Shown here piece by piece: positions 1 through 47,606 of a stretch of DNA of 47,606 nucleotides (position 1 is its first letter; every line of letters starts with the position of its first letter). The translations under genes were made by a program, and so were the position numbers. The notes below the pieces were generated by a model that saw only the letters and a list, made by a program, of their open reading frames with translations, did no database searches and had not been told where the DNA came from. Where the stretch lies: the IMG/VR virus record IMGVR_UViG_3300044445_000049, positions 1-47,606 of that record. One strand, given 5' to 3'. This stretch comes from a virus.

Positions 1-127
1 GCCGGGCCTTGAGGGCGAGCATGCTCGACGTGATGTCGTCGGCCTCTTCCTCCTCGTCGGCCGCTGCCAGGCGCCCCGCTAGCTCCTTGAGGCGCGCCTC
101 AACGTCTGCGAGCTCGGCGCCGGCGCC
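1..127. repeat. Exact 127-bp terminal overlap with 47480-47606 (circular closure of the contig)
   Basis: Direct comparison: gccgggccttgagggcgagcatgctcgacg...gagctcggcgccggcgcc occurs at both ends. Confidence 0.95.
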
Positions 128-1303
128 TTGGTCGTCCACACGCCGCACGTAGCGCGTCTCCGGGGCGTCCCCTCGCGCGGCCAGGTAGCGGGCCACGACT
201 TCGCCGTCGAGTTTCCGGGCGGACATGTAGGTCTTGCGCGGGCAGGTCACCCCGCTCGAGGCGGCGGAGCACCCGTAGTTGACGTGCCCCTCCGGGTTGC
301 GCTCGGTGACGGACGTCCTGCGCGGGTAGAGCGGTCGGTCGCACCCGGAGCAGTAGGCAATCTTCGACAGGAGGCCGGAGGCGCGCCGCTTGACCTCGCC
401 GCGACGGTTGGCGTCGAAGCGCTCACGAAGGGCGAGCATCGCCTCGAGGGAGAGGATGGGCTCGAACGGTGCGAGGGGCTGGCCGTCTTCGCCGTAGAGC
501 GGGGCCCCGTTGTGCGAGACGCGGCCGAGGAGGTGCTCGGAGGTCATCGTCGATCGCACGCGGGAGCCGTTCCACCTTCCGCGGTCGAGGCCCTCGTCGG
601 GCTCCCCGCCCAGCCGTGCGATACGGGCCGCCGAGCGAGCCTTCGCGACCCCTCGGGCGTTGAGTTCGTCGGCGAGCTTGACGGTGGACTCGCCCGCGAT
701 GAGGCGCTCGGCCAACTCACGGACGATGTCGGCCTCCTCCGGGATGACGTGGAGGCCACGGCCTACGGGGAGGGTCGGGTGCGGGCCGGTGCGGTAGCCG
801 AAGGGCGGGACGCCGTGCCCCGCGTTGCGGCCCTGACGTCGCATGCGGTCGCGCGCCGCGGTCTGGCGGCTCGAGACGAGGTCGCGCTCGCGCTTCGCCA
901 TGTCGGCCGCGAACGCTGCGCGGAGCTGCCAGTCGGGCTGTGTGGACTCGATGCCCTCTCGAGCGGCGATGAAGGTGGCCGGGTGCGGGGTCTTGGCGCG
1001 GGCGTCGACGACCTCGATGAGCGCGGCGAGGGTCTTGATACCCATGCGGCTCCATCGGTCGTAGGCGTAGACGGCGAGGATATCGGCGTCCCCGCGGGCC
1101 CACAGGTCGTAGGCCGCCTGGGCGTTCTCGCGCTCCTTGCCGCCCGACTTGCCGTTGTCGGTGAAGGTGGCGACGACGTCCCAGCCCGCTCGCTCGGCGA
1201 TGACCGAGAGGTCGTCGGTCTGGCCGGTGATCGAGGTGGAGCGCGCGGACTCCTTCGAGAGGCGGACGTAGAGCACGGCGCGGAGGGGCTTGGGATCGGT
1301 CAT
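1..1303 (-). CDS. int: Large serine recombinase (integrase). First 1303 nt of a 1509-nt ORF that leaves the left edge and continues at 47479->47274 on the circular map.
   Basis: ATG at 1303. MTDPKPLRAVLYVRLSKESARSTSITGQ (catalytic Ser motif), recombinase domain, Cys-rich zinc ribbon CSGCDRPLY..YGCSAASSGVTCP, coiled coil. High-GC3 frame. Missing from the ORF track only because no stop lies on this side of the window. Confidence 0.9.
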   Translation of the reverse strand, partial: MTDPKPLRAVLYVRLSKESARSTSITGQTDDLSVIAERAGWDVVATFTDNGKSGGKERENAQAAYDLWARGDADILAVYAYDRWSRMGIKTLAALIEVVDARAKTPHPATFIAAREGIESTQPDWQLRAAFAADMAKRERDLVSSRQTAARDRMRRQGRNAGHGVPPFGYRTGPHPTLPVGRGLHVIPEEADIVRELAERLIAGESTVKLADELNARGVAKARSAARIARLGGEPDEGLDRGRWNGSRVRSTMTSEHLLGRVSHNGAPLYGEDGQPLAPFEPILSLEAMLALRERFDANRRGEVKRRASGLLSKIAYCSGCDRPLYPRRTSVTERNPEGHVNYGCSAASSGVTCPRKTYMSARKLDGEVVARYLAARGDAPETRYVRRVDDQGAGAELADVEARLKELAGRLAAADEEEEADDITSSMLALKAR

Positions 1304-1306
1304 GGA

Positions 1307-1336
1307 GAGGAGACCGCCCCGCGTGGGGAGGTTGCC
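1307..1336 (-). promoter_or_regulatory. Class II promoter-like motif (copy 1), directly before int
   Basis: Minus strand: AGGCAAC-CTCCCCACGCGG-GGCGGTCTCCTCTCC-ATG. GTCT lies 7 nt before the ATG and there is no SD. Confidence 0.6.
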
Positions 1337-1342
1337 TAGAGG

Positions 1343-1396
1343 AGTAACGCCCTTAGTTGTCATCTAAGAACTTTGGCGGACGCTAAAGGCGTAAGT
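1343..1396. other. Candidate attP: imperfect dyad in a low-GC patch upstream of int
   Basis: AGTAACGCCCTTAG (1343-1356) versus the reverse complement of CTAAAGGCGTAAGT (1383-1396) matches at 11 of 14 positions. The centre is near 1369/1370. Confidence 0.25.
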
Positions 1397-1429
1397 CAAC
1401 AGACACTCCGTGCCGCGTGAATACGCGGA

Positions 1430-1466
1430 AAGGCCCCCACTCCGTTTCGCACGGGGCGGGGGCCTT
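1430..1466 (-). terminator. Stem-loop terminator after gene 1494-1805
   Basis: AAGGCCCCC...GGGGGCCTT, 9-bp GC stem. The minus-strand tail is TTCC. Confidence 0.55.
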
Positions 1467-1493
1467 CTCTGTTGCCGGGGTGGGGCGGAGGGG

Positions 1494-1805
1494 CTACGGC
1501 TTCGAGGCCCAGCGCTCGAGCCACGCCGCGACCTCGGCGGGTTGCATGACGTCCTGCTCGACCTTGTGCGGGGCGTCGCCGCGCCGGGCGATGATGTCGA
1601 CGAGGTCGTCGCGGAAGACGAGGACGACGGTGCCCGAGTCCGACTCGCCCCACCCGACGTAGATGAGGGTGCGTACCGAGGGCTGTTCGGGGAGCGAGGC
1701 GTCACGCCAGCGCTCACTCTCGAGGAGCGTGCGCAGCCCGGGAACGGTCGGCAGGTAGGTACGGGGGTCGGCGTCCGCGTCGGGGCGGCCGAAGGTGTCA
1801 GTCAT
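1494..1805 (-). CDS. Hypothetical protein (103 aa)
   Basis: Internal ATG at 1805 of track ORF 1494..1904 (MTDTFGRPDADADPRTY..). High GC3, weak SD. Confidence 0.55.
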   Translation of the reverse strand: MTDTFGRPDADADPRTYLPTVPGLRTLLESERWRDASLPEQPSVRTLIYVGWGESDSGTVVLVFRDDLVDIIARRGDAPHKVEQDVMQPAEVAAWLERWASKP

Positions 1806-1867
1806 TGGAGCGGGTCTCATTTCTCGAGTTGGCGTTTCAGAGAGTACAGGCGGCGAGGAGGTCGACG

Positions 1868-2149
1868 TCAGCGTCGACGGTCGCGGGCGTCCTCGTTGGT
1901 CCAAACGCCCTCACGGAAGAGGAGGATTGTGACCACGACGGAGACGCGAGCGTCCCAGACGACGCAGAGGTCGCCGAGGACGTATCGCCCGAGTCCCCGA
2001 TGCGGGTGCGAAGACCCTTTCAGGAGCACTTCTGCTACCTCCCGCTCGCTGACGTGACGCTCCCGCATGACGTTTCGGGCATGGAAGGAGATTCGCGCCT
2101 CGAGGAGGTCTTCCTTCGTAATGCGCGGGTTCGGCTTGGGGTCGGTCAT
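1868..2149 (-). CDS. DUF4258-like putative toxin (93 aa), leaderless
   Basis: MTDPKPNPRITKEDLLEARISFHARNVMRERHVSEREVAEVLLKG resembles the H..R...R.IS..EV signature. The ATG at 2149 lies 7 nt after the TACCGT -10 element. Confidence 0.55.
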   Translation of the reverse strand: MTDPKPNPRITKEDLLEARISFHARNVMRERHVSEREVAEVLLKGSSHPHRGLGRYVLGDLCVVWDARVSVVVTILLFREGVWTNEDARDRRR

Positions 2150-2156
2150 AGCCACC

Positions 2157-2185
2157 ACGGTACTCGCGCAAGAATGTTCGCGCAA
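2157..2185 (-). promoter_or_regulatory. Class I sigma-A-like promoter (copy d)
   Basis: Minus strand: TTGCGC-N17-TACCGT with TGCGCGAG immediately 5' of the -10. Confidence 0.6.
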
Positions 2186-2202
2186 GAACACTCGCGCAAG
2201 GA
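2161..2202. repeat. 3 x 14-bp tandem repeat (nnyTCGCGCAAGrA) overlapping promoter d
   Basis: tactcgcgcaagaa / tgttcgcgcaagaa / cactcgcgcaagga. Confidence 0.8.
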
Positions 2203-2210
2203 GGAACGCG

Positions 2211-2241
2211 AAAGGCCCCCACCTCCGAAGAGGCAGGGGCC
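2211..2241 (-). terminator. Rho-independent terminator
   Basis: Minus strand: GGCCCCTGCCTC-TTCG-GAGGTGGGGGCC followed by TTTCG. Confidence 0.7.
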
Positions 2242-2258
2242 AGGTAGGGGAGCGTCCG

Positions 2259-2546
2259 CTAGGAGCGCACGACCTTCGCGCGCTCGTCGACGAAGAGGAC
2301 GACGGAGTCGGTCTTGCCGCGGGTGTTGACGACGTAGATGATGCCGCCGATGAGCGTGAAGAGGGTTAGGAGGGCGACAATCCAGGCGCGCACGCGGCGG
2401 GGTCGGGTCAGCGTGGCCGAGAGGCCGTCGCCGGAGAGGGTGACGGAGTAGCCATCGCCGCGGTAGCGACGGAGGGCCTTGGTGAGTGCTGCCCGGCGCT
2501 CGTCGTCCGTGGGGGCCGCGGGCGGGGTCTTGGTGAGGTCGGTCAT
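2259..2546 (-). CDS. Membrane protein (95 aa)
   Basis: ATG at 2546 after GAAAGG (MTDLTKTPPAAP..). One hydrophobic helix: WIVALLTLFTLIGGIIYVV. Confidence 0.6.
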   Translation of the reverse strand: MTDLTKTPPAAPTDDERRAALTKALRRYRGDGYSVTLSGDGLSATLTRPRRVRAWIVALLTLFTLIGGIIYVVNTRGKTDSVVLFVDERAKVVRS

Positions 2547-2596
2547 GCTGTGGCCTTTCGTCGACGTTGGCTTGCGCGAGCCTAGCGCACACATGC

Positions 2597-3262
2597 TCAC
2601 GCGATGGCCTTGGCGAGCACGCGCTCGACCGTCGTCTTACCGACGCCGACCTCCTCGGCAATCTGGCGAAGGCTCTTGCGCTGCGCACGGAGGGCGACGA
2701 TGCGCTCGTCGCGAGGCAAGGGTGCGGGCTCCGGCCCGGCGTCCGGCCCCGGCTCGACGACCTCGTCGGCGGCCCAGAGCCGTCCCGTCGTGATGGCCCA
2801 GGGGTCGGCGGGGGCATCACCGGCTTTGACGGTCAGGGGCGGGGCGATGATGAGACGGGCGAGGGTGTGCGTCGTCAGCAGCACCGCCACAGGGGCGAGT
2901 CCCGCGATGACCGCGCCGAGTCCCGCTCGAGGGTCGCCCTGTCCCGCGTCCCAGGCGTGGGCGGCGTTGGCGGCCACGGAGAGCGCCGTGAAGAGGGACA
3001 GCGAGAGCCAGGCCATGCGGGCGCTCTCGCCCCGAGCGCGGAAGACCAGGGCCGCGAGCGTGTAGACGAGGATCGCGCCGTCGATGGTGACGGGGACGGC
3101 CCAGGACAGCCAGGTCGGCACAGCGGCCCACGCGGCGACCGCGACGAGCCCCGCATAGGAGAGGAGGAAGGACGCCAGAGCGAGGAGGATGGTGATGCCG
3201 ACGGCCAGGTACAGGACACCGCGCGAGTCCGGGTTGATCCGGGCGGGGGAGTGAGCGGTCAT
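2597..3262 (-). CDS. Polytopic membrane protein (DUF2637-like) with a C-terminal helix-turn-helix
   Basis: ATG at 3262 (ATGA overlap with the upstream gene). About 4 TM helices. C-terminal HTH: RKSLRQIAEEVGVGKTTVERVLAKA. Confidence 0.65.
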   Translation of the reverse strand: MTAHSPARINPDSRGVLYLAVGITILLALASFLLSYAGLVAVAAWAAVPTWLSWAVPVTIDGAILVYTLAALVFRARGESARMAWLSLSLFTALSVAANAAHAWDAGQGDPRAGLGAVIAGLAPVAVLLTTHTLARLIIAPPLTVKAGDAPADPWAITTGRLWAADEVVEPGPDAGPEPAPLPRDERIVALRAQRKSLRQIAEEVGVGKTTVERVLAKAIA

Positions 3263-3537
3263 CGGCTGCCCACCTCGACGGGCTCGCACACGGGACAGAC
3301 GGCGTAGGCATCCAGCCCGTCGCCGTTCTCACGCTCTGAGGTGGGCACGGTGCAACCCCACGACCACGTCTCGTGAGTGAGGTGCGCTACAGGCGCAGGG
3401 GCCGCCTCGGCTACGCGCTCCCAGAGTTGACCGCGAGCGACCTCGAGGAAACCGCGGTTGGTGCCGGGGCGCTGCCACGACTCGACGACGAGGCCGACGG
3501 TGAAGTAGTCGCCTGGCAGGTAAACAGTGGCGGTCAT
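3259..3537 (-). CDS. Hypothetical protein (92 aa)
   Basis: ATGA-coupled start at 3537 (MTATVYLPGDYFTVGLVVESW..). High GC3. Confidence 0.6.
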   Translation of the reverse strand: MTATVYLPGDYFTVGLVVESWQRPGTNRGFLEVARGQLWERVAEAAPAPVAHLTHETWSWGCTVPTSERENGDGLDAYAVCPVCEPVEVGSR

Positions 3538-3665
3538 CGGCGGGCCTTTCGATTGGCGCGAGCTGCGCGATTGATGCGAGCGGCGTGGGGCAGGAGGAAG
3601 GCGGCCCATGCCAGGCCGGCGAGGGCCGGGCCGAGAGCGCCGAGGTCATCGGGGTAGAGGGGCAT
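3534..3665 (-). CDS. Small membrane protein (43 aa)
   Basis: ATG at 3665 after ACGGAG. MPLYPDDLGALGPALAGLAWAAFLLPH.. Confidence 0.4.
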   Translation of the reverse strand: MPLYPDDLGALGPALAGLAWAAFLLPHAARINRAARANRKARR

Positions 3666-3719
3666 CGTGGGACGCTCCGTTTCGAGTCGAGGAGGTAGAG
3701 CGGGGAAGGTCTGCGCGCC

Positions 3720-3748
3720 ACGGTACTCGCGCAAACATTTGAGCGCAA
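3720..3748 (-). promoter_or_regulatory. Class I sigma-A-like promoter (copy a)
   Basis: Minus strand: CTTGCGCTCAAATGTTTGCGCGAGTACCGT (TTGCGC-N17-TACCGT). Confidence 0.6.
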
Positions 3749-3763
3749 GTGATGGGACGCCAG

Positions 3764-3793
3764 AAGGCCCCCGCCCGGGACGGGGCAGGGGCC
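3764..3793 (-). terminator. Stem-loop terminator after 3801-4043
   Basis: GGCCCC.GCCCG / CGGGC.GGGGCC stem with minus-strand tail TTCTGG. Confidence 0.55.
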
Positions 3794-3800
3794 AGCGGGC

Positions 3801-4043
3801 CTACGAGCGTCGGCCGCGGGGACGCCAGGCGGGGTCGTGCTTGCGAGCGAGGAAGGACGCCACGCTCTCGCGAGGCCCGTGGGGCTTGGGGCGCACGGAC
3901 TCGGGCGGGAACTCGCGCTGGTAGTAGCGGCCCGTCGATCGCGTGTGGAAGCCGACTGTTACGGCGTCGGTGTGGCCGTCGATGCTCACGACATAGCCCT
4001 CGCCGAGGGGCGTGAGGACGTGGTGGGACACCGGGACAGTCAC
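3801..4043 (-). CDS. Hypothetical small beta-rich protein (80 aa), coupled to the sigma gene
   Basis: GTG at 4043 overlaps the sigma stop (GTGA). MTVPVSHHVLTPLGEGYVVSIDGHTDAVTVGF.. Confidence 0.6.
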   Translation of the reverse strand: MTVPVSHHVLTPLGEGYVVSIDGHTDAVTVGFHTRSTGRYYQREFPPESVRPKPHGPRESVASFLARKHDPAWRPRGRRS

Positions 4044-4873
4044 TCGGACGCCTCCGGGACGTTGAGGGCCTTGCGCATGGTCGACAGGCCCTCGGCGCGG
4101 ATGCGCTGCACCTTCGAGCGCGAGTATCCGCGGCGGTGGGCAATCTCGGCGTCGGGGATCGGGTCATACTCGGTGAAGCCGTAGGCGTCCCGGATGACGT
4201 CCCCGGTGATGACGTCGACGGCCGCGAAGGCCTTGGCGACGTCGGCACGCTGCTCGACGGTCGAGTAGCCGCGCTCAACCGTGAGTGAAGAGGTGCGGGG
4301 CTCGGAGTCGAAGTTGTTGCCCGCGCCGTGCGGGGCGTATGCGCGGTCGTTCGCCTTCTCGAGCCCTCCGCCGATCAGGTCGTCGAGGCTCTGCGCGTCG
4401 AGGGCTTCCTTGACTGCGCGGAAAGTCTCCCGGGTCATGCCGAGCTCGAGAGCCTTCGCCTCGGCGTCACCGTCGGGGCCCGCCTCGCGCCGCGCCTGGG
4501 TGAAGCGCTGCCGCGTGCGAGCCGGGATGGCGAAGCCGCCGACGAGGTGGTGCTCGTCGGCGACGCGGAGGGCGGCCTTGGGGAGCCGGAATGCCACGCG
4601 CTCGCCCGTCTGGCACTCGTGAACCGCCTCGGCGAACGCGAGGAGAACGTTGGCGCGGGTTTCGAGGGCGTCCACATGGCCGGCGGCTCGCGCGTACTCC
4701 TGCTCGACGAGCGCGCGGAGGCCGTGGGCGTACTGCATGAGGAGCGTCTCGTAGGCGCCGAGGTCGCCATCCTGAGCCGCGCGAATGAGGCGCGTCTCTT
4801 CGGCGTGCTCGAGCTTCTCCCGGGTGACGAGCTTGTCATCGAAGATCGCGCGGAGCGTCGTGTGAGCGGTCAT
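4040..4873 (-). CDS. Sigma-70-family RNA polymerase sigma factor (277 aa; regions 2, 3 and 4)
   Basis: Region 2-like EETRLIRAAQDGDLGAYETLLMQYAHGLRALV. Region 4.2 HTH IAHRRGYSRSKVQRIRAEGLSTMRKAL. SD AAGAGGGA before the ATG at 4873. Confidence 0.8.
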   Translation of the reverse strand: MTAHTTLRAIFDDKLVTREKLEHAEETRLIRAAQDGDLGAYETLLMQYAHGLRALVEQEYARAAGHVDALETRANVLLAFAEAVHECQTGERVAFRLPKAALRVADEHHLVGGFAIPARTRQRFTQARREAGPDGDAEAKALELGMTRETFRAVKEALDAQSLDDLIGGGLEKANDRAYAPHGAGNNFDSEPRTSSLTVERGYSTVEQRADVAKAFAAVDVITGDVIRDAYGFTEYDPIPDAEIAHRRGYSRSKVQRIRAEGLSTMRKALNVPEASE

Positions 4874-4912
4874 GGTGGTCCCTCTTTCGTTGGGTGTTGC
4901 GGGCGTGTTTGA

Positions 4913-4930
4913 GCGCGCGAATATGCGCGC
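4913..4930. promoter_or_regulatory. GCGCGC-GAATAT-GCGCGC stem-loop/palindrome 40 nt upstream of the sigma start
   Basis: Seen directly. A related GCGCGCGAATA is also present near 43705. Confidence 0.3.
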
Positions 4931-5074
4931 GACGTCGCCATGAAGGCGCGACGAATAGCGCTAGGGAGCGGGTGCGGTCGACGACGGCGGGAGGGCGCAA
5001 TGAAGAAGCGCTTGGCGCGTGGACGCGACGGCACCCGCTCTAGCGGGCGTGCGGGGTCAGTCAGGGCGGCAGAG

Positions 5075-5094
5075 CCCGCGCAACGGTGCGCGGG
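5075..5094. promoter_or_regulatory. Perfect 8-bp stem with tetraloop in the sigma upstream region
   Basis: CCCGCGCA-ACGG-TGCGCGGG. Confidence 0.3.
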
Positions 5095-5219
5095 ATGCTC
5101 GGCCCTGGGGATGGGCGAGGTGGGTTCCTCGTGTTAGGGAGGAGGTGCCGAGGACGGGTAGTCCACTAGCAGATACACCCTATCGCGTTTGAACCTTTGC
5201 GCGAGTACCTTCGCGCGTG

Positions 5220-5552
5220 TTACGCCCGCTCGCCCGCCCATTCTTGGAGAGCGGCCTCGAGACGGTCCGCCGCCCCGTCCGCCGACCCTCGCATTTGCTC
5301 GAGGAGGGTCTCGGCCTCGATGACCGCGGCGCGGACCTTGAGCCGTCGCTCGTCGGTCGCGGTGTCGAGGGTGGGGTTGGAGACGAGGCCCGAGGCTCGC
5401 TCGGTCGTGTCGTTGCGCTTCGAGGGAGCCGCGGGCGGGAGCCATTGCACGTCGGAGGCGTGGCCGAGGTTCTCGCCGAGCCGGATGAGGGAGGCACCCG
5501 CGGAGCGGATCAAGTCGCCGTGGTGTGACATGTAGTTGTCTTTCGGGGTCAT
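5220..5552 (-). CDS. Hypothetical protein (110 aa)
   Basis: ATG at 5552 (MTPKDNYMSHHGDLIRSAGASLIRLGE..). Very high GC3. The longer track ORF 5220..6284 overlaps the Pol gene and is rejected. Confidence 0.65.
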   Translation of the reverse strand: MTPKDNYMSHHGDLIRSAGASLIRLGENLGHASDVQWLPPAAPSKRNDTTERASGLVSNPTLDTATDERRLKVRAAVIEAETLLEQMRGSADGAADRLEAALQEWAGERA

Positions 5553-5668
5553 GTCTTTCTCTACGCCTGAGTGGGCAGAGATTCGAGGGTTGACCGTGAT
5601 ACGCCCACGGGAGGGCTGGGATAAGCCCTCACGGGGTGTTACGCGGATGAAAGGTCGATCGGAAGGGC

Positions 5669-7531
5669 TCAGGCCGCGTCGAGGCCCTCGGGGATGCCGT
5701 AGCCGGAGCCCCAGGAGCGGCCGTAGACCTCGGGGTCGCTGACGATCGGGATGGAGTAGAAGGTCGACTCCATGAGTCGGCCGATTTCCCGGATGACGTC
5801 CTCGGCGTCGGCCTTGGGGGCCTGAGCGATGAGTTCGTCGTGCACGGGGAGGAGGAGCGTGTCGCCGAGCCCCGCGTCGAAAATGTCGACGATGGCTTGC
5901 GCGAGGAGGTCGCGGGCCGTCGACTGGACGACGTAGTTGGTCGCGGCGTAAAGCCGGTCCCGGTCGAGGGGGAGGTGCCGCCCGGAGACGGTGACGACCT
6001 CGCGCTTGCCGTACTGCGCCCGGTTCTGCAGCTTGGCGCCGTAGCGCTTGATGCCCGGGAAGGTCGCGTCGTAGGCGCCCATGGCGGGGCGGACGTCGTC
6101 GATGGGCACGCCGGTCTGGCGGGACACCGTGGCCGCGCCTCCGCCGTAGACCTTGCCGAAGCCGATGGCCTTGGCGACCTTTCGTTGCCGCTTCGTGAAG
6201 TCCGGGCCGAACACTCGAGCGGCGGTGAAGTCGTGGAGGTCGGTCCCCGACTTGATCGCCTCCATGAGCGTCTTGTCCTGGCACAGGGCCGCGAGCACGC
6301 GCATTTCGACCTGGGAGTAGTCGGCCGCGATGATGAGGTTGCCGGGGTCCGCGATGAGGGCCCGTCGAATCTGCCAGTCACCCGAGGGGAGCTGCTGTAG
6401 CGGCGGGCGGCTGATCGACATGCGGGCCGTGCGGGCCTGTAGGCCGCCGATGAACGGGTGGAGTCGGTCCGTCGAGTCCTTGAGGTCGAGGAAGGCCCCG
6501 ACGTAGGACTTGCGCCACTTGTCCGCGCGCTTCGACCGGAGGACGGCGTCGGCGAGCGGGTTAGGGGTGCGCGCCTCGATCCGCTGCCATTGGTCGTCGA
6601 GGTCGGCGAGGGGCATGAGGACGCCCTTGTCGACCTTCCAGTTGCCCGCGTCGGTGCGCTCAGTCAGCGCCTCGCCCATGCCGAGGAGGGCCTCGGAGAC
6701 CTGGGCCGTTGAGCCGACCTTCTCAACGCCGTAGCGCCGGGCAACGGCCGCGAACTTCTCGGCCTCGGTCTCGAGGCTGGCGTCGAGCTGCTGGACGTAG
6801 GGGACGTCGATGAGGAAGCCTCGCCGCTCCATGACCATGAGGAGGCCTTGGAGGTGATGCTCGAACTTCGACAGGCCGCCCATGCCGAGTTCCTTGACCG
6901 TCGGCGCGAGTTCATCGAAGAGGCGGGAGCCGAGGATGACGTCGAGGCCGGCGTAGCGCACATAGGTCGGATGGTCGATCGGGATGAAGCGCCAGCCGTT
7001 GTCCTTCGTGCAGAGCTTCCCGTCGTCGTCGCGGATCGTGCGGAAGACGGCGTTGAGTCCCTCGCCCGTGTCCGGGGCGGAGTCGTCGACGTAGATGGCC
7101 GAGAGCGGCTTGAGGCCGAGCCCGGCGCCACCCTCGTCGGGCTGCCGAGGGTCGAGGAGGTGGGCAAAGATGCGGGTATCGAAGGTCCGCGCGTTGAGTT
7201 CCTCGATCGTGACGCCGACGTGCCGGTCGATGACCTTGAGGTCGAACGGGGCGTTGTGCGCCGTGAAGAATCGGGGCTGACGAAGGACCTGGCGGATGAC
7301 GTCGAGGAAGAGGTCGGCACGGAGGACCCATGCCTCGCGGCCGTTGCCGACCTGGAAGAGGCGGAGCTCGAAGCCGGGCGAGTAAATGTCGAGTCCGGTC
7401 GTCTCCGTGTCGATGCAGAGCACCTTGTCGCCCTGGCCGAGGAAGGCCCAGAGTCCGGCGAGTTCGGAGCGGCGCTCGGGCATGAAGATCGAGCACTCAT
7501 CACCCGCGATGTTGTGGGTGTAGTGGATCAC
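5669..7531 (-). CDS. Family A DNA polymerase (Pol I-like) with a 3'-5' exonuclease domain
   Basis: Exo motifs CIDTETTGLD and AHNAPFDL. Pol motif A ADYSQVEMRVLA, motif B RQRKVAKAIGFGKVYGGG, motif C LPVHDELI. Confidence 0.95.
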   Translation of the reverse strand: MIHYTHNIAGDECSIFMPERRSELAGLWAFLGQGDKVLCIDTETTGLDIYSPGFELRLFQVGNGREAWVLRADLFLDVIRQVLRQPRFFTAHNAPFDLKVIDRHVGVTIEELNARTFDTRIFAHLLDPRQPDEGGAGLGLKPLSAIYVDDSAPDTGEGLNAVFRTIRDDDGKLCTKDNGWRFIPIDHPTYVRYAGLDVILGSRLFDELAPTVKELGMGGLSKFEHHLQGLLMVMERRGFLIDVPYVQQLDASLETEAEKFAAVARRYGVEKVGSTAQVSEALLGMGEALTERTDAGNWKVDKGVLMPLADLDDQWQRIEARTPNPLADAVLRSKRADKWRKSYVGAFLDLKDSTDRLHPFIGGLQARTARMSISRPPLQQLPSGDWQIRRALIADPGNLIIAADYSQVEMRVLAALCQDKTLMEAIKSGTDLHDFTAARVFGPDFTKRQRKVAKAIGFGKVYGGGAATVSRQTGVPIDDVRPAMGAYDATFPGIKRYGAKLQNRAQYGKREVVTVSGRHLPLDRDRLYAATNYVVQSTARDLLAQAIVDIFDAGLGDTLLLPVHDELIAQAPKADAEDVIREIGRLMESTFYSIPIVSDPEVYGRSWGSGYGIPEGLDAA

Positions 7532-7704
7532 GGCGAAGCCTCCGGGGTGGGGACGGGCGGTAGTTGCCCCGCGGCGGACAGCGCCTCAACGACGTGCGGC
7601 GGGTAGCGCATAACGTCCGGGCGGATGAGGGCGCACGCGGGGCACCCGGGGACGGGCGAGCGCGGGCTCTGCGTGATGTGCGAGTGGTGCGGACGGTCGG
7701 GCAT
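7528..7704 (-). CDS. Hypothetical protein (58 aa, CPAC motif)
   Basis: ATG at 7704 after CAGGAGAC. The stop overlaps the Pol GTG start (GTGA). Confidence 0.5.
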   Translation of the reverse strand: MPDRPHHSHITQSPRSPVPGCPACALIRPDVMRYPPHVVEALSAAGQLPPVPTPEASP

Positions 7705-7727
7705 CGGGTCTCCTGAAACGACGACGA

Positions 7728-7767
7728 GCCCCGCCCCCTCGTGCGCTCTTGAGCGAAGGGGCGGGGC
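7728..7767 (-). terminator. Stem-loop terminator
   Basis: GCCCCGCCCC...GGGGCGGGGC 10-bp stem. The minus-strand tail is TCGTCGTCGTTTC. Confidence 0.55.
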
Positions 7768-7789
7768 AGATGATGGGGCGCGGGACGGG

Positions 7790-8128
7790 CTACTTCGAGC
7801 GGTTCTCCGCGGCGTCGGCGATGACCGTGGCGAGGTTGTACTCGACCCCGGCGTCACGAGCGGCGTCGATGAGGGCGTCGCGCGTGATGGTAGGTGCGTC
7901 CGGGGTGGGCTCCGGCTTCAGCGACTCGAGGCATTCCTCATTGAGGTAGACGGAATAGTCGTTCTCTCGAGTGGCGAAGTAGTCACCGACGATGTCGACC
8001 TTGTCGGCCGGGGCGACGCGCACGAGGTCGCCGACCTTGACTTCGTAGGTGTCGCGACGCTCGCCGGTCGCGGTCGAGCGGTAGAACGGCGCGCTCTTGA
8101 CGCGGTGGGTGGGGGTGAAGTCGGACAT
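7790..8128 (-). CDS. Hypothetical protein (112 aa)
   Basis: SD TAAGGAG before the ATG. MSDFTPTHRVKSAPFYR..VKVGDLVRVAP.. Confidence 0.7.
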   Translation of the reverse strand: MSDFTPTHRVKSAPFYRSTATGERRDTYEVKVGDLVRVAPADKVDIVGDYFATRENDYSVYLNEECLESLKPEPTPDAPTITRDALIDAARDAGVEYNLATVIADAAENRSK

Positions 8129-8137
8129 GGAGGCTCC

Positions 8138-8404
8138 TTAGAGGCCGTGGGTGCGGACGAGGGCGAGGATCGTCTCGACGCTGACGAGGGCGTCGCGGCT
8201 GAGGTCGAACTCCTCGCCGTGGAACCGGACCATGACGTCGCCGTCTTCGTCCGGGCCCGAGACGAACGTGACGACGTCCCCCTCCCGCGGGGCCTCGACG
8301 CCGTGCTCCTGGTCGAGGTAGAAGCGGGCGCCGCCCTGGGAGAAGTAGGGGCGCTCGACGATGAGGAAGCGCTGTGGGCGGTTGGGGGACGTCGCGGTTG
8401 CCAT
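8138..8404 (-). CDS. Hypothetical protein (88 aa)
   Basis: ATG at 8404 after GAAAGG (MATATSPNRPQRFLIVERPYF..). Confidence 0.65.
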   Translation of the reverse strand: MATATSPNRPQRFLIVERPYFSQGGARFYLDQEHGVEAPREGDVVTFVSGPDEDGDVMVRFHGEEFDLSRDALVSVETILALVRTHGL

Positions 8405-8418
8405 GGCTGGCCTTTCGT

Positions 8419-10917
8419 TCAGATGATGGCGTCGAGGTCGGCGCCGTTGATTTCCGTTGCAGAGGAGACCGCCTGGCCGCCCACGGCTGCCCGCGCAATT
8501 TCTGCGTCTTGGTCGCCCTCCTTCACGGCGTCCGTTCGGCGGGCACGGCGGACGCCTTCGAAGGCCACCCCCGAGGCCGTCTTGACCTTGACGAGCTTTC
8601 GCTCCTCGAGGGCGCCGAAGAAGGTGCGCCGGGTCCAGCGCTCGCGCTGCGGGAGGTTCTCCTCGTCGGCCCACTCGAGGTAGGCCTCGAAGAGGGTTTT
8701 GCCCGAGACGCGACCCGCCTCGCCGTCAGCGACGAAGATGCCGGGCAGGAAGCCCGCGAGGGCGTCGGACGTCTCGCGGTACTCCTTCGTGTGAGCGCTG
8801 ACGGTCTCGGGGTCGCGGAGGCCGTGGGCGTACCACTCGATCGCGCCGGCCACGGCCCAGGCGAAAATGCCCTCGGCTTCGGCGAGGAGCTTGTCGCCGA
8901 GACGGCCGTCTCGCTCGTGCGGCGCGAAGAAGCGTTCCCAGGGGATGAACTTGACGCGGCGCCAGAGTCCGTCATCCTGTCCGCGGAACTCGGGCTTGGC
9001 GTTGGTCGCCAGCATGAGGAGGAAGGTGGGGCGGAACTCGAAGAACTCCTTACGCATGAAGCGCGCGGAGATAAGGTCGCGGCCGGTGACGCGCTTGAGT
9101 ACGGCCTCGGCCATGCGCTTGCCCGCCTCGCCCTCCGAGGCCATGACGAGTCGCGCACCCTTGAGAGCTGCGAGGTCGTTGGGGATGCCACCGGAGGGCC
9201 GCTCCTCAAAAGTCGAGAAGGGCGTAGTGGTGGTCAGCTCCCGGAAGACCTCCGTGAGCGTGTCCGTGAAGACCGACTTGCCGTTAGCTCCGCCGCCCCA
9301 GTGGACCGCGAAGCACTGCTCGGCCGTCGAGCCGGTGATGCCGTACCCGACGAGACGCCGCATGTAGGCGGGGAGGTCGGGGTAGGCGGGGAAGACCTCG
9401 TCGAGGAACGCCTCCCAGCGCGGCGCGGTCGCGCGGGGGTTGTAGTCGAGCTCGACGCGGCGGGTGAGGAGAAGGTTGGGGTCGTGCGGCCGTAGTTCGC
9501 CCGTCTTGAGGTTGACGACGCCGTTGCGGCACGCGAGGAGTTCGGGGTGCTTGTCGAAGTCCTCGAGCGAGGCGGGGACGCCCCGGACGGCTTGCAGCTC
9601 GCGGAGCATGGAGTCGATGCCGCGGGTGGTCTGGACGTGCTGCGAGTAGCGCTGGAACCGCCCGGCGCGCTTCTTGTTGCGCTCGCGCTCCTCCTCGGTC
9701 GCCCCCTCGGTCGCGGCCTTGGACGCCTCGAGGGCCAGCTTCTTGACGATGTCGGCGACCTCTTGCGCGTGCGTGCGCGTGGCCTGTCGGTCGTCCTTAC
9801 GCCAGACGCCGGAGTCCAGGAGGAGGAAGCCGACCTCTTCGGTGTACTTGACGCCGGAGCCGATGCTCTCGACGTAGTCGCGGAGGTAGCGGGCGCCGCC
9901 GAGGTCGGAGAGGGCGTAGACGCGCTCGTCCCAGGCGAGGAGCGAAGCCTCGCGAGAGGCGACGGGGCGGGCATCCGAGATAGCCCGGATGACGTCGCGA
10001 GCGAAGCCGGGGCCGCTCTGGGCGCGCCAGTCGGTCAGGTCGAGGCCGTCGGCCAGGTCGAGCACGCGCACGCGGACACCTCTAGCAACGAGGCCCTCGG
10101 CCAGGGTCGCCGAGAAGCGTCGGCCGGCGGGGTCGCCGTCACCCGCGACGATGGCCTCACGGTCGCCGAGCCATCCGGCCACCTCGTCGACAATCGCGGG
10201 GTTGCCCGCGTGCGAGGCCCCGGCGATGCCGATGGTGTCGTAGCCGAGAGCGGCGCCGGTCAGAGCGTCGCCCGGGCCCTCACAGATGAGCACCTCGGGC
10301 CAGCCGGAGGAGCCGGGGAAGAAGCCCGTCTTGGCCCACGAGCCGCCCTCGGGCGACTTGGGACCGAGCCAGCGGACGGCCGCGTCAGCCTCGAGCGCAC
10401 GGGCCTGGAAGTTGCGAGCGACGCCGTCGGGATCGCGGAACGGGACGACGAGGCGAGGGCCGCCACCGATGTCGTCGACGTAGCCGAGGCCAAGACGCTC
10501 GAGGTCGGCTGTCGTGAGTCCGAAGCGGTCGACGGCGTAGCGCGCGGCTTCGTAGAGGGACTCGGGGACGGACTCGGGGTCATGCGGGCCAGTCAGGGCC
10601 TCGGCGTACCCGTCGAGACGCACGGCAAGTTCCGCGATGGCGGCCGGTGTAGCCGGGAGTGCCACGGATGCCTTCTTCGTCGCCGGGATCGAGTCGTCGA
10701 CACGCATGCGGGCGAGGTCGCGCATGGTCATGCCGACCTTCTCGACGACGGCCGGGGTCTGGCATCCGGCGCGGCACTTGAGGAGGACGTTGCCGGTCGT
10801 GCCGATCGTGACGCGGAGGGAGTTGTGGGAGTCGGCGTGAGCGGGGCACGGGGCGAGGTAGCCGTCGGCGGTCTCCTCGACGCCGTCGAACTTGGAGAGG
10901 AAGTCGGTGAGGGTCAT
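8419..10917 (-). CDS. Bifunctional DNA primase / P4-D5-type helicase (832 aa)
   Basis: N-terminal zinc finger CPAHADSHNSLRV..CRAGC, Toprim region (EGPGDAL, DGDPAG), Walker A GGGANGKS. Confidence 0.9.
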   Translation of the reverse strand: MTLTDFLSKFDGVEETADGYLAPCPAHADSHNSLRVTIGTTGNVLLKCRAGCQTPAVVEKVGMTMRDLARMRVDDSIPATKKASVALPATPAAIAELAVRLDGYAEALTGPHDPESVPESLYEAARYAVDRFGLTTADLERLGLGYVDDIGGGPRLVVPFRDPDGVARNFQARALEADAAVRWLGPKSPEGGSWAKTGFFPGSSGWPEVLICEGPGDALTGAALGYDTIGIAGASHAGNPAIVDEVAGWLGDREAIVAGDGDPAGRRFSATLAEGLVARGVRVRVLDLADGLDLTDWRAQSGPGFARDVIRAISDARPVASREASLLAWDERVYALSDLGGARYLRDYVESIGSGVKYTEEVGFLLLDSGVWRKDDRQATRTHAQEVADIVKKLALEASKAATEGATEEERERNKKRAGRFQRYSQHVQTTRGIDSMLRELQAVRGVPASLEDFDKHPELLACRNGVVNLKTGELRPHDPNLLLTRRVELDYNPRATAPRWEAFLDEVFPAYPDLPAYMRRLVGYGITGSTAEQCFAVHWGGGANGKSVFTDTLTEVFRELTTTTPFSTFEERPSGGIPNDLAALKGARLVMASEGEAGKRMAEAVLKRVTGRDLISARFMRKEFFEFRPTFLLMLATNAKPEFRGQDDGLWRRVKFIPWERFFAPHERDGRLGDKLLAEAEGIFAWAVAGAIEWYAHGLRDPETVSAHTKEYRETSDALAGFLPGIFVADGEAGRVSGKTLFEAYLEWADEENLPQRERWTRRTFFGALEERKLVKVKTASGVAFEGVRRARRTDAVKEGDQDAEIARAAVGGQAVSSATEINGADLDAII
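8462..8491 (-). promoter_or_regulatory. Class II promoter-like motif (copy 2), embedded in the last 25 codons of the primase-helicase gene
   Basis: Minus strand: GGGCAGC-CGTGGGCGGCCA-GGCGGTCTCCTCTGC. Confidence 0.55.
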
Positions 10918-10947
10918 GGGGCTCCAATGGGAGGGACGGAGGACGAA

Positions 10948-10977
10948 GAGGAGACCGCCTGGGCGGCCGAGAGCGCC
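10948..10977 (-). promoter_or_regulatory. Class II promoter-like motif (copy 3), upstream of the primase-helicase gene
   Basis: Minus strand: AGGCGCT-CTCGGCCGCCCA-GGCGGTCTCCTCTTC. The -35 half is weaker than in other copies. Confidence 0.5.
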
Positions 10978-11360
10978 TACGTGCGGAGCTGCTGCTCGAG
11001 GACGAGAAGGTCGCCCTCGGCTTGCTCGAGGCGGAGGAGGACGTCGGCGAACGTCGAGAGCGGCATGACGGCGTAGACGTCGGCGACGCTCTTGCGGGGG
11101 CGTTTGATGAAGGCGACGGGCAGACGATCCGCGCCGACGCGCTTGGCCTGGACTACCGCCCCGTCGACGCCGTCGCGGAGAGCCGTGGCGAGGTCGCGGT
11201 AGTTCTTCGCCTGGCCGACGAAGGGGTCGATGCCGTGGACGTCGCCGACGTCGAGGGCGCCGGTCTGGGCGACCCGGCGGGCGGGGATGCCGCGTTCATT
11301 TAGATAGCGGACGATCGCGCTCTCGTGCGCGGTGCCTTTCCGCTTAGCCGCGCTCGACAC
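10977..11360 (-). CDS. Holliday-junction resolvase-like PD-(D/E)XK nuclease (127 aa)
   Basis: SSAAKRKGTAHESAIVRYLNERG...DVGDVHG...GQAKN. GTG at 11360 after GGAGG. Confidence 0.65.
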   Translation of the reverse strand: MSSAAKRKGTAHESAIVRYLNERGIPARRVAQTGALDVGDVHGIDPFVGQAKNYRDLATALRDGVDGAVVQAKRVGADRLPVAFIKRPRKSVADVYAVMPLSTFADVLLRLEQAEGDLLVLEQQLRT

Positions 11361-11736
11361 GGAAGGCCTCCCACTTGCCGGGCTTGGTGCGCCGGGTGCT
11401 TCGTCCCGGGACGGTGATGGCGAGCGTCGTTGCAGGGGCGACGCTCGCGGGGATGAGGTAGTCCCCGGTCGGCGTACTCACGTAAAGGAGGTCGTAGTCC
11501 GTCCAACGGAGCTTGGTGACCGTGTTGTAGACGTGGCCGCGCTCGGAGACCGTTACGGAGTCGACGCGCTTGACCTCCACGCGACGGAGGCCGTCGGGGG
11601 TGTCGACGATGAAGTCGTAGGCGGTGTGCCCGTCGAGGCCTCGGTAGACGTCCCAGCCTTGGCGAGCGGCGTAGGTGATGAAGTGCCCTTCGCCGACCAT
11701 GCCGACGTGATGCGACGCTCGAGGGTCGGCGCTCAC
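11344..11736 (-). CDS. PD-(D/E)XK-type endonuclease-like protein (130 aa)
   Basis: GTGA-coupled start at 11736. ..YDFIVDTPDGLRRVEVKRV.. (D...E.K signature). Confidence 0.55.
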   Translation of the reverse strand: MSADPRASHHVGMVGEGHFITYAARQGWDVYRGLDGHTAYDFIVDTPDGLRRVEVKRVDSVTVSERGHVYNTVTKLRWTDYDLLYVSTPTGDYLIPASVAPATTLAITVPGRSTRRTKPGKWEAFRVERG

Positions 11737-11927
11737 GGTCTCAGCTCCCAGTGGCCGAGGACGGTCTCGTCGTGGATGGGCCCGGCCGCCGTCACGACGA
11801 CGGGCCGGTCGCTGTCGCGGATCGTGCCGTCCGCCATGAAGTAGAGGCGGCCGATGGTGCGCGCGATGCCCTCGTCGAGGGGGAGGTGCGCGGGCAGGTC
11901 GAGAGTGACGCGAACGGTGGCGGTCAC
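11733..11927 (-). CDS. Hypothetical protein (64 aa)
   Basis: GTGA-coupled to nrdH. High GC3. Confidence 0.55.
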   Translation of the reverse strand: MTATVRVTLDLPAHLPLDEGIARTIGRLYFMADGTIRDSDRPVVVTAAGPIHDETVLGHWELRP

Positions 11928-12190
11928 GCGGCGGCCTTGATCTTGTCGGGGATGAAGCCCGCCCAGGCGTCCACCTCGAGGCCGGCGTCATCGTGAAGGG
12001 TGACGATCGGCGCCGACAGGAGGGGCGCGGGTCGCTCACGGAAGGCTTCGAGGAGCCCGGCGTTCTCGGGGAGGTCGATGCCTTCGTAGACCTCGACGTC
12101 GACGCCGGGCAGCTTCATTGCCTCGCGGACGGTGAGGTCGCACTGAGCGCACGGCGAGAGGGTCTTCGTGTAGATGCGGAGGGTAGCCAT
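11924..12190 (-). CDS. nrdH: NrdH-like glutaredoxin
   Basis: MATLRIYTKTLSPCAQCDLT.. (CxxC redox motif in a thioredoxin-fold context). Confidence 0.8.
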   Translation of the reverse strand: MATLRIYTKTLSPCAQCDLTVREAMKLPGVDVEVYEGIDLPENAGLLEAFRERPAPLLSAPIVTLHDDAGLEVDAWAGFIPDKIKAAA

Positions 12191-12209
12191 GACGGCCTTT
12201 CAGACAGAA

Positions 12210-12244
12210 GGCCCCCGCCCATGCGCGAGGCGTGGACGGGGGCC
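12210..12244 (-). terminator. Stem-loop terminator
   Basis: GGCCCCCG...CGGGGGCC stem. The minus-strand tail is TTCTGTCTG. Confidence 0.55.
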
Positions 12245-12255
12245 AGGGGAGAGGG

Positions 12256-12522
12256 TTACTTGTTGAGGCGGTTGAGCGCGCCGAGCACGAGCCAGATGCC
12301 CGCGAAACTCGCCACGGTGGAGAGGAAGACTCCCCAGCCGGTCAGGCCTAGGAGGGCCGGGAAGACGAGGATGCCGAGCGCGAGCGGGATGCCGACGTAG
12401 ACGCCGAGGGCGACGATGACGGCCAGGATCGCGAAGAGGATGGCGGCGAAGACGAGGCCGCCCTCGGCGGCCCGCTTTCGGGGCGGGTTCAGCGCGACGA
12501 GCTTCGCGGCGACCGTGCTCAC
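12256..12522 (-). CDS. Membrane protein (88 aa, 2-3 TM helices)
   Basis: GTGA-coupled start at 12522. GGLVFAAILFAILAVIVALGVYVGIPLALGILVFPALLGL.. Confidence 0.6.
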   Translation of the reverse strand: MSTVAAKLVALNPPRKRAAEGGLVFAAILFAILAVIVALGVYVGIPLALGILVFPALLGLTGWGVFLSTVASFAGIWLVLGALNRLNK

Positions 12523-13220
12523 GCGGCGCCCTTGAGGACGAGCTCGCTCTTGGTGTAGCTGACGGTCTTGCCCTTCATCGGGCCGTTCTTGGCGACGAAG
12601 GAGACGGGCTCGAGCTTGAGGACGGCCTTGACGGGGCCCTCGGCGGCCTCGAGTTCGTCGACGACGCCGTTGTAGGCGAGGTCCGAGGCGAAGCCCCACG
12701 AGCCGGTCTTGAACTTGAAGATTCCGAGGTCGGGCTCGTCGGCGAGGCGGAAGTAGAGGTCGATGTCCGGGATGGCCCCGGTCTCCTTCTTGGCCTTGCG
12801 CTCGGCGAAGGTCAGCTCGGCGTCCGGGTCGGCCTCTTCGGTGGGGTTGCCCTGGTCGTCGAGGATGTTGGCGCCGTCGCTGACGTAGATCGGCTTACCG
12901 GAGCGGCCCCAGAGCACCATGCGCTGACGGAGCGCCTTGGCGTCGGCGATGATGATGGGCACCTCGTTGGAGGCCGTGAAGACCTCGAGGTTGTCCTCAC
13001 CCTTGGCGGCCCACTCCTGGGGCTCGTCGCCGCCGAGGAGTTCGTGGATGACCTTGGCGACGTCGGGGTCGCCGGTCGTCACGCGCCACTCGTTGAGCGA
13101 GGCGGGGCGGTCGTTGATGGTGTGGCCGGAGCGGAAGCGCCCGACGATGTCATCGGCGAAGCGCTCGCGGGGCTTCGGCTGCGTCTCGGGGTCGGTGCCC
13201 CAGATTTTCAGTCCTGCCAT
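12519..13220 (-). CDS. Hypothetical protein (233 aa). Weak candidate recombination directionality factor of the phiC31 gp3 type.
   Basis: ATG at 13220 (MAGLKIWGTDPETQPKPRERFADDIVGRFRSGH..EWRVTTGDPDVA..). The functional guess rests only on size, position and a recollected resemblance. Confidence 0.7.
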   Translation of the reverse strand: MAGLKIWGTDPETQPKPRERFADDIVGRFRSGHTINDRPASLNEWRVTTGDPDVAKVIHELLGGDEPQEWAAKGEDNLEVFTASNEVPIIIADAKALRQRMVLWGRSGKPIYVSDGANILDDQGNPTEEADPDAELTFAERKAKKETGAIPDIDLYFRLADEPDLGIFKFKTGSWGFASDLAYNGVVDELEAAEGPVKAVLKLEPVSFVAKNGPMKGKTVSYTKSELVLKGAA

Positions 13221-13278
13221 GTTGTCTGTCTCTTCTCTGCGTTTCGATGCCCCGGGTGAGGGGCGCGATTGGGACACA

Positions 13279-13308
13279 GAGGAGACCGCCTGGGGGTGGC
13301 GGGCTGCC
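13279..13308 (-). promoter_or_regulatory. Class II promoter-like motif (copy 4)
   Basis: Minus strand: GGGCAGC-CCGCCACCCCCA-GGCGGTCTCCTCTGTGTCCCA. Confidence 0.6.
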
Positions 13309-13321
13309 CATAACACACGAA

Positions 13322-13352
13322 GGCCCCCTCCCGCAAGTTGCGAGAGAGGGCC
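13322..13352 (-). terminator. Stem-loop terminator
   Basis: Minus strand: GGCCCTCTCTCGCAA-CTT-GCGGGAGGGGGCC followed by TTCGTGTGTT. Confidence 0.6.
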
Positions 13353-13358
13353 AGGGTG

Positions 13359-13451
13359 TTAGACGTCGTAGACGTCCAGGCGGTCACGGAGGTCGAGGAG
13401 CTTCGGGTCGCGAGGCTCGTAGGCCTCCTCGAGGTCGTCGAGAGAGATCAC
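13359..13451 (-). CDS. Possible 30-aa micro-ORF
   Basis: GTGA-coupled to 13448-13768. MISLDDLEEAYEPRDPKLLDLRDRLDVYDV. High GC3. Below the ORF-track size cut-off. Confidence 0.35.
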   Translation of the reverse strand: MISLDDLEEAYEPRDPKLLDLRDRLDVYDV

Positions 13452-13768
13452 TCGGGGATGACGACGCCGTCGGGCGTCTTGATGGGGCCGTAAGCCGCTC
13501 GGATGGAGGCGAGGTCTCGGTATGCGTCGGAGTCGACGTCACCCGCCATTGCGTAGGAGCCGTTCGGGCGGAGAGTCCAGGTGTCGTCGTCGCTGTCCAC
13601 GACGACCGCGGGCTTGGACGGGTCCGGGGCACCGGAAGCCGCGAGCACGGGCTCGAGCTCCGCGGCGACCTCGGAGGCGTCGCGGGCGATGAGCGCGTCG
13701 ACGAGGGTACGGACGGCCGACTCTGGAAGAGAGGCGACCGCGGCGCGGAGGATGATGGGAGAGGTCAT
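13448..13768 (-). CDS. Hypothetical protein, paralogue family member (C-terminal VVxDxDxDxW..YGP module)
   Basis: ATGA-coupled. ..KPAVVVDSDDDTWTLRPNGSY...AAYGPIKTP. Confidence 0.7.
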   Translation of the reverse strand: MTSPIILRAAVASLPESAVRTLVDALIARDASEVAAELEPVLAASGAPDPSKPAVVVDSDDDTWTLRPNGSYAMAGDVDSDAYRDLASIRAAYGPIKTPDGVVIPE

Positions 13769-14343
13769 GCGGGGGCTCCTTCGAGGGTCTTGAGCGGGCC
13801 GTACTGACGACGCACGTAGTCGAGCGTCTCGCCGTTGCCGTCCGCGAGAGACGCTGCGTCATCGTCCATGACCCACGTCCCGTCTACGGCGAGGGTCCAC
13901 TTGTCGTCGTCCTTGTCGACGACGACCGTCGGGGCGGCGGGCTTCGGGACGAGCGGGGTGAGCGCGCCGAGGTGACCGGCCTTTGCGGCGATGTCGGCGT
14001 CGATGAGCAGCCCCCCGCGCATGACCTCGAACCACGAACCGCGGGTCGTGAGGAGGTAGGCGGCGTAGTCCTGCGAGAGGGGGAACTTCTCGCTCTCGTA
14101 GAGGCCCGGAGCCGTCGGGAGGGGCGGCTTGCCGCGCTCGACGACCTCGAGCGTCCAGCCGTAGCGGGTGACGTAGGCCTCGATGCGGGGTCCCCGGCCT
14201 TCGAGGTCCGTCGCGTCCGCGGTATAGACGTGCTGGACGAAGAGGAGGCCACGAGAGTCGCGCTTCACGCGACCCTGGACGATTTCGTCGCCCTTGGTCA
14301 GCTTGACGAGGTCGCCGACGATGATGTCGTCGAGGGGGCTCAC
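13765..14343 (-). CDS. Hypothetical protein, paralogue family member (192 aa)
   Basis: GTG at 14343 after GAGGAGGG. IVGDLVKLTKGDEIVQGRV.., PPLPTAPGLY.., TVVVDKDDDKWTLAVDGTW..YGPLKT. Confidence 0.7.
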   Translation of the reverse strand: MSPLDDIIVGDLVKLTKGDEIVQGRVKRDSRGLLFVQHVYTADATDLEGRGPRIEAYVTRYGWTLEVVERGKPPLPTAPGLYESEKFPLSQDYAAYLLTTRGSWFEVMRGGLLIDADIAAKAGHLGALTPLVPKPAAPTVVVDKDDDKWTLAVDGTWVMDDDAASLADGNGETLDYVRRQYGPLKTLEGAPA

Positions 14344-14903
14344 GCGCGGCCCTCCTCGACGAAGGAGAGCGGGCCCCACACCTCACGGAGGGCGGTGAGG
14401 CTGGCCTTCGGCGTGAGACCGGGGCTGGTGTAGGTCCCGTCGAGCTGACGCTTCCAGGTGTCTCCGTCCCGGTCCTTCACGACGGCGGGCTCGGTCGCGG
14501 CGGCGGGGGCCGGGACGACCCGGGTGAAGGGGCCGTAGGCGCGCTCGGCGTACTCGGGCGTGAAATTCCCGCCGTCCCACGCGACCCACGGCGCGGCGAC
14601 GCGCATGACGGTCCCGCGACGGCCCATGAGGAGCCACGGCTTGCCGTTCTTGTCCGTGTAATGGCCCGGCGCGGTCGGCGTCGGGGGCTTCGGGGTGATC
14701 TTCTCGACGGTGTAGCCAGAGTCGAAGAAGGAGGCGAGGCGGGGCGCCCCGACGCGAGTGCGCCCGATGTCGAGGACGCGGACGCCGTCGTACTTCACGA
14801 CCTTCGCGCGGAGGACGTTGGTGCCCTTCGTCAGGACGACCTCGTCGCCCTCAGCGATGGCGATGATGTCGGTGATGATGGTGCGGGTCTCGTTGGCGGT
14901 CAT
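14340..14903 (-). CDS. Hypothetical protein, paralogue family member (187 aa)
   Basis: ATGA-coupled start at 14903. IAEGDEVVLTKGTNVLRAKV.., PPTPTAPGHY.., AVVKDRDGDTWKRQLDGTY..WGPLSF. Confidence 0.7.
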   Translation of the reverse strand: MTANETRTIITDIIAIAEGDEVVLTKGTNVLRAKVVKYDGVRVLDIGRTRVGAPRLASFFDSGYTVEKITPKPPTPTAPGHYTDKNGKPWLLMGRRGTVMRVAAPWVAWDGGNFTPEYAERAYGPFTRVVPAPAAATEPAVVKDRDGDTWKRQLDGTYTSPGLTPKASLTALREVWGPLSFVEEGRA

Positions 14904-15169
14904 GCTGCGGCCTTTCCGGTGCGCGGGGCGGGAGTGGAGGTGGTGAAGCGGGAGAGGAGGGCGGTGCGGTGGACGGAGACGGGAGCGACGGCACCCTCGA
15001 AGTCCACGAGGAGGCGGCCACCAGGGAGGGTCGTCTTGACCTTCCCGTGACGCTTCGGGTCGGCGACGTCGGCGACGAGCGAGCCCGCGGCGAGCGTCTT
15101 CGGCGGCTCGGGGTAGAGGTGGACGGGGCCCAGAGCGCGCGGCTTGCGGGGCGTGGTGGGTTCGGTCAT
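14900..15169 (-). CDS. Hypothetical protein (89 aa)
   Basis: SD GAGGAG before the ATG at 15169. Confidence 0.65.
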   Translation of the reverse strand: MTEPTTPRKPRALGPVHLYPEPPKTLAAGSLVADVADPKRHGKVKTTLPGGRLLVDFEGAVAPVSVHRTALLSRFTTSTPAPRTGKAAA

Positions 15170-15172
15170 GGG

Positions 15173-15391
15173 TTACTCCTCGATCAGGGCGACGTGGGCG
15201 GCGAGCTTGGCGGTGAGGTGGTCGAGCGAGTCCGCGCGAACGACGATGCGGGCGAGCTCCTCGACCTTTCGGTCGACGGCCGGGCGGGCGGGGGTCTCGA
15301 TACGGCGGGCGGCATCCCACTCGCGACCTCGGGCCTCCTGGCCGGGCTCAACCTTCGTGACCTCGAGGACGGCGGTGAAACGAACGGTCAT
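15173..15391 (-). CDS. Hypothetical protein (72 aa)
   Basis: ATGA-coupled to the RNA ligase gene. Confidence 0.6.
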   Translation of the reverse strand: MTVRFTAVLEVTKVEPGQEARGREWDAARRIETPARPAVDRKVEELARIVVRADSLDHLTAKLAAHVALIEE

Positions 15392-16026
15392 GCGGAGGTT
15401 CCCTTCGGGAAGTCATCGCCCTCGAGGAGGGCCTTGAAGGACATGCGGGCGGCGGTGTGCCAGGCGATGAGGCCCTCGGGACGGTCGAAGCCGGGAGCTG
15501 CGATCGAGCCGTGTTCGCGGAGGTACTCGACCGCCTCGGCCGCTTGCTCGAGCCGGGAGAAGGGCAGGATGGGAACGGCCCCGAGACCCGGGACGGCGGA
15601 GAGGTCTTCTAGGCCCCAGCGGGCGGCGTTGAAGAGTGAGAAGCGCTTCTCCCCGCCAGTCAGGCCGTAGCCGCGCTGAATACCGGAGCCCCACCACTCG
15701 CCGAAGTGGCGGCCGGGGCCGAGCGTTGCGACGAGGGTCTTGGCGTTCTCCACGACGAAGCGCGCGAAGCCCGCGTTGTCGGCGGTCGGCGTGATGAAGC
15801 GGTTGCGGCTCTGCGCGAGGACGACGAAGCCGTCAACGACGGCGATGATCCGCTCAGCGTCCCCCGAGAAGAACTCGACGGGGCGGCCCTCGGTCTCGAT
15901 GCGGTCGAGTGCCTCGAGGGGCAGGACGACGACGGCGGCGTTGGTGCCGTCGATCTTCTCCGTGAAGACGACGTGGCGGTTGAGGCGGGGCGTCTTCGGC
16001 CAGGCCTCGAAGGGGACAGCGGTCAC
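15388..16026 (-). CDS. RNA ligase-family nucleotidyltransferase
   Basis: Motif I VFTEKIDGTN (KxDG). Size and layout fit Rnl2/DRB0094-type ligases. Confidence 0.75.
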   Translation of the reverse strand: MTAVPFEAWPKTPRLNRHVVFTEKIDGTNAAVVVLPLEALDRIETEGRPVEFFSGDAERIIAVVDGFVVLAQSRNRFITPTADNAGFARFVVENAKTLVATLGPGRHFGEWWGSGIQRGYGLTGGEKRFSLFNAARWGLEDLSAVPGLGAVPILPFSRLEQAAEAVEYLREHGSIAAPGFDRPEGLIAWHTAARMSFKALLEGDDFPKGTSA

Positions 16027-16205
16027 AGGGTCACCGCCAGAGTCACGAGGGCGGCGATGACCGCGGAGCCGAGGACCATGGCGCCGAGGGCGATGCCCGG
16101 CGTCATCGGCTCGCGCGCCTTACCGATGCGGAACGGGGTGGCGAGGACGCCCAGGAGCATCCACGCGGCCAGGACCCACAGGGCGACGATGATGGCGATA
16201 GTCAC
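16023..16205 (-). CDS. Small membrane protein (60 aa, 2 TM helices)
   Basis: GTGA-coupled. MTIAIIVALWVLAAWMLLGVL.. Confidence 0.55.
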   Translation of the reverse strand: MTIAIIVALWVLAAWMLLGVLATPFRIGKAREPMTPGIALGAMVLGSAVIAALVTLAVTL

Positions 16206-16519
16206 GCGGCCACCTCCTCGGTCTCGAAGTCGTCGGCGCCGAGTGCCGAGTAGTCGAGGGGAGCGCGGTCTTCGCGACGAATCTGGCGGCGGATCGCACG
16301 GTCCTGGGAGGCGTCGGCCAGGGCGACGAGACGACGCGCGGCGCGGTTCGGGCCCGAGCCGTCCTCGTTGCGGAAGGGCGACTTGGCGCCGCGGTCGCGA
16401 CGCTCCTGCCGCTTGCGGATCGCGCGGTCGACGACGGACTCGAGGCCGGGGAAGACGTGCTTGCCGGTGCGGTTGAGGCCGGTCAGGATCGAGAGCTGGA
16501 AGGAGTTGGGAGTGGTCAT
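16202..16519 (-). CDS. Hypothetical basic protein (105 aa)
   Basis: ORF-track ORF with high GC3. Confidence 0.6.
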   Translation of the reverse strand: MTTPNSFQLSILTGLNRTGKHVFPGLESVVDRAIRKRQERRDRGAKSPFRNEDGSGPNRAARRLVALADASQDRAIRRQIRREDRAPLDYSALGADDFETEEVAA

Positions 16520-16530
16520 CGGGGCCCTTT

Positions 16531-17871
16531 TCAGTCGAGGAAGGTGGAGAGGATGGCTTCGGCCAGGAGCGGCGGGACCGCGTTGCCGATTTGGAGGAAT
16601 TGGGAGGTCTTGGAGCCCTGGAAGGGGAAGGGCCGGGGGTACGTCTGTAGGGCGGCGGCTTCGGCGGCGGTCATTCGCCGCGCGTCTGTGGGTCGGGCGT
16701 CTCCTCCGCCAGAGGTGGCAGGGCTCGGGCGGTTATGTACGTCCGCGGAGCCCTGGCCGGTGACGGCGTGCGCGGGGTGCCAGACCGACCGCGGGGCGTT
16801 GACCGTGGAGGATGTCCCCGCACCCGTCATGAACCGGTAGCTATTCCCGTGTTCGTCCACGGCGGGCCAGCTATCGGGGTAGGTCTGTAGCGCTGCGGCT
16901 TCCTCGACGGTGGCGCGGTAGGCGCCGGTCCCCTTCCGGTCGGAGTAGCGCTCGTGCGCTTCGGCGCCGAGGCGGCGGACGTCATCGGCGTTGATCCGAT
17001 GCCCTGGCGGCCACTCGGGGAATCGCTGCCACGAGCGCGCCTTCTCGGTGACGGTTTGCGCGGGGTCGGATGCCGGGCGGAGGTCGCGGGCGCGGTAGGC
17101 GGTGCCCTCGACGACGACTTCCTCCCGACCGTCGGAGAGGCGCGGGAAGCCGACGAGGTCGGCGGGCGGCCAGCCCAGGGCCTCGGCCATGGAGACCCAC
17201 TTGAGGACTCCGTCGTCGAGGCGCCTGGCGTCGCGCGGGTAGTAGCGGGAGTGCGTCGGCGTCGGGAGCTTGGCGACGCCTCCGTCGCGGCGAGCGATGA
17301 GGATGGCTCGTCGACGGGTCTGCGGCACGCCGTACTGCTCGGCGTTGAGGATGCCGGTGACGACCGAGTAGCCCATCGCCCGCATGACGTCGGCGTAGGC
17401 CTCCCAGACGGGGAGGACTGACGGCACCTGCTCGAGCGCGACGTAGCGGGGGCGGTCGCGGCGAATGTAGGCGAGCGGCACGAGGACGAGTGCGGTGCGC
17501 GGGTCGAGGCCCTGAGTCGCGCGGTTGAGGAGGAAGGGGTCAGCCCAGACCCGAGAGCGGACGAGGCCGAGCACCTCGTCGAGGGCCTTGCGCCCGGCTC
17601 CCTTGCCAGCGGCCGAGAAGGTCTGGCACGGAGGCGAGGCGATGAGGACGTCGTAGGCGTCCAGGACGGCCAGCGCGGCGGCCGAGAGGAAGGTCTTGTT
17701 GAGGAGGCCGTCCCAGACGTCGCGGAAGATGGTGGAGAAACCTGCGGCGGTGCGCGTTGCGACGGCCTCGTCCATGATTTCGACGCCGTGGTCGGCGATG
17801 CCGAGGCGGTGAGCCGCAACGCCCCAGCCGGAACCGGCGAAGAGGTCGAGGGCGGTGAGGTTCGGGGTCAT
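16531..17871 (-). CDS. DNA (cytosine-5)-methyltransferase (446 aa), leaderless
   Basis: Motif I DLFAGSGWG, motif IV SPPCQTFS, motif VIII QYGVPQTRRR, motif X GNAVPPLLAEAI. The ATG at 17871 lies 3 nt after the class II block. The N-terminal extension in the ORF track is rejected. Confidence 0.9.
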   Translation of the reverse strand: MTPNLTALDLFAGSGWGVAAHRLGIADHGVEIMDEAVATRTAAGFSTIFRDVWDGLLNKTFLSAAALAVLDAYDVLIASPPCQTFSAAGKGAGRKALDEVLGLVRSRVWADPFLLNRATQGLDPRTALVLVPLAYIRRDRPRYVALEQVPSVLPVWEAYADVMRAMGYSVVTGILNAEQYGVPQTRRRAILIARRDGGVAKLPTPTHSRYYPRDARRLDDGVLKWVSMAEALGWPPADLVGFPRLSDGREEVVVEGTAYRARDLRPASDPAQTVTEKARSWQRFPEWPPGHRINADDVRRLGAEAHERYSDRKGTGAYRATVEEAAALQTYPDSWPAVDEHGNSYRFMTGAGTSSTVNAPRSVWHPAHAVTGQGSADVHNRPSPATSGGGDARPTDARRMTAAEAAALQTYPRPFPFQGSKTSQFLQIGNAVPPLLAEAILSTFLD

Positions 17872-17874
17872 GCA

Positions 17875-17904
17875 GAGGAGACCGCCAGGCTGCCCGCGAG
17901 TGCC
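17875..17904 (-). promoter_or_regulatory. Class II promoter-like motif (copy 5)
   Basis: Minus strand: GGGCACT-CGCGGGCAGCCT-GGCGGTCTCCTCTGC-ATG. Confidence 0.6.
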
Positions 17905-17969
17905 CAAAGAAATTTGAGGCGGAGGCTGTCCACGCGATTTGCTCGATGTCAAGCCCTACGCATGAAGTT

Positions 17970-17999
17970 TTGCGCGAGTGGGACCGGTTGCAGTAGAGT
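17970..17999 (+). promoter_or_regulatory. Plus-strand sigma-A-like promoter TTGCGC-N18-TAGAGT
   Basis: ttgcgcgagtgggaccggttgcagtagagt. This is one of very few plus-strand promoter candidates in the window. Confidence 0.4.
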
Positions 18000-18005
18000 A
18001 AGTGC

Positions 18006-18113
18006 CTGTTAGGGAGTTCGTCAGGGCTCGAGCGGATAGCTCGCCAAGACGACGAAAGGCCCCCTCGAGTGCGGTTGGGGAACCGTGGGGACTCGAGGGG
18101 GCCTTCTTTTTGC
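18006..18113 (+). ncRNA. Candidate ~100-nt plus-strand small RNA (promoter 17970-17999 to terminator 18056-18113)
   Basis: Predicted only from the promoter plus the strong hairpin with a TTCTTTTTG tail on the plus strand. Confidence 0.3.
18056..18105. terminator. Strong bidirectional terminator (15-bp stem with an inner 5-bp stem)
   Basis: AAGGCCCCCTCGAGT...ACTCGAGGGGGCCTT. Plus-strand tail CTTTTTG; minus-strand tail TCGTCG. Confidence 0.75.
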
Positions 18114-18518
18114 CTAGGCGGCGGTTGCGGGCTTCGCGATGCCCGCGGGGCGAGACACAGCCGGGCCGGGAAGGCTCGGTCGGTCGTGGCCACGGTAGTA
18201 GGCCGAGTCGCGGAGGACTTCGGCTATGCGCTGGGAGCGGCGGGCTCCCATGTGGGGGAGGAGTTCGGACATGATCGCCTCGGCCCGGGGGCCGGAAACT
18301 TCCGCGTGCCACGTCGGCGACGCCGGGGCGCGCTTGAGCGAGGAGCGGACGGTCGTGTCCATGAGGCTCGCGGCACGGCCGACGACGTCGCGGTCGGTCA
18401 TGGCGAGGCGGACGCGCGGGTAGCGCCCGCGGTGAGCGTCGAAGGCGCCTTCTCCCTCGAGGAGGCCGGCGAGCCAGAGGAGGTCGTCGCGGTCTCCGTG
18501 GATGGCGGTAGAGGTCAC
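18114..18518 (-). CDS. LAGLIDADG-type homing endonuclease-like protein (134 aa, single motif)
   Basis: LLWLAGLLEGEGAF matches the LAGLIDADG motif. Free-standing ORF. Confidence 0.65.
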   Translation of the reverse strand: MTSTAIHGDRDDLLWLAGLLEGEGAFDAHRGRYPRVRLAMTDRDVVGRAASLMDTTVRSSLKRAPASPTWHAEVSGPRAEAIMSELLPHMGARRSQRIAEVLRDSAYYRGHDRPSLPGPAVSRPAGIAKPATAA

Positions 18519-18757
18519 GGGGCGGTCACCTCCGGGAGGCGGATGAAGCGCTTGAGGGAGTCGTCGATCGTCGACGTCGCCTCATGGAAGCGGCTCGTGT
18601 GCGTCTCGACGCGAAGGACCGTGCGCTTCTCCGTGATCTTCTCGACGCGGCCGACGACGAGGTTGGGGCCGTTCCAGGAGTTCACGGCGGCGGCCACGCG
18701 GTCGCCGACGCGGACCCATTGGTCGAGACTGTCGAGGACGTGGTCGCGCGCGGTCAC
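18515..18757 (-). CDS. Hypothetical protein (80 aa)
   Basis: GTGA-coupled. ..WVRVGDRVAAAVNSWNGPNLVVGRVEKI.. Confidence 0.6.
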   Translation of the reverse strand: MTARDHVLDSLDQWVRVGDRVAAAVNSWNGPNLVVGRVEKITEKRTVLRVETHTSRFHEATSTIDDSLKRFIRLPEVTAP

Positions 18758-19161
18758 TGCTTGCCGACCTCGAGGTCGAACTCGGGAAGGATGCTCTGGG
18801 GCTTGAGGATGACGCGCGTGTGATAGACGCTCACGTCGATCGGCTGCTCCTGAGTGATCGAGACGGAGTCCTGATCGCCCATGATGAAGACGTGCTTGCG
18901 GTACTCATCGGGACCGTAGCGACACGTCACGTCGAAGCGGCGGCCTTCGGACTCGAACGAGCACCGACCCTCAGCGAAGAAGGTGGTCTGGCCCGTGATG
19001 CCGTTGATGCCGACGATGGTGCGTTGCACCTCGAATTGCTCGGCGGCGGTAGCGATGTTGCGGGATGCCGTATCGGCGTCGGTGGTACAGGCGGTCAGGC
19101 CGCCGATGAGGAGGGTGACGCCAGCGATGGCGGCGAGGATGCGGGTTCGGAGCTTCTTCAT
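18754..19161 (-). CDS. Secreted lipoprotein (135 aa)
   Basis: MKKLRTRILAAIAGVTLLIGGLTAC: signal peptide plus lipobox (LTAC). Confidence 0.8.
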   Translation of the reverse strand: MKKLRTRILAAIAGVTLLIGGLTACTTDADTASRNIATAAEQFEVQRTIVGINGITGQTTFFAEGRCSFESEGRRFDVTCRYGPDEYRKHVFIMGDQDSVSITQEQPIDVSVYHTRVILKPQSILPEFDLEVGKQ

Positions 19162-19541
19162 GCGGGGTTGTCCTTCGGGACGAGGAGAGTGAAGGGTGCG
19201 AGGTGCGCGGACGCGGCGGGGGCGTTCTCGTCGGATGGCGTCTCGGCGTGGATGAGTGGCCCGCCGTCAGCGCGGATGCGCCAGAGGCCGCCCAGGACGT
19301 CGAGGTAGACGCCCGCGGCCGTCGGGAGCGGCTCGGGGAGCGCCTCGACGACGTAGCGGTCGTCGCCGGGGAAGATGCCGAGCATGACCTCGTCATCCGG
19401 GCGGAGGTCGATGGCGACGAGCTCGCCGTCGTAGTCGACGCGGATGCGGCCGATGAACTCGACGGAGGTGCCCGGTCGGGTGATCTTGACGTGTGCCGCT
19501 CGGCCAGTCGGAAGGGCCGGGCTAGCCCACACGGCGCTCAC
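19158..19541 (-). CDS. Hypothetical protein carrying the PLPTAxGxY module (127 aa)
   Basis: GTGA-coupled to the exonuclease stop. ..EPLPTAAGVYLDVLGGLWRI.. Confidence 0.6.
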   Translation of the reverse strand: MSAVWASPALPTGRAAHVKITRPGTSVEFIGRIRVDYDGELVAIDLRPDDEVMLGIFPGDDRYVVEALPEPLPTAAGVYLDVLGGLWRIRADGGPLIHAETPSDENAPAASAHLAPFTLLVPKDNPA

Positions 19542-20376
19542 GCCGCGAAGCCCGTGGTCTTGGCGCGCGGGGCGCGGCGGCGAGCGGTGGCCGGGGCAGT
19601 CGAGCCGGTGCCGGGGCCGGAGGCGACGGGGACGCCGACGACGGTGGGCTTGAGGACGTCCCAGTCGAAGACCTTGCGGAGGGCCTTGAAGAGTTCGAAG
19701 ACCTCCTCGTCCGCGCGGACCGGCGTGAGGTGCCAGCCCTCGGGACGAATGTGCAGCACGGCCGCGCCGTCGCCCGGGGTGTTCGGGGTGCGGGTGCCGT
19801 CGGGTCGGAGAATGTGCTTGGCGTAGCGGTAGGCCGAGAGCTGCAAGCCGACCTCGGCGTGAACGCCGGATCGGGTCGTCTTGTTGTCGCCCCAGATGGT
19901 CATACCGTCGATCTTGGCGAGCCAGTCGAACGAGCCCGCGTACTTGTTCTCGTCGTCCCACACGGTCTCTTCCATGTGGAGGAACTCGGGCTGGACGGTG
20001 TCGAGGAAGTGCTCGAAGTGGTCGCGGAACGGGCGGAGGTCGTCGGAGACGTACTTCATGCCCTCGCCGCCGGCCATGCGCTCGAAGACGTCGTGCGCGG
20101 CGGTGCCGATGTCGGCGGCCTTCTTCGTATTGCGATAAGGCGTGCGCTTGAGCATGTCGATCGCGGCCTCGGGGTCGCGGGCTGCGATGGAGGCGACGGC
20201 CTCGAGGTTGTAGACGGCCTCCTCGGCGACGAGCTTGGCCGCCCAATGCTGCAAGAAGCTCTTGTCGAGGTTCTTGAGGACGGAAGTGACGCCGGGGTAC
20301 TTGTCTCCGGTGGTGGGCTCTACGTAGAAGCGCGAGCCGGCGCGCTTGATTGTGTTCACTTTTGGCGTCGTCACGC
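19538..20376 (-). CDS. PD-(D/E)XK (RecB/Cas4-like) exonuclease
   Basis: GTG at 20376 after AGGAGG. ..AGSFDWLAKIDGMTIWGDNKTT.. (D..D.K), ..QLSAYRYA.. Confidence 0.8.
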
Positions 20377-20410
20377 GACGGCCTCCTAGTGTGTCGGGAA
20401 ATGGGACACA

Positions 20411-20440
20411 GAGGAGACCGCCTAGGAGGGCAGGGGTGCC
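20411..20440 (-). promoter_or_regulatory. Class II promoter-like motif (copy 6)
   Basis: Minus strand: GGGCACC-CCTGCCCTCCTA-GGCGGTCTCCTCTGTGTCCCA. Confidence 0.6.
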
Positions 20441-20490
20441 CGCCCCGGGGCGGGCGGATCGCCGCGGGGTGGGCCCTGGACGCGCAAGAT

Positions 20491-20589
20491 GACGAAATGA
20501 CGATTTGAACGTCATTTCCTATTACTTGCTCTAGAGAGCTACAAACTAAGAAGGGGAATGGAGAATGACGTTTGTTCCGTCATTTCGTC
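20491..20589. promoter_or_regulatory. Operator/promoter module A: two palindromes flanking an AT-rich core
   Basis: GAAATGACG-atttgaa-CGTCATTTC (20494-20518) and GAATGACG-tttgttc-CGTCATTT (20563-20585). The outer 12-mers GACGAAATGACG / CGTCATTTCGTC are perfect inverted repeats. This is one of the lowest-GC stretches of the window. Confidence 0.7.
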
Positions 20590-20600
20590 ATCCCGCTAGG

Positions 20601-21173
20601 TCATCCGATACGTTCGCGCGCCCTCCCGACCGCTTGCTCGAGGCTCGAGTAGGCGTCCTGCACGAGGAGTTTGTCGACGCTCGACGCCCGCGGCACGCCC
20701 GACACTCGACTCACGGCGAGGCGAGCGAGGTTCGCCACGAGGAGGACGTCCTCCACCTCGTCGAGTTCGCTGCCGCCCGAGAACAGGCTCACGATGTGCC
20801 CATCGCGGTCGGCCCGGCGCCGCGCCCGCTCGGCGAACGAGTCCGGGTTGATCCCAAGTTCCTCGGCGATGTTCGGGTGACGCTGACGGAGGATCGGCGA
20901 GACGTGGTAGCGGAGGTTCGATTGAAGGCTCGGCCGGTCGCCTCGCGGCACCCCTGCCTGGTCGAGCGCCTCAGTGACAAACGTGCGGTAGGCGTTGGAA
21001 CGCCCTCGATAGTCGGGCTCGCCCTCCCGAGTCTGTATGAGTTCGCGGGCGTCGACGAGGGCCTCGGCGACTTCCTTGGCGGCGACGGTGCGCTCGGCAC
21101 CCTCATGGGACATGTAGCTCCGCATGCCGTCGGCTACGCGGCGTTGTATCTCTTCCAAACGGGCTGAGGTCAT
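20601..21173 (-). CDS. Hypothetical protein (190 aa) in a stand-alone cassette
   Basis: ATG at 21173 (MTSARLEEIQRRVADGMRSYM..). Bracketed by hairpin 21241-21270 plus a sigma-A-like promoter upstream and by module A downstream. Confidence 0.65.
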   Translation of the reverse strand: MTSARLEEIQRRVADGMRSYMSHEGAERTVAAKEVAEALVDARELIQTREGEPDYRGRSNAYRTFVTEALDQAGVPRGDRPSLQSNLRYHVSPILRQRHPNIAEELGINPDSFAERARRRADRDGHIVSLFSGGSELDEVEDVLLVANLARLAVSRVSGVPRASSVDKLLVQDAYSSLEQAVGRARERIG

Positions 21174-21209
21174 GGGCTCAGCGTAACCGTTTCGGCTATG
21201 AGTCGCGTG

Positions 21210-21239
21210 CCAATACTCGCGCAAGGTGTCAAACGCCAA
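21210..21239 (-). promoter_or_regulatory. Sigma-A-like promoter (copy e, divergent)
   Basis: Minus strand: TTGGCG-N18-TATTGG with TTGCGCGAG 5' of the -10. TTGACA is also present. Confidence 0.4.
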
Positions 21240-21240
21240 T

Positions 21241-21270
21241 AGCCCCGCCTCCGAGGGGAGAGGCGGGGCT
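21241..21270 (-). terminator. 11-bp stem-loop after the dNMP kinase gene
   Basis: AGCCCCGCCTC-cgagggga-GAGGCGGGGCT. No clear T-tract. Confidence 0.45.
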
Positions 21271-21290
21271 ACTTTCAGGGCGCGGATGCG

Positions 21291-21956
21291 CTACTTTCGG
21301 AGGTTTTCGAGAAGAACTTCGACACGGGAACGGAGGCCCTCGGGCGTCCCGTCGTTCTCGATCGTGACGTCGACCGCGTAGTCGTCGAGGGCGTGCTCGG
21401 TCACCTCGTCGAGGTCGGGGACGGGCGCGCCGGGTCGGTCGACGCGCACGATGACGCCTCCGAAGCTGCGGATGAGGTCAGCCTCGTCGGGCATGCGGAC
21501 GTCGGTGAAGACGAGTCGCTCACCCCAGATGAAGTCCATGGCGTTCGTCTCGCGGTTGTACTGCCGGCGCGAGAGGGCCCGGGTGATGCGCTGTTGTGCG
21601 AGCGCAACCCACAGGCCACGGCCGCCGAGGAGGTCGTTGAGGCCCCACTTGACGCCGAGGTTATCGCGAACGGCCTGGCCGATGGCGACGAGCGAGCCGC
21701 GGACCTCGGGGAAGTCGTCCTTAGCGCGGTCGTAGCCGGCCTCCGCGACCGCACTTCGATAGCGCACGTCTGCGCGAAGGTCATCATCGAACTCGGATCG
21801 CACGTTGGCGACAATCGGGTTGATGGTCTCGACGAAGTCGCGGAGCGGGTCGGCGAAGGCGGCGGGCGTGTACCCGGCTAGCGTCGCCAGCTCGGCCGCG
21901 GTGCGGTCCTTGCCGTGGCGCTTGTAGCCGGTGAGACCGACGAGAGGGAGAGTCAC
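21291..21956 (-). CDS. Deoxynucleoside monophosphate kinase-like P-loop protein (221 aa)
   Basis: GTGA-coupled start at 21956. VTLPLVGLTGYKRHGKDRTAAEL (P-loop GxxGxxxxGKD). Confidence 0.65.
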   Translation of the reverse strand: MTLPLVGLTGYKRHGKDRTAAELATLAGYTPAAFADPLRDFVETINPIVANVRSEFDDDLRADVRYRSAVAEAGYDRAKDDFPEVRGSLVAIGQAVRDNLGVKWGLNDLLGGRGLWVALAQQRITRALSRRQYNRETNAMDFIWGERLVFTDVRMPDEADLIRSFGGVIVRVDRPGAPVPDLDEVTEHALDDYAVDVTIENDGTPEGLRSRVEVLLENLRK

Positions 21957-22309
21957 GCCTTCTCGACCTCGAGGTAGAGGCCGTAGAAGTAGTAGCCGTT
22001 GGACTCTTCCCACTCCTGATTGATCGTCAGGGCCGGGCCGGAGCCCGTCAGGAGGAAGACTCGAGCGCTTCGCGCGCCGTCGTATTCCTGGGAGACGGAC
22101 GTGATGACGTGCTCGGAGTCGACGATCGCGCCGAGGGTGGCGTCGCCCCAAGCGCAACAGTCGGATGCCCCGGTGACCTTGATGCGCGTGCCGTTGTCGA
22201 GGGTCAGGGTGTCGCCGTCGACGGAGACCGCCTTGTGGCCGACGACGAGGGGGCGGAGCGTGGAGGCGAGTTCGTCTTGCTCGATGCTCGAGCGGGTGGA
22301 AGTAGTCAT
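21953..22309 (-). CDS. Hypothetical protein (118 aa), leaderless
   Basis: The ATG at 22309 lies 3 nt after the class II block. Confidence 0.65.
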   Translation of the reverse strand: MTTSTRSSIEQDELASTLRPLVVGHKAVSVDGDTLTLDNGTRIKVTGASDCCAWGDATLGAIVDSEHVITSVSQEYDGARSARVFLLTGSGPALTINQEWEESNGYYFYGLYLEVEKA

Positions 22310-22312
22310 GCG

Positions 22313-22342
22313 GAGGAGACCGCCTCAATGCCCGGCGCTGCC
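22313..22342 (-). promoter_or_regulatory. Class II promoter-like motif (copy 7)
   Basis: Minus strand: GGGCAGC-GCCGGGCATTGA-GGCGGTCTCCTCCGC-ATG. Confidence 0.6.
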
Positions 22343-22351
22343 CGGGAACGA

Positions 22352-22385
22352 CGAAAAGCCCCCGCTCCGGTGAAGGAACGGGGGC
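22352..22385 (-). terminator. Rho-independent terminator closing the lysis cassette
   Basis: GCCCCCG...CGGGGGC followed by TTTTCG on the minus strand. Confidence 0.75.
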
Positions 22386-22393
22386 GGGGCACG

Positions 22394-22669
22394 TCAGACG
22401 GACCGCGAGAGCGACGCCGAGCCGGTGCCGGTGGCAGAGGCGGCGACGCCCTTGAGGAGCGACAGGAGCGCGGCCGAAGCGGCGCCGAGCGCGAGGGCCT
22501 CCCACGAGGCGGGCTCGTGAATGGCGAAGGTGCTGACGGAGGCGACAGCCAGGGCGCCTCCGGCCGCCGAGGTGGCGACTCGCTCGAGAAGGTCGCCCCA
22601 GAAGAGGCCGGTAAAGATGGGCTTGCGGGATGCCGCGCGAATGGCAGCGAGTTCGTTTCGGGTGCTCAA
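22394..22669 (-). CDS. Holin (r1t-holin-like, 91 aa)
   Basis: TTG at 22669 after AAGGA. ..FWGDLLERVATSAAGGALAVASV.. and two hydrophobic helices. Confidence 0.65.
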   Translation of the reverse strand: MSTRNELAAIRAASRKPIFTGLFWGDLLERVATSAAGGALAVASVSTFAIHEPASWEALALGAASAALLSLLKGVAASATGTGSASLSRSV

Positions 22670-22677
22670 GGGCGTCC

Positions 22678-22905
22678 TTACTGCGAGAGGAGGGAGACGA
22701 CGTGGCCGAGGAGCGCGCCGCCAACGGTCGCGGCGCCAGCGGCGCCCCAGACCTTCCGCTCGAGGGAGCGGATGCGGGCCTCGTGGTCGTCGCCGCGGGT
22801 GAGGACTTGGTCGAGTTTGACCTCGACGCGAGTCAGGAAAGAGACGAGCGCGGCGTCCTCGGAAGGAGGCACGCCCGCCTCGTTGACGACGGTGACGGCG
22901 GGCAT
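22678..22905 (-). CDS. Lysis-cassette membrane protein (75 aa, C-terminal TM helix)
   Basis: ..RKVWGAAGAATVGGALLGHVVSLLSQ. Confidence 0.6.
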   Translation of the reverse strand: MPAVTVVNEAGVPPSEDAALVSFLTRVEVKLDQVLTRGDDHEARIRSLERKVWGAAGAATVGGALLGHVVSLLSQ

Positions 22906-22908
22906 GGG

Positions 22909-23490
22909 TTAGATGCCGTCGACCGCGGCCTTGAGCGCGGCGACGCTCGCGTCCCACTCGAACTCGAGGACGGGGAGGTCGCCGCCCTTGACGGCGTTGG
23001 CGCCGAGGATGATGCCGCGAGGCTTACCGGTGCCCTGGGGGACGACGAGGAACCATGCGCCGGTTGCCTTGATGACTGCGTAGAACATTTCGGGGTACTC
23101 CTGAGGGGTCGGGGGGTGAGGGGTGGCGGCGGGTGCCGCGGACGATGCGGGGGCGGGAGGCGCCCAGCCGCGGAACGTGTAGTGGACTCGGTCGTTGGGG
23201 CCGAACCACTCGAAGCCGAACTCCTCGAGCTTGTGGCGGTCTGACGTGTAGTTGAAGGCGTCGATCGCCTCGCCGCCGTTGCGGACGTGGCTAGAGGTCT
23301 CGGGGGGACGAGCGGGCATGAAGATGCCCGGTTCGCCGCGGTCGAAGCGCCGAATGAGGTCGTTTTGTTCAGCGATCGTGCGGCCGGCGGAGTTGATGCG
23401 AATGACGCCGTACTTGTCCTCGAGCGCGTTGAGCGCCCGAGCGGCGTCGTCCCGGAGCCACATGCCCGGGTGATTCTTGAGGGATGCCAT
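22909..23490 (-). CDS. Endolysin, M15/VanY-type zinc peptidase with a C-terminal domain
   Basis: Zn-ligand pattern SSHVRNGGEAID ... DRVHYTF (H-x-D ... H). Pro/Ala linker, then a roughly 60-aa C-terminal domain. Confidence 0.8.
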   Translation of the reverse strand: MASLKNHPGMWLRDDAARALNALEDKYGVIRINSAGRTIAEQNDLIRRFDRGEPGIFMPARPPETSSHVRNGGEAIDAFNYTSDRHKLEEFGFEWFGPNDRVHYTFRGWAPPAPASSAAPAATPHPPTPQEYPEMFYAVIKATGAWFLVVPQGTGKPRGIILGANAVKGGDLPVLEFEWDASVAALKAAVDGI

Positions 23491-23510
23491 GCGGGCCCCT
23501 TTCAGGTATG

Positions 23511-23542
23511 CGAAAGGCCCGACTCGCGGGGAGCCGGGCCTT
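23511..23542 (-). terminator. Stem-loop between the tail fibre gene and the endolysin gene
   Basis: AAGGCCCG...CGGGCCTT with tail TCGC. Confidence 0.5.
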
Positions 23543-23554
23543 GGGGTGGGCGGG

Positions 23555-24337
23555 TCAGGCGGCCCGCTGCTCGAGCGCGTTGAGGCGCTCCTCGAGGTCC
23601 GTCAGACGTCGCGCCTGTTCTTGGATGGTGGGCAGGAGGGCCAGGGCGAGGAGCTCGTAGTGGACGCCGTCGGGCCGCTCACCCCCCTCGCCGTCGGGGG
23701 CGTAGACGACGAAGTCCTTGAGGCCGAGGTCGTCGAGTTGCTCGGCGATGACTCCGAGCTCCATGGCCGGGACGTAGTCCGGGCCGACGTAGTGCTCGTA
23801 GTCCGGGTCGTCCCGCTTTCGGACCTCGGCGATGTAGCGGTAGCGGACGAGTTCGATGGCGAGCACGGCGTCGACGTCCAGGTCGGCGGGCTCGATGTCT
23901 TGCTTGTAGCGCCGCGACGAGGTCGCCATCCCGAGCATGCCGTCGGCCGTCTGTAGCCAGGCGGTGACGCGGGTGCCGGTGATGTTGTTGGTGGGCGCGG
24001 CGGAGGCGAAGAGGTTGGTCACTCGCGCGGAGGGAGCCTTGACGTCCCCCGAGGCCGTGACGGTCGTGGGGGCGATGGCCCCGGGCGAGGCCAGGTCGGA
24101 GAACTTGGGCAGGGGCGCGACGGCTGCGGATGCCGCGGAGGCGGCGGCAGCGTCGGTCTGCGTGCGGGTGTAGTAGTCCTTCGCGAGGCGCTCGTTGATC
24201 GTGCGCTCGAGTTCAGACACGACGGGGAGCAACGACGCGGCGACCGAGGGGCCCAGCTCGCGAACGGTTCGGCGAAGGTCCGCGAGTTGGGCCGGGAGGG
24301 CGCCCTCGTCGGCGGGGATGGAGGCTGTGATGCCCAC
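23555..24337 (-). CDS. Tail fibre protein with a C-terminal intramolecular-chaperone (peptidase S74-like) domain
   Basis: GTG at 24337 after AAGGAG-cccc. ..GMATSSRRYKQDIEPADLDVDAVLAIELVRYRY.. is the classic autoproteolytic chaperone signature. Confidence 0.8.
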   Translation of the reverse strand: MGITASIPADEGALPAQLADLRRTVRELGPSVAASLLPVVSELERTINERLAKDYYTRTQTDAAAASAASAAVAPLPKFSDLASPGAIAPTTVTASGDVKAPSARVTNLFASAAPTNNITGTRVTAWLQTADGMLGMATSSRRYKQDIEPADLDVDAVLAIELVRYRYIAEVRKRDDPDYEHYVGPDYVPAMELGVIAEQLDDLGLKDFVVYAPDGEGGERPDGVHYELLALALLPTIQEQARRLTDLEERLNALEQRAA

Positions 24338-24345
24338 GGGGCTCC

Positions 24346-25464
24346 TTAGAGTTGGAGGGTCGGCGTGATGGTCTCGGGGGCGTTGCTCGTGGCGAAGGCC
24401 AACACCCACCCGACGGCGCGGGCAGTGCCGCTGATGCCTCCGGGGAACGCCGGGACCGTCTCCCGGCCGAAGCGGTCAAGGCCGCCGACGATGTAGCCGA
24501 TGTCATCCCCAGCCGCCCAGTCCGAACCGACGCGCGGTGCTGCGCGCACGACCGACGAGAGGGAGAGCGCACGAGCGCCCCCGGCCTTGTCGGTCAGGGT
24601 TGCGCCCGCGTGGGAGTTGAGGACGTCAAGGCTGGTGATTGAGGTGGAAGGTGTGAAGCGGTACTCGAACGTCGGTCGGTCTGCGTCCGCCGCGCTGAGG
24701 TGGTCGGATTGGGGCCGCACGTCCGCGGAGGCTGTGGAGACGGCGAGGACGTCGTTGGCGCCGTCGGCGGAGGTGAAGCTCTCCTCGAGTTCGACGGAGC
24801 GGAGCGGGCCGGGCATTTCGAACGTGGCAGCCGGGGAGAGTCCAGGAGCGGGCGAGGTGCCGATCCGAGAGGCAACGGTGAGGACGGGTCGGAGCACCTG
24901 GCCCGGGATGGCCCACTCCCACTCGATCGACCACTCGGGCCCGTTCTCGATGCCCATGAGTTCGCCGAGCACGGAGTAGACCGTCTTATCGCTGGCGTCT
25001 GTGTAGGTGCGGTCGCGGAGACGGCCCTCCTCGGAGAAGGCGACGCGGATGGGGAGGCCCCCGTTGCTACCCGCGGCGACGTAGCGCGTGATGAGGTCGG
25101 CGACGATGCGGTTTTGCCCAACCTGGGAGTAGGTCACGTCGCCGACGTAGCGGCGGTCGAGGTACGCCTCAGCGGACGCGAGCGCGAGGGTGACCGACTG
25201 CTCGCCGGAGCGGCGCCGGGTCGTGACCATGCCGCCCCAGACCGGGGCCTCGCGCTCGGCGTCGATGAGGACGAGAGCGCTGGCCCCGGGGAGGGTCGCG
25301 CGGAGCCAGTTCTCCGGGGTGCCCGGGACGCCCACGGGGAGCGTGGCCTCGGTCGTCGTGTAGGTGCCGATCTGGCGGGCGACCTTCTCGCACACGAGCC
25401 CGGGGAGTTCGGCGATGACCGCTCCCGTCTTGAGGTGGACGGCGAGCCAGTAGTAGGAGGTCAT
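24346..25464 (-). CDS. Minor tail protein (372 aa)
   Basis: ATG at 25464 (MTSYYWLAVHLKTGAVIAELPG..). Position is downstream of the distal tail protein gene. Confidence 0.75.
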   Translation of the reverse strand: MTSYYWLAVHLKTGAVIAELPGLVCEKVARQIGTYTTTEATLPVGVPGTPENWLRATLPGASALVLIDAEREAPVWGGMVTTRRRSGEQSVTLALASAEAYLDRRYVGDVTYSQVGQNRIVADLITRYVAAGSNGGLPIRVAFSEEGRLRDRTYTDASDKTVYSVLGELMGIENGPEWSIEWEWAIPGQVLRPVLTVASRIGTSPAPGLSPAATFEMPGPLRSVELEESFTSADGANDVLAVSTASADVRPQSDHLSAADADRPTFEYRFTPSTSITSLDVLNSHAGATLTDKAGGARALSLSSVVRAAPRVGSDWAAGDDIGYIVGGLDRFGRETVPAFPGGISGTARAVGWVLAFATSNAPETITPTLQL

Positions 25465-25471
25465 GCCGGGG

Positions 25472-26509
25472 TCAGACCGTGAAACTCGCGCTGAAACCGT
25501 TCGACCACACCTCGAAGCCAGCACCCGCGCCATCGGCGCCAATTGCTGCTCGAATCGTGTGTGTCCCAGGCGAGAGCGTCATCTCAGTCGTGAGGGAGGG
25601 CCACATGGTCGTGCGGACGCCCTGATTGTGGAACCGGAGAGCGAAGATGTCGACGTCGTCGACCACGGCATACAGTCGCCCAGCGTGGTTAGCGGCGGAG
25701 CCGAGGTACGTCATGACGCTCGCGGTGATGCGGAGCGTCCCCTCGACGGGCGCCGTGAAGGTATAGGCCTCGTAGTTGAGACGTCCACCCGCGGGGGTGA
25801 TGAAGGACTGTTGCTCCATGCTGTTAGCGGCCCACACGATTCCGCGGCGGGCCCAATCGGTCTTGCCTCGGACGTATTCGCCGTTGTTGGCGGCAACGGG
25901 GTCAGCCTCAACACGGGCCTCGAGGCCCGCGGGCGCGGACGGCCAGAGGGCGAGGAGCTGCGCTCGAGTTTGGAAGGTGGGCTTGCCGCCGACGGTCTTG
26001 GGCGCTGCCCAGGTGACCGAGGGCGAACCACCGCCCGACTTGGGCACGCTGATCTGGGCGAGCACGAGCGAGCGTGCCGGGGTGGCGGGGGCGGCGGGCG
26101 TTCCCGAGGCCGTGCCCGCGAGGTAGCGGATCGCGACGCCCGGGGTCGTCGAGCCATCGGACTCGGCAGGGTCGGAGAGCTGCGCGTAGACGATGTCGAT
26201 GCGCGCGTTGGTGCTGTCGGCAGCGTTGACCGAGCCCGAGACCGAAGCGTCGACGCTGTAGCTATACGCGCCCGCCTCGGCAGCGGCCTCGAGGTCGAGC
26301 ACGCCCGCGTGAGGAGCGCACGTCCAGGTCGTCGAGGTGGCCGACACGGTCGTCGACGGGGTGCCGACGCGGACGCCGGAGAGGGCGCCGAGGGGTCGCG
26401 TCGCCACGCCCATCGGCGAGAAGGGGGAGACGGTGGTCTGACGAAGGGCACGCCCCGCGTACTGCGGGGAGCCGTTGACGGCGTTGACAGGCCAAACGGT
26501 GATTGCCAT
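25472..26509 (-). CDS. Minor tail protein (345 aa)
   Basis: SD GGAGG before the ATG. Position within the tail module. Confidence 0.75.
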   Translation of the reverse strand: MAITVWPVNAVNGSPQYAGRALRQTTVSPFSPMGVATRPLGALSGVRVGTPSTTVSATSTTWTCAPHAGVLDLEAAAEAGAYSYSVDASVSGSVNAADSTNARIDIVYAQLSDPAESDGSTTPGVAIRYLAGTASGTPAAPATPARSLVLAQISVPKSGGGSPSVTWAAPKTVGGKPTFQTRAQLLALWPSAPAGLEARVEADPVAANNGEYVRGKTDWARRGIVWAANSMEQQSFITPAGGRLNYEAYTFTAPVEGTLRITASVMTYLGSAANHAGRLYAVVDDVDIFALRFHNQGVRTTMWPSLTTEMTLSPGTHTIRAAIGADGAGAGFEVWSNGFSASFTV

Positions 26510-26512
26510 GGG

Positions 26513-27346
26513 TTACCTCCATGCGGGAGTTGCGGAGACGGACAAGCGAGCGGAGGGGGAGTAGGAGGCAGCGGTGAATGCCCAGGTGTTCGCGCCGGGC
26601 TCGAATTGCGACCAGCCTCGAGAGGTGATCCACCCCGCGCGGCTCGCCTGTCCGTTGGCGAGAGCGGAGCGAGCGTCCATGTCGATGACCAGGAACTCGC
26701 CTTCGCCGAGGACGAGCGTCGACGAGAAGACAAGGGCGGCGCCGGTTGCGGCGTGCGTGATGACGGGGCCAGCGCACGGGCCGTCGATACGGAGGGTCAC
26801 GGGGCCGGGCTCGTTGCCCGGGTTGGTGAGCGATACCTGGCCGGTGATGGTCGTGGCGTCGATACGGAGGGGGAGGGTGGCGGGGAGGGTCATGCCGCCC
26901 GTCGTCGCGGGCAGGGTGGTCGACCCCTCGAGACGGGCGCCGAACTTGCGCCAGTCGTCGGAGGCGACTTGGAAGCTCCACAGCACCTCCGTTGGGCCTA
27001 CCCACACGGGGAGCACCTCGCCCGTCTGATAGACCGGGGCCCAGCGCGGAGCCCCGGTCTCTTCGACGATGAGGGGGAAGTCCTGGCGGTCGATGGCCGC
27101 GGATAGGCGGTCGACGGCGTCTTGGGCAGCCTCGGGCGTCGGGGCGACAAGGAAGCCGGAGACGGTGACGGCCCGCGGCGAGGCGAACTTGTCGCCCGAC
27201 CACGAGCCCGAGCGCCGCGAGCGCGGCGTCTGCCCCACCCGCGACGACGTGGTGCCCCACCCGTCGACGTCCTGCACGGCCCACTGGACGCCTTGGGCGT
27301 CGACTGCAGAGAGGTCGAGCCCGTTAGCGGTTACTCGGAACGGCAC
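26513..27346 (-). CDS. Distal tail protein (Dit-like)
   Basis: Immediately follows the tape measure gene (TAG/GTG overlap by 1 nt). Typical 277-aa size. Confidence 0.75.
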   Translation of the reverse strand: MPFRVTANGLDLSAVDAQGVQWAVQDVDGWGTTSSRVGQTPRSRRSGSWSGDKFASPRAVTVSGFLVAPTPEAAQDAVDRLSAAIDRQDFPLIVEETGAPRWAPVYQTGEVLPVWVGPTEVLWSFQVASDDWRKFGARLEGSTTLPATTGGMTLPATLPLRIDATTITGQVSLTNPGNEPGPVTLRIDGPCAGPVITHAATGAALVFSSTLVLGEGEFLVIDMDARSALANGQASRAGWITSRGWSQFEPGANTWAFTAASYSPSARLSVSATPAWR

Positions 27347-29577
27347 TAGGCGGCCCTCGCATTCTGTCGGCGGGAGACCTCTTGCGCCGTGGCGACGGCG
27401 TCGACGGCCTCCGTGATGTGGTAGATGTCGCCCCCGCTGCCTCGGCCGGCGCGTTCCGCGGCGACAGCCCCGGTCAGGCCGCCTTGCGCGACCGACCCGG
27501 AGACGTCCGTGCTCAGAGCGAGGCGGACGCCGGAGACCGCGTCAGCGGCAGCGTTCGCCATGTCCAGGGCGGAGCGGGTGACGGTCCCTTGCATCCGGTC
27601 GAGACCGATCGCGAGGCCCTCGCCCATGTAGCCGCCGAAGGAAATGAAGAGGCGGGAGGGGGAGTGGATGCCGAAGAAGCTCTTGAAGGCATCGACGGCA
27701 CCTCGAGCGATGCCGAGGAGGGCGTCGACGACGGAGCCCGCGGCCTGGAAGAGACCCTTGACGAGGCCTCCGATGAGGTCGATGCCCGCTCGAATGAGAA
27801 TCGGGACCATCCCCACGAGCGCTTGGAAGAGGGCCGGGCCGATCTTGATGAGCGCGTCGATGATGAGCGGCAGCACCACGGGCAGCGCCGAGACGATCCC
27901 GGTGAAGAGGCGGACCGCGCCGTCGAGCAACTTCGGGATCATGCCCAAGAGCGAGCCGATGAGCTGCGGGAGCATCCCGAGGAGCGAGACGATGACTTGC
28001 GGGATTGCCTTGAGGAGGCCCGTCACGATTCCGAGGAAGAGGTTGATGGCGGAGTCGATGATGGTGGGCAGCATCCCGAGGAGCGTCGTGATGAGGTTGG
28101 GCAGGAGGTCGAGTACGGCCGTGATGAGGACGGGGACCATCTGCACGAGCCCGTCGACGAGGCCCATGAACAGGGCGAGCGCGGCCGTGATGATCGTCGG
28201 CAACATGCCGATGAGGGTGGTCGCGAGTTGCGGGATCAGCGTGACGAGGGTGGTGACGATCTGCGGGACGACCTGGATGACCGCTTGCACGAGACCCATG
28301 AAGAGGGAGAGTCCCGCTTCGATGAGCACAGGCACCATGCCGAGGAGGAGGCTGATGATCTGCGGGACCATGGCGAGGAGCGCGGAGAGGAGCGGCGGGA
28401 TTGCCGTGATGAGCCCCTGAGCGAGGCTCAAGAAGCTGTTGACGGCCGCGCCGAGGATCGCCGGGGCCATCGCGAGGATGGTCTCGACGATGCCGGGCAG
28501 CGCCCCGAGGATCGCACCGATAACGCCGTCTCGGACGCCTGCGGCGCCCGCGATGAGGCCAGTGATGACCTCGGCGATGCCGTCGGGGCTGCCGGAGGCA
28601 ATGGCCGACCACAGGTCGATGACGAGGTCGCGGACGTTGAAGAGGAAGTCGACGATGCCGGAGTCCTCAGTGGTCCCGAGGGCGGCGAAGAGACCGCCGT
28701 CGAAGTTCCCATTGAAGAGAATGTCGATTACGCCGGTCGCGACTTCGGTAACGCGCGTGAGGAAGACGGCCGCGGTCCCGAGCGCGGGCATGACTCCGGT
28801 GAAGAGGGTCTCCCCGAAGGTGCCCCAGGCGTGGCCGAGGAGGTCGATCTTCCCGGCATAGGTCTGCGCGTAGGCTGCGCCCGACCCGCCGAATTGCGAG
28901 TTGAGCTCGTTGAGGATGATCTTCTGGGCTTCCATCGTCTGCCCGGACTCGACGAGGGACTTGATGAGGGTCTTTTGGTCCTCGGAGAACGTGATACCGA
29001 CTCGCGACAGGGCAGCGATACCGGCGACGGGGTCGTTGAGCGCCTTACCGAGCTGCATCGCTCCGCTCGAGGCGTCGGTGCCCATGGCTCGAGCCATGTC
29101 GACCATGGCCGTCGTCGTTTGATCGAAGATGTCGTTACCCGCGCCGGCCTCGTTGCGGATGTTCTTGAAGGTGAGGAGGAGGTTGGCGCCCTCCTGGATG
29201 CTCTCGGCCTCCGTGCCGGTCAGGCCCTCGAGCTTGCCCGCGAGGGCTTCGACCCCCTCGGCCGTGACGTTCGCGGCGTTGCCGGTCGACTTGATGACCG
29301 ATGCCGTTTGCGTGTTGATCTGCTCGATTCGGCCGAGGGCCTCGACCTGAGCCTTGCCCCAGGAGACAATGGCTCCCGTCGCGAAGACGCCCGCCATGAC
29401 CCCGGCGATGGGGCCGAGGGCGGCGGACGCCCCGCCCAGGATGCCGCCGCCGAGGGCCATTCCGCCCGACTTACCCTTGGCCCCGAGAGGGGCGTCGACT
29501 TGGTCGCCGAGCTTGTTGCCGAAGTCCTTGGCCGAGGGGATGATGTTGAGGGTTGCGTAGCCGACGTTTTCGGACAT
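27346..29577 (-). CDS. Tape measure protein (743 aa)
   Basis: Long Gly/Ala/Leu-rich protein with reiterated hydrophobic LLGMLPxxI..A..LFxGxV segments. Lies downstream of the chaperone genes. Confidence 0.95.
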   Translation of the reverse strand: MSENVGYATLNIIPSAKDFGNKLGDQVDAPLGAKGKSGGMALGGGILGGASAALGPIAGVMAGVFATGAIVSWGKAQVEALGRIEQINTQTASVIKSTGNAANVTAEGVEALAGKLEGLTGTEAESIQEGANLLLTFKNIRNEAGAGNDIFDQTTTAMVDMARAMGTDASSGAMQLGKALNDPVAGIAALSRVGITFSEDQKTLIKSLVESGQTMEAQKIILNELNSQFGGSGAAYAQTYAGKIDLLGHAWGTFGETLFTGVMPALGTAAVFLTRVTEVATGVIDILFNGNFDGGLFAALGTTEDSGIVDFLFNVRDLVIDLWSAIASGSPDGIAEVITGLIAGAAGVRDGVIGAILGALPGIVETILAMAPAILGAAVNSFLSLAQGLITAIPPLLSALLAMVPQIISLLLGMVPVLIEAGLSLFMGLVQAVIQVVPQIVTTLVTLIPQLATTLIGMLPTIITAALALFMGLVDGLVQMVPVLITAVLDLLPNLITTLLGMLPTIIDSAINLFLGIVTGLLKAIPQVIVSLLGMLPQLIGSLLGMIPKLLDGAVRLFTGIVSALPVVLPLIIDALIKIGPALFQALVGMVPILIRAGIDLIGGLVKGLFQAAGSVVDALLGIARGAVDAFKSFFGIHSPSRLFISFGGYMGEGLAIGLDRMQGTVTRSALDMANAAADAVSGVRLALSTDVSGSVAQGGLTGAVAAERAGRGSGGDIYHITEAVDAVATAQEVSRRQNARAA

Positions 29578-29586
29578 GGGCGGCTC

Positions 29587-30215
29587 CTAGGAGGTTCGGG
29601 CGCGTTGCGCCTCGAGGCGTTCGCGGAGGTTCCGGTAGCGCTCGGAGCGCGTGGTGGCGCTCGGGCGAGCGGGGTGGGGCTTGCCGGTGAGAGCGAGGAA
29701 GAGGTCCGAGAGGAGGACTTCGCCTACGCCCCAGGACCGGGCCGCCTCGGGGAGGCCGAGGTAGTGGAGGGCGGCGTCCGGGGGGAGGTGATGCACCAGC
29801 ACGGACAGGCGCCGGATGGTCAGCTCGCCGCGCCAGAGGTCGCCGAGGTCGACGCCGTGGAAGCGGAGGAGGTCGGCTTCCAGGGCGTCGCGCGCGTCGG
29901 GGTCACTCAGCCAGCGGGCGAGCTGCGTCAGTTTCCCTTGACGCCCGCGGCCTTCTGCACGGTGGTCACGATGCGGCTGAGGGTCTCGGGGTCGGGGTCG
30001 AGGTTGAGGAGGCGGCCGTAGCTGTCCCCGGCGAGCACGAGCTCGAGCCAGGAAGTGATGAAGCCACGCTCGAGGCGGTCGAGTCCTCGCATGCCCCAGT
30101 GGGTCGTGGGCTTGACGAAGAGGGCGACGCCTTCGAAGTCGAAAGGAATGGGCGCGCCGTCGGCGATGGCCTCGGCAGCGGTCGGGTTGGTCGTGGGGGT
30201 CTGAGCGTCGGTCAT
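29587..30215 (-). CDS. Tail assembly chaperone -1 frameshift product (GT-like)
   Basis: The -1 frame is open from the slippery site down to 29587 (..GKLTQLARWLSDPDARDALEADLLRFHGVD..). Frame arithmetic is consistent with a -1 shift. Confidence 0.7.
29928..30215 (-). CDS. Tail assembly chaperone (G-like, 95 aa)
   Basis: Position between the major tail protein and tape measure genes. Ends ..AAGVKGN* on a slippery site. Confidence 0.85.
   Translation of the reverse strand: MTDAQTPTTNPTAAEAIADGAPIPFDFEGVALFVKPTTHWGMRGLDRLERGFITSWLELVLAGDSYGRLLNLDPDPETLSRIVTTVQKAAGVKGN
29931..29937 (-). other. Programmed -1 frameshift heptamer G_GGA_AAC
   Basis: Minus strand GTCAAGGGAAACTGA. X_XXY_YYZ pattern in the zero frame, 1 codon before the stop. 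Confidence 0.7.
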
Positions 30216-30266
30216 GGTGTTCTCCTGTGCGCGGTGAGAAGGGGGAGGGCGCGCGGGTGGGAAGGG

Positions 30267-30301
30267 AAGAGGGGGACGCCCCGCGCGGACGTCCCCCTCT
30301 T
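30267..30301 (-). terminator. 12-bp stem-loop after the major tail protein gene
   Basis: AAGAGGGGGACG...CGTCCCCCTCTT. Confidence 0.5.
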
Positions 30302-30310
30302 GGATTGGGG

Positions 30311-30868
30311 TTAGACGGTGGCCTTTTCGGGGTCCGTCTCGAGGTCGGTGTAGAGGGTGCCGTCGGCCGCGGGGAAGAGGATCGTGGTGACGTCGAAGAT
30401 CGACGGCTCGGTCTCGTTCTCCTTGATTTCGGCGATTTCCTGCACCTCGGCCGTCAGGACGACGCGGCGCTTGATGCGGTTGCCGTCGCGGGTCTCGAAG
30501 CCAATGGCGAACTGGACGCTCGAGGTCGGAACCTTGACGATCGACTTGCGGACGCCGGAAGTGACGGTTCGCGTCGAGCCGGGGTTGACGAGGCCGAAGG
30601 TGACGGCGTTGTCCTCGAGGGCGACGAAGCGGATGGTCCGCTTGTGCTTGCTCTTGGAGCGACGCACGAGGACGCCGCCCCAGGCGTATCGCTCCGAGGT
30701 CTCGTTTTCACGGCCCTCGGTGAAGCCCTCGTCGCCGTCCAGGAGGCCCACGGGCTTCCAAGCTGCGGGCCATGCGGTCGTGAGGTCGGTGGGGCCAGCG
30801 GTGCCGGCGGGCGCGATGTAGACGTCGGCGCCAGCCCATTGGTTCGTGTTCGCGGCGTTTCCTGCCAT
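30311..30868 (-). CDS. Major tail protein (185 aa)
   Basis: Position and size. MAGNAANTNQWAGADVYIAPAGTAGP.. Confidence 0.85.
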   Translation of the reverse strand: MAGNAANTNQWAGADVYIAPAGTAGPTDLTTAWPAAWKPVGLLDGDEGFTEGRENETSERYAWGGVLVRRSKSKHKRTIRFVALEDNAVTFGLVNPGSTRTVTSGVRKSIVKVPTSSVQFAIGFETRDGNRIKRRVVLTAEVQEIAEIKENETEPSIFDVTTILFPAADGTLYTDLETDPEKATV

Positions 30869-30878
30869 GGGGTGCCTT

Positions 30879-31283
30879 TCAGAGTTGGCGCGGGCGAAGT
30901 CGCGCCGCGAGGGTGAGGAGCGCGAAGGGTTCTCGCGTCTCGGGGTCGGTGCCGGGGACGGGGCCCGCTACGGGGCCGAAGCCCTTGAGGCGGTCACTCG
31001 TGGCCTCGGCGAGGAGGAGGCCCTCGATGAGGGAGGCGAGGTCGATCGCCGCGCCCTCGTCGGCGGCCGAGACGGTGATGCGGACGGTGGCCGTCGCGGA
31101 GACGCTCGAGCGCTGAGGAGCGCCCGCCCGAACGCGCACCCACGGCCGCGGGCTGCCGTCGTCGTCCGTCGGCGCGTTGCGCGTGGAGACGGTGGCGTCC
31201 GGGACGCGGGGAGCGAGAAGCGTGCGGAGGAGGTCGCGGGTCGCGAGCTGCGCGTCGGGGAAGACGATGACTGGGGCGGTCAC
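30879..31283 (-). CDS. Tail terminator protein (134 aa)
   Basis: Called from its position directly upstream of the major tail protein gene. Confidence 0.65.
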   Translation of the reverse strand: MTAPVIVFPDAQLATRDLLRTLLAPRVPDATVSTRNAPTDDDGSPRPWVRVRAGAPQRSSVSATATVRITVSAADEGAAIDLASLIEGLLLAEATSDRLKGFGPVAGPVPGTDPETREPFALLTLAARLRPRQL

Positions 31284-31570
31284 TTCTTGCCCCGGCCAAT
31301 CTGTAGTCCCGCGGCGGCAGCGCCCTCGGTCAGGTAGCCGTACGTCGCCTCGAGGGCGATGCCTCCGGGGTGGGCGAGGGTGACGCCCGCGACGGGACGG
31401 TCGGATTGGTACTCGTCGACAACGACCTCAACGGGGCCGTCGTGGGCCATGACCCCGCCGAGCGAATTGGCGACGCCCTCGGCGGCGCTCGTGACGGCAT
31501 CCCGGATGCCCGGCTGATTGAGCGCGGCGAGCATGCCGGCGCTCGAGAGGGTGATCTTGACCTGTGCCAA
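31280..31570 (-). CDS. Head-tail joining / tail completion protein (96 aa)
   Basis: TTG at 31570 after TAGGAGG-cccc. The upstream extension in the ORF track is rejected. Confidence 0.55.
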   Translation of the reverse strand: MAQVKITLSSAGMLAALNQPGIRDAVTSAAEGVANSLGGVMAHDGPVEVVVDEYQSDRPVAGVTLAHPGGIALEATYGYLTEGAAAAGLQIGRGKK

Positions 31571-31578
31571 GGGGCCTC

Positions 31579-31917
31579 CTAGAGGGTCTTGAGGCGCTTG
31601 AGTCGCGCGGCTACGTGCGAGCCGGTCGCCAGGGAGCGCCGGACGAGGGGCGTGCCGTCGACGCGCCAGGTGTGGCCGTCGGCTTCGACGCGGTCCGTCT
31701 CGCTCAGGGAGAAGGCCCCGATGATGAGGAGGAGTGCTTCGTCCTCGAGGAGAGGACGCTCGCCCTCGGTCTCCGTCGACGGACCTCGTTGGAGCTGCGC
31801 GCGCGGGATGCGCTTGCGGTCCGGGGCGTCCCAGGTCTCGACCTCGTCGCCGTAGGTGTCTGTCGATCGGCCCGGGCGGAGTCGCGTGGCCGCGGTGCTT
31901 GCCTGGCCGGTCAGCAC
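31579..31917 (-). CDS. Head closure (head-tail connector) protein (112 aa)
   Basis: Called from position. GTG start overlaps the upstream stop (TAGTG). Confidence 0.6.
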   Translation of the reverse strand: MLTGQASTAATRLRPGRSTDTYGDEVETWDAPDRKRIPRAQLQRGPSTETEGERPLLEDEALLLIIGAFSLSETDRVEADGHTWRVDGTPLVRRSLATGSHVAARLKRLKTL

Positions 31918-32390
31918 TAGAGCACCTCGGGGACGTGGAGGAAGGGAACGGGTCGGCCGTCGACGACGGGGACGTAGAGCGTGGTCGGGTAGACCGGCGT
32001 GCCGTATGCCGTCGGGGTGCGGAGCGAGCCGGTGAAGCCGTTGCGGCCGGTCGCGGCGCGACGGACCTGCATGACCTCGCGCGCCGTGAGGTAGACGCCG
32101 GTCGACTCCGTGAGGCCGACCGTGTGCTCGCCGAGCGTCTCTTGTGCGATGCCTCGAGGGTTCTCATAGCCGCGACGGGCGGCCGTCAGGACGACAAGCT
32201 CGACGACGCGCGGGGCGCTCGAGGCCCAACGGTCGGCGGTGCGCTCGGAGACCTCGGCGAGGACGAGCGTGACGGCGTCCTCGATTGCCTCCTCGGCGCG
32301 GGCCCGGTCGACGTCCTCGAGCGTTCCGACGTCGAGACCGAGTCGGGTTTCGAGCGAGGAGAGGGGCGGGGGAAGCGGGCGGTTCGTCAT
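31917..32390 (-). CDS. Head-tail adaptor (157 aa)
   Basis: ATG at 32390 after GAAGGGAGA. Position after the capsid gene. Confidence 0.6.
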   Translation of the reverse strand: MTNRPLPPPLSSLETRLGLDVGTLEDVDRARAEEAIEDAVTLVLAEVSERTADRWASSAPRVVELVVLTAARRGYENPRGIAQETLGEHTVGLTESTGVYLTAREVMQVRRAATGRNGFTGSLRTPTAYGTPVYPTTLYVPVVDGRPVPFLHVPEVL

Positions 32391-32414
32391 GCGTCTCCCT
32401 TCGGGAACGAGGAA

Positions 32415-32449
32415 GCCCGGGAGCCGCTCGAGGTGAGTGACTCCCGGGC
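32415..32449 (-). terminator. 9-bp stem-loop after the major capsid gene
   Basis: GCCCGGGAG...CTCCCGGGC. Confidence 0.45.
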
Positions 32450-32463
32450 CGGAGGGGAGAGGG

Positions 32464-33426
32464 TTACGCCGAGGGCTTCGTGGTGACGTTCGGGACGTGC
32501 ACCACACCGCCGTTTTCGATGGGCGTGATGGTCGCGGTCCGCGTGGTGCGGTCGCGGGTGATCTTGAACGTCGGCAGGATGCCCACGCCCACGAAGGTCG
32601 CGACGATCGAGCGGTCCACGGTCTTCATGGCGTCGTAGTCGCGGAGGTAGCGCATGGAGTAGCCGCCGTCCGATGCCGAAGCGCCGAACGAAGCGCCCAG
32701 CGGAACCGCGGGGGCGCGGGTCACGAGGGTCACGGCGTCCTTGTGGAACGCGAGGATTTCGAAGTCGTCCAGGCGGGTCGACTCGACGACGGTGAATCCG
32801 CGGACCTTGCCGACCTGGCCCTCACGGAGAGCGGCGGTCGAGGCCGACTCGGAGACGTCGGTGATCGCCTTGGAGTCCAGGAGGTCGGCGTAGATGCCGG
32901 TGCCCACGACGAGCTGAATGCCGGCCTGGGGCACGCCGTTGTCGCGGAGGTGCTTGCGGAGCTTGGTGAAGTACGCGACCGGGTTAAGCGGGTCATAGGT
33001 CGCGGTGAAGTCCGTGGGGGCGGGCACGGCCAGGAGCTTCGTGGCGAGACGGTGCTCGATGTCGTCGGCGATGGCCGCGGTCTGCGGCTTGAGCACCTGG
33101 GACGAGAAGTCCGTGAGCTTGAGGTTGAGGTCACCCTCCGACAGCGCGACGGCCGAGTAGACCATCTTCTTGTCGAGGTTGATCGTGGTGCCCGCCTCCT
33201 TGATTTCGTCGAGCTGAATGTTGCTCGTGACGTCGTCGATGTCCCGCTCGCGGGCGAAGAGGGTGGTGGGGTACTTGATCTTCACGGGACGGTTGGCCGT
33301 ACCGGGGGCGAGGAACTCGTCCTGGTAGTTGCGCGAGACGAGCGCCGAGAGGAACGAGTCCTGTTCGACGAACTTGGCGGTAACAACGGCGACCTGTGCG
33401 GCGTCGTAGTCGAAAACGTGAGCCAT
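32464..33426 (-). CDS. Major capsid protein (320 aa)
   Basis: Follows the scaffold gene. MAHVFDYDAAQVAVVTAKFVEQDSFLSALV.. Confidence 0.9.
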   Translation of the reverse strand: MAHVFDYDAAQVAVVTAKFVEQDSFLSALVSRNYQDEFLAPGTANRPVKIKYPTTLFARERDIDDVTSNIQLDEIKEAGTTINLDKKMVYSAVALSEGDLNLKLTDFSSQVLKPQTAAIADDIEHRLATKLLAVPAPTDFTATYDPLNPVAYFTKLRKHLRDNGVPQAGIQLVVGTGIYADLLDSKAITDVSESASTAALREGQVGKVRGFTVVESTRLDDFEILAFHKDAVTLVTRAPAVPLGASFGASASDGGYSMRYLRDYDAMKTVDRSIVATFVGVGILPTFKITRDRTTRTATITPIENGGVVHVPNVTTKPSA

Positions 33427-33483
33427 GGGGGCTCTCCGATCTGCCCTCTCGGGCGAATAAGTGAGGGTGGGGAGGTCCGGGGG

Positions 33484-33999
33484 TTAGCCGAAGTTGGCCT
33501 TGACGAGGGCGTCGGGGTCGAAGACGTTCTCGTCGCCGCCGTGGCCGGGGGTGAGCGCTGCCTGAGGGCGGCCGGCGGGCTTCGCGGCGTCGTCCTTGGC
33601 GGCGGGTTCCTCGGCCTTCGGGGCCGGGAGACCGGCGAGCTTGGCGGCCTTGGCGAGGATCGCGTCCTCGTCGTCGCCAGAGAGGAACTCCATGAGTTCC
33701 TCCGGGACGCTGTGCTTACGGAGGGCTCGCTCAACCCACAGCTCCTTACGGGCTGCGGTCAGGTCGTCCGCGGTCTTCCGGGCAGCGGCGTCGGCCTTCT
33801 CGGCCTCGCTCTGTCCAGCGGTCGCGGCGGCGGCCTTCTCGTCGACGAGAGCGTCTCGCTCCGTCGTGAGGGTGGCCTTGTCCGTCTTGAGCGTTTCGAC
33901 GTCCTTGCGGAGGTTGAGGATGAGGGTCCACGCCTTGTCGGCGTCGAAGTTCTCGACCTCGCCCCACGGGGGCGTCTGCGTCTTGTTGTCGTCGGTCAT
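33484..33999 (-). CDS. Scaffolding protein (171 aa)
   Basis: Charged, Ala/Lys/Glu-rich coiled coil. Lies between the MuF-like and capsid genes. Confidence 0.85.
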   Translation of the reverse strand: MTDDNKTQTPPWGEVENFDADKAWTLILNLRKDVETLKTDKATLTTERDALVDEKAAAATAGQSEAEKADAAARKTADDLTAARKELWVERALRKHSVPEELMEFLSGDDEDAILAKAAKLAGLPAPKAEEPAAKDDAAKPAGRPQAALTPGHGGDENVFDPDALVKANFG

Positions 34000-34054
34000 G
34001 TGTTGCGTCCTCCTGGGACGGGTTGCGCCCTCGGACCTCCCGAGGCGCGCGCAT

Positions 34055-34089
34055 GGAAAAGGCCCCGGACGCGGGTGCGTCGGGGCCTT
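34055..34089 (-). terminator. Rho-independent-type hairpin between the MuF-like and scaffold genes
   Basis: AAGGCCCCG...CGGGGCCTT followed by TTCC on the minus strand. Confidence 0.55.
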
Positions 34090-34099
34090 CGAGTTGGGG

Positions 34100-34837
34100 T
34101 TAGGCGGCTAGCTCGAGCGAGGTCGCGCGAGCGCGGTCGTCGAGTATCTGCCGCATGGCGGCGAGGCCGCGGTCGTCGTAGAACGCGCGAGCCTCGCGGG
34201 CTTGGGAAGTCCATCCGTCGGTGCCCTTTTGGACGGGCGCCGCGGAGCATCCGCAACGGTCGTGCGCCTCGAAGTTGGCCGAGTCGCCGACGTAGACGGG
34301 CCCGCGGGAGACGAGCATGAGACAGAAGGCACAGGGGTTGCCGTCGCTCACCCGTATCCACCGGCCGTAGCCAGAGGTGCGGGTGAGGCCGATGACGCGC
34401 TCGCGCCCGGCGTTGAGGACGTGCCGCTTCGCCGAGCCGAGCATCGCCTCACGGGCCATGTTGAGCGCGACCGAGGAGTCGAAGCCCTTCTTGTGGAGCG
34501 CCTCGGCTCGAGCGAGCTGCTTGCCGGTGACGTAGGAGAGGGAGGAGCGCGCATAGCGCGGGCTCCACCCCTTCTCGAAGACGTCGGCGAGGTCGGAGTC
34601 GAGCCCGCTCGCGTTGTGGACCGTCTCGAAGTACCGTTGCGCCTCGGCCTTGCTGATCGAGCGCCCCGCCTCAATGAGGGGGAGGGCTCGCTCGCGGAAG
34701 AGGGCGAAGGACCGGGTCAGGTCGTTCGGGTCGAGCGTTTCGTCCCAGAGCCGCGTGAGGGCGGCTTGAATCTTCCCGGCGTCGGTCACTTGCTTCGCCA
34801 TATGCGCTCGAGCGAGGCGGGCGGCTGCGTCGTCCAT
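34100..34837 (-). CDS. MuF-like minor capsid (head morphogenesis) protein
   Basis: ..GNPCAFCLMLVSRGPVYVGDSANFEAHDRCGCSAAPV.. (CxxC...H..CxC). Follows the portal gene with a TAATG overlap. Confidence 0.85.
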   Translation of the reverse strand: MDDAAARLARAHMAKQVTDAGKIQAALTRLWDETLDPNDLTRSFALFRERALPLIEAGRSISKAEAQRYFETVHNASGLDSDLADVFEKGWSPRYARSSLSYVTGKQLARAEALHKKGFDSSVALNMAREAMLGSAKRHVLNAGRERVIGLTRTSGYGRWIRVSDGNPCAFCLMLVSRGPVYVGDSANFEAHDRCGCSAAPVQKGTDGWTSQAREARAFYDDRGLAAMRQILDDRARATSLELAA

Positions 34838-36231
34838 TAGGCGGCGGCCGGGACAGCCTCAGCGGGAGGGGCGTTCGGCGTCGTCTGGCGAGCGGCGGCG
34901 AGGGTAGCCTCGGCCGCTGCGGCCTGGCGCTCAATCTCCGCGGTGAGCGAGTCGAGCGCGTCGGGCTTGAGCAACTCGCGCCAGCGCTTGAGGTCGGAGT
35001 CGGTCACGCCGGGCACGCGCTCCCAGAGCGCCTCCTGAGGCACGCCGAGCATCTGCGCCATCTTGCCGAGGGCGTCGACGGTGGCCGCGAGGTTCTCACC
35101 TCCGGCGTCACGCCAGCGGACCTGAGCCTCATCGCCCGGGATGGTGGAGCCGGAGGCGATAGCGGCGAGACGGAAGACCGACTCCCAGGACTCGCCGAAG
35201 AGGGTCTCGAGCTCGGAGCGCTTGCGGCGGGTCGAGTGCTGCATGTTCGTCAGGGCGTCGCCCGAGACGTTGATGAGTTCGCCCATGAGCACGTCCGGGC
35301 TGATCTGCCCAAGGGCGGCCAGCGTGCGGACGGTCGACTTGTAGGCCTCGTGATGGCCGGAGAGTTCCGTCTGAGCGAAGTCGCCGAAGCGGGCCTCGTG
35401 CGAGTCGGATACCCACAGGCGATTGACCGCGGCCTCGAATGTCTCGAGCGGCTCGCCGGTCTCTTCGTCGACAGGGATGGACAGGCCCGTCGCCCAGCGC
35501 TGCCGGAAGGAGGCGTATTGCATGGCGATGAGCGTGGAGAAGACGGTCTCGTTGACGCGGTCTTGGAGTGGGATAAGGGGGCGGACGAGGCCGACGCTCG
35601 CGCCGTCGAGGCGGTCGCGGAAGCGGACGAACGGAACGTGATCGAAGCCGGTGAGTTGCTCCTCGCCGGCCACGTAGACGCCGTCGCGGATCGTGAAGGG
35701 GATCATGCGTCCGCCCTCGTAGACCTCGAGGAGGCGGCCCTTGCCGTCGGGGGTCTTGCCCATCCGACGGATGGCGACCTGGGGGAACTCGTCATCCTCG
35801 TCGGCGTACCACGCTGCGGAGCGGAGAGGGGAGAGGGGGCGGATGAAGGCCGAGTCGGGTCGGTCCTTCGCCTTGAGGACGAGGACGTAGCTCGTGCCGT
35901 ACTCGAGCGCGCCGCGGTGGGCGATGGTCTGACGTGCGTCGAGCCCGTTCTCCTGCCAGCGCTTCCAGGCGGGGTCGTCCTCGGGCGCCTTGGGCGCTCG
36001 GTAGCCCTCGACGAAGAGGTCTTTGGCGAAGGTGTCGGGGACGAGGGGTAGCCAGTTGGTGATAGCGCGCTTGGCGAGGTGCTTGAACTCGGCTTTGGCG
36101 CCGCGCGGCATGTAGGGCTCGTCGTGTAGACCCTCGAGGTAGCGCTTGGGGAGGCCGAGGCGGCCGTCGGGCTTGAGGTCGGCCTCGAGTTTGCCGTCGA
36201 GTTCCTCGGCGAGGGTGGCGGTGACTTCCAC
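34837..36231 (-). CDS. Portal protein (SPP1 gp6-like)
   Basis: GTG at 36231 after AGGAGG-cccc (alternative ATG at 36294). ..NWLPLVPDTFAKDLFVEGYRA.. Confidence 0.9.
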   Translation of the reverse strand: MEVTATLAEELDGKLEADLKPDGRLGLPKRYLEGLHDEPYMPRGAKAEFKHLAKRAITNWLPLVPDTFAKDLFVEGYRAPKAPEDDPAWKRWQENGLDARQTIAHRGALEYGTSYVLVLKAKDRPDSAFIRPLSPLRSAAWYADEDDEFPQVAIRRMGKTPDGKGRLLEVYEGGRMIPFTIRDGVYVAGEEQLTGFDHVPFVRFRDRLDGASVGLVRPLIPLQDRVNETVFSTLIAMQYASFRQRWATGLSIPVDEETGEPLETFEAAVNRLWVSDSHEARFGDFAQTELSGHHEAYKSTVRTLAALGQISPDVLMGELINVSGDALTNMQHSTRRKRSELETLFGESWESVFRLAAIASGSTIPGDEAQVRWRDAGGENLAATVDALGKMAQMLGVPQEALWERVPGVTDSDLKRWRELLKPDALDSLTAEIERQAAAAEATLAAARQTTPNAPPAEAVPAAA

Positions 36232-36318
36232 GGGGCCTCCTGTGGGAATGGGAAGGCCCCGGCGACCCGCGTGAAAGCGAGTGGCCGAGGCCAAGAGGGA
36301 AGGGGTTACGATCGCGGC

Positions 36319-36537
36319 ATGAGCCTTGATCCGCGGCCCGGTGCGCTACCCGGGAGGGTGGACGTTGCGACGGAGTTGGTCTACCTCCGTGCGCGTGCGG
36401 AGCCGCCCTGGGAGCGCGTCAAGCGCGACGGCGTCGACGTGACAACTCGACCCGACCTCTGGACGCCGTATCAGCGTCAGAGACGGGTGGAGTTTGAGGA
36501 GCGCGTCGAGTCGTATCGCGCCGAGGGCCTGATCTAG
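36319..36537 (+). CDS. Hypothetical protein (72 aa). The only credible plus-strand gene; leaderless arrangement.
   Basis: TACGAT-N6-ATG. MSLDPRPGALPGRVDVATELVYLRARAEPPWERVKRDG.. GC3 is lower than in neighbouring genes. No competing minus-strand ORF. Confidence 0.5.
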   Translation: MSLDPRPGALPGRVDVATELVYLRARAEPPWERVKRDGVDVTTRPDLWTPYQRQRRVEFEERVESYRAEGLI

Positions 36538-36731
36538 GCGGCGTCGACCGCGGGCTCCGGCGTCAGCGCGCCGAGGAGGACGGCCTTGTCGCCGCCGTCG
36601 GCGACGTACTGGGCCGCCATCGCGGCGACCTGCTCGGGCGCGCGGGCGAGGCGAGCGCGCCGCTCTTGCTCGTTGAGGACTTCGTCGAGGTGAGTGGCGA
36701 GGTCCTCATCGCTGAGTTCGCGAAGGTTCAT
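36534..36731 (-). CDS. Hypothetical protein (65 aa)
   Basis: MNLRELSDEDLATHLDEVLNEQERRARLA.. Its stop is shared with the convergent plus-strand gene (CTAG). Confidence 0.6.
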   Translation of the reverse strand: MNLRELSDEDLATHLDEVLNEQERRARLARAPEQVAAMAAQYVADGGDKAVLLGALTPEPAVDAA

Positions 36732-36740
36732 GTGCGCTCC

Positions 36741-38660
36741 TTAGGCGACGGGGATGGTGCCGAATGCCGACCCGGGCAACGTCGACGGCCAGGTGTTTGA
36801 CGTCTTGAACGTGTGGCGGAATCGAGTGTTTGCGCCAGCCCCGGTCGATCCGGAGAACGCAATACTCATCTGGCCCGTGATGAGGGTTTGCACCATGCCG
36901 ACCTGGGAGAGGTTGTTGCGCATGTAGATCGGCGACGTGTCGCCTTGCGCGTTCGGCACGAAGCCCGCGGGGAGCATGACCATAGCCGCAGACGCGACCG
37001 GGCCGGAGGCTTCGAGCCCCTCCTCGATCCAAACGGTGACGTCCCACAGCACGCGCCGCATGAGCACGCGACTCCCCGAGGTGATCGAGACGCCCGACGG
37101 CCAGGTCACTAGTGCCGTGATGTCTCGCGTCCCGGTGTCGCCGTAGATGAGGTTCCATCGCCCGTTGATCGGGTCCCACATTTTGAGGGTGCGCCCTCGG
37201 GTCCCGTCGGCTTCCCAGAGTGCGGCCGAGTACGCGAACCACACGCCCCATCCCGCTCCGGTCTGGGTCCGCTGCCACATTTGGCTAGCGTCCGCGCTCA
37301 GCGCGTTGTGCTTCTGGGCAACCTGAGTCACTGCGCCACCAGCGCGAGCCCATACCTGGACGGTCCCGTAGAAGTTCTCGAACGGGGCGCCTTGGGCGAC
37401 AGTGGCGCCCCAGGTGATGCGGTACTCGCCCGCGGTAGTCAGGGTGTCAAGGCTGGTATTCGCGGCGGGGGCGGTCCCACCGAACGTCGACGCCTGAGCG
37501 GCATCGCGGGCGGTTTCGGCGGCGGTTCGCGCGGTCTGCGCGGCCGTGGCCGACGTCGCGGCGTTCGTCTCCGACGTCTTCGAGTTCGTCTCGGACGTCT
37601 TCGCGGCCGTGGCCGATGCTTTGGCCGCGGTGTCTGCGGTCTTCGCGCTCGTTTCGGACGCCTTGGCGTTCGTCTCGGCGGTCTTGGCGGCCGTCTCGGA
37701 TGCTGCGGCGGCGGTCGCCGACGTAGACGCCGAGGTCGCGGATGCCGTGGCCGACGTGGCAGCCGTCTCCGCGCCTGTCCGGGCGGTGGTGGCGGCGGTC
37801 TTCGCGGTCGTCGCGGTATCGGCGCTCGAGGAAGCGCTCGTTGCGGAGGCGGCGGCGGCGTCACGAGACGAGACAGCGGTCGCCGAGGCGGCGGATGCCG
37901 TGGTCTTGGCGGCCTGGGCCGCGGTGTTGGCGTCGACGGCCTCGTCGCGGGCCGTGGCGGCGGCGCTCGAGGCGGTCTCGGCTTGATTCTTCGCGCCCTC
38001 GGCGCCGTTGCGGGCGGTCACGGCCGAGGCGGACGCGCCAGTAGCGGTCACGGCCGCCGTCTCGGCCGAAGCCTTAGCGGCGTTCGCGGTCGAAGCGGAT
38101 GCGGCTGCGCCGTCTCGAGCGGAGACAGCGGAGGCGGAGGCAGTGTCAGCCCGATCGGCGGCGGCGACTGCGCGGATGCGCTCGTCACTAGCCTCGTTGC
38201 GGGCGGCCCAGGCCGAGGCCTGGTAGGCGCTGGCGTCGGTGCGAGCTGCGTTCGCGGCGTCAGCACTCCCGGCCGCCGACTCGGCAGCTTCGAGGGCCTC
38301 GCGGTGGACGAGTTCGTTGACGACGAACGTCTCGTGCGGGGTCAACTCGCGGGGAGCGGCGAGGCGGAGGTCGAGCGGCGCGGCTTCGGTGTGCGAAGCG
38401 AGCACGTCGACGAAGAAGCGCGGGAGCGCCGAGCCGACGAGAGCGAAGGCGACCTCGTAGCGGCCGAGGGGGAGCGCGGTGACGGGGAGCTTGCCGTCGA
38501 CGAGGCGGACGTCGTAACGACGTCGGGTCACGAACGACGGGGGAACCGCTCCGGCGTCTCCTCGGGCGAGGACGAGCGTGAAGCGGACCTCCCCTGTCGG
38601 GACGTCCGGGATGCCCGGCTCAGTGAAGGTGGCCGTGGCGTAGCCGAGGGGGACAGGCAT
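36741..38660 (-). CDS. Fibre-like protein (639 aa): N-terminal domain, ~270-aa Ala/Thr/Ser heptad coiled coil, 248-aa C-terminal globular domain
   Basis: ATG at 38660 after TAGGAGG-cccc. Heptads TAETNAK/ASETSAK/TADTAAK/ASATAAK/TSETNSK/TSETNAA.. The ORF-track N-terminal extension over terL is rejected. Confidence 0.8.
   Translation of the reverse strand: MPVPLGYATATFTEPGIPDVPTGEVRFTLVLARGDAGAVPPSFVTRRRYDVRLVDGKLPVTALPLGRYEVAFALVGSALPRFFVDVLASHTEAAPLDLRLAAPRELTPHETFVVNELVHREALEAAESAAGSADAANAARTDASAYQASAWAARNEASDERIRAVAAADRADTASASAVSARDGAAASASTANAAKASAETAAVTATGASASAVTARNGAEGAKNQAETASSAAATARDEAVDANTAAQAAKTTASAASATAVSSRDAAAASATSASSSADTATTAKTAATTARTGAETAATSATASATSASTSATAAAASETAAKTAETNAKASETSAKTADTAAKASATAAKTSETNSKTSETNAATSATAAQTARTAAETARDAAQASTFGGTAPAANTSLDTLTTAGEYRITWGATVAQGAPFENFYGTVQVWARAGGAVTQVAQKHNALSADASQMWQRTQTGAGWGVWFAYSAALWEADGTRGRTLKMWDPINGRWNLIYGDTGTRDITALVTWPSGVSITSGSRVLMRRVLWDVTVWIEEGLEASGPVASAAMVMLPAGFVPNAQGDTSPIYMRNNLSQVGMVQTLITGQMSIAFSGSTGAGANTRFRHTFKTSNTWPSTLPGSAFGTIPVA
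37488..38300. repeat. Degenerate 21-bp periodic tandem repeats (coding heptads)
   Basis: For example gttcgtctccgacgtcttcga / gttcgtctcggacgtcttcgc / ggccgtggccgatgctttggc ... Confidence 0.75.
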
Positions 38661-38668
38661 GGGGCCTC

Positions 38669-40372
38669 CTAGAAGCCGATGAGGCGTCCCGGAGCGCGGC
38701 GCTTCTTCTTGAGAGCGCCCTCGCCGAGGACGCGAGTGCGGGCGAGCCGAGCCAGGACGAGGGCTGCTAGCGCGTCGACCTTCTTGGGCGACTCGCGGGT
38801 CTCCTTGCCGAAGGCGACGCCCCAGCGGTTCGGCCGGCGGCGAGCGTTGAGAACGTGACGGGTGAGAATCTCGTGGGCGGCCAGGCCTTTGGACGAGCCC
38901 GCGTAGAGCTCGTGAGCGCGCCAGGGGAGTTCCCGGTCTGTGATGTTGCGGTGGAGCGCCTCGACGGCGCGCGTGGTGTCCATTTGGTGACCACGCATGT
39001 CCCAGCCGACGGCGTGGCGCGTGGTGGCCTTGACGAGGAGACGCTCGTTGTATTCGTCGCGCCAGGCGTCGACGTCCGTCTCCCAGTAGGCGACATCGGA
39101 GAAGAATGCGACGACGTCGAGGTGCCCGAAGGCCCATTCGACGGCCTCGCGGACTTCCTCCTTGGGGACGGCCCAGCCTTGGCCGGAGGGCCCTTCGGGC
39201 TTCTCCCAAATGGCGAGCAGGAACGGGGCTCCATCGTCGACGCGGACCGCTACGAGGGCGGTCGAGTCGTCGGTGAGGGAGCCGTCGAAGCCGAGGGTCA
39301 CGACGTCGCCGTCGGCGTTGCGCCGAGTCGGGTCGCCGAGGCGGAGGGGCTCGATCGCGGGGCGCTCTCCCTCTCCGGCTCGGTTACCGTGCCACTCGGC
39401 GGGGGATACCCACGAGTCGGCGGCGGCGACGATTTGGTTGAGGTAGAAGCGGCGGGCCTGTTCGGGCGGGAGGTCGGGGTCGTAGAACTCGCGGATGATG
39501 CGGTCGAGGTTCACCCAATGGGAATCGCCGTAGGCGATGGCGAGGGCCGCTTCGACGGCGGAGCGGTCGGCGATGTTGACGTCGTCCGGGGCCTGGCGGG
39601 AGTCGTAGAGGATGCCGTCGGCAATCGAGCGGCCCTCGAGGATCGCCAGGAAGGCGAGGTAGGACTTCTCGGCCGTCGAGTCGCGGCCGGGCTCGTGAGC
39701 GTTGGTCGTCTCGATCGAGCGCCCGTCGACTTTGCCTAGGTTGCGTCGGATGACGTCGGCGAGGTCGTGGCCGCGGTTACTTGCGGTCCAGTGGTGCGTC
39801 TCGTCCATGATCGCGAACGTGTAGCGCCCGCCCTCGGCCGTCGACGCGGAGGCTGTGACGGCGACGAGCTTGCCGCCGGCCGGCGTGAGGATGCGGGTCA
39901 TGCCGATGTCGACGCCGTAGAGGTCGACGAAGTCGGGGTTGCCCGCCATCGCGCGGATGGCGTCGGTCGTGTTCTTTGTCTGCGTCTCGGAAACGCCAGC
40001 GATGACGACCCACGGCATCGGGTGGGGCTCGGCGAACGGGTGGCCGTCCTCGTCGATGTCAACGGGCAGGACGGGGCCGCACAGCTCGGCGAGGGCGATG
40101 GCGCCGAGGAAGGGTGACTTGCCCCAGCCCTTCGCGCGACGGAGGACGCCTCGGCGGCACTTGAAGCGCCAGACGACCCGGCCGAAGGCGTCGCGGCTAG
40201 CGACCTCGACGGCGTAGAAGTGGAGGACGAAGTTCTGTTGCTCGGGCGTGAGCTTGAGGAGCTCTTGGACGCCGTCGGGGCGCCAGAGCGTCGACTCAAT
40301 CCAGCCGATGACGGCGTAGCCGATCGTCGGGGCGTTCTCAGGGAAGGGCTCGAGGAGGTCGATGCGGGACAC
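38669..40372 (-). CDS. terL: Terminase large subunit (567 aa)
   Basis: Size and position after the small subunit gene. ..FAIMDETHHW.. (Walker B-like) and a C-terminal nuclease half. Confidence 0.9.
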   Translation of the reverse strand: MSRIDLLEPFPENAPTIGYAVIGWIESTLWRPDGVQELLKLTPEQQNFVLHFYAVEVASRDAFGRVVWRFKCRRGVLRRAKGWGKSPFLGAIALAELCGPVLPVDIDEDGHPFAEPHPMPWVVIAGVSETQTKNTTDAIRAMAGNPDFVDLYGVDIGMTRILTPAGGKLVAVTASASTAEGGRYTFAIMDETHHWTASNRGHDLADVIRRNLGKVDGRSIETTNAHEPGRDSTAEKSYLAFLAILEGRSIADGILYDSRQAPDDVNIADRSAVEAALAIAYGDSHWVNLDRIIREFYDPDLPPEQARRFYLNQIVAAADSWVSPAEWHGNRAGEGERPAIEPLRLGDPTRRNADGDVVTLGFDGSLTDDSTALVAVRVDDGAPFLLAIWEKPEGPSGQGWAVPKEEVREAVEWAFGHLDVVAFFSDVAYWETDVDAWRDEYNERLLVKATTRHAVGWDMRGHQMDTTRAVEALHRNITDRELPWRAHELYAGSSKGLAAHEILTRHVLNARRRPNRWGVAFGKETRESPKKVDALAALVLARLARTRVLGEGALKKKRRAPGRLIGF

Positions 40373-40387
40373 GCGGCCTCCTACGGG

Positions 40388-40783
40388 CTAGAACGGGGCG
40401 GCGCCCTCTCGCTTGATCGGGGTGACGTTGCCCGCGGCGGGGCGGGAGGCCCAGCGCTTGTTAGCGAGCGACGCGGCGGCGGCAGACGCGCCGGAGCGGC
40501 TGTCGAGGCCGAGGGCTCGAAGCATGGCAACGGCTTCGCGGCGGTAGTGACGGACCTCAGCGATGAGGGGGTGTGCGACGGGTTGGCCTTGGGAACCGGA
40601 GGCGATAACGCCCTCCTCGTCGACCTTGCGTTGCATGGTGTCGGCGGCGTCGATGAGGTCGCACGCGGACATGAGACCGGTGAGGGCAGGGCCGGAGAGG
40701 GCGGGATGCGCGGCCAGCGTGTCGGCGAAGGTGCGCTTGGCGGAGGAGCGCCAGGAGGCGCGAGGACGCGGGGCGTCGGTCAT
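40388..40783 (-). CDS. terS: Terminase small subunit (P27-family-like, 131 aa)
   Basis: Position between the HNH and terL genes. Typical length and Ala-rich C-terminus. Confidence 0.75.
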   Translation of the reverse strand: MTDAPRPRASWRSSAKRTFADTLAAHPALSGPALTGLMSACDLIDAADTMQRKVDEEGVIASGSQGQPVAHPLIAEVRHYRREAVAMLRALGLDSRSGASAAAASLANKRWASRPAAGNVTPIKREGAAPF

Positions 40784-40808
40784 GCGGCACCTCCTCGGGG
40801 CGGGGACT

Positions 40809-41048
40809 CTAGTAGGGCGGTCGTCCGAAGTTGTGGACGTGCTCCACGTAGCGCTTGGCGTATTCGGGCACCGGCCAGGCGGGCGTTACGGGGGTGGGGC
40901 TCGCGGCGGTGATATCGACGACCATGAAGCCGCCCGGGGCGGCGGTCACGGCGAGCCCGCTGAGGGCGGGCCCGTAAGGGCTCGGTTTCCAATGTCGGTG
41001 GGCGATCCACTCGCGAGACTCCCGTGCGAGGCGCTGGGAGGGCGTCAT
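40809..41048 (-). CDS. Hypothetical protein (79 aa)
   Basis: ATG at 41048 after GAAAGG. Confidence 0.5.
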   Translation of the reverse strand: MTPSQRLARESREWIAHRHWKPSPYGPALSGLAVTAAPGGFMVVDITAASPTPVTPAWPVPEYAKRYVEHVHNFGRPPY

Positions 41049-41198
41049 ATCGGGGCCTTTCTGAGTGGTAAACGGGCGATTTGAGTCGCGTTTTTCATTT
41101 CGCAAAAACGGAACTCATGCGCATAGACAGGGGGACGCTATGCCTCCCCGGGCTCGGAGCGATGGGGGTAGGGGGAGTCCCTCCCCACCCCTCTCGGG

Positions 41199-41504
41199 TC
41201 AGGGGGCGACGAGGCCGGGGTGCGTTTCGCTTTCGCGCGTCTGTCGGGGCCGGGGTCGACGCGCTGCGTGACCTTCGGCCGAAGACTTGCGTGCGTGGTG
41301 CCACCGGCATAGCGCCTCGAGGTTGTCCTCGTCGTGGTCGTTGCCGGGCTTGATGTGGTCGACCTGGTTGGCTGGCGCTTCACAGCGTCGGCCTTGCGAG
41401 TCCACGGCTCGGCACTTGTAGGCGTCGCGTCGGAGCACACGCATTCGGCGTGCTGCCCAGTCGTGAGGTAGCTCAGACTTACGGTCACTGGTATCCCAGG
41501 GCAT
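41199..41504 (-). CDS. HNH endonuclease (packaging-associated type)
   Basis: ATG at 41504 after GGAGGAGG. ..CRAVDSQGRRCEAPANQVDHIKPGNDHDEDNLEALCRWHHARKS.. Confidence 0.9.
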   Translation of the reverse strand: MPWDTSDRKSELPHDWAARRMRVLRRDAYKCRAVDSQGRRCEAPANQVDHIKPGNDHDEDNLEALCRWHHARKSSAEGHAARRPRPRQTRESETHPGLVAP

Positions 41505-41525
41505 AGGGGGTGACCTCCTCCGGGG

Positions 41526-41565
41526 CACAACAAAGACCCCCTCCGGCTATGCACAGGGAGGGGGT
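41526..41565 (-). terminator. Rho-independent terminator immediately upstream of the HNH gene
   Basis: ACCCCCTCC-N12-GGAGGGGGT followed by CTTTGTTGTG on the minus strand. Confidence 0.7.
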
Positions 41566-41663
41566 GGGCTGTGCGCCAGAGGGGGTCGGCCCACGGACGC
41601 CGGGGGTAGGGCATCGAACGCGGGTGGGGTGGGAAGTAGATGGCGGCCCGCCGTGCACGGAAA

Positions 41664-41681
41664 GGCCCGGCTTTCAGGGCC
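41664..41681 (-). terminator. Weak hairpin after the tRNA cluster
   Basis: GGCCC-N8-GGGCC with tail TTTCC. Confidence 0.3.
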
Positions 41682-41711
41682 AGGGATCGAACGTGGTGGG
41701 GCGGGCCTCGC

Positions 41712-41782
41712 GGCGGACACTAGGACTCGAACCTAGACATTCGGTTTTGGAGACCGACGCTCTGCCATTGAGCTATGTCCCC
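41712..41782 (-). tRNA. tRNA-Trp(CCA)-like, no encoded CCA end
   Basis: GGGGACA TA GCTC AATGGCA GAGC G TCGGT CTCCAAA ACCGA ATGT CTAGG TTCGAGT CCTAG TGTCCGC C. G2:G71 mismatch in the acceptor stem. Confidence 0.65.
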
Positions 41783-41783
41783 A

Positions 41784-41859
41784 TGGCTGGCGAGGCAGGG
41801 ATCGAACCTACGCGCTTCCGAGTAACAGTCGGGTGCTCTGCCTACTGAGCTACTCGCCA
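41784..41859 (-). tRNA. tRNA-Asn(GTT) with encoded CCA
   Basis: TGGCGAG TA GCTC AGTAGGCA GAGC A CCCGA CTGTTAC TCGGA AGCGC GTAGG TTCGATC CCTGC CTCGCCA G CCA. Confidence 0.8.
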
Positions 41860-41860
41860 A

Positions 41861-41936
41861 TGGCTCCCTCGCAAGGATTCGAACCTCGGCCTCAACGGGT
41901 CCAAGGCCCGGCGTGCTGCCGTTACACCACGAGGGA
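41861..41936 (-). tRNA. tRNA-Gln(TTG)-like with encoded CCA
   Basis: TCCCTCG TG GTGT AACGGCA GCAC G CCGGG CCTTGGA CCCGT ... CGAGG TTCGAAT CCTTG CGAGGGA G CCA. Gln-type D-arm. The anticodon loop has C instead of U at position 33. Confidence 0.6.
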
Positions 41937-42010
41937 AAGGGCCCCGGGCCGGGCCGCTGATCTGTATCTGCGCGCCCGGTCGCCGGGGTAAAAGGGAACT
42001 TGCCCTTTGT

Positions 42011-42040
42011 AAGAAGACCGCCTAGCTGCCCACGGGAGGT
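42011..42040 (-). promoter_or_regulatory. Degenerate class II motif (copy 8) upstream of the tRNA cluster
   Basis: Minus strand: GGGCAGCTA-GGCGGTCTTCTTACA. No GGCAnC at the canonical -35 spacing. Confidence 0.3.
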
Positions 42041-42152
42041 CGGAGCCCGAAGTCGCGCGGCGTTGCAAGCGGGAAGGATCGGAGGTCGGAGGTCACGACG
42101 CCGCGGGAGTCGACGACGAAGCCCACGCGAACGAGGGCAAGCCGCTCCCCCT

Positions 42153-42971
42153 TCACGAGGCGGGGACGAGCTTGGTCAACGTGCTGCCCTCGCCGATGTA
42201 ATCGCGGATCGAGGCCTCAGTCTCACTTCGGACGTTGCCTCCGGTTGCGGGGTAGGAGTGCCAGAGGCCGTTCTCGCGGACGAAGATGCGAGCACCGATG
42301 CGCCCCGATCGAATCTGGCGGATGGTCGCGGGGCCGGCGTAGAGACCGGTCTCCGTCGGGAGCGGGACGGGCGCGGGCTCGAGGAGCTCGAAGTGGTAGG
42401 AGCTTGCCCCGTACTTCTGCGTGCCTACGCCCTCAGGGGCGATGTGCGTGACGCGGCCCGTGGCGAGTTCCTGCGTCACGACGCCGATGACGAACTCGGC
42501 CTTGAGGTGGGAGTGCGTCTTGCTCGTGAGGCGGACCTTGGCGCCCTTCTTGGCTGTGGCGGGGAAGGCCGTGACCGGGGCGTAGAAGGCGGAGTTGTAG
42601 AGGGCGCGCTCGAGGATGGGGTCGAGGGGCATGGCGATTTCCTTTGCGGATTCGATGGCGAAGGAGGAGAAGTGAGTGTGGAGGGTGTGAATCGCGGCGA
42701 CGCGGGCACGGGCAACCCGCTCGCGGCGTTCCCGGGCGAGCCGGTCCACGCGCGCTCGAGCTGCCCGAATGCGGCGCTGCTCGGCGACGGTGAACTCGAG
42801 GAGCTCACGACGGCCCCAGTCGGGACCGAAGGCGACGATGACGTCCCCGGCGTGCCGCACGGTGCGCGGGGTGTAGCCCCAGTCCTCGCGGAACTCGCGA
42901 CGAGCGCGCGGGTAGGCGGAGGCCAGCGTCTCGCCAGGGTGCTGCTCGATCGTCGTGTGGTCGCGGGTCAC
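42153..42971 (-). CDS. Hypothetical protein (272 aa) carrying the PLPTxxGxY module
   Basis: GTGA-coupled start at 42971. ..PVPLPTETGLYAGPATIRQI.. Confidence 0.7.
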   Translation of the reverse strand: MTRDHTTIEQHPGETLASAYPRARREFREDWGYTPRTVRHAGDVIVAFGPDWGRRELLEFTVAEQRRIRAARARVDRLARERRERVARARVAAIHTLHTHFSSFAIESAKEIAMPLDPILERALYNSAFYAPVTAFPATAKKGAKVRLTSKTHSHLKAEFVIGVVTQELATGRVTHIAPEGVGTQKYGASSYHFELLEPAPVPLPTETGLYAGPATIRQIRSGRIGARIFVRENGLWHSYPATGGNVRSETEASIRDYIGEGSTLTKLVPAS

Positions 42972-43348
42972 GCGGCGTCCTCCCACTCGGTCTCGACCTC
43001 ATCGGGTGCGGCCGGGAGCGCGTCCCAGACGTTCTCGAAGAGGTCGAGAATGTCGGCGTAGGCCACGCCGCGGACGCGGGCGTAGTCGATCGCGTCGGCG
43101 AGCATCGCTCGAGCGCCGTGCTTGCCGAGGCCTTCGATGCTGGCGTCCTCGGGCTCCCAGTCGTACGGCATGCGCCACGAGGCGAGGAGGCGGTCCAGCG
43201 GCTCGGAGGCCATGGAGCCGGGCTTCGGGCGCTTGGGGCCATCGTCGTCGGCTCCGCCGCCGTTACCGACGCCGTCGACGGGAGGGGCAGGGGGAGGCGG
43301 GAGCGTGGGCGTCCCGGTGTTGGAGGGTGCGGGTTGCATCATGGTCAT
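42968..43348 (-). CDS. Hypothetical acidic protein (126 aa), leaderless
   Basis: The ATG at 43348 lies 3 nt after the class II block. Confidence 0.65.
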   Translation of the reverse strand: MTMMQPAPSNTGTPTLPPPPAPPVDGVGNGGGADDDGPKRPKPGSMASEPLDRLLASWRMPYDWEPEDASIEGLGKHGARAMLADAIDYARVRGVAYADILDLFENVWDALPAAPDEVETEWEDAA

Positions 43349-43351
43349 GCA

Positions 43352-43381
43352 GAGGAGACCGCCAGCGGTGGTAGTCCTGCC
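43352..43381 (-). promoter_or_regulatory. Class II promoter-like motif (copy 9)
   Basis: Minus strand: GGGCAGG-ACTACCACCGCT-GGCGGTCTCCTCTGC-ATG. Confidence 0.6.
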
Positions 43382-43393
43382 CAGAGCAAACGA

Positions 43394-43425
43394 AAAAGGC
43401 CCCTTCCGTGAGGAGGGGGCCTTTT
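43394..43425. terminator. Bidirectional rho-independent terminator
   Basis: AAAAGGCCCCT...GGGGGCCTTTT, with A- and T-tracts on both sides. Confidence 0.75.
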
Positions 43426-43441
43426 GGCGTTGGTGTGAGTC

Positions 43442-43660
43442 TCAGGCGGCCTCGTCGAGGACGCGGAGGTCAGCGCCAAGAGCGTGCATCATCATCGAGC
43501 GCTCGCGGAGGGCGATGGTCTTGGTCATGGAGGGGGCGGAGCCCGCGACGCTCGTCCACTCGTTGCCCTCGTCGTCGAGGAAGGTCTCGACCAGGGCGCC
43601 CGAACCGAAGAGAGACGGGGCGGAGGAGGTGAGGCGGAGGGCGGGGGCTGCGTTCGTCAT
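43442..43660 (-). CDS. Hypothetical protein (72 aa), leaderless
   Basis: The ATG at 43660 lies 6 nt after the TATGCT -10. Confidence 0.55.
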   Translation of the reverse strand: MTNAAPALRLTSSAPSLFGSGALVETFLDDEGNEWTSVAGSAPSMTKTIALRERSMMMHALGADLRVLDEAA

Positions 43661-43666
43661 GGTTAC

Positions 43667-43695
43667 AGCATACTCGCGCACACATTTGAGCGCAA
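43667..43695 (-). promoter_or_regulatory. Class I sigma-A-like promoter (copy b)
   Basis: Minus strand: CTTGCGCTCAAATGTGTGCGCGAGTATGCT. Confidence 0.6.
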
Positions 43696-43757
43696 GTCGA
43701 GATTGCGCGCGAATAGGCCCCAGCCCGGGTGGGCGAGGGCCTACGGCGCCGGGAAGG

Positions 43758-44000
43758 TCAGAGCGAGTCGAGGGCCGTCTCCCGCGCTTCGAGGACCGCG
43801 CGGTAGGCGGCCGTCAACTCGTCCGGGTTCTCGGCGTCCTCGTCCAGAGGGAAGCATCCGGGGCATCCGGGCTCCTCGGGAAGGCGGAGGGTGTCGAGGA
43901 CGTGCTCGATGGCCTCGCGCTCCGTCGCCTCCTCGTAGGACTGGCGGACGTCGGCGACGACGAGAGCGATTTGAGCGGAGGTGGGTGCCGTGGAGGTCAT
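43758..44000 (-). CDS. Hypothetical acidic protein (80 aa), leaderless
   Basis: The ATG at 44000 lies 6 nt after the TAGAGT -10. Confidence 0.6.
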   Translation of the reverse strand: MTSTAPTSAQIALVVADVRQSYEEATEREAIEHVLDTLRLPEEPGCPGCFPLDEDAENPDELTAAYRAVLEARETALDSL

Positions 44001-44006
44001 GCGTCG

Positions 44007-44035
44007 ACTCTACTCGCGCGCACATTTGAGCGCAA
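44007..44035 (-). promoter_or_regulatory. Class I sigma-A-like promoter (copy c)
   Basis: Minus strand: GTTGCGCTCAAATGTGCGCGCGAGTAGAGT. Confidence 0.6.
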
Positions 44036-44049
44036 CTCGGGTAGCGAGA

Positions 44050-44091
44050 AGCCCCTCCCTACCCGTGGGGATGCGGTTGTAGGGAGGGGCT
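44050..44091 (-). terminator. 13-bp stem-loop
   Basis: AGCCCCTCCCTAC...GTAGGGAGGGGCT. Confidence 0.55.
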
Positions 44092-44164
44092 CACAAGGGC
44101 GCCCGGCCGCGTTAGGAAGAGTCTAGCCGGGGCCCGGTGGGGGAGGGCCGTCAGAGGACGCGGG

Positions 44165-44377
44165 CTAGCGCCCCTTCTCGATCCATACGTTGTAAGACGG
44201 CACACCCGCCATGCAATGCAGGAAGGCGCGAAGTCGCGCACCCGCGTAGGTGCGGTGGAACGACGGGAGCGTGAGGCGGGTATTACCGAACCGGACGACA
44301 TAGGGGAAGGTTGTCGAGTCGTTGTAGCGCCGCGAGTGGCGGGACTGTCGCCCGCGCCAGACGACGGCGGGGGTCAC
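44165..44377 (-). CDS. Hypothetical protein (70 aa)
   Basis: GTGA-coupled. VTPAVVWRGRQSRHSRRYNDSTTFPYVVRFGNTRL.. Confidence 0.5.
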   Translation of the reverse strand: MTPAVVWRGRQSRHSRRYNDSTTFPYVVRFGNTRLTLPSFHRTYAGARLRAFLHCMAGVPSYNVWIEKGR

Positions 44378-44664
44378 GCGGGCACCTCCTCGCCGCGGAC
44401 CTCGAGGGAGCGCCGATAGACGGCCGCGCTCTTGCGGGCGGTTTCCGCGGACGCCGGGTGGCCGTCCCGAGCGCTTCGGATCGCGCGAGCGCGAAGAAGC
44501 GTCAGGCCGAATCGGACCTCCTCCGTCGTCATGCTGGGGAGGGGGTCGCGCCGAAGGCGCTGGCGGAGAGCGGCGACTCGAGCGCGCCAGGATGCCGGCG
44601 AGAGGTAGACCATCACGGGGATCGAGAGGACGAGGGCGAAGAGGAAGATGCCGGAGAGGTTCAC
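44374..44664 (-). CDS. Membrane-anchored protein (96 aa)
   Basis: MNLSGIFLFALVLSIPVMVYL.. GTGA-coupled. Confidence 0.6.
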   Translation of the reverse strand: MNLSGIFLFALVLSIPVMVYLSPASWRARVAALRQRLRRDPLPSMTTEEVRFGLTLLRARAIRSARDGHPASAETARKSAAVYRRSLEVRGEEVPA

Positions 44665-45074
44665 TTGGAGGCCTTCTTCCGGGTCGCGGCGGCCTCGACG
44701 TCTCGGGCATACGCGACGCGGGTGCGGGCGGCGGCGAGACGCTCGTCGTCACGCCGGACGGTGTCCTCGTTGTCGAGGAGGGGCTTGAGTGCGGCGAGGG
44801 CACGAATGTCGAGGCTGCCGTTCTCCATGCCCCACCCGCGTCGCGCGGGGAAGGCTCGGAGGAGCGCCGGGTCGAGGCGGGTGAGGACGTCGACGGCGTC
44901 CTCGTAGCGGGGGAGGGTCCGCATGGCGGAGCCGACGCAATAGGCCAGGAAGATCGCGAGGAGGAGGGTGGCGCATGAGCCCACGATGGGGATGAGGTAG
45001 GAGAGCCACTCGGGGACTCCCGCGCCGATGAGTTCGGGCACGGGCCAGTTAGGGCCGGAGGTGGACGAGGTCAC
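44661..45074 (-). CDS. Membrane protein (137 aa)
   Basis: GTG at 45074 after GAAAGG. ..WLSYLIPIVGSCATLLLAIFLAYCVG.. Confidence 0.55.
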   Translation of the reverse strand: MTSSTSGPNWPVPELIGAGVPEWLSYLIPIVGSCATLLLAIFLAYCVGSAMRTLPRYEDAVDVLTRLDPALLRAFPARRGWGMENGSLDIRALAALKPLLDNEDTVRRDDERLAAARTRVAYARDVEAAATRKKASK

Positions 45075-45184
45075 GGGCGGGGCACCTTTCGGAGGCGGCT
45101 GAGGCCGACGGGGGCGAGGAGGATGAGGACGACGACGGCGAACGTCGCAACGGCGTAGTAGCCGCCGAAGAAGTAGAGGATCAA
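45071..45184 (-). CDS. Possible 37-aa hydrophobic micro-ORF
   Basis: TTGA/GTGA-coupled on both sides. LILYFFGGYYAVATFAVVVLILLAPVGLSRLRKVPRP. Confidence 0.35.
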   Translation of the reverse strand: MILYFFGGYYAVATFAVVVLILLAPVGLSRLRKVPRP

Positions 45185-45537
45185 GGGCGGCCGCCTCCGG
45201 TGCGGACGAGGTCTTCGATACGGTCGAGGGTGTCCGGGTCGACTCCCGAGCGGGCGGCCACTCGGCCGATCTGTGCAAGCGCGTCTCGTGCTTTCCCTCC
45301 ACGCTGGGCGGCCTCGCGGGCGACTTCCTCGGCGCTTTCGACGCGACGGGTCTCAACCCGGAGGGCCTCGGCAAGGCTCTCTATGTCTCCGGCAACTCCC
45401 GGGGAGAGGTTGTACTGCAGGGTGAGTCCTCGGAGGGCCTCGGCAACCTCTGAGAGGCTTTGCGACGGAGTGGCGGCTCCGCCACTCCCGAACGAGTCGC
45501 GGGCAATCTGTTGCAGTCGCAACGGGTGAACGGTCAT
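45181..45537 (-). CDS. Hypothetical protein (118 aa)
   Basis: AGGAGG plus an ATGA overlap with the upstream gene. Confidence 0.6.
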   Translation of the reverse strand: MTVHPLRLQQIARDSFGSGGAATPSQSLSEVAEALRGLTLQYNLSPGVAGDIESLAEALRVETRRVESAEEVAREAAQRGGKARDALAQIGRVAARSGVDPDTLDRIEDLVRTGGGRP

Positions 45538-45725
45538 GCGGCCCTCCTAAGGGCGGTCATCGGGACGGGGCGGGTGTTCTCGTCAAGGGCGCGGTCGAGG
45601 CCGACCTCGCTCGAGCGGGCGAGGACGCGAGACGCCCAGCCAACGAGGGCGGGGTCGTTCTCGCTCAGGTGGGCCAGGAGGACACGGCGGCTCTGCTCGC
45701 GCTCGTGACGGTGGGCGGGGCTCAC
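45534..45725 (-). CDS. Hypothetical protein (63 aa)
   Basis: GTGA-coupled. High GC3. Confidence 0.5.
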   Translation of the reverse strand: MSPAHRHEREQSRRVLLAHLSENDPALVGWASRVLARSSEVGLDRALDENTRPVPMTALRRAA

Positions 45726-45910
45726 TTCTTGGCGGCGCGGACGTACTGACGACGCCACGGTCCGAGGAGGTGACGCTCGCGCCAGCGCGGGTCGGAGAGA
45801 AGGCTCAGCGGGATATCGAGGTAGGCCGTTGAGACGCCGCGACGCCAGGCGACGACAGCGCGGGCTATGCGACGTGCTCGCCGGGCCCGTCGACGGCTCA
45901 GCCCTTCCAT
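45722..45910 (-). CDS. Hypothetical Arg-rich protein (62 aa)
   Basis: ORF-track ORF with moderate GC3. Confidence 0.45.
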   Translation of the reverse strand: MEGLSRRRARRARRIARAVVAWRRGVSTAYLDIPLSLLSDPRWRERHLLGPWRRQYVRAAKK

Positions 45911-46218
45911 GAGAGCGCGTGCCGGAGGCGAGCGATGAGGTTGGGCTTGGCCGCGGGCACCAGCGCCGGAAGCATCCGCTCGGCGTAGGTGAGTTCGCGC
46001 GCCTCGAGCGGGCGAGGGCGGGGCACCTCGCCGCGGGCGATGGCGTCGTGCTTATCGAAGACGGCCGAGCCCGCGAGGAGGCAGTCGTGCGCGTCGTCGA
46101 CGAGGTCGTCATCCTCGAGCGGCGTGATGAAGAAGTAGTGCGCGGCCTGGCTAGCTGCGCGAGCTGCGGTCATGGGGCCGACGTCAGACGTCGTCTTGGG
46201 CTCGAGAACGAGCGTCAT
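45898..46218 (-). CDS. Hypothetical protein (106 aa)
   Basis: ORF-track ORF. No SD. The start lies inside the palindrome at 46217-46232. Confidence 0.55.
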   Translation of the reverse strand: MTLVLEPKTTSDVGPMTAARAASQAAHYFFITPLEDDDLVDDAHDCLLAGSAVFDKHDAIARGEVPRPRPLEARELTYAERMLPALVPAAKPNLIARLRHALSWKG

Positions 46219-46254
46219 TGGATCAATCCAATCGGGGAGGGTTGGGGTCGCGTC

Positions 46255-46283
46255 AGTCTATGTGCGCGAGTATGGGCGCGCAA
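46255..46283 (-). promoter_or_regulatory. Sigma-A-like promoter (copy f): TTGCGC-N17-TAGACT
   Basis: Seen on the minus strand. The TGCGCGAGTA element here is on the opposite (plus) strand. Confidence 0.45.
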
Positions 46284-46311
46284 GACTTTAAGCGCGAGTG
46301 GGGCCAAAGGG

Positions 46312-46344
46312 AGGCCCGGGGAGAAGTGAGTCTCGCCCGGGCCT
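46312..46344 (-). terminator. 9-bp stem-loop after 46361-46822
   Basis: AGGCCCGGG...CCCGGGCCT. Confidence 0.5.
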
Positions 46345-46360
46345 GAGCCTCGCCGAGGGG

Positions 46361-46822
46361 CTACGCGGTGCGTCGAGCGCGACGCGAGCCGGGGGCCGGC
46401 GCGGGGCGGACGAAGTCGGGGACGTCCGTGATGAGGGGCGGCTCGGGGGAGTGAATCTGCTGCGTCGCACGCTGCATATCGGTCTCGCCGAAGCCCCCCT
46501 CGGAGGGCGGCACGGGGGTCTTCGAAGCCGTCTCTGTGAGTTTCGCGGCATCCGGCGTGTCGGCCTCGTCGAACTCGCACCCGAGGAGGGTGGACGCCGC
46601 GAGGATGAGGAAGTCCCGCGTGGCGATGACGCCGTCGGCTCCTCCCTCGACGTCGAGGTAATACTCGAGGAGGTCGGCGGTGGCCTTCGCGTGGGCCTTG
46701 ATGAGGGGCCCCAGGACATAGGAGTCCGGGGACAGGTTGGAGGCGGAACACCCCGTGTCCGCCGCGGTGCGGAGGTGCTGGACGTGGAGGCGGGCTGCGT
46801 GCTCGATCTGATAGTTAGGCAT
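46361..46822 (-). CDS. Hypothetical protein (153 aa)
   Basis: MPNYQIEHAARLHVQHLRTAADTG.. ATGCCTAA overlap with the upstream gene. Confidence 0.65.
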   Translation of the reverse strand: MPNYQIEHAARLHVQHLRTAADTGCSASNLSPDSYVLGPLIKAHAKATADLLEYYLDVEGGADGVIATRDFLILAASTLLGCEFDEADTPDAAKLTETASKTPVPPSEGGFGETDMQRATQQIHSPEPPLITDVPDFVRPAPAPGSRRARRTA

Positions 46823-46994
46823 CGGGTTTCGGTGCGACTTCCGGCTTGCGTGGCTGACGGGACGCTCGAGCGCCCGTCGACGGCGTGGCGAGTGCGACGG
46901 CGATGGCCTCGAGGAGGAGGTTCGTGCGTGATGGGGAAGGGACCGGCTGCGCGCGAGCGCTCTCGATCAGGTCGGACGGGGTCGGGTGTGCCAT
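46815..46994 (-). CDS. Hypothetical protein (59 aa), first gene after module B
   Basis: ATG at 46994 after GAGAGG. MAHPTPSDLIESARAQPVPSPSRTNLLLEAIAVALA.. Below the ORF-track cut-off. Confidence 0.5.
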   Translation of the reverse strand: MAHPTPSDLIESARAQPVPSPSRTNLLLEAIAVALATPSTGARASRQPRKPEVAPKPDA

Positions 46995-47025
46995 CGGCTA
47001 CCTCTCGAAGCTGTTAGGGGTCGAG

Positions 47026-47055
47026 AAGGAGACCGCCTCGGCGGGCCGGGTTGCC
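47026..47055 (-). promoter_or_regulatory. Class II promoter-like motif (copy 10)
   Basis: Minus strand: GGGCAAC-CCGGCCCGCCGA-GGCGGTCTCCTTCTC. Confidence 0.55.
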
Positions 47056-47065
47056 CGTCGAGGAT

Positions 47066-47165
47066 GACGGAATGACGATTTGAACGTCATTCCCTATTAC
47101 TTGCTTGAGGAGAGCACACACTAAGTAGAGGAATGGGAAATGACGTTTCGAAACGTCATTCCGTC
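47066..47165. promoter_or_regulatory. Operator/promoter module B (paralogue of module A)
   Basis: GGAATGACG-atttgaa-CGTCATTCC (47069-47093) and the perfect 22-bp palindrome AATGACGTTTCGAAACGTCATT (47139-47160). Outer 12-mers GACGGAATGACG / CGTCATTCCGTC are perfect inverted repeats. Confidence 0.7.
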
Positions 47166-47273
47166 ACTCTCGCCCCCGGCGCTGCCCCCCGCGGCCCTCC
47201 GATGCTAACTCAGGGCTCCGACATTCGCGCCGGAAGGTGCGCGCGAGAGGCCACACGCTGCCTCCGGCGCCCC

Positions 47274-47606
47274 TCAGAGGGCCCCCTCGAAGTCGTTCCA
47301 GTGGATCGTGACGCGCTCCGGCGAGCCCACAGGGTTCACGACGACGTGATCCATGACGCGGAGGAGCATGCGGCGCCGCTCGTCATCGTCCCGGGCCGCG
47401 TCCCACGCCTCTCGGTAGGTGCGTCCCGTGTAGACCACGTCCTCGACGACGCTGGGGGCCACCTCGCGGAGGGCGCGTCGCCGGGCCTTGAGGGCGAGCA
47501 TGCTCGACGTGATGTCGTCGGCCTCTTCCTCCTCGTCGGCCGCTGCCAGGCGCCCCGCTAGCTCCTTGAGGCGCGCCTCAACGTCTGCGAGCTCGGCGCC
47601 GGCGCC
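47274..47606 (-). CDS. int: Large serine recombinase, C-terminal part (the last 127 nt of this feature duplicate nt 1-127)
   Basis: In-frame continuation ..ITSSMLALKARRRALREVAPSVVEDVVYTGRTYREAWDAARDDDERRRMLLRVMDHVVVNPVGSPERVTIHWNDFEGAL*. Confidence 0.9.
   Translation of the reverse strand, partial: GAGAELADVEARLKELAGRLAAADEEEEADDITSSMLALKARRRALREVAPSVVEDVVYTGRTYREAWDAARDDDERRRMLLRVMDHVVVNPVGSPERVTIHWNDFEGAL

Follow-up and report, generated by a model that had tools for sequence, protein, structure and literature searches.

Nine two-part sites in the genome of this Microbacterium phage are probably (at roughly 0.7, by our estimate) promoters for host RNA polymerase carrying a sigma factor that the phage itself encodes at 4040-4873. 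The window referred to throughout is the whole stretch analysed, 47,606 nt of IMG/VR record IMGVR_UViG_3300044445_000049. In the arrangement that the sequence suggests, G(G/A)GCAG (roughly -34 to -29) would be the target of region 4 of the sigma factor. Regions 3 and 2 would recognise an invariant GGC in the 'extended -10' position (-15 to -13) together with a pyrimidine-rich hexamer, GGTCTC, at -12 to -7, and transcription would start at an invariant purine 15 nt past GGC. A preliminary description of this DNA had proposed that such sites make up a phage-specific regulon of two-element promoters, linked to the sigma gene that the phage carries, and all of the computational tests run (geometry, starts, sigma factor and distribution) favour that proposal.

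A bipartite motif on the coding strand

The contig that makes up the window is circular and has a terminal direct repeat of 127 nt; its minus strand is the coding strand, carrying every gene. Over the whole window, the bipartite pattern GGCA-N14-GGCGGTCTCCT (at most one mismatch) has nine matches against 0.02 expected, and none of the shuffled sequences reached nine. All nine are on the minus strand, as had been claimed. The 12-mer GGCGGTCTCCTC, again with at most one mismatch, has 12 matches in the window against 1.57 expected. The motif and its geometry are directly established: a -35-like G(G/A)GCAG, 13 variable bases, the invariant GGC and then a pyrimidine-rich block. The -35 hexamers start at 1337, 8492, 10978, 13309, 17905, 20441, 22343, 43382 and 47056. 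The distance from hexamer to GGC is 13 nt in 9/9 sites and the spacers are unrelated in sequence, so the fixed spacing described earlier holds. Ten copies had been counted; nine are where they were placed, but the tenth, at 42040, proved to be a different element (42031-42013). The copies had also been called intergenic, which is mostly correct, except that the 8492 copy sits within the primase/helicase ORF (stop at 8419) and the stop codon of the gene upstream overlaps the -35 of the 10978 copy. Other copies of the 12-mer were rejected as sites because they lack a -35 element, namely an exact plus-strand copy that runs antisense to the primase gene within which it lies (10867-10878) and a copy with one mismatch at 28687.

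From the end of the -35 hexamer to the predicted +1 there are 27-29 nt, compared with 29 nt in a canonical sigma-70 promoter; judged by sequence, the two-part geometry of the nine sites is of the sigma-70-family promoter type. Three copies lie directly downstream of intrinsic-terminator hairpins, leaving no space for a different promoter. Counting against a promoter read by the phage sigma factor are the second GRGCA box that one third of the sites carry near -24 and the C/T-rich, G+C-rich -10 region, which is atypical of sigma-70-family promoters.

Predicted starts and the genes served

An invariant pyrimidine-purine step is found 15 nt past GGC at the nine window sites, exactly where a start about 7 nt past GTCT had been predicted, and we infer the start of transcription from it. 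Among 15 genomes tabulated, one fixed position, 15 or 16 nt past GGC, is a purine in 84/85 sites and is preceded by a pyrimidine in 83/85, while adjacent positions vary. A start codon (19 ATG, 1 GTG; ORFs of at least 50 codons) lies 14-16 nt past GGC in 20/84 sites, against 2.9% at random positions. The 15 start codons at offsets 15 and 16 all fall on the invariant purine of their own genome. In the window, the ATGs of integrase, C5-methylase, DUF7448 and orf126 lie on this purine and have no ribosome-binding site, which implies leaderless mRNAs for these four genes; the N-termini of integrase and methylase confirm the ATGs at the predicted +1. Sigma-A-type leaderless promoters, TAnnnT-N6-ATG, are also used by the same phages.

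Every class II promoter predicted in the window lies on the minus strand. P-int (1303..1337; AGGCAA-N13-GGCGGTCTCCTCTCC) would start at the A of the integrase ATG (1303); the integrase N-terminus, MTDPKPLRAVLYVRLS, is consistent with a serine recombinase, and an orthologous site was found in phiMiGM15 and in a M. testaceum prophage. The predicted +1 of the C5 cytosine methyltransferase promoter (17871..17905) is the A of ATG 17871, the ATG at which the gene also begins in the phiMiGM15 annotation; this site has two GGGCA boxes, 10 nt apart. The putative promoter of DUF7448 (21953-22309) and the dNMP kinase (22309..22343; +1 at the A of ATG 22309) is directly preceded by a terminator hairpin at 22385-22358, and that of orf126 (42968-43348), at 43348..43382 with its +1 at the A of ATG 43348, by a terminator-like hairpin at 43415-43400.

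The remaining five window promoters would give a leader of 27-55 nt with a ribosome-binding site. The one in the 3′ end of the primase/helicase ORF (8458..8492; predicted +1 A 8458) would serve orf 8138-8404, orf 7790-8128 and DNA polymerase I (5669-7531), and a second GGGC box 10 nt past the first is kept in orthologous sites. The candidate promoter of primase/helicase itself (10944..10978; ATG 10917) has a degenerate -35, AGGCGC, and a predicted +1 at G 10944; the resulting leader would be 27 nt long and contain a ribosome-binding site, GGAG. Immediately downstream of a terminator-like hairpin lies the predicted promoter of the Gp3-like recombination directionality factor operon (13275..13309; operon 12519-13220; +1 G 13275). 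The exonuclease operon would be served from 20407..20441 (+1 G 20407), and its leader region, 20422 to 20377, could form a long hairpin in which the -10 block pairs with the ribosome-binding site. At 47022..47056, a site with the block variant GGCGGTCTCCTT and a predicted +1 at G 47022 precedes the operon starting at ATG 46994.

The element at 42013..42031 (minus strand), GGGCAG-CTA-GGCGGTCTTC, heads the tRNA/HNH/terminase (late) operon. Unlike the standard class II sites, it has only 3 nt between GGGCAG and GGCGGTCTT. The same layout occurs at the matching genomic position in phiMiGM15, IAmGroot, Zeta1847, Cen1621 and Mabodamaca, and the element may be a late promoter needing another factor.

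The phage sigma factor and the distribution of the motif

The minus-strand gene at 4040..4873 encodes a protein of 277 aa with sigma-2, sigma-3 and sigma-4 domains, which presumably reads the class II promoters. Its product matches PHROG 351 'RNA polymerase sigma factor' (E = 2e-6). The family profile gave full-length matches in the PDB to FliA, SigF, SigA and RpoS at E ~1e-9, including FliA (1rp3) and a 278-residue sigma factor (6pfv), both ~1e-9, and a 243-residue sigma factor (1l0o; 8e-9). With the AlphaFold2 model (pLDDT 83.7), 50/50 of the top Foldseek matches were sigma factors, the best being RpoS, sigma-32, SigB and sigma-28. Members of the family match Pfam Sigma70_r2/r4 and NCBIfam TIGR02937; the 4040-4873 protein itself falls under the curated Pfam and NCBIfam cut-offs, a point against the main reading, and its identity draws on the profile of the family and on the fold predicted for it. 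By these it is a sigma-70-family sigma factor, in agreement with the preliminary description. The likeness to ECF systems suggested there stands for the two-box promoter layout but not for the protein: a region-3 domain and full-length alignment with sigma-28, SigF, RpoS and SigA rule out group 4/ECF, and the presence of regions 2, 3 and 4 makes it group 3-like. ECF models matched the family weakly, and in few members only.

No class II site was found upstream of the sigma gene, and the ~300-nt region ahead of it holds a host-type TAGGGT -10-like hexamer. A cascade is therefore likely in which the phage sigma factor would be made first, by way of host sigma-A, and would then turn on the replication, nucleotide metabolism, recombination and integrase/RDF genes.

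Conservation of the motif is established directly. The architecture is present in 21/22 distinct genomes or contigs encoding this sigma factor (Microbacterium, Arthrobacter, Curtobacterium), with a -10 block that is lineage-specific and nearly invariant inside one phage. It was not detected in L017 and L018, two short, near-identical contigs, and no site was detected in Dismas (cluster EB), whose sigma homologue is a distant one. Two control phages lacking the sigma gene do not have the architecture, and neither do the opposite strand or shuffled sequences. This co-occurrence is confounded, as whole genomes share ancestry. In L020, and at one site of L015, the -35 is GAACAC instead of G(G/A)GCAG. 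Among the genomes with the motif, it is these two whose sigma-4.2 helix deviates from the common [ST]Rxx[VT]QR pattern (SRLKIQR and SRTKTLR), so that the -35 change coincides with a divergent helix. A search of 185,579 bacterial species (596 Gb) returned 12 exact matches, five in one M. testaceum prophage, one in another Microbacterium prophage and six singletons consistent with chance; across bacterial species, the exact motif clusters in Microbacterium prophages only.

Alternative readings and known systems

It is possible, if unlikely, that the sites are promoters read by a host alternative sigma factor conserved in Microbacteriaceae/Micrococcaceae, or by the host polymerase together with some other factor from the phage. 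In that case the sigma-like protein of the phage would serve another purpose, such as late genes or immunity; its homologue Lizalica gp43 is listed as a candidate immunity repressor (bioRxiv 10.1101/2025.05.26.655371), and the late-operon variant site could be its true target. The -35 and -10 cores are alike in phages of three host genera, the L020 -35 (TGAACAC) resembles ECF-type elements, and the -10 hexamers differ only modestly between phages on one host, which leaves room for a conserved host factor. However, in host genomes the extended motif is confined to prophages, a lineage-specific -10 block that hardly varies within a phage is expected of a dedicated factor, the altered -35 accompanies an altered recognition helix of the phage protein, and the two phages lacking the sigma gene lack the architecture as well. 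Alternatively, the block could be mainly an RNA element, with a start upstream of GGC and a pyrimidine tract, anti-Shine-Dalgarno-like, that masks the ribosome-binding site in the 5′ untranslated region or flags messages for a factor of the phage. Pairing of the block with the ribosome-binding region is found in 35/43 leadered sites, and the folding energy is -7.3 kcal/mol before the native block is added and -15.6 kcal/mol afterwards; shuffled blocks give -12.5 (p = 5e-7). The exonuclease-leader hairpin, which has 17 base pairs in the window, persists in at least six phages with inner stems that differ, and these compensatory changes indicate that at least some transcripts contain the block. 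Nonetheless, we consider this reading improbable. Native blocks paired only marginally better than those of other phages (p = 0.045; 23/40 sites), pointing mostly to generic CUCC:GGAG complementarity, and Rfam gave no match. The strict 13-nt spacing, the invariant pyrimidine-purine step and the ATGs placed on it with no ribosome-binding site would go unexplained; no conserved promoter element was found upstream of G(G/A)GCAG, where some sites adjoin terminators.

Like the stoperators of cluster A and the start-associated sequences of cluster K/EF, the sites are short, multi-copy, asymmetric and strand-specific. Some stand immediately before start codons, and no repressor has been identified in this temperate phage group (PMC8758107). 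The preliminary description had offered a stoperator-like repressor site or a start-associated sequence as alternatives. Neither binding of a repressor or other DNA-binding regulator nor a translation-linked role of this kind found support, and both are very improbable. Stoperators and start-associated sequences are contiguous, whereas these sites are bipartite, with a spacer of variable sequence and promoter geometry. They head gene blocks, unlike stoperators, which are spread through transcribed regions; they also lack the ribosome-binding site that start-associated sequences include, and their distance to the start codon ranges from 0 to 55 nt. A separate palindromic cassette is a better operator candidate.

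Phage sigma factors with their own promoter classes include Bacillus phage SPO1 gp28 (middle promoters), coliphage phiEco32 gp36, which is ECF-like, and T4 gp55, which needs no -35. A phage sigma factor with cognate promoters is an already known kind of system, of which the window probably carries a further member. It shares with these a sigma-70-family gene outside its own regulon and a multi-copy, phage-specific consensus, unlike the host's, ahead of phage gene blocks. It differs in that the phage is a temperate actinobacteriophage, in its consensus (G(G/A)GCAG-N13-GGC, then a pyrimidine-rich -10), in a regulon that takes in integrase and the recombination directionality factor, and in predicted leaderless messages, which in some genomes would come from between about a quarter and a half of the promoters. 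It also differs in that its sigma factor has regions 2, 3 and 4. Group 3 sigma factors (sigma-28/FliA, SigF/SigB, RpoS-like) are similar in size (~260-280 aa) and in their bipartite promoters of fixed spacing, but the phage protein is only 13-19% identical to any solved sigma factor and the promoter consensus is not known to fit any group 3 consensus (examples are TAAA-N15-GCCGATAA and GTTT-N12-14-GGGTAT). ECF promoters (GGAAC-N16-17-CGT(C)) resemble the sites in their G/C-rich two-box layout, with ~16 nt from GGCAnC to GTCT and a start ~7 nt past the -10, and in the GAAC-type -35 of L020, but the phage sigma factor aligns over its whole length with sigma groups 1-3.

Microbacterium phage clusters EC and EI encode a sigma gene and have 18-30 bp asymmetric intergenic repeats (PMC7302621). 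As in the window, these motifs (5-12 copies) are like-oriented and lie in short intergenic gaps; the clusters and the sequence (TAGaCTATaGGTgTaAgC) differ, and neither for cluster EH nor for Zeta1847 is a motif given in that paper. In our literature search, the bipartite motif of these phages was not described in any paper found, and transcription start, RNA or binding data for them were not found. The design recurs in more than 20 related phages.

Geometry of the bipartite sites and the predicted transcription start

Nine promoter-like sites (class II sites) lie in the window, with -35 hexamers starting at 1337, 8492, 10978, 13309, 17905, 20441, 22343, 43382 and 47056. They read (A/G)GGCA(N)-N13-GGCGGTCTCCTC(T)NN, with spacers that are unrelated in sequence. 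The downstream half, GGCGGTCTCCTC with at most one mismatch, was found in 12 copies against 1.57 expected. With the upstream half included (GGCA-N14-GGCGGTCTCCT, at most one mismatch) there were nine copies against 0.02 expected, all on the minus strand, which bears out the motif claimed in the preliminary description. Of the ten copies claimed there, nine stand and the tenth (42031-42013, minus strand) does not, as its layout, GGGCAG-CTA-GGCGGTCTTC, differs. Two further copies, one an exact 12-mer on the plus strand (10867) and the other with one mismatch (28687), are within coding sequence and lack the upstream half.

The spacer is 13 nt long at 9/9 window sites. Among 84 sites collected from 15 genomes it is mostly 13 nt and always 12-14 nt, and its sequence differs even between orthologous sites. 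Such fixed spacing around a free spacer is that of a bipartite promoter, as is the placement: 9/9 sites are co-oriented with the coding strand and head gene blocks, the copy at 8492 lying within the final 75 nt of the primase/helicase ORF. Terminator-type hairpins immediately precede three of the sites (22385-22358, 43415-43400 and 13331-13319), and therefore leave no space for another promoter. Terminator counts in the scan showed no excess over shuffles, though individual hairpins are still informative. A scan with the sigma-70 consensus gave no match at the nine sites. A second GRGCA box lies 10 nt downstream of the first and is kept at the orthologous methylase, dNMP-kinase operon and polymerase operon sites. 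A sigma-54-like reading of these double GGGCA boxes was rejected: the spacing is one off, the phage factor is of sigma-70 type and sigma-54 is not known from actinobacteria.

At four sites the ATG of a long ORF (minus strand) begins exactly 3 nt past CTCCTC. These genes, predicted to be leaderless, encode the integrase (ATG at 1303, with an N-terminus, MTDPKPLRAVLYVRLS, typical of serine recombinases), the C5-methylase (17871, with an FxGxG motif within the next 15 residues), a DUF7448 protein (22309) and orf126 (43348). None of these ATGs has a ribosome binding site (RBS), CTCCTC preceding instead, and the phiMiGM15 annotation uses the equivalent ATGs. Across the collection, a start codon (19 ATG, 1 GTG) opening an ORF of at least 50 codons was found 14-16 nt past the invariant GGC of the downstream half at 20/84 sites, compared with 2.9% at random positions. 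Adding the window's 10978 copy gives 85 sites, and at 84 of these one fixed position per genome is a purine. It lies 15 nt from GGC in the window, phiMiGM15, IAmGroot and the related genome L007, and 16 nt elsewhere. The base just before it is a pyrimidine at 83/85 sites, flanking positions are variable, and every start codon at offset 15 or 16 (15 in all) falls on the purine itself. We infer that transcription starts at this purine, a fixed distance past the -10 element. With the purine as predicted +1, GGC occupies -15 to -13 (the extended -10 position), GGTCTC -12 to -7 and GGGCAG -34 to -29; the -35 hexamer ends 27-29 nt from the predicted +1, compared with 29 nt in a textbook promoter. 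At class II sites the start codon coincides with the predicted +1 or follows it at 27-55 nt, behind an RBS of its own (leadered sites).

A second class of promoter, of host sigma-A type, has the form TTGCGC-N17-TA(G/T/C)nnT-N6/7-ATG, in which the ATG opens the ORF. The window has three (44035-43998, 43695-43658 and 2185-2147, minus strand), with a further copy at 21185, and the copies have TGCGCGAG in common immediately before the -10 element. Four near-identical copies are present in IAmGroot and at least eight in Zeta1847. It follows that leaderless expression is nothing unusual for these phages. The integrase ATG lies 6 nt past a TACTAT hexamer in IAmGroot and 6 nt past GGTCTC in the window. 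In the Zeta1847 annotation, the -35 box TTG seems to have been taken as the start codon of these genes.

A sigma-like protein and the motifs that accompany it

The window is a circular contig of ~47,479 bp, shown by an exact 127-nt terminal direct repeat (1-127 = 47480-47606), and the integrase gene crosses the window start and resumes at its end. phiMiGM15 is 85% identical across 64% of the window's first 25 kb. On sequence similarity the window is a Microbacterium phage, with cluster EH Microbacterium and cluster AZ Arthrobacter phages as remoter kin. Homology to the phiMiGM15 annotation and codon-usage scoring place every gene on the minus strand, and that annotation includes no phage RNA polymerase gene. 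A search of the window with Rfam returned three tRNAs and no other match. ARAGORN also called a 95-nt tRNA-Arg(tcg) at 33584-33678 (+), on the non-coding strand within the structural gene block; this is probably a false positive, as it has no support from Rfam.

The 277-aa product of 4040-4873, searched alone, had a sole match, to PHROG 351 'RNA polymerase sigma factor' (E = 2e-6). Pfam gave nothing for it at E below 0.01, and phmmer against the PDB nothing useful. Identification required a family alignment, and 33 homologues were found, 27 of which were built into a profile. This profile matched solved sigma factors along their full length (E ~1e-9 to 1e-4), including FliA (1rp3), the sigma-factor chains 6pfv and 1l0o, mycobacterial SigA and RpoS. 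Sigma70_r4 (Pfam) was found in 26/27 family members (the window protein alone fell below the cut-off at E = 0.026), Sigma70_r2 in 5/27 (best E = 5e-8) and NCBIfam TIGR02937 in 18/27 (best E = 2e-17). Region 2 is represented by a conserved N-terminal EExxLIxxAQAGDxxAYxxLLxxYxxxLR, by a profile alignment that runs from region 2 of FliA, SigA and RpoS, and by helices at residues 23-107 of the predicted structure. The region 4 helix-turn-helix is represented by YGFxEYxPxPDAEIAxRxGxSRxKVQRxR, which aligns to region 4.2. The AlphaFold2 model (pLDDT 83.7) has three helical domains. Fold and domain order agree with this, as the top 50/50 Foldseek matches in the PDB were sigma factors (probability 1.00, 258-324 aligned columns); the TM-score was only ~0.4, as the domains are placed differently relative to one another.

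Group 4 (ECF) sigma factors have regions 2 and 4 only, with no region 3, and are about 180-200 aa long. The preliminary description had likened the sites to promoters of this group. The likeness does not hold for the protein, which at 277 aa aligns over its full length to sigma-28, SigF, RpoS and SigA, has helices (118-179) between regions 2 and 4, and is matched by ECF structures only at residues ~18-100. Taken together, the profile, Pfam/NCBIfam, AlphaFold2 and Foldseek matches identify it, on homology and modelling, as a member of the sigma-70 family that has regions 2, 3 and 4 and is not an ECF factor. Homologues were detected with tblastn in 116 phage records (Arthrobacter 74, Microbacterium 32, Curtobacterium 10), annotated mostly as 'DNA binding protein' and in a few cases as 'RNA polymerase sigma factor'.

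The same architecture, on the coding strand only, was seen in the relatives listed here, each of which encodes the sigma protein: a hexamer, N13 (occasionally 12-14), then GGC and a block. The block is GGCGGTCTCCTC in phiMiGM15, the M. testaceum prophage and Mabodamaca, GGCGGTCTTCTC in IAmGroot, GGCTCTCT in Powerpuff, Tweety19 and L014, and GGCCGACTCCTC in Donkey, L012 and L013 (L numbers denote related phage genomes, contigs or prophage loci). It is GGCGCTCTCCTC in L007, GGCGGTATCTCC in L008, GGCGGCCT(T/C) in L009 and Cen1621, GGCCACCTCTCT in L011, GGCCCCCTTCTC in L016 and GGCGCTCTCT in L019. Zeta1847 has GAGCAG-N13-GGCGTCCTCTC, Adumb2043 GAGCAG-N13-GGCCCTCTCCTC, and L020, with one L015 site, GAACAC-N13-GGCGCATAGG. 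Related genomes or loci contain 3-12 sites (nine in the window), at orthologous positions before the dNMP kinase, exonuclease, directionality factor and primase genes and the genes after the integrase. Close relatives keep both boxes unchanged while the spacers have diverged. As a de novo statistic we counted recurrences of the commonest 9-mer 17-21 nt past GRGCA. Sigma-encoding genomes carrying the architecture gave 3-8 on the coding strand; their other strand, shuffled sequences, Dismas and two phages that lack the sigma gene (Speedwell, ReT1v-1) never exceeded 3. L020 and L015, the genomes with a GAACAC -35 hexamer, also stand apart from the other motif-bearing genomes in their sigma-4.2 helix, which (as SRLKIQR and SRTKTLR) does not follow the common pattern [ST]Rxx[VT]QR. 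An R or L residue (HRRG/HRLG) that appeared to track GGGCA or GAGCA was rejected as a determinant, as it is outside the recognition helix, has an exception in L019 and follows phylogeny.

Host genomes were scanned with GGGCA-N14-GGCGGTCTCCTCTG, using one genome per species (185,579 species). There were 12 matches, five of them on one contig of M. testaceum NBRC 12675 with a prophage whose primase, polymerase and sigma proteins are 94%, 97% and 78% identical to those of the window. One match adjoins the integrase of a prophage in Microbacterium sp. BWT-B31. The remaining six are single matches with no phage genes, roughly as many as chance would give. Cluster EH-like Microbacterium phages have hitherto been temperate only by presumption. 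The integrated prophages in Microbacterium testaceum NBRC 12675 (loci L021, L023, L026 and L031, NZ_BJML01000011.1) and Microbacterium sp. BWT-B31 (L022) have the same promoter set and show that this phage type lysogenises.

Candidate readers of the sites and the leader RNA

The geometry, the sigma identity of the 4040-4873 product and its co-occurrence with the sites in relatives support the proposed phage promoter regulon. That the nine sites are promoters of some kind is very likely, and that they are read by the phage sigma is probable (roughly 0.7). Host RNA polymerase with the phage sigma would then transcribe from the nine sites the replication, nucleotide-metabolism, recombination, methylase, integrase and directionality-factor genes. 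A host alternative sigma is a less likely reader: among phages that share a host the -10 hexamers differ only modestly, although the blocks track phage lineage. Two further readings of the motif find no support. Stoperators are contiguous, repressor-bound and often found throughout the transcribed region, whereas class II sites consist of two parts around a variable spacer and are confined to the heads of gene blocks. The start-associated sequence of clusters K and EF is a conserved motif at the RBS position, a few bases before start codons (PMC7302621); the class II block is pyrimidine-rich (anti-Shine-Dalgarno-like) and is not at that position.

An unlikely alternative is that the block is mainly an RNA element rather than a promoter, a reading prompted by pairing between block and RBS and by a hairpin in the leader of the exonuclease operon. 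At 35/43 leadered sites, pairing is possible between the pyrimidine block and the RBS that follows it. The folding energy averaged -15.6 kcal/mol for native blocks; shuffling the block raised it to -12.5 and removing the block to -7.3. Blocks swapped in from other phages gave -14.4 (p = 0.045 against native), nearly as good, and the pairing effect is therefore mostly generic. In the exonuclease leader (20422-20377, minus strand), the -10 block and +1 region pair with the RBS in a hairpin of ~17 base pairs (-27 kcal/mol). In single-sequence folds at least six related phages retain this hairpin through compensatory changes, with differing inner stems (TGTGTC/GACACA, AAGCGTC/GACGTTT, TTTGCGTC/GACGCAAG, TTACTGTC/GACAGTAA and others). 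RNAalifold did not recover it from a MAFFT alignment of exonuclease leaders, because that alignment is not structure-aware. Conservation of the hairpin with differing inner stems implies that the block is present in some functional RNA, presumably transcripts reading through from upstream. A speculative and rather unlikely extension of the phage-sigma reading is that the -10/discriminator block does double duty, as promoter DNA for the phage sigma and as RBS-pairing RNA in read-through transcripts. The CUCCUC tract and flanks of read-through RNA would pair with the downstream RBS, and messages started at the phage-sigma promoter, lacking the 5' arm, would alone be translatable. Translation would thereby be tied to the promoter of origin, a second lock on the lytic genes of 'repressor-less' temperate phages beside control of the sigma gene.

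Expression of the sigma gene and a proposed regulatory circuit

No class II site precedes the sigma gene, and standard class II sites are also missing from the structural and lysis block (~23-41 kb). In the cascade that we propose, host sigma-A would drive the phage sigma. Upstream of the sigma gene is an untranslated gap of 347 nt (4874-5220, minus strand), which is probably the control region of its expression. Alignment of the upstream regions yielded no clean promoter, only a TAGGGT hexamer (5182-5177), matched by TA(G)NNT in five relatives, and, at 4958-4945, a box (CTATTCGTCGCGCC) that is common to phiMiGM15, L007, L008 and L009, partly in imperfect form. An 80-aa ORF (3801-4043, minus strand) has an ATGA overlap with the sigma stop codon, an arrangement also seen in phiMiGM15 and IAmGroot. 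No family matches the ORF, which could conceivably encode a putative anti-sigma or partner.

The variant element at 42031-42013 heads the late operon, before the tRNAs, HNH and terminase genes, and has the form GGGCAG-N3-GGCGGTCTT followed by an A/T-rich stretch. Its position and layout are kept in five relatives, in several of which CGTGTAAACG precedes it. The element is possibly a late promoter dependent on an additional factor. About 30 nt past it, just before the tRNAs, is a stem-loop (41982-41948, minus strand; CGACCGGGCGCGC-(loop with TAC..GA)-GCGGCCCGGC) whose stem sequence is kept in phiMiGM15, IAmGroot and Zeta1847; it could be an RNA processing element, an antitermination element or a DNA site.

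A cassette of ~110 nt occurs twice in the window (20488-20592 and 47063-47168, minus strand; 72 matched positions in local alignment), just upstream of the class II promoters of the exonuclease operon and of the first operon after the integrase. Each copy has two palindromes, (G)AATGACG-N6-7-CGTCATT(C), around CTTAGT...GCAAGTAATAG, and similar pairs are present at these two loci in IAmGroot and Donkey. The cassette could well be the missing immunity operator or an early control region. An asymmetric 10-mer, CGTTTACACG / CGTGTAAACG, is absent from the window and over-represented in Adumb2043 (10 copies, often just before RBSs at gene ends) and IAmGroot (9 copies, in the spacer of sigma-A-type promoters), and also in Zeta1847 and L013. 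It is just upstream of the late variant site in several phages, and its distribution is stoperator-like. Downstream of the Zeta1847 integrase, a 430-nt gap (20525-20956) is dense in direct and inverted CGTCCGCC / GGCGGACG repeats, an iteron-like array that could be an origin or bind a regulator.

That a phage sigma factor may have cognate promoters is a principle long known. Phages of the AZ/EH type infecting Arthrobacter, Microbacterium and Curtobacterium (>110 sequenced genomes) are temperate and form immune lysogens, and their repressor or regulatory circuit has not been identified (PMC8758107; PMC7302621). Powerpuff, for instance, shows lysogeny and immunity without an identifiable repressor (PMC8758107). 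A preprint (10.1101/2025.05.26.655371) notes gp43, the sigma-like homologue in Lizalica, as a repressor candidate, giving no targets and making no mention of promoters. A survey of Microbacterium phages describes repeated motifs in clusters EC, EF, EG and EI, and none for EH or Zeta1847 (PMC7302621). Literature searches on the motif strings returned no phage paper, and those on phiC31 early promoters nothing relevant; in the literature searched, this class of promoter seems not to have been described.

For annotators the geometry offers a start-codon rule, an ATG on the invariant purine, and the orthogonal sigma/promoter pairs, with their lineage-specific -10 blocks, are possible genetic tools for high-G+C actinobacteria. 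The probable promoter set of the sigma-like protein is now defined and includes the integrase and directionality-factor genes. The resulting wiring diagram would put most non-structural genes under one phage sigma, and the control of lysogeny would become a question of how the sigma gene or its protein stays off.

Follow-up and report, generated by a model that had tools for sequence, protein, structure and literature searches.

Leaderless translation is common and well known in Actinobacteria. In actinobacterial leaderless mRNAs the start codon lies 6-7 nt past the -10 element, there is no Shine-Dalgarno (SD) sequence and the 5' end is an AUG or GUG, and start-site maps of M. tuberculosis show C at -1, a purine at +1 and T at +2 (Cortes et al. 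2013, PMC3898074). We compared this pattern with the promoters of a 47,606-nt Microbacterium phage sequence (IMG/VR record IMGVR_UViG_3300044445_000049), here called the window, in which start codons are joined to two classes of promoter. Class I sites (TAnnnT-N6/7-ATG), of host sigma-A type, match the actinobacterial pattern exactly. Class II sites at fused start codons share its start signature, its lack of an SD and the placement of the start codon after the -10 element, but the four genes of main interest use a phage-specific promoter whose -10 region (GGTCTC) is unlike TAnnnT, and their leaderless state is predicted from the sequence. The leaderless pattern is the known actinobacterial one, not a new mechanism.

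Phage sigma cascades, such as those of SPO1 (gp28 and gp33/34) and T4 (gp55), are a further point of reference. As in those phages, a sigma-family protein is encoded by the phage, and a repeated phage-specific promoter stands ahead of replication and other non-early gene blocks. Unlike them, the protein here has the full sigma2-sigma3-sigma4 layout, is group-3-like (best matches FliA and SigF) and belongs to a temperate actinophage, and some of its promoters run straight into a start codon. Group 3 promoters have the form TAAA-N15-GCCGATAA for FliA/sigma-28 and GTTT-N15-16-GGGTAT for SigF/SigB. The class II element resembles them in its short -35, its spacer of ~14-15 nt, a start ~7 nt downstream and a long G-rich extended -10 (GGCGGTCT here, compared with GCCGATAA), but its sequence (GGGCA / GGCGGTCTCCTC) differs and its conservation runs on to -4 (CTCCTC).

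Conserved repeats are also known from Microbacterium phages, including 18-30-bp repeats in Clusters EC/EI, SAS/ESAS in Cluster EF and inverted repeats in Cluster EG (Jacobs-Sera et al. 2020, PMC7302621). That paper gives no motif for Cluster EH or Zeta1847, and the word "promoter" is absent from it. The class II element is, like the EC/EI, EF and EG motifs, short, conserved, oriented and placed in small intergenic gaps ahead of starts; unlike them, it is bipartite, and it lies either 0 nt or at least 20 nt from the start, with nothing in between. Our literature search found no published description of this motif, and gave nothing specific on leaderless genes in Microbacterium phages or on the regulation of phiMiGM15.

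On the minus strand, which is the gene strand, GGCGGTCTCCTC-NNN-ATG stands ahead of the integrase gene (int, 1303), a C5-methyltransferase gene (MTase, 17871), orf118 (22309) and orf126 (43348). An earlier note on this DNA had described GTCT, seven nucleotides and then the A of the ATG at these genes, and this geometry reads as described at all four. This block forms the 3' half of an element in two parts, (T)GGGCA-N-N13-GGCGGTCTCCTC, and at the intergenic copies GGGCA(G/C/A) lies exactly 13 nt 5' of it. Counted from the A of the ATG, (T)GGGCA occupies -35 to -30 (GGGCA itself -34 to -30), followed by 14 non-conserved nucleotides and then A-GGCGGTCTCCTC, where the block spans -15 to -4, its hexamer GGTCTC lies at -12 to -7 and conservation stops 3 nt before the ATG. 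The four sites, their genes and two adjoining terminators are as follows.

1301-1337, minus strand: class II promoter and serine-integrase start (-35 AGGCAA at 1332-1337, block at 1307-1318, tcc, ATG at 1301-1303; context GGCGGTCTCCTCtccATG, A at 1303)
2-1303, minus strand: serine integrase coding sequence, cut by the window end (434 of ~502 aa)
17869-17905, minus strand: class II promoter and C5-methyltransferase start (-35 GGGCAC at 17900-17905, N13, block GGCGGTCTCCTC at 17875-17886, tgc, ATG at 17869-17871; context GGCGGTCTCCTCtgcATG, A at 17871 as predicted +1)
16531-17871, minus strand: C5 cytosine DNA methyltransferase coding sequence (446 aa from ATG 17871; Pfam PF00145, E=1.9e-33)
22307-22343, minus strand: class II promoter and orf118 start (-35 GGGCAG at 22338-22343, block at 22313-22324, cgc, ATG at 22307-22309; context GGCGGTCTCCTCcgcATG, A at 22309)
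21953-22309, minus strand: orf118 coding sequence (DUF7448; Pfam PF24240, E=3.9e-11)
22358-22385, minus strand: intrinsic terminator (11-pair stem, then TTTTCGTCGT; fold energy -29.4 kcal/mol)
43346-43382, minus strand: class II promoter and orf126 start (-35 GGGCAG at 43377-43382, block at 43352-43363, tgc, ATG at 43346-43348; context GGCGGTCTCCTCtgcATG, A at 43348)
42968-43348, minus strand: orf126 coding sequence, the first gene of a run leading into HNH, terminase and structural genes
43393-43425, minus strand: terminator hairpin with T-run just 5' of the orf126 promoter (core 43400-43415; fold energy -24.3 kcal/mol)

The 12-mer is asymmetric and mostly intergenic, with 8-9 copies of ~12 bp that nearly all share one orientation. 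Allowing at most one mismatch, the window holds 12 matches against 1.57 expected, a number that none of 100 shuffles reached, and eight copies on the gene strand are exact. An ATG follows at exactly +3 after the block in 4/8 bipartite sites of the window, for which the chance is ~1e-7 (taking p(ATG) as ~0.007 per position on this strand, from base composition). The element is frequently found just past a terminator hairpin, with strong hairpins lying immediately 5' of the copies at 22324, 43363 and 13290. For example, the terminator at 22358-22385 closes the long run of structural and lysis genes and adjoins the orf118 promoter on its upstream side.

None of the four fused genes has an SD, as the earlier note had also said. 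We defined an SD as a core of GGAG, GAGG, AGGA, AAGG, GGGA or GGTG at -16 to -4. By this test 52/79 roughly called genes carry one and 0/4 of the class II fused genes do, the sequence upstream of the four being GGTCTCCTCNNN. This positional core-motif test replaced a duplex-energy score, which was misleadingly favourable at the four sites as a result of weak pairing of GGCGG to the anti-SD or of a distant GAGG.

The MTase N-terminus is MTPNLTALDLFAGSGWG, with an FAGSG motif from residue 11, so any downstream start would break the motif. In phiMiGM15 the MTase has the same promoter-ATG arrangement (24076-24093), as does the orf126 orthologue (45605-45622). A TATACT hexamer lies ~45 nt 5' of the phiMiGM15 MTase ATG, so tandem promoters, and with them a leadered SD-less transcript, are possible in that phage. 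The orf118 gene is placed between its promoter and a dNMP kinase gene at 21291-21956, which begins with a GTG and has an SD. No family match was found for orf126 in Pfam or PHROGs.

A 502-aa recombinase of M. testaceum (PF00239, PF07508, PF13408) shares 94% identity with the integrase, whose N-terminus MTDPKPLRAVLYVRLS matches that of GardenState, MSPDKPLRAVGYVRLS. The int promoter and ATG are kept in prophage copies L031 and L033, and prophage L032 has a GTG 4 nt past the block. Upstream of int lies the phage attachment site:

1366-1376, minus strand: attP common core CCAAAGTTCTT, ~30 nt 5' of the int -35 element

The prophage/host junctions of L030 and L031 map to this core, and phage DNA restores the final codons of rpmE (L31). 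The presence of attP upstream of int accounts for the conserved DNA there, which is not coding sequence. In three relatives the annotated integrase start likewise shows leaderless geometry, with TACGAT-N6-ATG in Caron and Barnstormer and TACTAT-N6-ATG in GardenState. We predict that the serine integrase of this phage group is consistently leaderless, under either promoter class.

The remaining class II copies (47037, 20422, 13290, 10959 and 8473) have predicted leaders of ~25-60 nt that bear an SD.

47026-47056, minus strand: leadered class II promoter, GGGCAA-N13-GGCGGTCTCCTT, with an SD-led ATG ~28 nt 3' of the predicted +1
20411-20441, minus strand: leadered class II promoter of the exonuclease gene (GTCCC, with its G as predicted +1; taggagg ahead of the start)
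13279-13309, minus strand: leadered class II promoter of the recombination-directionality-factor gene, with a strong hairpin 5' of it (-33.2 kcal/mol)
10948-10978, minus strand: leadered class II promoter of the primase gene (block exact, weaker -35 AGGCGC)
8462-8492, minus strand: leadered class II promoter within the 3' end of the primase gene, with an SD-led ATG 54 nt downstream

The phiMiGM15 orthologue of the primase promoter has AGGCAC as its -35, and the position of the promoter at 8462-8492 is conserved in 8/8 phages. We set aside an exact plus-strand copy that falls within the primase coding sequence (10867-10878), a one-mismatch copy within the tape-measure gene that has no -35 (28698), and a variant whose GGGCAG lies at N3 and not N13 (GGCGGTCTTCTT, 42022). 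When viral contigs in IMG/VR were scanned for GGCAS-N13-GGCGGTCTCCTC, they gave 22 loci with one match each, seemingly chance matches in coding sequence, and no relatives. A generic sigma-70 consensus scan, which is too strict for class I (TTGCGC/TAnnnT) and blind to class II, called zero promoters in the scanned regions, and its output was used for terminators only.

To compare relatives, we assembled 64 class II sites from the window, phiMiGM15, Floof, Barnstormer, GardenState, Caron, Zeta1847 and Cen1621; orthologous promoters in this set share ancestry, so the sites are not independent. The predicted +1 is a purine in 63/64 sites and -1 is a pyrimidine in 64/64, and in a 45-site set from six genomes +1 is a purine in 44/45 and +2 is T in 31. 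Over the 45 aligned sites the -35 GGGCA is nearly invariant (G 42/45, G 42/45, G 45/45, C 45/45, A 45/45), with N13 after one variable base. The set has what is expected of a sigma-dependent bipartite promoter, i.e., two elements, fixed spacing, one orientation, a place upstream of genes and a purine start at a fixed distance. Leader lengths across the 64 sites are divided: the ATG is exactly at +1 in 18 (the letters themselves do not separate a 1-4 nt leader from a true 0-nt one), an SD-led start lies 20-129 nt downstream in 39, and a leader of 1-19 nt occurs in none. All 18 fused starts are ATG, and the 39 leadered ones comprise 31 ATG and 8 GTG. In the curated annotations of two phages, eight of the +1 ATGs coincide with GenBank-annotated starts:

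Zeta1847 19692, 23656, 38955 and 45937: +1 ATGs that are annotated starts
Cen1621 18122, 22502, 42837 and 47056: +1 ATGs that are annotated starts

The block varies in sequence while its geometry is constant, reading GGCGCACTCCTC in Floof, GGCGGTCTTCTC in GardenState, and GGCGTCCTCTCC or GGCGGCCTCTCC, shifted by 1 nt, in Zeta1847 and Cen1621. One promoter type is also fused to different genes in different phages. For example, the dNMP kinase has its ATG at +1 in phiMiGM15, Zeta1847 and Cen1621, and its start is led by an SD in Caron, Barnstormer and Floof. Because orf118 stands ahead of it in the window, the kinase gene there is internal and has a GTG and an SD.

A candidate reader of this promoter is encoded in the window:

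4040-4873, minus strand: divergent sigma-70-family factor with sigma2-sigma3-sigma4 (277 aa; phrog_351 "RNA polymerase sigma factor", E=2.2e-6)

A Pfam scan of this single protein gave nothing at E<=0.01 and, at a laxer cut-off, a weak Sigma70_r4 match (E=0.026), so its identity as a sigma factor came from PHROGs and from a profile of its homologues. That profile, built from 33 homologues, matches FliA (1rp3) over nearly its full length (E=6e-9, profile positions 39-258) as well as a SigF-like "sigma factor" chain (1l0o), SigA and RpoS. Sigma70_r4 is found in 30/33 homologues and Sigma70_r2 in 5/33, and the GardenState and Zeta1847 orthologues are annotated as sigma factors. Within the family the sigma4 helix-turn-helix is near-invariant, like the -35 GGGCA, and both sigma2 and the -10 block are variable. 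Upstream of the sigma gene we found only an imperfect class-I-like element (GCGCGCATATTC). By association, this protein is probably the reader of the class II promoters.

We propose that the phage sigma factor, with host core RNA polymerase, would bind (T)GGGCA-N14-A-GGCGGTCTCCTC and that transcription would begin at the purine four bases past the block. At int, MTase, orf118 and orf126 this purine is the A of the ATG, so the mRNA would begin with AUG and would be translated without an SD, and the remaining class II copies would give ordinary SD-bearing leaders. The host sigma-A-type class (TTGCGC-N17-TAnnnT) shows the same kind of fusion to a start codon at 44000, 43660 and 2149. The suggestion in the earlier note that the block is a -10-type element with the start at the A of the ATG is backed by the fixed-distance GGGCA, the upstream terminators, the phage sigma, the 64-site start signature and the division of leader lengths into 0 nt and 20 nt or more. 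We strongly predict that the four class II genes are leaderless, and we consider the whole explanation, a phage-sigma promoter starting on the ATG of four genes to give leaderless mRNAs, to be likely. We infer its more specific parts, namely reading by the phage and not a host sigma, the exact 5' ends and efficient leaderless translation. The claim in the earlier note that int and the methylase are controlled purely at transcription initiation exceeds the evidence.

Two of the alternatives concern what binds the element. A host alternative sigma (ECF-like or group 3) might read these promoters while the phage sigma-like protein has other targets. ECF-type promoters have the form GGAAC-N16/17-CGTC, which GGGCA-N17/18-GTC loosely resembles, and the link between the phage sigma and the motif is associative. 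We nevertheless judge a host factor unlikely: the sigma gene sits at the same genome position in every motif-carrying phage, the invariance of sigma4 parallels that of the -35, and M. foliorum NRRL B-24224 is the isolation host of both Floof, with GGCGCACTCCTC, and Cen1621, with GGCGGCCTCTCC, where different -10 blocks on one host strain argue for a phage-encoded specificity factor. The 12-mer might instead be an operator for a phage DNA-binding protein, with the genes translated from read-through RNA by SD-independent internal initiation. The stoperators of Cluster A mycobacteriophages are asymmetric 13-bp repressor sites scattered in operons, which need no -35 partner or fixed start distance, and the length, asymmetry, copy number, mostly single orientation and mostly intergenic placement of the 12-mer are of this kind. 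Pfam and PHROGs identified no repressor gene among the window proteins. In favour of an operator, the phage group is temperate (prophages were found) and is one with no reported repressor (PMC7302621). An operator is nonetheless quite improbable, as it predicts neither the fixed -35-like partner at N13, nor the pyrimidine (-1), purine (+1), T (+2) signature, nor leaders of only 0 or at least 20 nt with ATG-only fused starts, and the terminators just 5' of three copies leave little read-through RNA.

The other two alternatives concern translation. If the true starts lay upstream (TTG 17952 for MTase, ATG 1363 for int), the block would be coding (...GGLLC/S-M...). Both upstream frames are open in the window, and a sigma-A-like TTGACT-N18-CAAAGT-N6-ATG can be drawn ahead of 1363. 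The open int extension begins with the ATG at 1363 in the window, phiMiGM15 and L031, so a minor long form of int may be made. As a general account this is very improbable. Such upstream-extended ORFs were the contrary case named in the earlier note, and they are disfavoured: the MTSSKSRGQ extension of the MTase has a stop codon in phiMiGM15, and the MTase DNA 5' of the -35 is unrelated between that phage and the window. The int extension overlies the P' arm of attP, and its peptide is frame-shifted in prophage L032 and begins with GTG in L033. The short N-terminus is the one in the NCBI prophage annotation and the curated GardenState integrase. Furthermore, orf118 has an in-frame TGA 15 nt before its ATG, the open frame of orf126 offers no start codon before ATG 43348, and the 12-mer also lies 25-60 nt ahead of other genes, where it is clearly non-coding. 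Hardly credible, finally, is a role for the block as an RNA-level, start-associated translation signal like the SAS of Cluster K or Cluster EF. It is highly conserved and directly 5' of four start codons, and SAS motifs are known in other Microbacterium phage clusters; such motifs lie where the ribosome binds and can pair with the 16S rRNA 3' end (PMC7302621). The block is pyrimidine-rich (CTCCTC), however, which is the anti-SD sense and not its complement, and 39/64 copies are 20-129 nt from a start codon with its own SD.

The class I sites bear on the same geometry. The earlier note had drawn sigma-A-like elements at 44000, 43660 and 2149, and these hold up, with a hexamer 6-7 nt before the ATG and TTGCGC at N17; the layout of all three fits leaderless starts.

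43998-44035, minus strand: class I promoter and start codon, TTGCGC-N17-TAGAGT-N6-ATG (A at 44000)
43658-43695, minus strand: class I promoter and start codon, TTGCGC-N17-TATGCT-N6-ATG (A at 43660)
2147-2185, minus strand: class I promoter and start codon, TTGCGC-N17-TACCGT-N7-ATG (A at 2149)
36307-36321, plus strand: weak candidate, TACGAT-N6-ATG, 72-aa ORF (A at 36319; GGGAAGGGG run 13-14 nt 5' of the ATG)

For the plus-strand case at 36319, also put forward in that note, the -10-like hexamer is present but no -35 can be recognised, and no orthologue came up in seven relatives searched by tblastn.

Beyond the four starts, the fusion of promoter to start codon might be an interchangeable expression module, by which a group-3-like phage sigma initiates on the AUG of int, MTase and the first genes of two operons. 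We hold this wider reading to be tentative and rather doubtful. If it is true, these proteins would be made only from transcripts started by the phage sigma, because read-through RNA would have no ribosome entry signal, and a gene that is leaderless in one phage could be SD-led in the next. The int promoter lies ~30 nt from the attP core and remains joined to int after integration, so that integrase, when bound at attP or attL/R, might regulate its own leaderless transcript as well.

Leaderless translation is already well known in Actinobacteria, so the general view of it is unchanged. The promoter set fixes start-codon choices where automatic and manual annotation err; for example, the annotated starts of the phiMiGM15 orf at 45572 and of several Zeta1847 genes are placed on the -35 TTGCGC. 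The sigma-promoter pair, attP and the integrase are possible parts for Microbacterium genetics. The regulation of Cluster EH and Zetavirus-like phages is undescribed, with no repressor or promoters reported (PMC7302621). For these temperate Microbacterium phages, the phage sigma together with (T)GGGCA-N14-GGCGGTCTCCTC-N3-R(+1) would provide a concrete regulon.

Four minus-strand genes begin 3 nt after the class II block, the 12-mer that forms the downstream half of a predicted bipartite phage-specific promoter, and re-reading the sequence on that strand gave the same four sites as the earlier note.

Start codons fused to the class II block
int start: GGCGGTCTCCTCtccATG, A at 1303, minus strand
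C5-methyltransferase start: GGCGGTCTCCTCtgcATG, A at 17871, minus strand
orf118 start: GGCGGTCTCCTCcgcATG, A at 22309, minus strand
orf126 start: GGCGGTCTCCTCtgcATG, A at 43348, minus strand

The same note held that these genes lack a Shine-Dalgarno (SD) site, and this is borne out: none of the four has the SD core motif at -16..-4, versus 52 of 79 roughly called genes. At up to one mismatch, the window contains 12 matches to the 12-mer versus 1.57 expected, a count reached by 0/100 shuffles. At every intergenic copy, a spacer of exactly 13 nt separates the block from GGGCA[G/C/A] upstream, and the ATG offset is identical in four of the eight bipartite copies (chance ~1e-7). Counted from the A of the ATG as +1, GGGCA occupies -34..-30 and GGTCTC -12..-7, the usual positions for promoter elements. 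The copies at 47037, 20422, 13290, 10959 and 8473 precede genes which have their own SD and lie 25-60 nt downstream, so the block does not act via the start codon. Strong terminator hairpins stand directly upstream of three copies (22324, 43363 and 13290), and the structural genes are possibly transcribed from the 43363 promoter.

A variant block, GGCGGTCTTCTT (window 42011-42022, minus strand), lies between a 272-aa gene and the HNH/terminase genes, and its GGGCAG is 3 nt upstream, not 13. The sole exact plus-strand copy of the 12-mer (10867-10878) was rejected as a regulatory site: it is inside the primase gene, its opposite strand encodes Glu-Glu-Thr-Ala, and relatives keep it as coding sequence. 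Directly upstream of two class II promoters is a repeated A+T-richer module of ~100 bp (window 20490-20600 and 47065-47165, minus strand), containing two inverted repeats (GAATGACG-N6/7-CGTCATT) and then CGTCAT. Similar CGTCA(T/C) repeats occupy matching places in phiMiGM15, Floof, Barnstormer, GardenState and Caron, and the module may bind a regulator or serve as an origin.

The window is a complete JGI contig of 47.6 kb and ~70% G+C, a Microbacterium siphophage genome with almost every gene on the minus strand. Small genes are followed on that strand by HNH and terminase, structural, lysis and nucleotide/DNA metabolism genes and then a serine integrase, which is truncated by the window end. 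Its closest relative is phiMiGM15 (~85% identity across ~60% of length), and more distant relatives are found in Cluster EH (Floof, Barnstormer, Caron, GardenState) and Zetavirus (Zeta1847, Cen1621). Across these eight genomes (the window and seven relatives) we compared 64 bipartite sites. The -35 GGGCA is essentially constant, and the downstream block depends on the phage.

Downstream block in each phage
GGCGGTCTCCTC: window and phiMiGM15
GGCGGTCTTCTC: GardenState
GGCGCTCTCCTC mixed with GGCGGTCTCCTC: Caron and Barnstormer
GGCGCACTCCTC: Floof
GGCGTCCTCTCC: Zeta1847, one extra base before the start
GGCGGCCTCTCC: Cen1621, one extra base before the start

The predicted +1 (the A of fused ATGs) is a purine in 63/64 sites, the preceding base is a pyrimidine in 64/64, and the next base is usually T. 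The same C(-1)/purine(+1)/T(+2) pattern marks start sites that were mapped experimentally in mycobacteria (PMC3898074). Leader lengths form only two groups: an ATG stands exactly at +1 in 18 of the 64 sites (window 4, phiMiGM15 4, Zeta1847 4, Cen1621 6), an SD-led start lies 20-129 nt downstream in 39, and no leader among the 64 measures 1-19 nt. ATG is used at each of the 18 fused starts and GTG at 8/39 leadered starts, and in Zeta1847 and Cen1621 the fused ATG is the GenBank-annotated start in 8/10 cases.

phiMiGM15 also has eight bipartite copies, and its four ATG-fused genes are int, the methyltransferase, the orf126 orthologue and a dNMP kinase, the last at the position equivalent to that of orf118 in the window. 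The kinase ATG is at +1 of a class II promoter in phiMiGM15 (L001 19526-19543), Zeta1847 and Cen1621. In the window (21291-22309, minus strand), orf118 (DUF7448) is inserted between promoter and kinase, and the kinase uses GTG with an SD-like GAGAAGG. The dNMP kinase is a natural case of one gene switching between a predicted leaderless form and an SD-led form.

A candidate reader of the class II promoters is encoded at window 4040-4873 (minus strand). This 277-aa protein matches PHROG 351 ("RNA polymerase sigma factor") and shows the classic region 2.1 (LIRAAQDGDLGAYETLLMQYAHGLRALV) and region 4.2 (IPDAEIAHRRGYSRSKVQRIRAEGL) patterns; on its own it had no match in a Pfam scan at E<=0.01. A profile of 33 homologues, 30 of which contain Sigma70_r4, matches FliA (1rp3) over nearly its whole length (E=6e-9), as well as a SigF-like "sigma factor" chain (1l0o), SigA and RpoS. 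These similarities show the predicted product to be a divergent sigma-70-family factor. Each of the seven relatives encodes an orthologue at the equivalent locus, downstream of its DNA polymerase gene, annotated as "RNA polymerase sigma factor" (GardenState, Zeta1847), "DNA binding protein" (Floof, Barnstormer, Caron, Cen1621) or "hypothetical protein" (phiMiGM15). Across the family the sigma4 helix-turn-helix is nearly invariant and sigma2 is variable, which parallels the constant -35 and variable block. Upstream of the sigma gene there is only one imperfect class-I-like element.

Class I promoters are of the host sigma-A type. The minus-strand cases proposed earlier (44000, 43660 and 2149) proved real and better than first described: all are full TTGCGC-N17-TAnnnT promoters, with a common spacer, tcaaatgtgtGCGCGAG, and an ATG 6 or 7 nt after the hexamer. 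Their shared spacer suggests an operator that may overlap these promoters. For the plus-strand case at 36319 (TACGAT-N6-ATG), the geometry held, but there is no -35 element and no orthologue in the seven relatives. Other class I features include a leadered copy at window 3720-3750 (minus strand; TACCGT with no ATG after it), a plus-strand copy (GCGCGAGTACCTT) at 5199-5211, in the gap that precedes the sigma gene, and TTGCGCGA(G/A) repeated three times in tandem ahead of the 2149 promoter (2163-2205, minus strand). At class-I-type promoters of Zeta1847 (L028), annotation puts the start at the -35 TTG of TTGCGC or at a GTG within or beside the -10 (record positions 19283, 32643, 39686, 42383, 35401, 43223, 44118 and 45516); the true starts are likely the ATGs 6-7 nt past TAnnnT, matching the Cen1621 annotation. 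Likewise, a phiMiGM15 orf at 45572 is annotated with a start upstream of the promoter, and its true start is likely ATG 45620.

Related prophages occupy the 3' end of rpmE (ribosomal protein L31) in M. testaceum and in two further Microbacterium genomes, and the phage re-supplies the final codons (KNFGGR*). This shows that the phage group is truly temperate, a status left open by the 2020 Microbacterium phage survey (PMC7302621). The phage/host junction of an M. testaceum lysogen places the attP core at window 1366-1376 (minus strand); the corresponding positions are 13418-13428 in the prophage-bearing record L030 and about 2930 in prophage copy L031. Three prophage copies retain the int -35 and block, with the start codon on or beside +1: ATG in L031 and L033, and an annotated GTG one base further, 4 nt past the block, in L032. 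The L032 prophage (Microbacterium sp. IEGM 1404, about 2935-3003) has lost 1 nt upstream of the int -35 and gained 1 nt after the block, leaving the attP-to-start-codon distance unchanged overall.

The true starts could instead lie upstream, in the longer ORFs which the earlier note had named as the contrary case, and for int an in-frame ATG (1363) does exist, but within attP. The 20-codon int extension encodes a frame-scrambled peptide in L032 and opens with GTG in L033. MTDPKPLRAV, the short N-terminus, matches MSPDKPLRAV of GardenState, and NCBI annotation of the prophage integrases uses the short form. The methyltransferase extension (MTSSKSRGQ) has low third-position G+C and is interrupted by a stop codon in phiMiGM15, the two phages have unrelated DNA there upstream of the -35, and the FAGSG motif begins at residue 11 counted from ATG 17871. 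orf118 has an in-frame TGA 15 nt upstream of its ATG and a DUF7448 domain from residue 22, and the orf126 open frame has no start codon before ATG 43348. Upstream starts are therefore disfavoured. Annotated integrases of Caron, Barnstormer and GardenState start 6 nt after a TAnnnT hexamer, and the integrase of this phage group looks leaderless under either promoter class.

A stoperator-like operator would account for the asymmetry and copy number of the block, but does not fit in full, given the -35 partner, the start-site signature and the two groups of leader lengths. An SAS-like translational signal fails, since the block lacks complementarity to the anti-SD and lies far from start codons in most of its copies. 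A host alternative sigma factor could read the class II promoters, with the genes still leaderless; Floof and Cen1621 share an isolation host strain and have different blocks, so a phage-encoded specificity factor is favoured.

From the observed geometry, conservation, SD absence, sigma-family membership and long-ORF non-conservation, we infer the following scheme. Host sigma-A would drive several small genes (44000, 43660, 2149) from class I promoters as leaderless mRNAs. The phage sigma would then bring core RNA polymerase to class II promoters, at four of which transcription would start on the A of the ATG, with translation proceeding without an SD. Read-through RNA crossing a fused ATG would have no ribosome entry signal, so for int, the methyltransferase, orf118 and orf126, expression would hinge on initiation at their own promoters, close to the earlier claim of control at transcription initiation. 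This dependence fits the terminators that stand ahead of orf118 and orf126, and also a predicted hairpin upstream of int.

Actinobacteria commonly carry leaderless genes, and sigma cascades in phages are a classic theme. In the Microbacterium phage survey, repeated motifs are reported for clusters EC, EF, EG and EI, none for EH or Zeta1847, and no promoters are named (PMC7302621). The system is therefore a well-supported new example of mechanisms already known, not a new kind of system, and its practical value lies in annotation and Microbacterium genetics.

Follow-up and report, generated by a model that had tools for sequence, protein, structure and literature searches.

We describe two copies of a compact, AT-rich, palindromic element in the circular genome (about 47.5 kb) of a temperate actinophage, and we lean towards reading these islands as paired replication origins of the iteron/AT-rich type, or as helicase-loading sites, for the phage's own primase-helicase of the P4/SaPI type. 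Throughout, the window refers to the whole stretch of 47,606 nucleotides that was analysed. This reading draws on sequence comparison and on analogy with characterised systems, and three sets of observations lead us to favour it. The geometry of the repeated pentamers is that of the SaPI origin (PMC9371898), and the islands have the lowest GC content of the genome. The C-terminal domain (CTD) of the primase-helicase largely co-varies with the pentamer motif, while the gp25-like protein and the sigma-like protein of these phages do not. Finally, the core of one island in phage Ascela is flipped, which points to an element that is independent of orientation.

Several observations count against the origin reading. 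The islands are far from the primase-helicase gene, in phage VroomVroom the helix of the CTD is unchanged despite a different iteron core, and both islands lie just upstream of operon starts, which is an operator-like position. The original prediction had been a repressor operator and promoter module. Its array of short, putatively protein-binding sites flanking an AT-rich core stands, while a promoter in that core is not supported. Origins of this type are a known kind of element, and their presence in these phages would be new. To our knowledge, hardly any replication origins of actinobacteriophages have been mapped.

Structure of the islands and their place in the genome

Positions 1-127 of the window are identical to positions 47480-47606, and the window is therefore a closed circular genome. 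Its nearest described relative is Microbacterium phage phiMiGM15, and it belongs with Arthrobacter cluster AZ and Microbacterium cluster EH, a group that carries a serine integrase. Nearly all of the phage genes are on one strand, the minus strand of the window. Read in the phage sense, island A has the gene at 20601-21173 upstream and a class II motif downstream, so the neighbours had been named correctly; the exonuclease operon that follows starts with a GTG at 20374. On the circle, the primase-helicase gene is separated from the islands by about 9.6 kb (the upstream island) and about 8.8 kb (the downstream one). The cumulative GC skew of the window is monotonic and carries no origin signal. 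Coordinates of all features are collected in Table 1.

Table 1. Coordinates of the two islands and of associated features in the window.
Feature	Position	Strand	Remarks
Island A	20490-20590	.	Imperfect palindrome of about 101 bp in the gap between the gp25-like gene and the exonuclease-replication operon
Island A, TGACG	20490-20494, 20498-20502, 20566-20570	+	
Island A, complements (CGTCA)	20510-20514, 20578-20582, 20586-20590		
Island A, AT-rich centre	20515-20565	.	Candidate DNA-unwinding element
Island B	47065-47166	.	Second copy; serine integrase gene just upstream, right-arm small genes downstream
Island B, TGACG	47065-47069, 47073-47077, 47141-47145		
Island B, CGTCA	47085-47089, 47154-47158, 47162-47166		
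Island B, AT-rich centre	47090-47140		
Class II motif GGCGGTCTCCT	20412-20422	-	Downstream of island A, outside the island
Class II motif	47027-47037	-	Downstream of island B and outside it; the 59-aa gene 46994-46815 follows
Primase-helicase, 832 aa	8419-10917	-	Proposed iteron-recognising initiator
Primase-helicase, C-terminal winged helix	8518-8775	-	About aa 715-800; helix ERWTRRTFFGALEE, wing KLVKVKTASGVAFEGVRR

The outer 12-mers of island A, GACGAAATGACG (20491-20502) and CGTCATTTCGTC (20578-20589), are exact reverse complements of each other, as had been noted. The two dyads described on either side of an AT-rich core were likewise recovered, with spacers of 7 nt and with TGACG at 20498 and 20566, 68 bp apart. 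The count of four half-sites has to be revised: each outer 12-mer contains a pair of pentamers with a spacing of 8 bp, so that every island has six TGACG/CGTCA pentamers. The resulting layout in both islands of the window is two forward pentamers and one reversed, a centre of 51 bp, and then one forward and two reversed (> > <, centre, > < <). In each arm the two direct pentamers are spaced 8 bp start to start and the inverted partner lies 12-13 bp from the inner one; across the islands compared, equivalent sites of opposite arms are 66-69 bp apart. The arms form perfect 13-bp terminal inverted repeats that contain multiple sites. In many B copies of Arthrobacter phages, one more pentamer flanks each arm, 11-12 bp outside the others, which brings the number per island from six in the window up to eight.

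The centre of island A contains an inner dyad (CCTATT...GGAATGG), a short palindrome (CTCTAGAG), and an AG-rich tract that is CT-rich on the phage sense strand. Relatives keep an inner dyad, CTAT(T)CC...GG(A)ATAG, between the arms; a second, short dyad there is variable and surrounds a (CT)n tract.

A single further near-identical module beside int had been proposed, and this was borne out. The window holds exactly two copies, with 83% column identity in an alignment that includes about 20 bp of flank, and the similarity between them drops exactly at the island borders. The sequence RAATGACG has nine matches in the window, eight of them inside the islands; 1.75 would be expected, and none of 100 shuffles reached nine. 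All four window matches to TGACGNNNTGACG are inside the islands (0.19 expected). The islands are also the two 100-bp intervals of lowest GC content in the genome, at 41-44% versus about 69%.

Conservation and motif change among related phages

Searches with blastn and nhmmer found the island in unannotated DNA of many Arthrobacter and Microbacterium phages. We compared complete genomes of the window and 16 phages from three host genera, comprising members of clusters AZ and EH and Curtobacterium relatives. Exactly two islands were present in every complete genome examined, with the exception of Zeta1847, which has no TGACG islands and carries a different array, CGTCCGCC, downstream of int. In all of the others the islands are syntenic, in agreement with the conservation of half-sites in relatives that had been put forward as a check. 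The first copy has on one side a conserved gene for a protein of about 190 aa, itself preceded by the dNMP kinase gene, and on the other the exonuclease gene with which the replication operon begins. The second has the serine integrase gene just upstream and the right-arm small genes downstream, and this arrangement too is syntenic in relatives. VroomVroom keeps both islands and has no integrase. A prophage of Microbacterium sp. XT11 has an island at the same junction, and about seven further island-bearing contigs were found in IMG/VR.

We also searched bacteria and archaea, with one genome per species, for the geometry of the whole island. More than 120 matches were returned, and a match was taken as a true island when it had outer iterons and a low-GC centre. 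At least 15 were true islands and, among the matches listed, all of these were in prophages of Actinomycetota, in the genera Microbacterium, Arthrobacter, Cryobacterium, Subtercola, Leifsonia, Actinotalea, and Actinoplanes. No genome among the matches listed had more than two, and paired copies were 24-29 kb apart, which is the arc from island B to island A expected for a prophage integrated next to int. The other matches were unrelated tandem hairpin repeats or chance occurrences.

These distributions bear on whether the islands are mobile or recombination elements, be it a MITE bounded by terminal inverted repeats, the attP of the integrase, or a site of the res type. The perfect 13-bp terminal repeats with their multiple sites do resemble transposon ends, and copy B adjoins the integrase gene. 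A mobile element is nevertheless hard to reconcile with at most two islands per genome among the matches listed, all of them in Actinomycetota prophages, with syntenic positions in three host genera, and with the lack of a target-site duplication. The islands are thus phage-specific and not a widespread host repeat, as had been expected. In the phiAAU2 record the island (358-456) and the mapped attP core (2082-2084) are 1.6 kb apart; this separation, the remoteness of copy A from int, and the retention of both islands by VroomVroom without an integrase speak against attP. Recombination between two res-like islands would delete 21-27 kb of essential genes. We reject the MITE and attP readings and find this group of explanations as a whole hardly credible.

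The motif itself changes between relatives. In VroomVroom, every site of both islands is ATGTCG or CGACAT, with a TGTCG core. In the Curtobacterium phage Kalimba, AGTGAC occurs three times as a direct repeat and GTCACT three times inverted, and there are no local dyads or hairpins. In these divergent relatives the pentamer is altered in concert at all sites of both islands, and its direct and inverted copies are identical. Since Kalimba does without local hairpins, what is conserved is an array of short motifs around an AT-rich centre and not a set of hairpins. Concerted change with identical direct and inverted copies points to sites for a phage-encoded protein, because RNA pairing requires neither. 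As judged from these sequence patterns, the islands are arrays of putative protein-binding sites rather than RNA hairpins. Soondubu and CallinAllBarbz use ATGACG on the same host species as VroomVroom, which argues that the specificity is set by the phage and not by the host.

The same observations decide against an RNA element, in which hairpins in the transcript would either end transcription of the upstream operon or shape the 5' leader of the mRNA that follows. The predicted fold is very stable: as single-stranded DNA, island A forms a single long hairpin (dG -25.7 kcal/mol, z -7.4), and one A-to-G difference between islands A and B is compensated in a stem. The hairpins had indeed been offered as possible terminators, but terminator-like calls were made on the antisense strand only, the sense strand has no T-run after the hairpins, and the islands of the Curtobacterium phage keep their arrays without local hairpins. 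Pentamers that are the same in both orientations and shift together also disagree with it. A scan of the window with Rfam 15 returned three tRNAs only, with no RNA family match in the islands. An RNA function is therefore most improbable.

Orientation of the core differs as well. The core of Ascela copy B is flipped relative to Ascela copy A and to both Kaylissa copies, with an identity of 84-88% as the reverse complement versus 67-71% in the direct orientation.

The primase-helicase as candidate initiator

Pfam assigns to the primase-helicase a Toprim domain (aa 209-303), a D5_N domain (342-510), and an SF3 helicase/DUF5906 domain (541-654), and about 180 residues extend beyond the SF3 helicase. 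The best solved relative in a PDB sequence search was 7OLA (E 1.6e-8). This structure is PriRep5 of SaPI5, a self-loading initiator-helicase whose C-terminal winged helix recognises penta- or hexanucleotide iterons (PMC9371898). A profile of the C-terminal region of the window protein aligns to PriRep5 residues 585-731 (E 1.1e-5), reaching into its CTD. The AF2 model of the CTD is a winged helix with a core pLDDT of 88-97. In Foldseek searches with this model, the best matches were the equivalent region of the D5-type primase-helicase of ASFV (PrimPol C962R) and the RFX-DNA structure 1DP7 (TM score 0.71, target-normalised; rmsd 2.1 Å), followed by other winged-helix DNA binders, all with modest E values (7e-3 to 8e-2). 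No winged-helix paralogue was found elsewhere in the window.

We then compared the CTD with the iterons of the same genome. In 17 of 18 genomes the type of CTD corresponds to the variant of the iteron, VroomVroom being ambiguous, and shared ancestry partly confounds this correspondence. Proteins with a WTRRTFF helix go with an A before TGACG (82 of 88 sites), those with WSQRAFY mostly with a G (6/6 in XT11, 10/12 in IAmGroot, 9/13 in Barnstormer, and 7/12 in SuMoo), and those with WSRRAFY with a mixture of C, A, and G. This rule was stated from 12 genomes and afterwards applied to five more (Gretchen, IAmGroot, Soondubu, CallinAllBarbz, and Percival), and it held in all five. Within the new prophage loci, of 8 kb each, the CTD comparison covered one alone, the IMG/VR contig L023, where the rule held too. 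Iterons of the G type also occur in prophages of Arthrobacter sp. B2a2-09, Actinoplanes cyaneus, and Cryobacterium sp. PH31-L1, for which the rule predicts a helix like WSQRAFY.

Several genomes have a CTD that departs from the rest of the protein. The window and phiMiGM15 have a helicase core nearest to that of Microbacterium phages (75-93% identity to Barnstormer), while their CTD is nearest to that of Arthrobacter phages (72-80% to Reedo versus 50-54% to Barnstormer). Their iterons are of the Arthrobacter type, which runs counter to overall relatedness. The Kalimba protein is 60-90% identical overall and just 31-43% over the last 150 residues or so, whereas Reedo and the window, from different host genera, share 74-80% over most of that stretch. 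In the island-less Zeta1847, the primase part is 60-80% identical and the helicase and CTD are unrelated (about 20%); this helicase module has no partners in the phage collection, so that Zeta1847 is a single case. In VroomVroom, where the helix is unchanged, the wing reads KRRV in place of the (R/K/V)KT of all other A-type phages. Because RFX-type domains contact DNA largely via the wing (PMC2777425), we treat this change as a lead and not as an explanation.

Other proteins were considered as the ligand of the islands. The product of gene 20601-21173 had been suggested as a binder, but the gp25-like protein of about 190 aa is an all-alpha bundle (pLDDT 93) with no PDB match below E 0.27 and no DNA-binding fold, and Zeta1847 keeps gp25 at 47% identity although it has no island. 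The gp25-like protein is restricted to this phage group and has a weak Pfam match to the phiC31 repressor c (E 0.088). In the sigma-like protein, the recognition helix of region 4 does not follow the motif. The first gene downstream of island B encodes a conserved helical protein with a basic tail that has no Pfam match and is not ribbon-helix-helix-like. The only DNA-binding candidates from Pfam were the sigma-like protein and a DUF2637-HTH protein; among 20 further small proteins, Pfam found nothing in 18, and the two confident matches were not DNA-binding regulators. No repressor has been reported for these phages, so the actual ligand could also be some small protein that binds DNA but was not recognised as such.

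If the islands act as origins, the primase-helicase would bind the TGACG pentamers through its C-terminal winged helix, and the mirror-image arms would assemble head-to-head oligomers flanking the centre. The centre, predicted to be the most easily melted 50 bp or so of the genome and placed in a cruciform-capable palindrome, would then open and allow rings of the SF3 helicase to load themselves. The Toprim domain would prime, and the phage DNA polymerase I would extend. Each genome would have a pair of these sites, the first preceding the replication operon and the second following the integrase gene. Binding, melting, initiation, and a division of labour between the copies are all steps that we infer.

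The closest model for this scheme is the SaPI origin, in which 6-12 iterons are divided equally over the two flanks of an AT-rich centre and no fewer than two on each flank are opposed (PMC9371898). The islands likewise have six pentamers, within the SaPI range of 6-12 penta- or hexanucleotide iterons, and half of these lie on each side of an AT-rich centre in opposed orientations. As in SaPIs, the proposed initiator is a homologous primase-SF3 helicase with a predicted C-terminal winged helix. The iteron sequence differs between elements and in the phages appears to do so together with the initiator. The two systems differ in position, since the SaPI origin is directly downstream of rep while the phage islands are about 9-10 kb away on both sides. 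Location beside rep is, however, a positional habit of SaPIs and no mechanistic requirement. Unlike SaPIs, which have one site, the phage genomes have two, and they belong to complete temperate siphoviruses of high-GC actinobacterial hosts and not to satellites. The phage arms also hold a tight dyad, TGACG-N7-CGTCA, and the centre adds a conserved dyad and a (CT)n tract.

The P4 alpha protein combines a DnaG-type primase, an SF3 helicase, and a C-terminal winged helix, a domain that has also been aligned with RFX (PMC2777425). The window protein shares this layout of primase, SF3 helicase, and winged helix. The likeness is one of layout, as matches were to the PriRep5, ASFV C962R, and poxvirus D5 relatives only. 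P4 alpha binds short reiterated sequences at ori and crr, which are separate cis-acting regions a few kb apart and thereby a further precedent for two origin regions. Unlike the islands, P4 has octamer repeats, and its ori and crr do not derive from a single palindromic module present in two copies. A precedent for two discrete origin regions in a single phage genome is SPP1, where one initiator binds both oriL and oriR and each combines iterons with an unwinding element rich in AT (PMC5737612). That initiator, G38P, differs in being a replisome organiser of its own, which depends on a helicase loader together with a DnaB-type helicase and has no relationship to the SF3 primase-helicases. The SPP1 iterons are also not mirror-symmetric.

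If the islands are origins, an island together with the primase-helicase would make a minimal replicon and a starting point for shuttle vectors for Arthrobacter, Microbacterium, and Curtobacterium. The natural series of initiator and iteron pairs could also be used to learn how the winged helices of SF3 primase-helicases read DNA.

Promoters, operators, and regulation

The phages of clusters AZ and EH form stable, homoimmune lysogens, and no immunity repressor has been reported for them in the literature, which does describe an RpoS-like sigma factor encoded by these phages. That literature leaves open how all-rightward, repressor-less temperate phages are controlled. The comparative papers on cluster AZ and EH phages that we consulted do not mention the island element.

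In this setting the islands could be operator modules, to whose arrays a phage regulator, possibly the AZ/EH immunity repressor, would bind cooperatively and silence or insulate the two downstream operons, as lambda does from OL and OR. The islands occupy intergenic gaps directly ahead of the exonuclease/replication operon and of the right-arm small genes, there are precisely two of them, and arrays of direct and inverted short sites fit cooperative binding. The concerted change of the motif indicates a phage-encoded ligand, and AZ lysogens are homoimmune although no repressor is known. Lambda, too, has two regions per genome, and in each a group of short sites precedes an early operon. Its operators are dyads of 17 bp that lie next to the repressor gene and overlap with defined -35/-10 promoters. 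The island sites, unlike these, are of 5-6 bp and 8 bp apart, no core promoter was detected, the core occurs in either orientation, and these phages have no known repressor.

The core had been proposed to serve as a promoter, and on this point the evidence went the other way. Neither island has a match to a sigma-70-type promoter, and the core is inverted in Ascela copy B, in a phage that is viable. A separate promoter-like motif lies outside the islands. The class II motif is part of a bipartite promoter-like element, TGGGCA-N~16-GGCGGTCTCCTCTG, and each island is followed by one copy, 29-69 bp downstream and with a spacing that varies. The class II motif at 20412-20422 is a likelier promoter of the exonuclease operon than the island core. 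The islands might still contain promoters for a phage-specific sigma factor. Against an operator function stand, in addition, the failure of the candidate regulators (gp25 and the sigma-like protein) to co-vary with the motif, and the tracking of the motif by the primase-helicase CTD. We consider the operator reading unlikely, and it keeps what weight it has mainly because the islands are upstream of two operons and a repressor is missing.

The two functions could also be combined, with origins that serve additionally as transcriptional boundaries or as replication-coupled switches of the downstream operons. Boundary action could follow from initiator binding, because the bound initiator would sit between two transcription units. 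Origins that are activated by transcription, or that overlap promoters, are common in phages, as in lambda ori and T7. A dual role would unite the positional evidence for regulation with the evidence for an origin, but it is less parsimonious and no specific support for coupling was found; we regard it as unlikely too. A still bolder proposal, and a very unlikely one, is that iteron occupancy would govern the firing of the origins and, at the same time, transcriptional read-through into both early operons and thereby control the choice between lysis and lysogeny. The ligand would be the CTD or a small unrecognised lysogen factor, and the iteron/CTD pairs (ATGACG, GTGACG, TGTCG, and AGTGAC) would correspond to immunity groups. 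If true, this would be an immunity system based on origin recognition and not on a classical pair of repressor and operator.

A second promoter-like family, with elements of the form TTGCGC-N17-TAnnnT, occurs outside the islands. The TTGCGCG repeats inside these sigma-A-like promoters look more like classical operators than the islands do, a further point against the operator reading, and the search for the missing immunity operators accordingly shifts from the islands to the TTGCGCG-containing promoters.

Candidate promoter families

Outside the islands, the paired AT-rich TGACG iteron arrays proposed as replication origins, two repeat families in the window have the appearance of promoters. 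The second of these repeat families consists of TTGCGC and TAnnnT (TACCGT, TATGCT, or TAGAGT) separated by a 17-bp spacer and reads as sigma-A-type promoters. Its sites are found both in the regulatory region that precedes int and in the right arm, and TTGCGCG is repeated within the elements, with three copies at 14-bp spacing near 2155-2214. We consider these elements better candidates for the operators of the phage's repressor than the islands, to which the original prediction had given that role.

The class II repeat, found downstream of each island, is a bipartite motif, TGGGCA-N~16-GGCGGTCTCCTCTG, that is found only in non-structural regions of the genome. An ATG immediately adjoins four of the copies (...CTCCTCTGCATGAC). 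Class II resembles a phage-specific promoter from which leaderless transcripts would start, and the phage's sigma-like protein may recognize it. In phages of Arthrobacter and Curtobacterium, the islands are likewise followed by related motifs.

Positions of repeats, genes, and arrays in the window and in related records
Feature	Record	Position	Strand
TTGCGC-family elements	window	about 2214-2155, 3749-3718, 43696-43665, 44039-43980	minus
Class II copies	window	1308-1318, 8463-8473, 10949-10959, 13280-13290, 17876-17886, 20412-20422, 22314-22324, 43353-43363, 47027-47037	minus
Class II, further copy	window	10867-10877	plus
Gene for ~190-aa protein	window	20601-21173	minus
First gene past island B	window	46815-46994	minus
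Three adjacent tRNA genes (right arm)	window	41712-41936	minus
CGTGTAAACG	L007	~18650	
CGTGTAAACG	L009	~23810	
CGTGTAAACG	L040	~19920	
CGTGTAAACG	phiAAU2 (L002)	~490	
Serine integrase	phiAAU2 (L002)	602-2031	minus
GGCGGACG/CGTCCGCC array	Zeta1847 (L012)	20515-20960	both

Genes adjoining the islands, and tRNA genes

The ~190-aa protein encoded next to island A is conserved, with homologues in 100 phage records, and is limited to the AZ (Arthrobacter), EH (Microbacterium), and Curtobacterium phages, where its gene always has the dNMP kinase gene on one side and island A on the other. Its predicted structure is confident (pLDDT 93) and all-alpha with eight helices, and no structural relative of the model was found among PDB entries. 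The first gene past island B is likewise kept across the phage group (Reedo gp50, Ascela gp52, Barnstormer gp60, Zeta1847 gp53, and VroomVroom gp53). In its product, which had no match in Pfam, the N-terminal part is short and helical (...LLExA...) and leads into a disordered basic tail rich in proline and lysine. The tRNA trio of the right arm is also present in phiMiGM15 and other relatives.

The phiAAU2 integrase record

Just past the integrase stop codon and before island B, Arthrobacter and Microbacterium phages share a short conserved sequence, CGTGTAAACG, often contained in a GC-rich hairpin, that may be the int terminator. One example is in the phiAAU2 int-attP record from the 1990s (X89830.1), which also holds a full-length AZ-type serine integrase matching residues 17-481 of Snek gp51 at 45-57% identity (E 5e-99). 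The alignment is broken across three frames, a pattern that points to old sequencing frameshifts. This integrase lies on the strand opposite to the annotated 266-aa 'int', and the latter is therefore probably an antisense artefact. A 1996 paper on phiAAU2 reportedly found that integration needed a 'noncoding region upstream of int'; that stretch would correspond to the C-terminal half of the true integrase gene.

Origin-like arrays elsewhere

Downstream of its integrase, where a TGACG island would be, Zeta1847 carries at least 11 copies of GGCGGACG/CGTCCGCC, facing either way, at 11-12-bp spacing. The array co-occurs with a primase-helicase that, in its helicase and C-terminal regions, is unrelated to those of the rest of the group, and the array may be the origin for this different initiator. 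Separately, the matches listed from a genome scan included TGACGG/CCGTCA clusters around AT-rich DNA, with an island-like layout, in unrelated low-GC gut and rumen MAG contigs (L043, L047, L115, L137, and L139). By analogy, these clusters may be the origins of other mobile elements.
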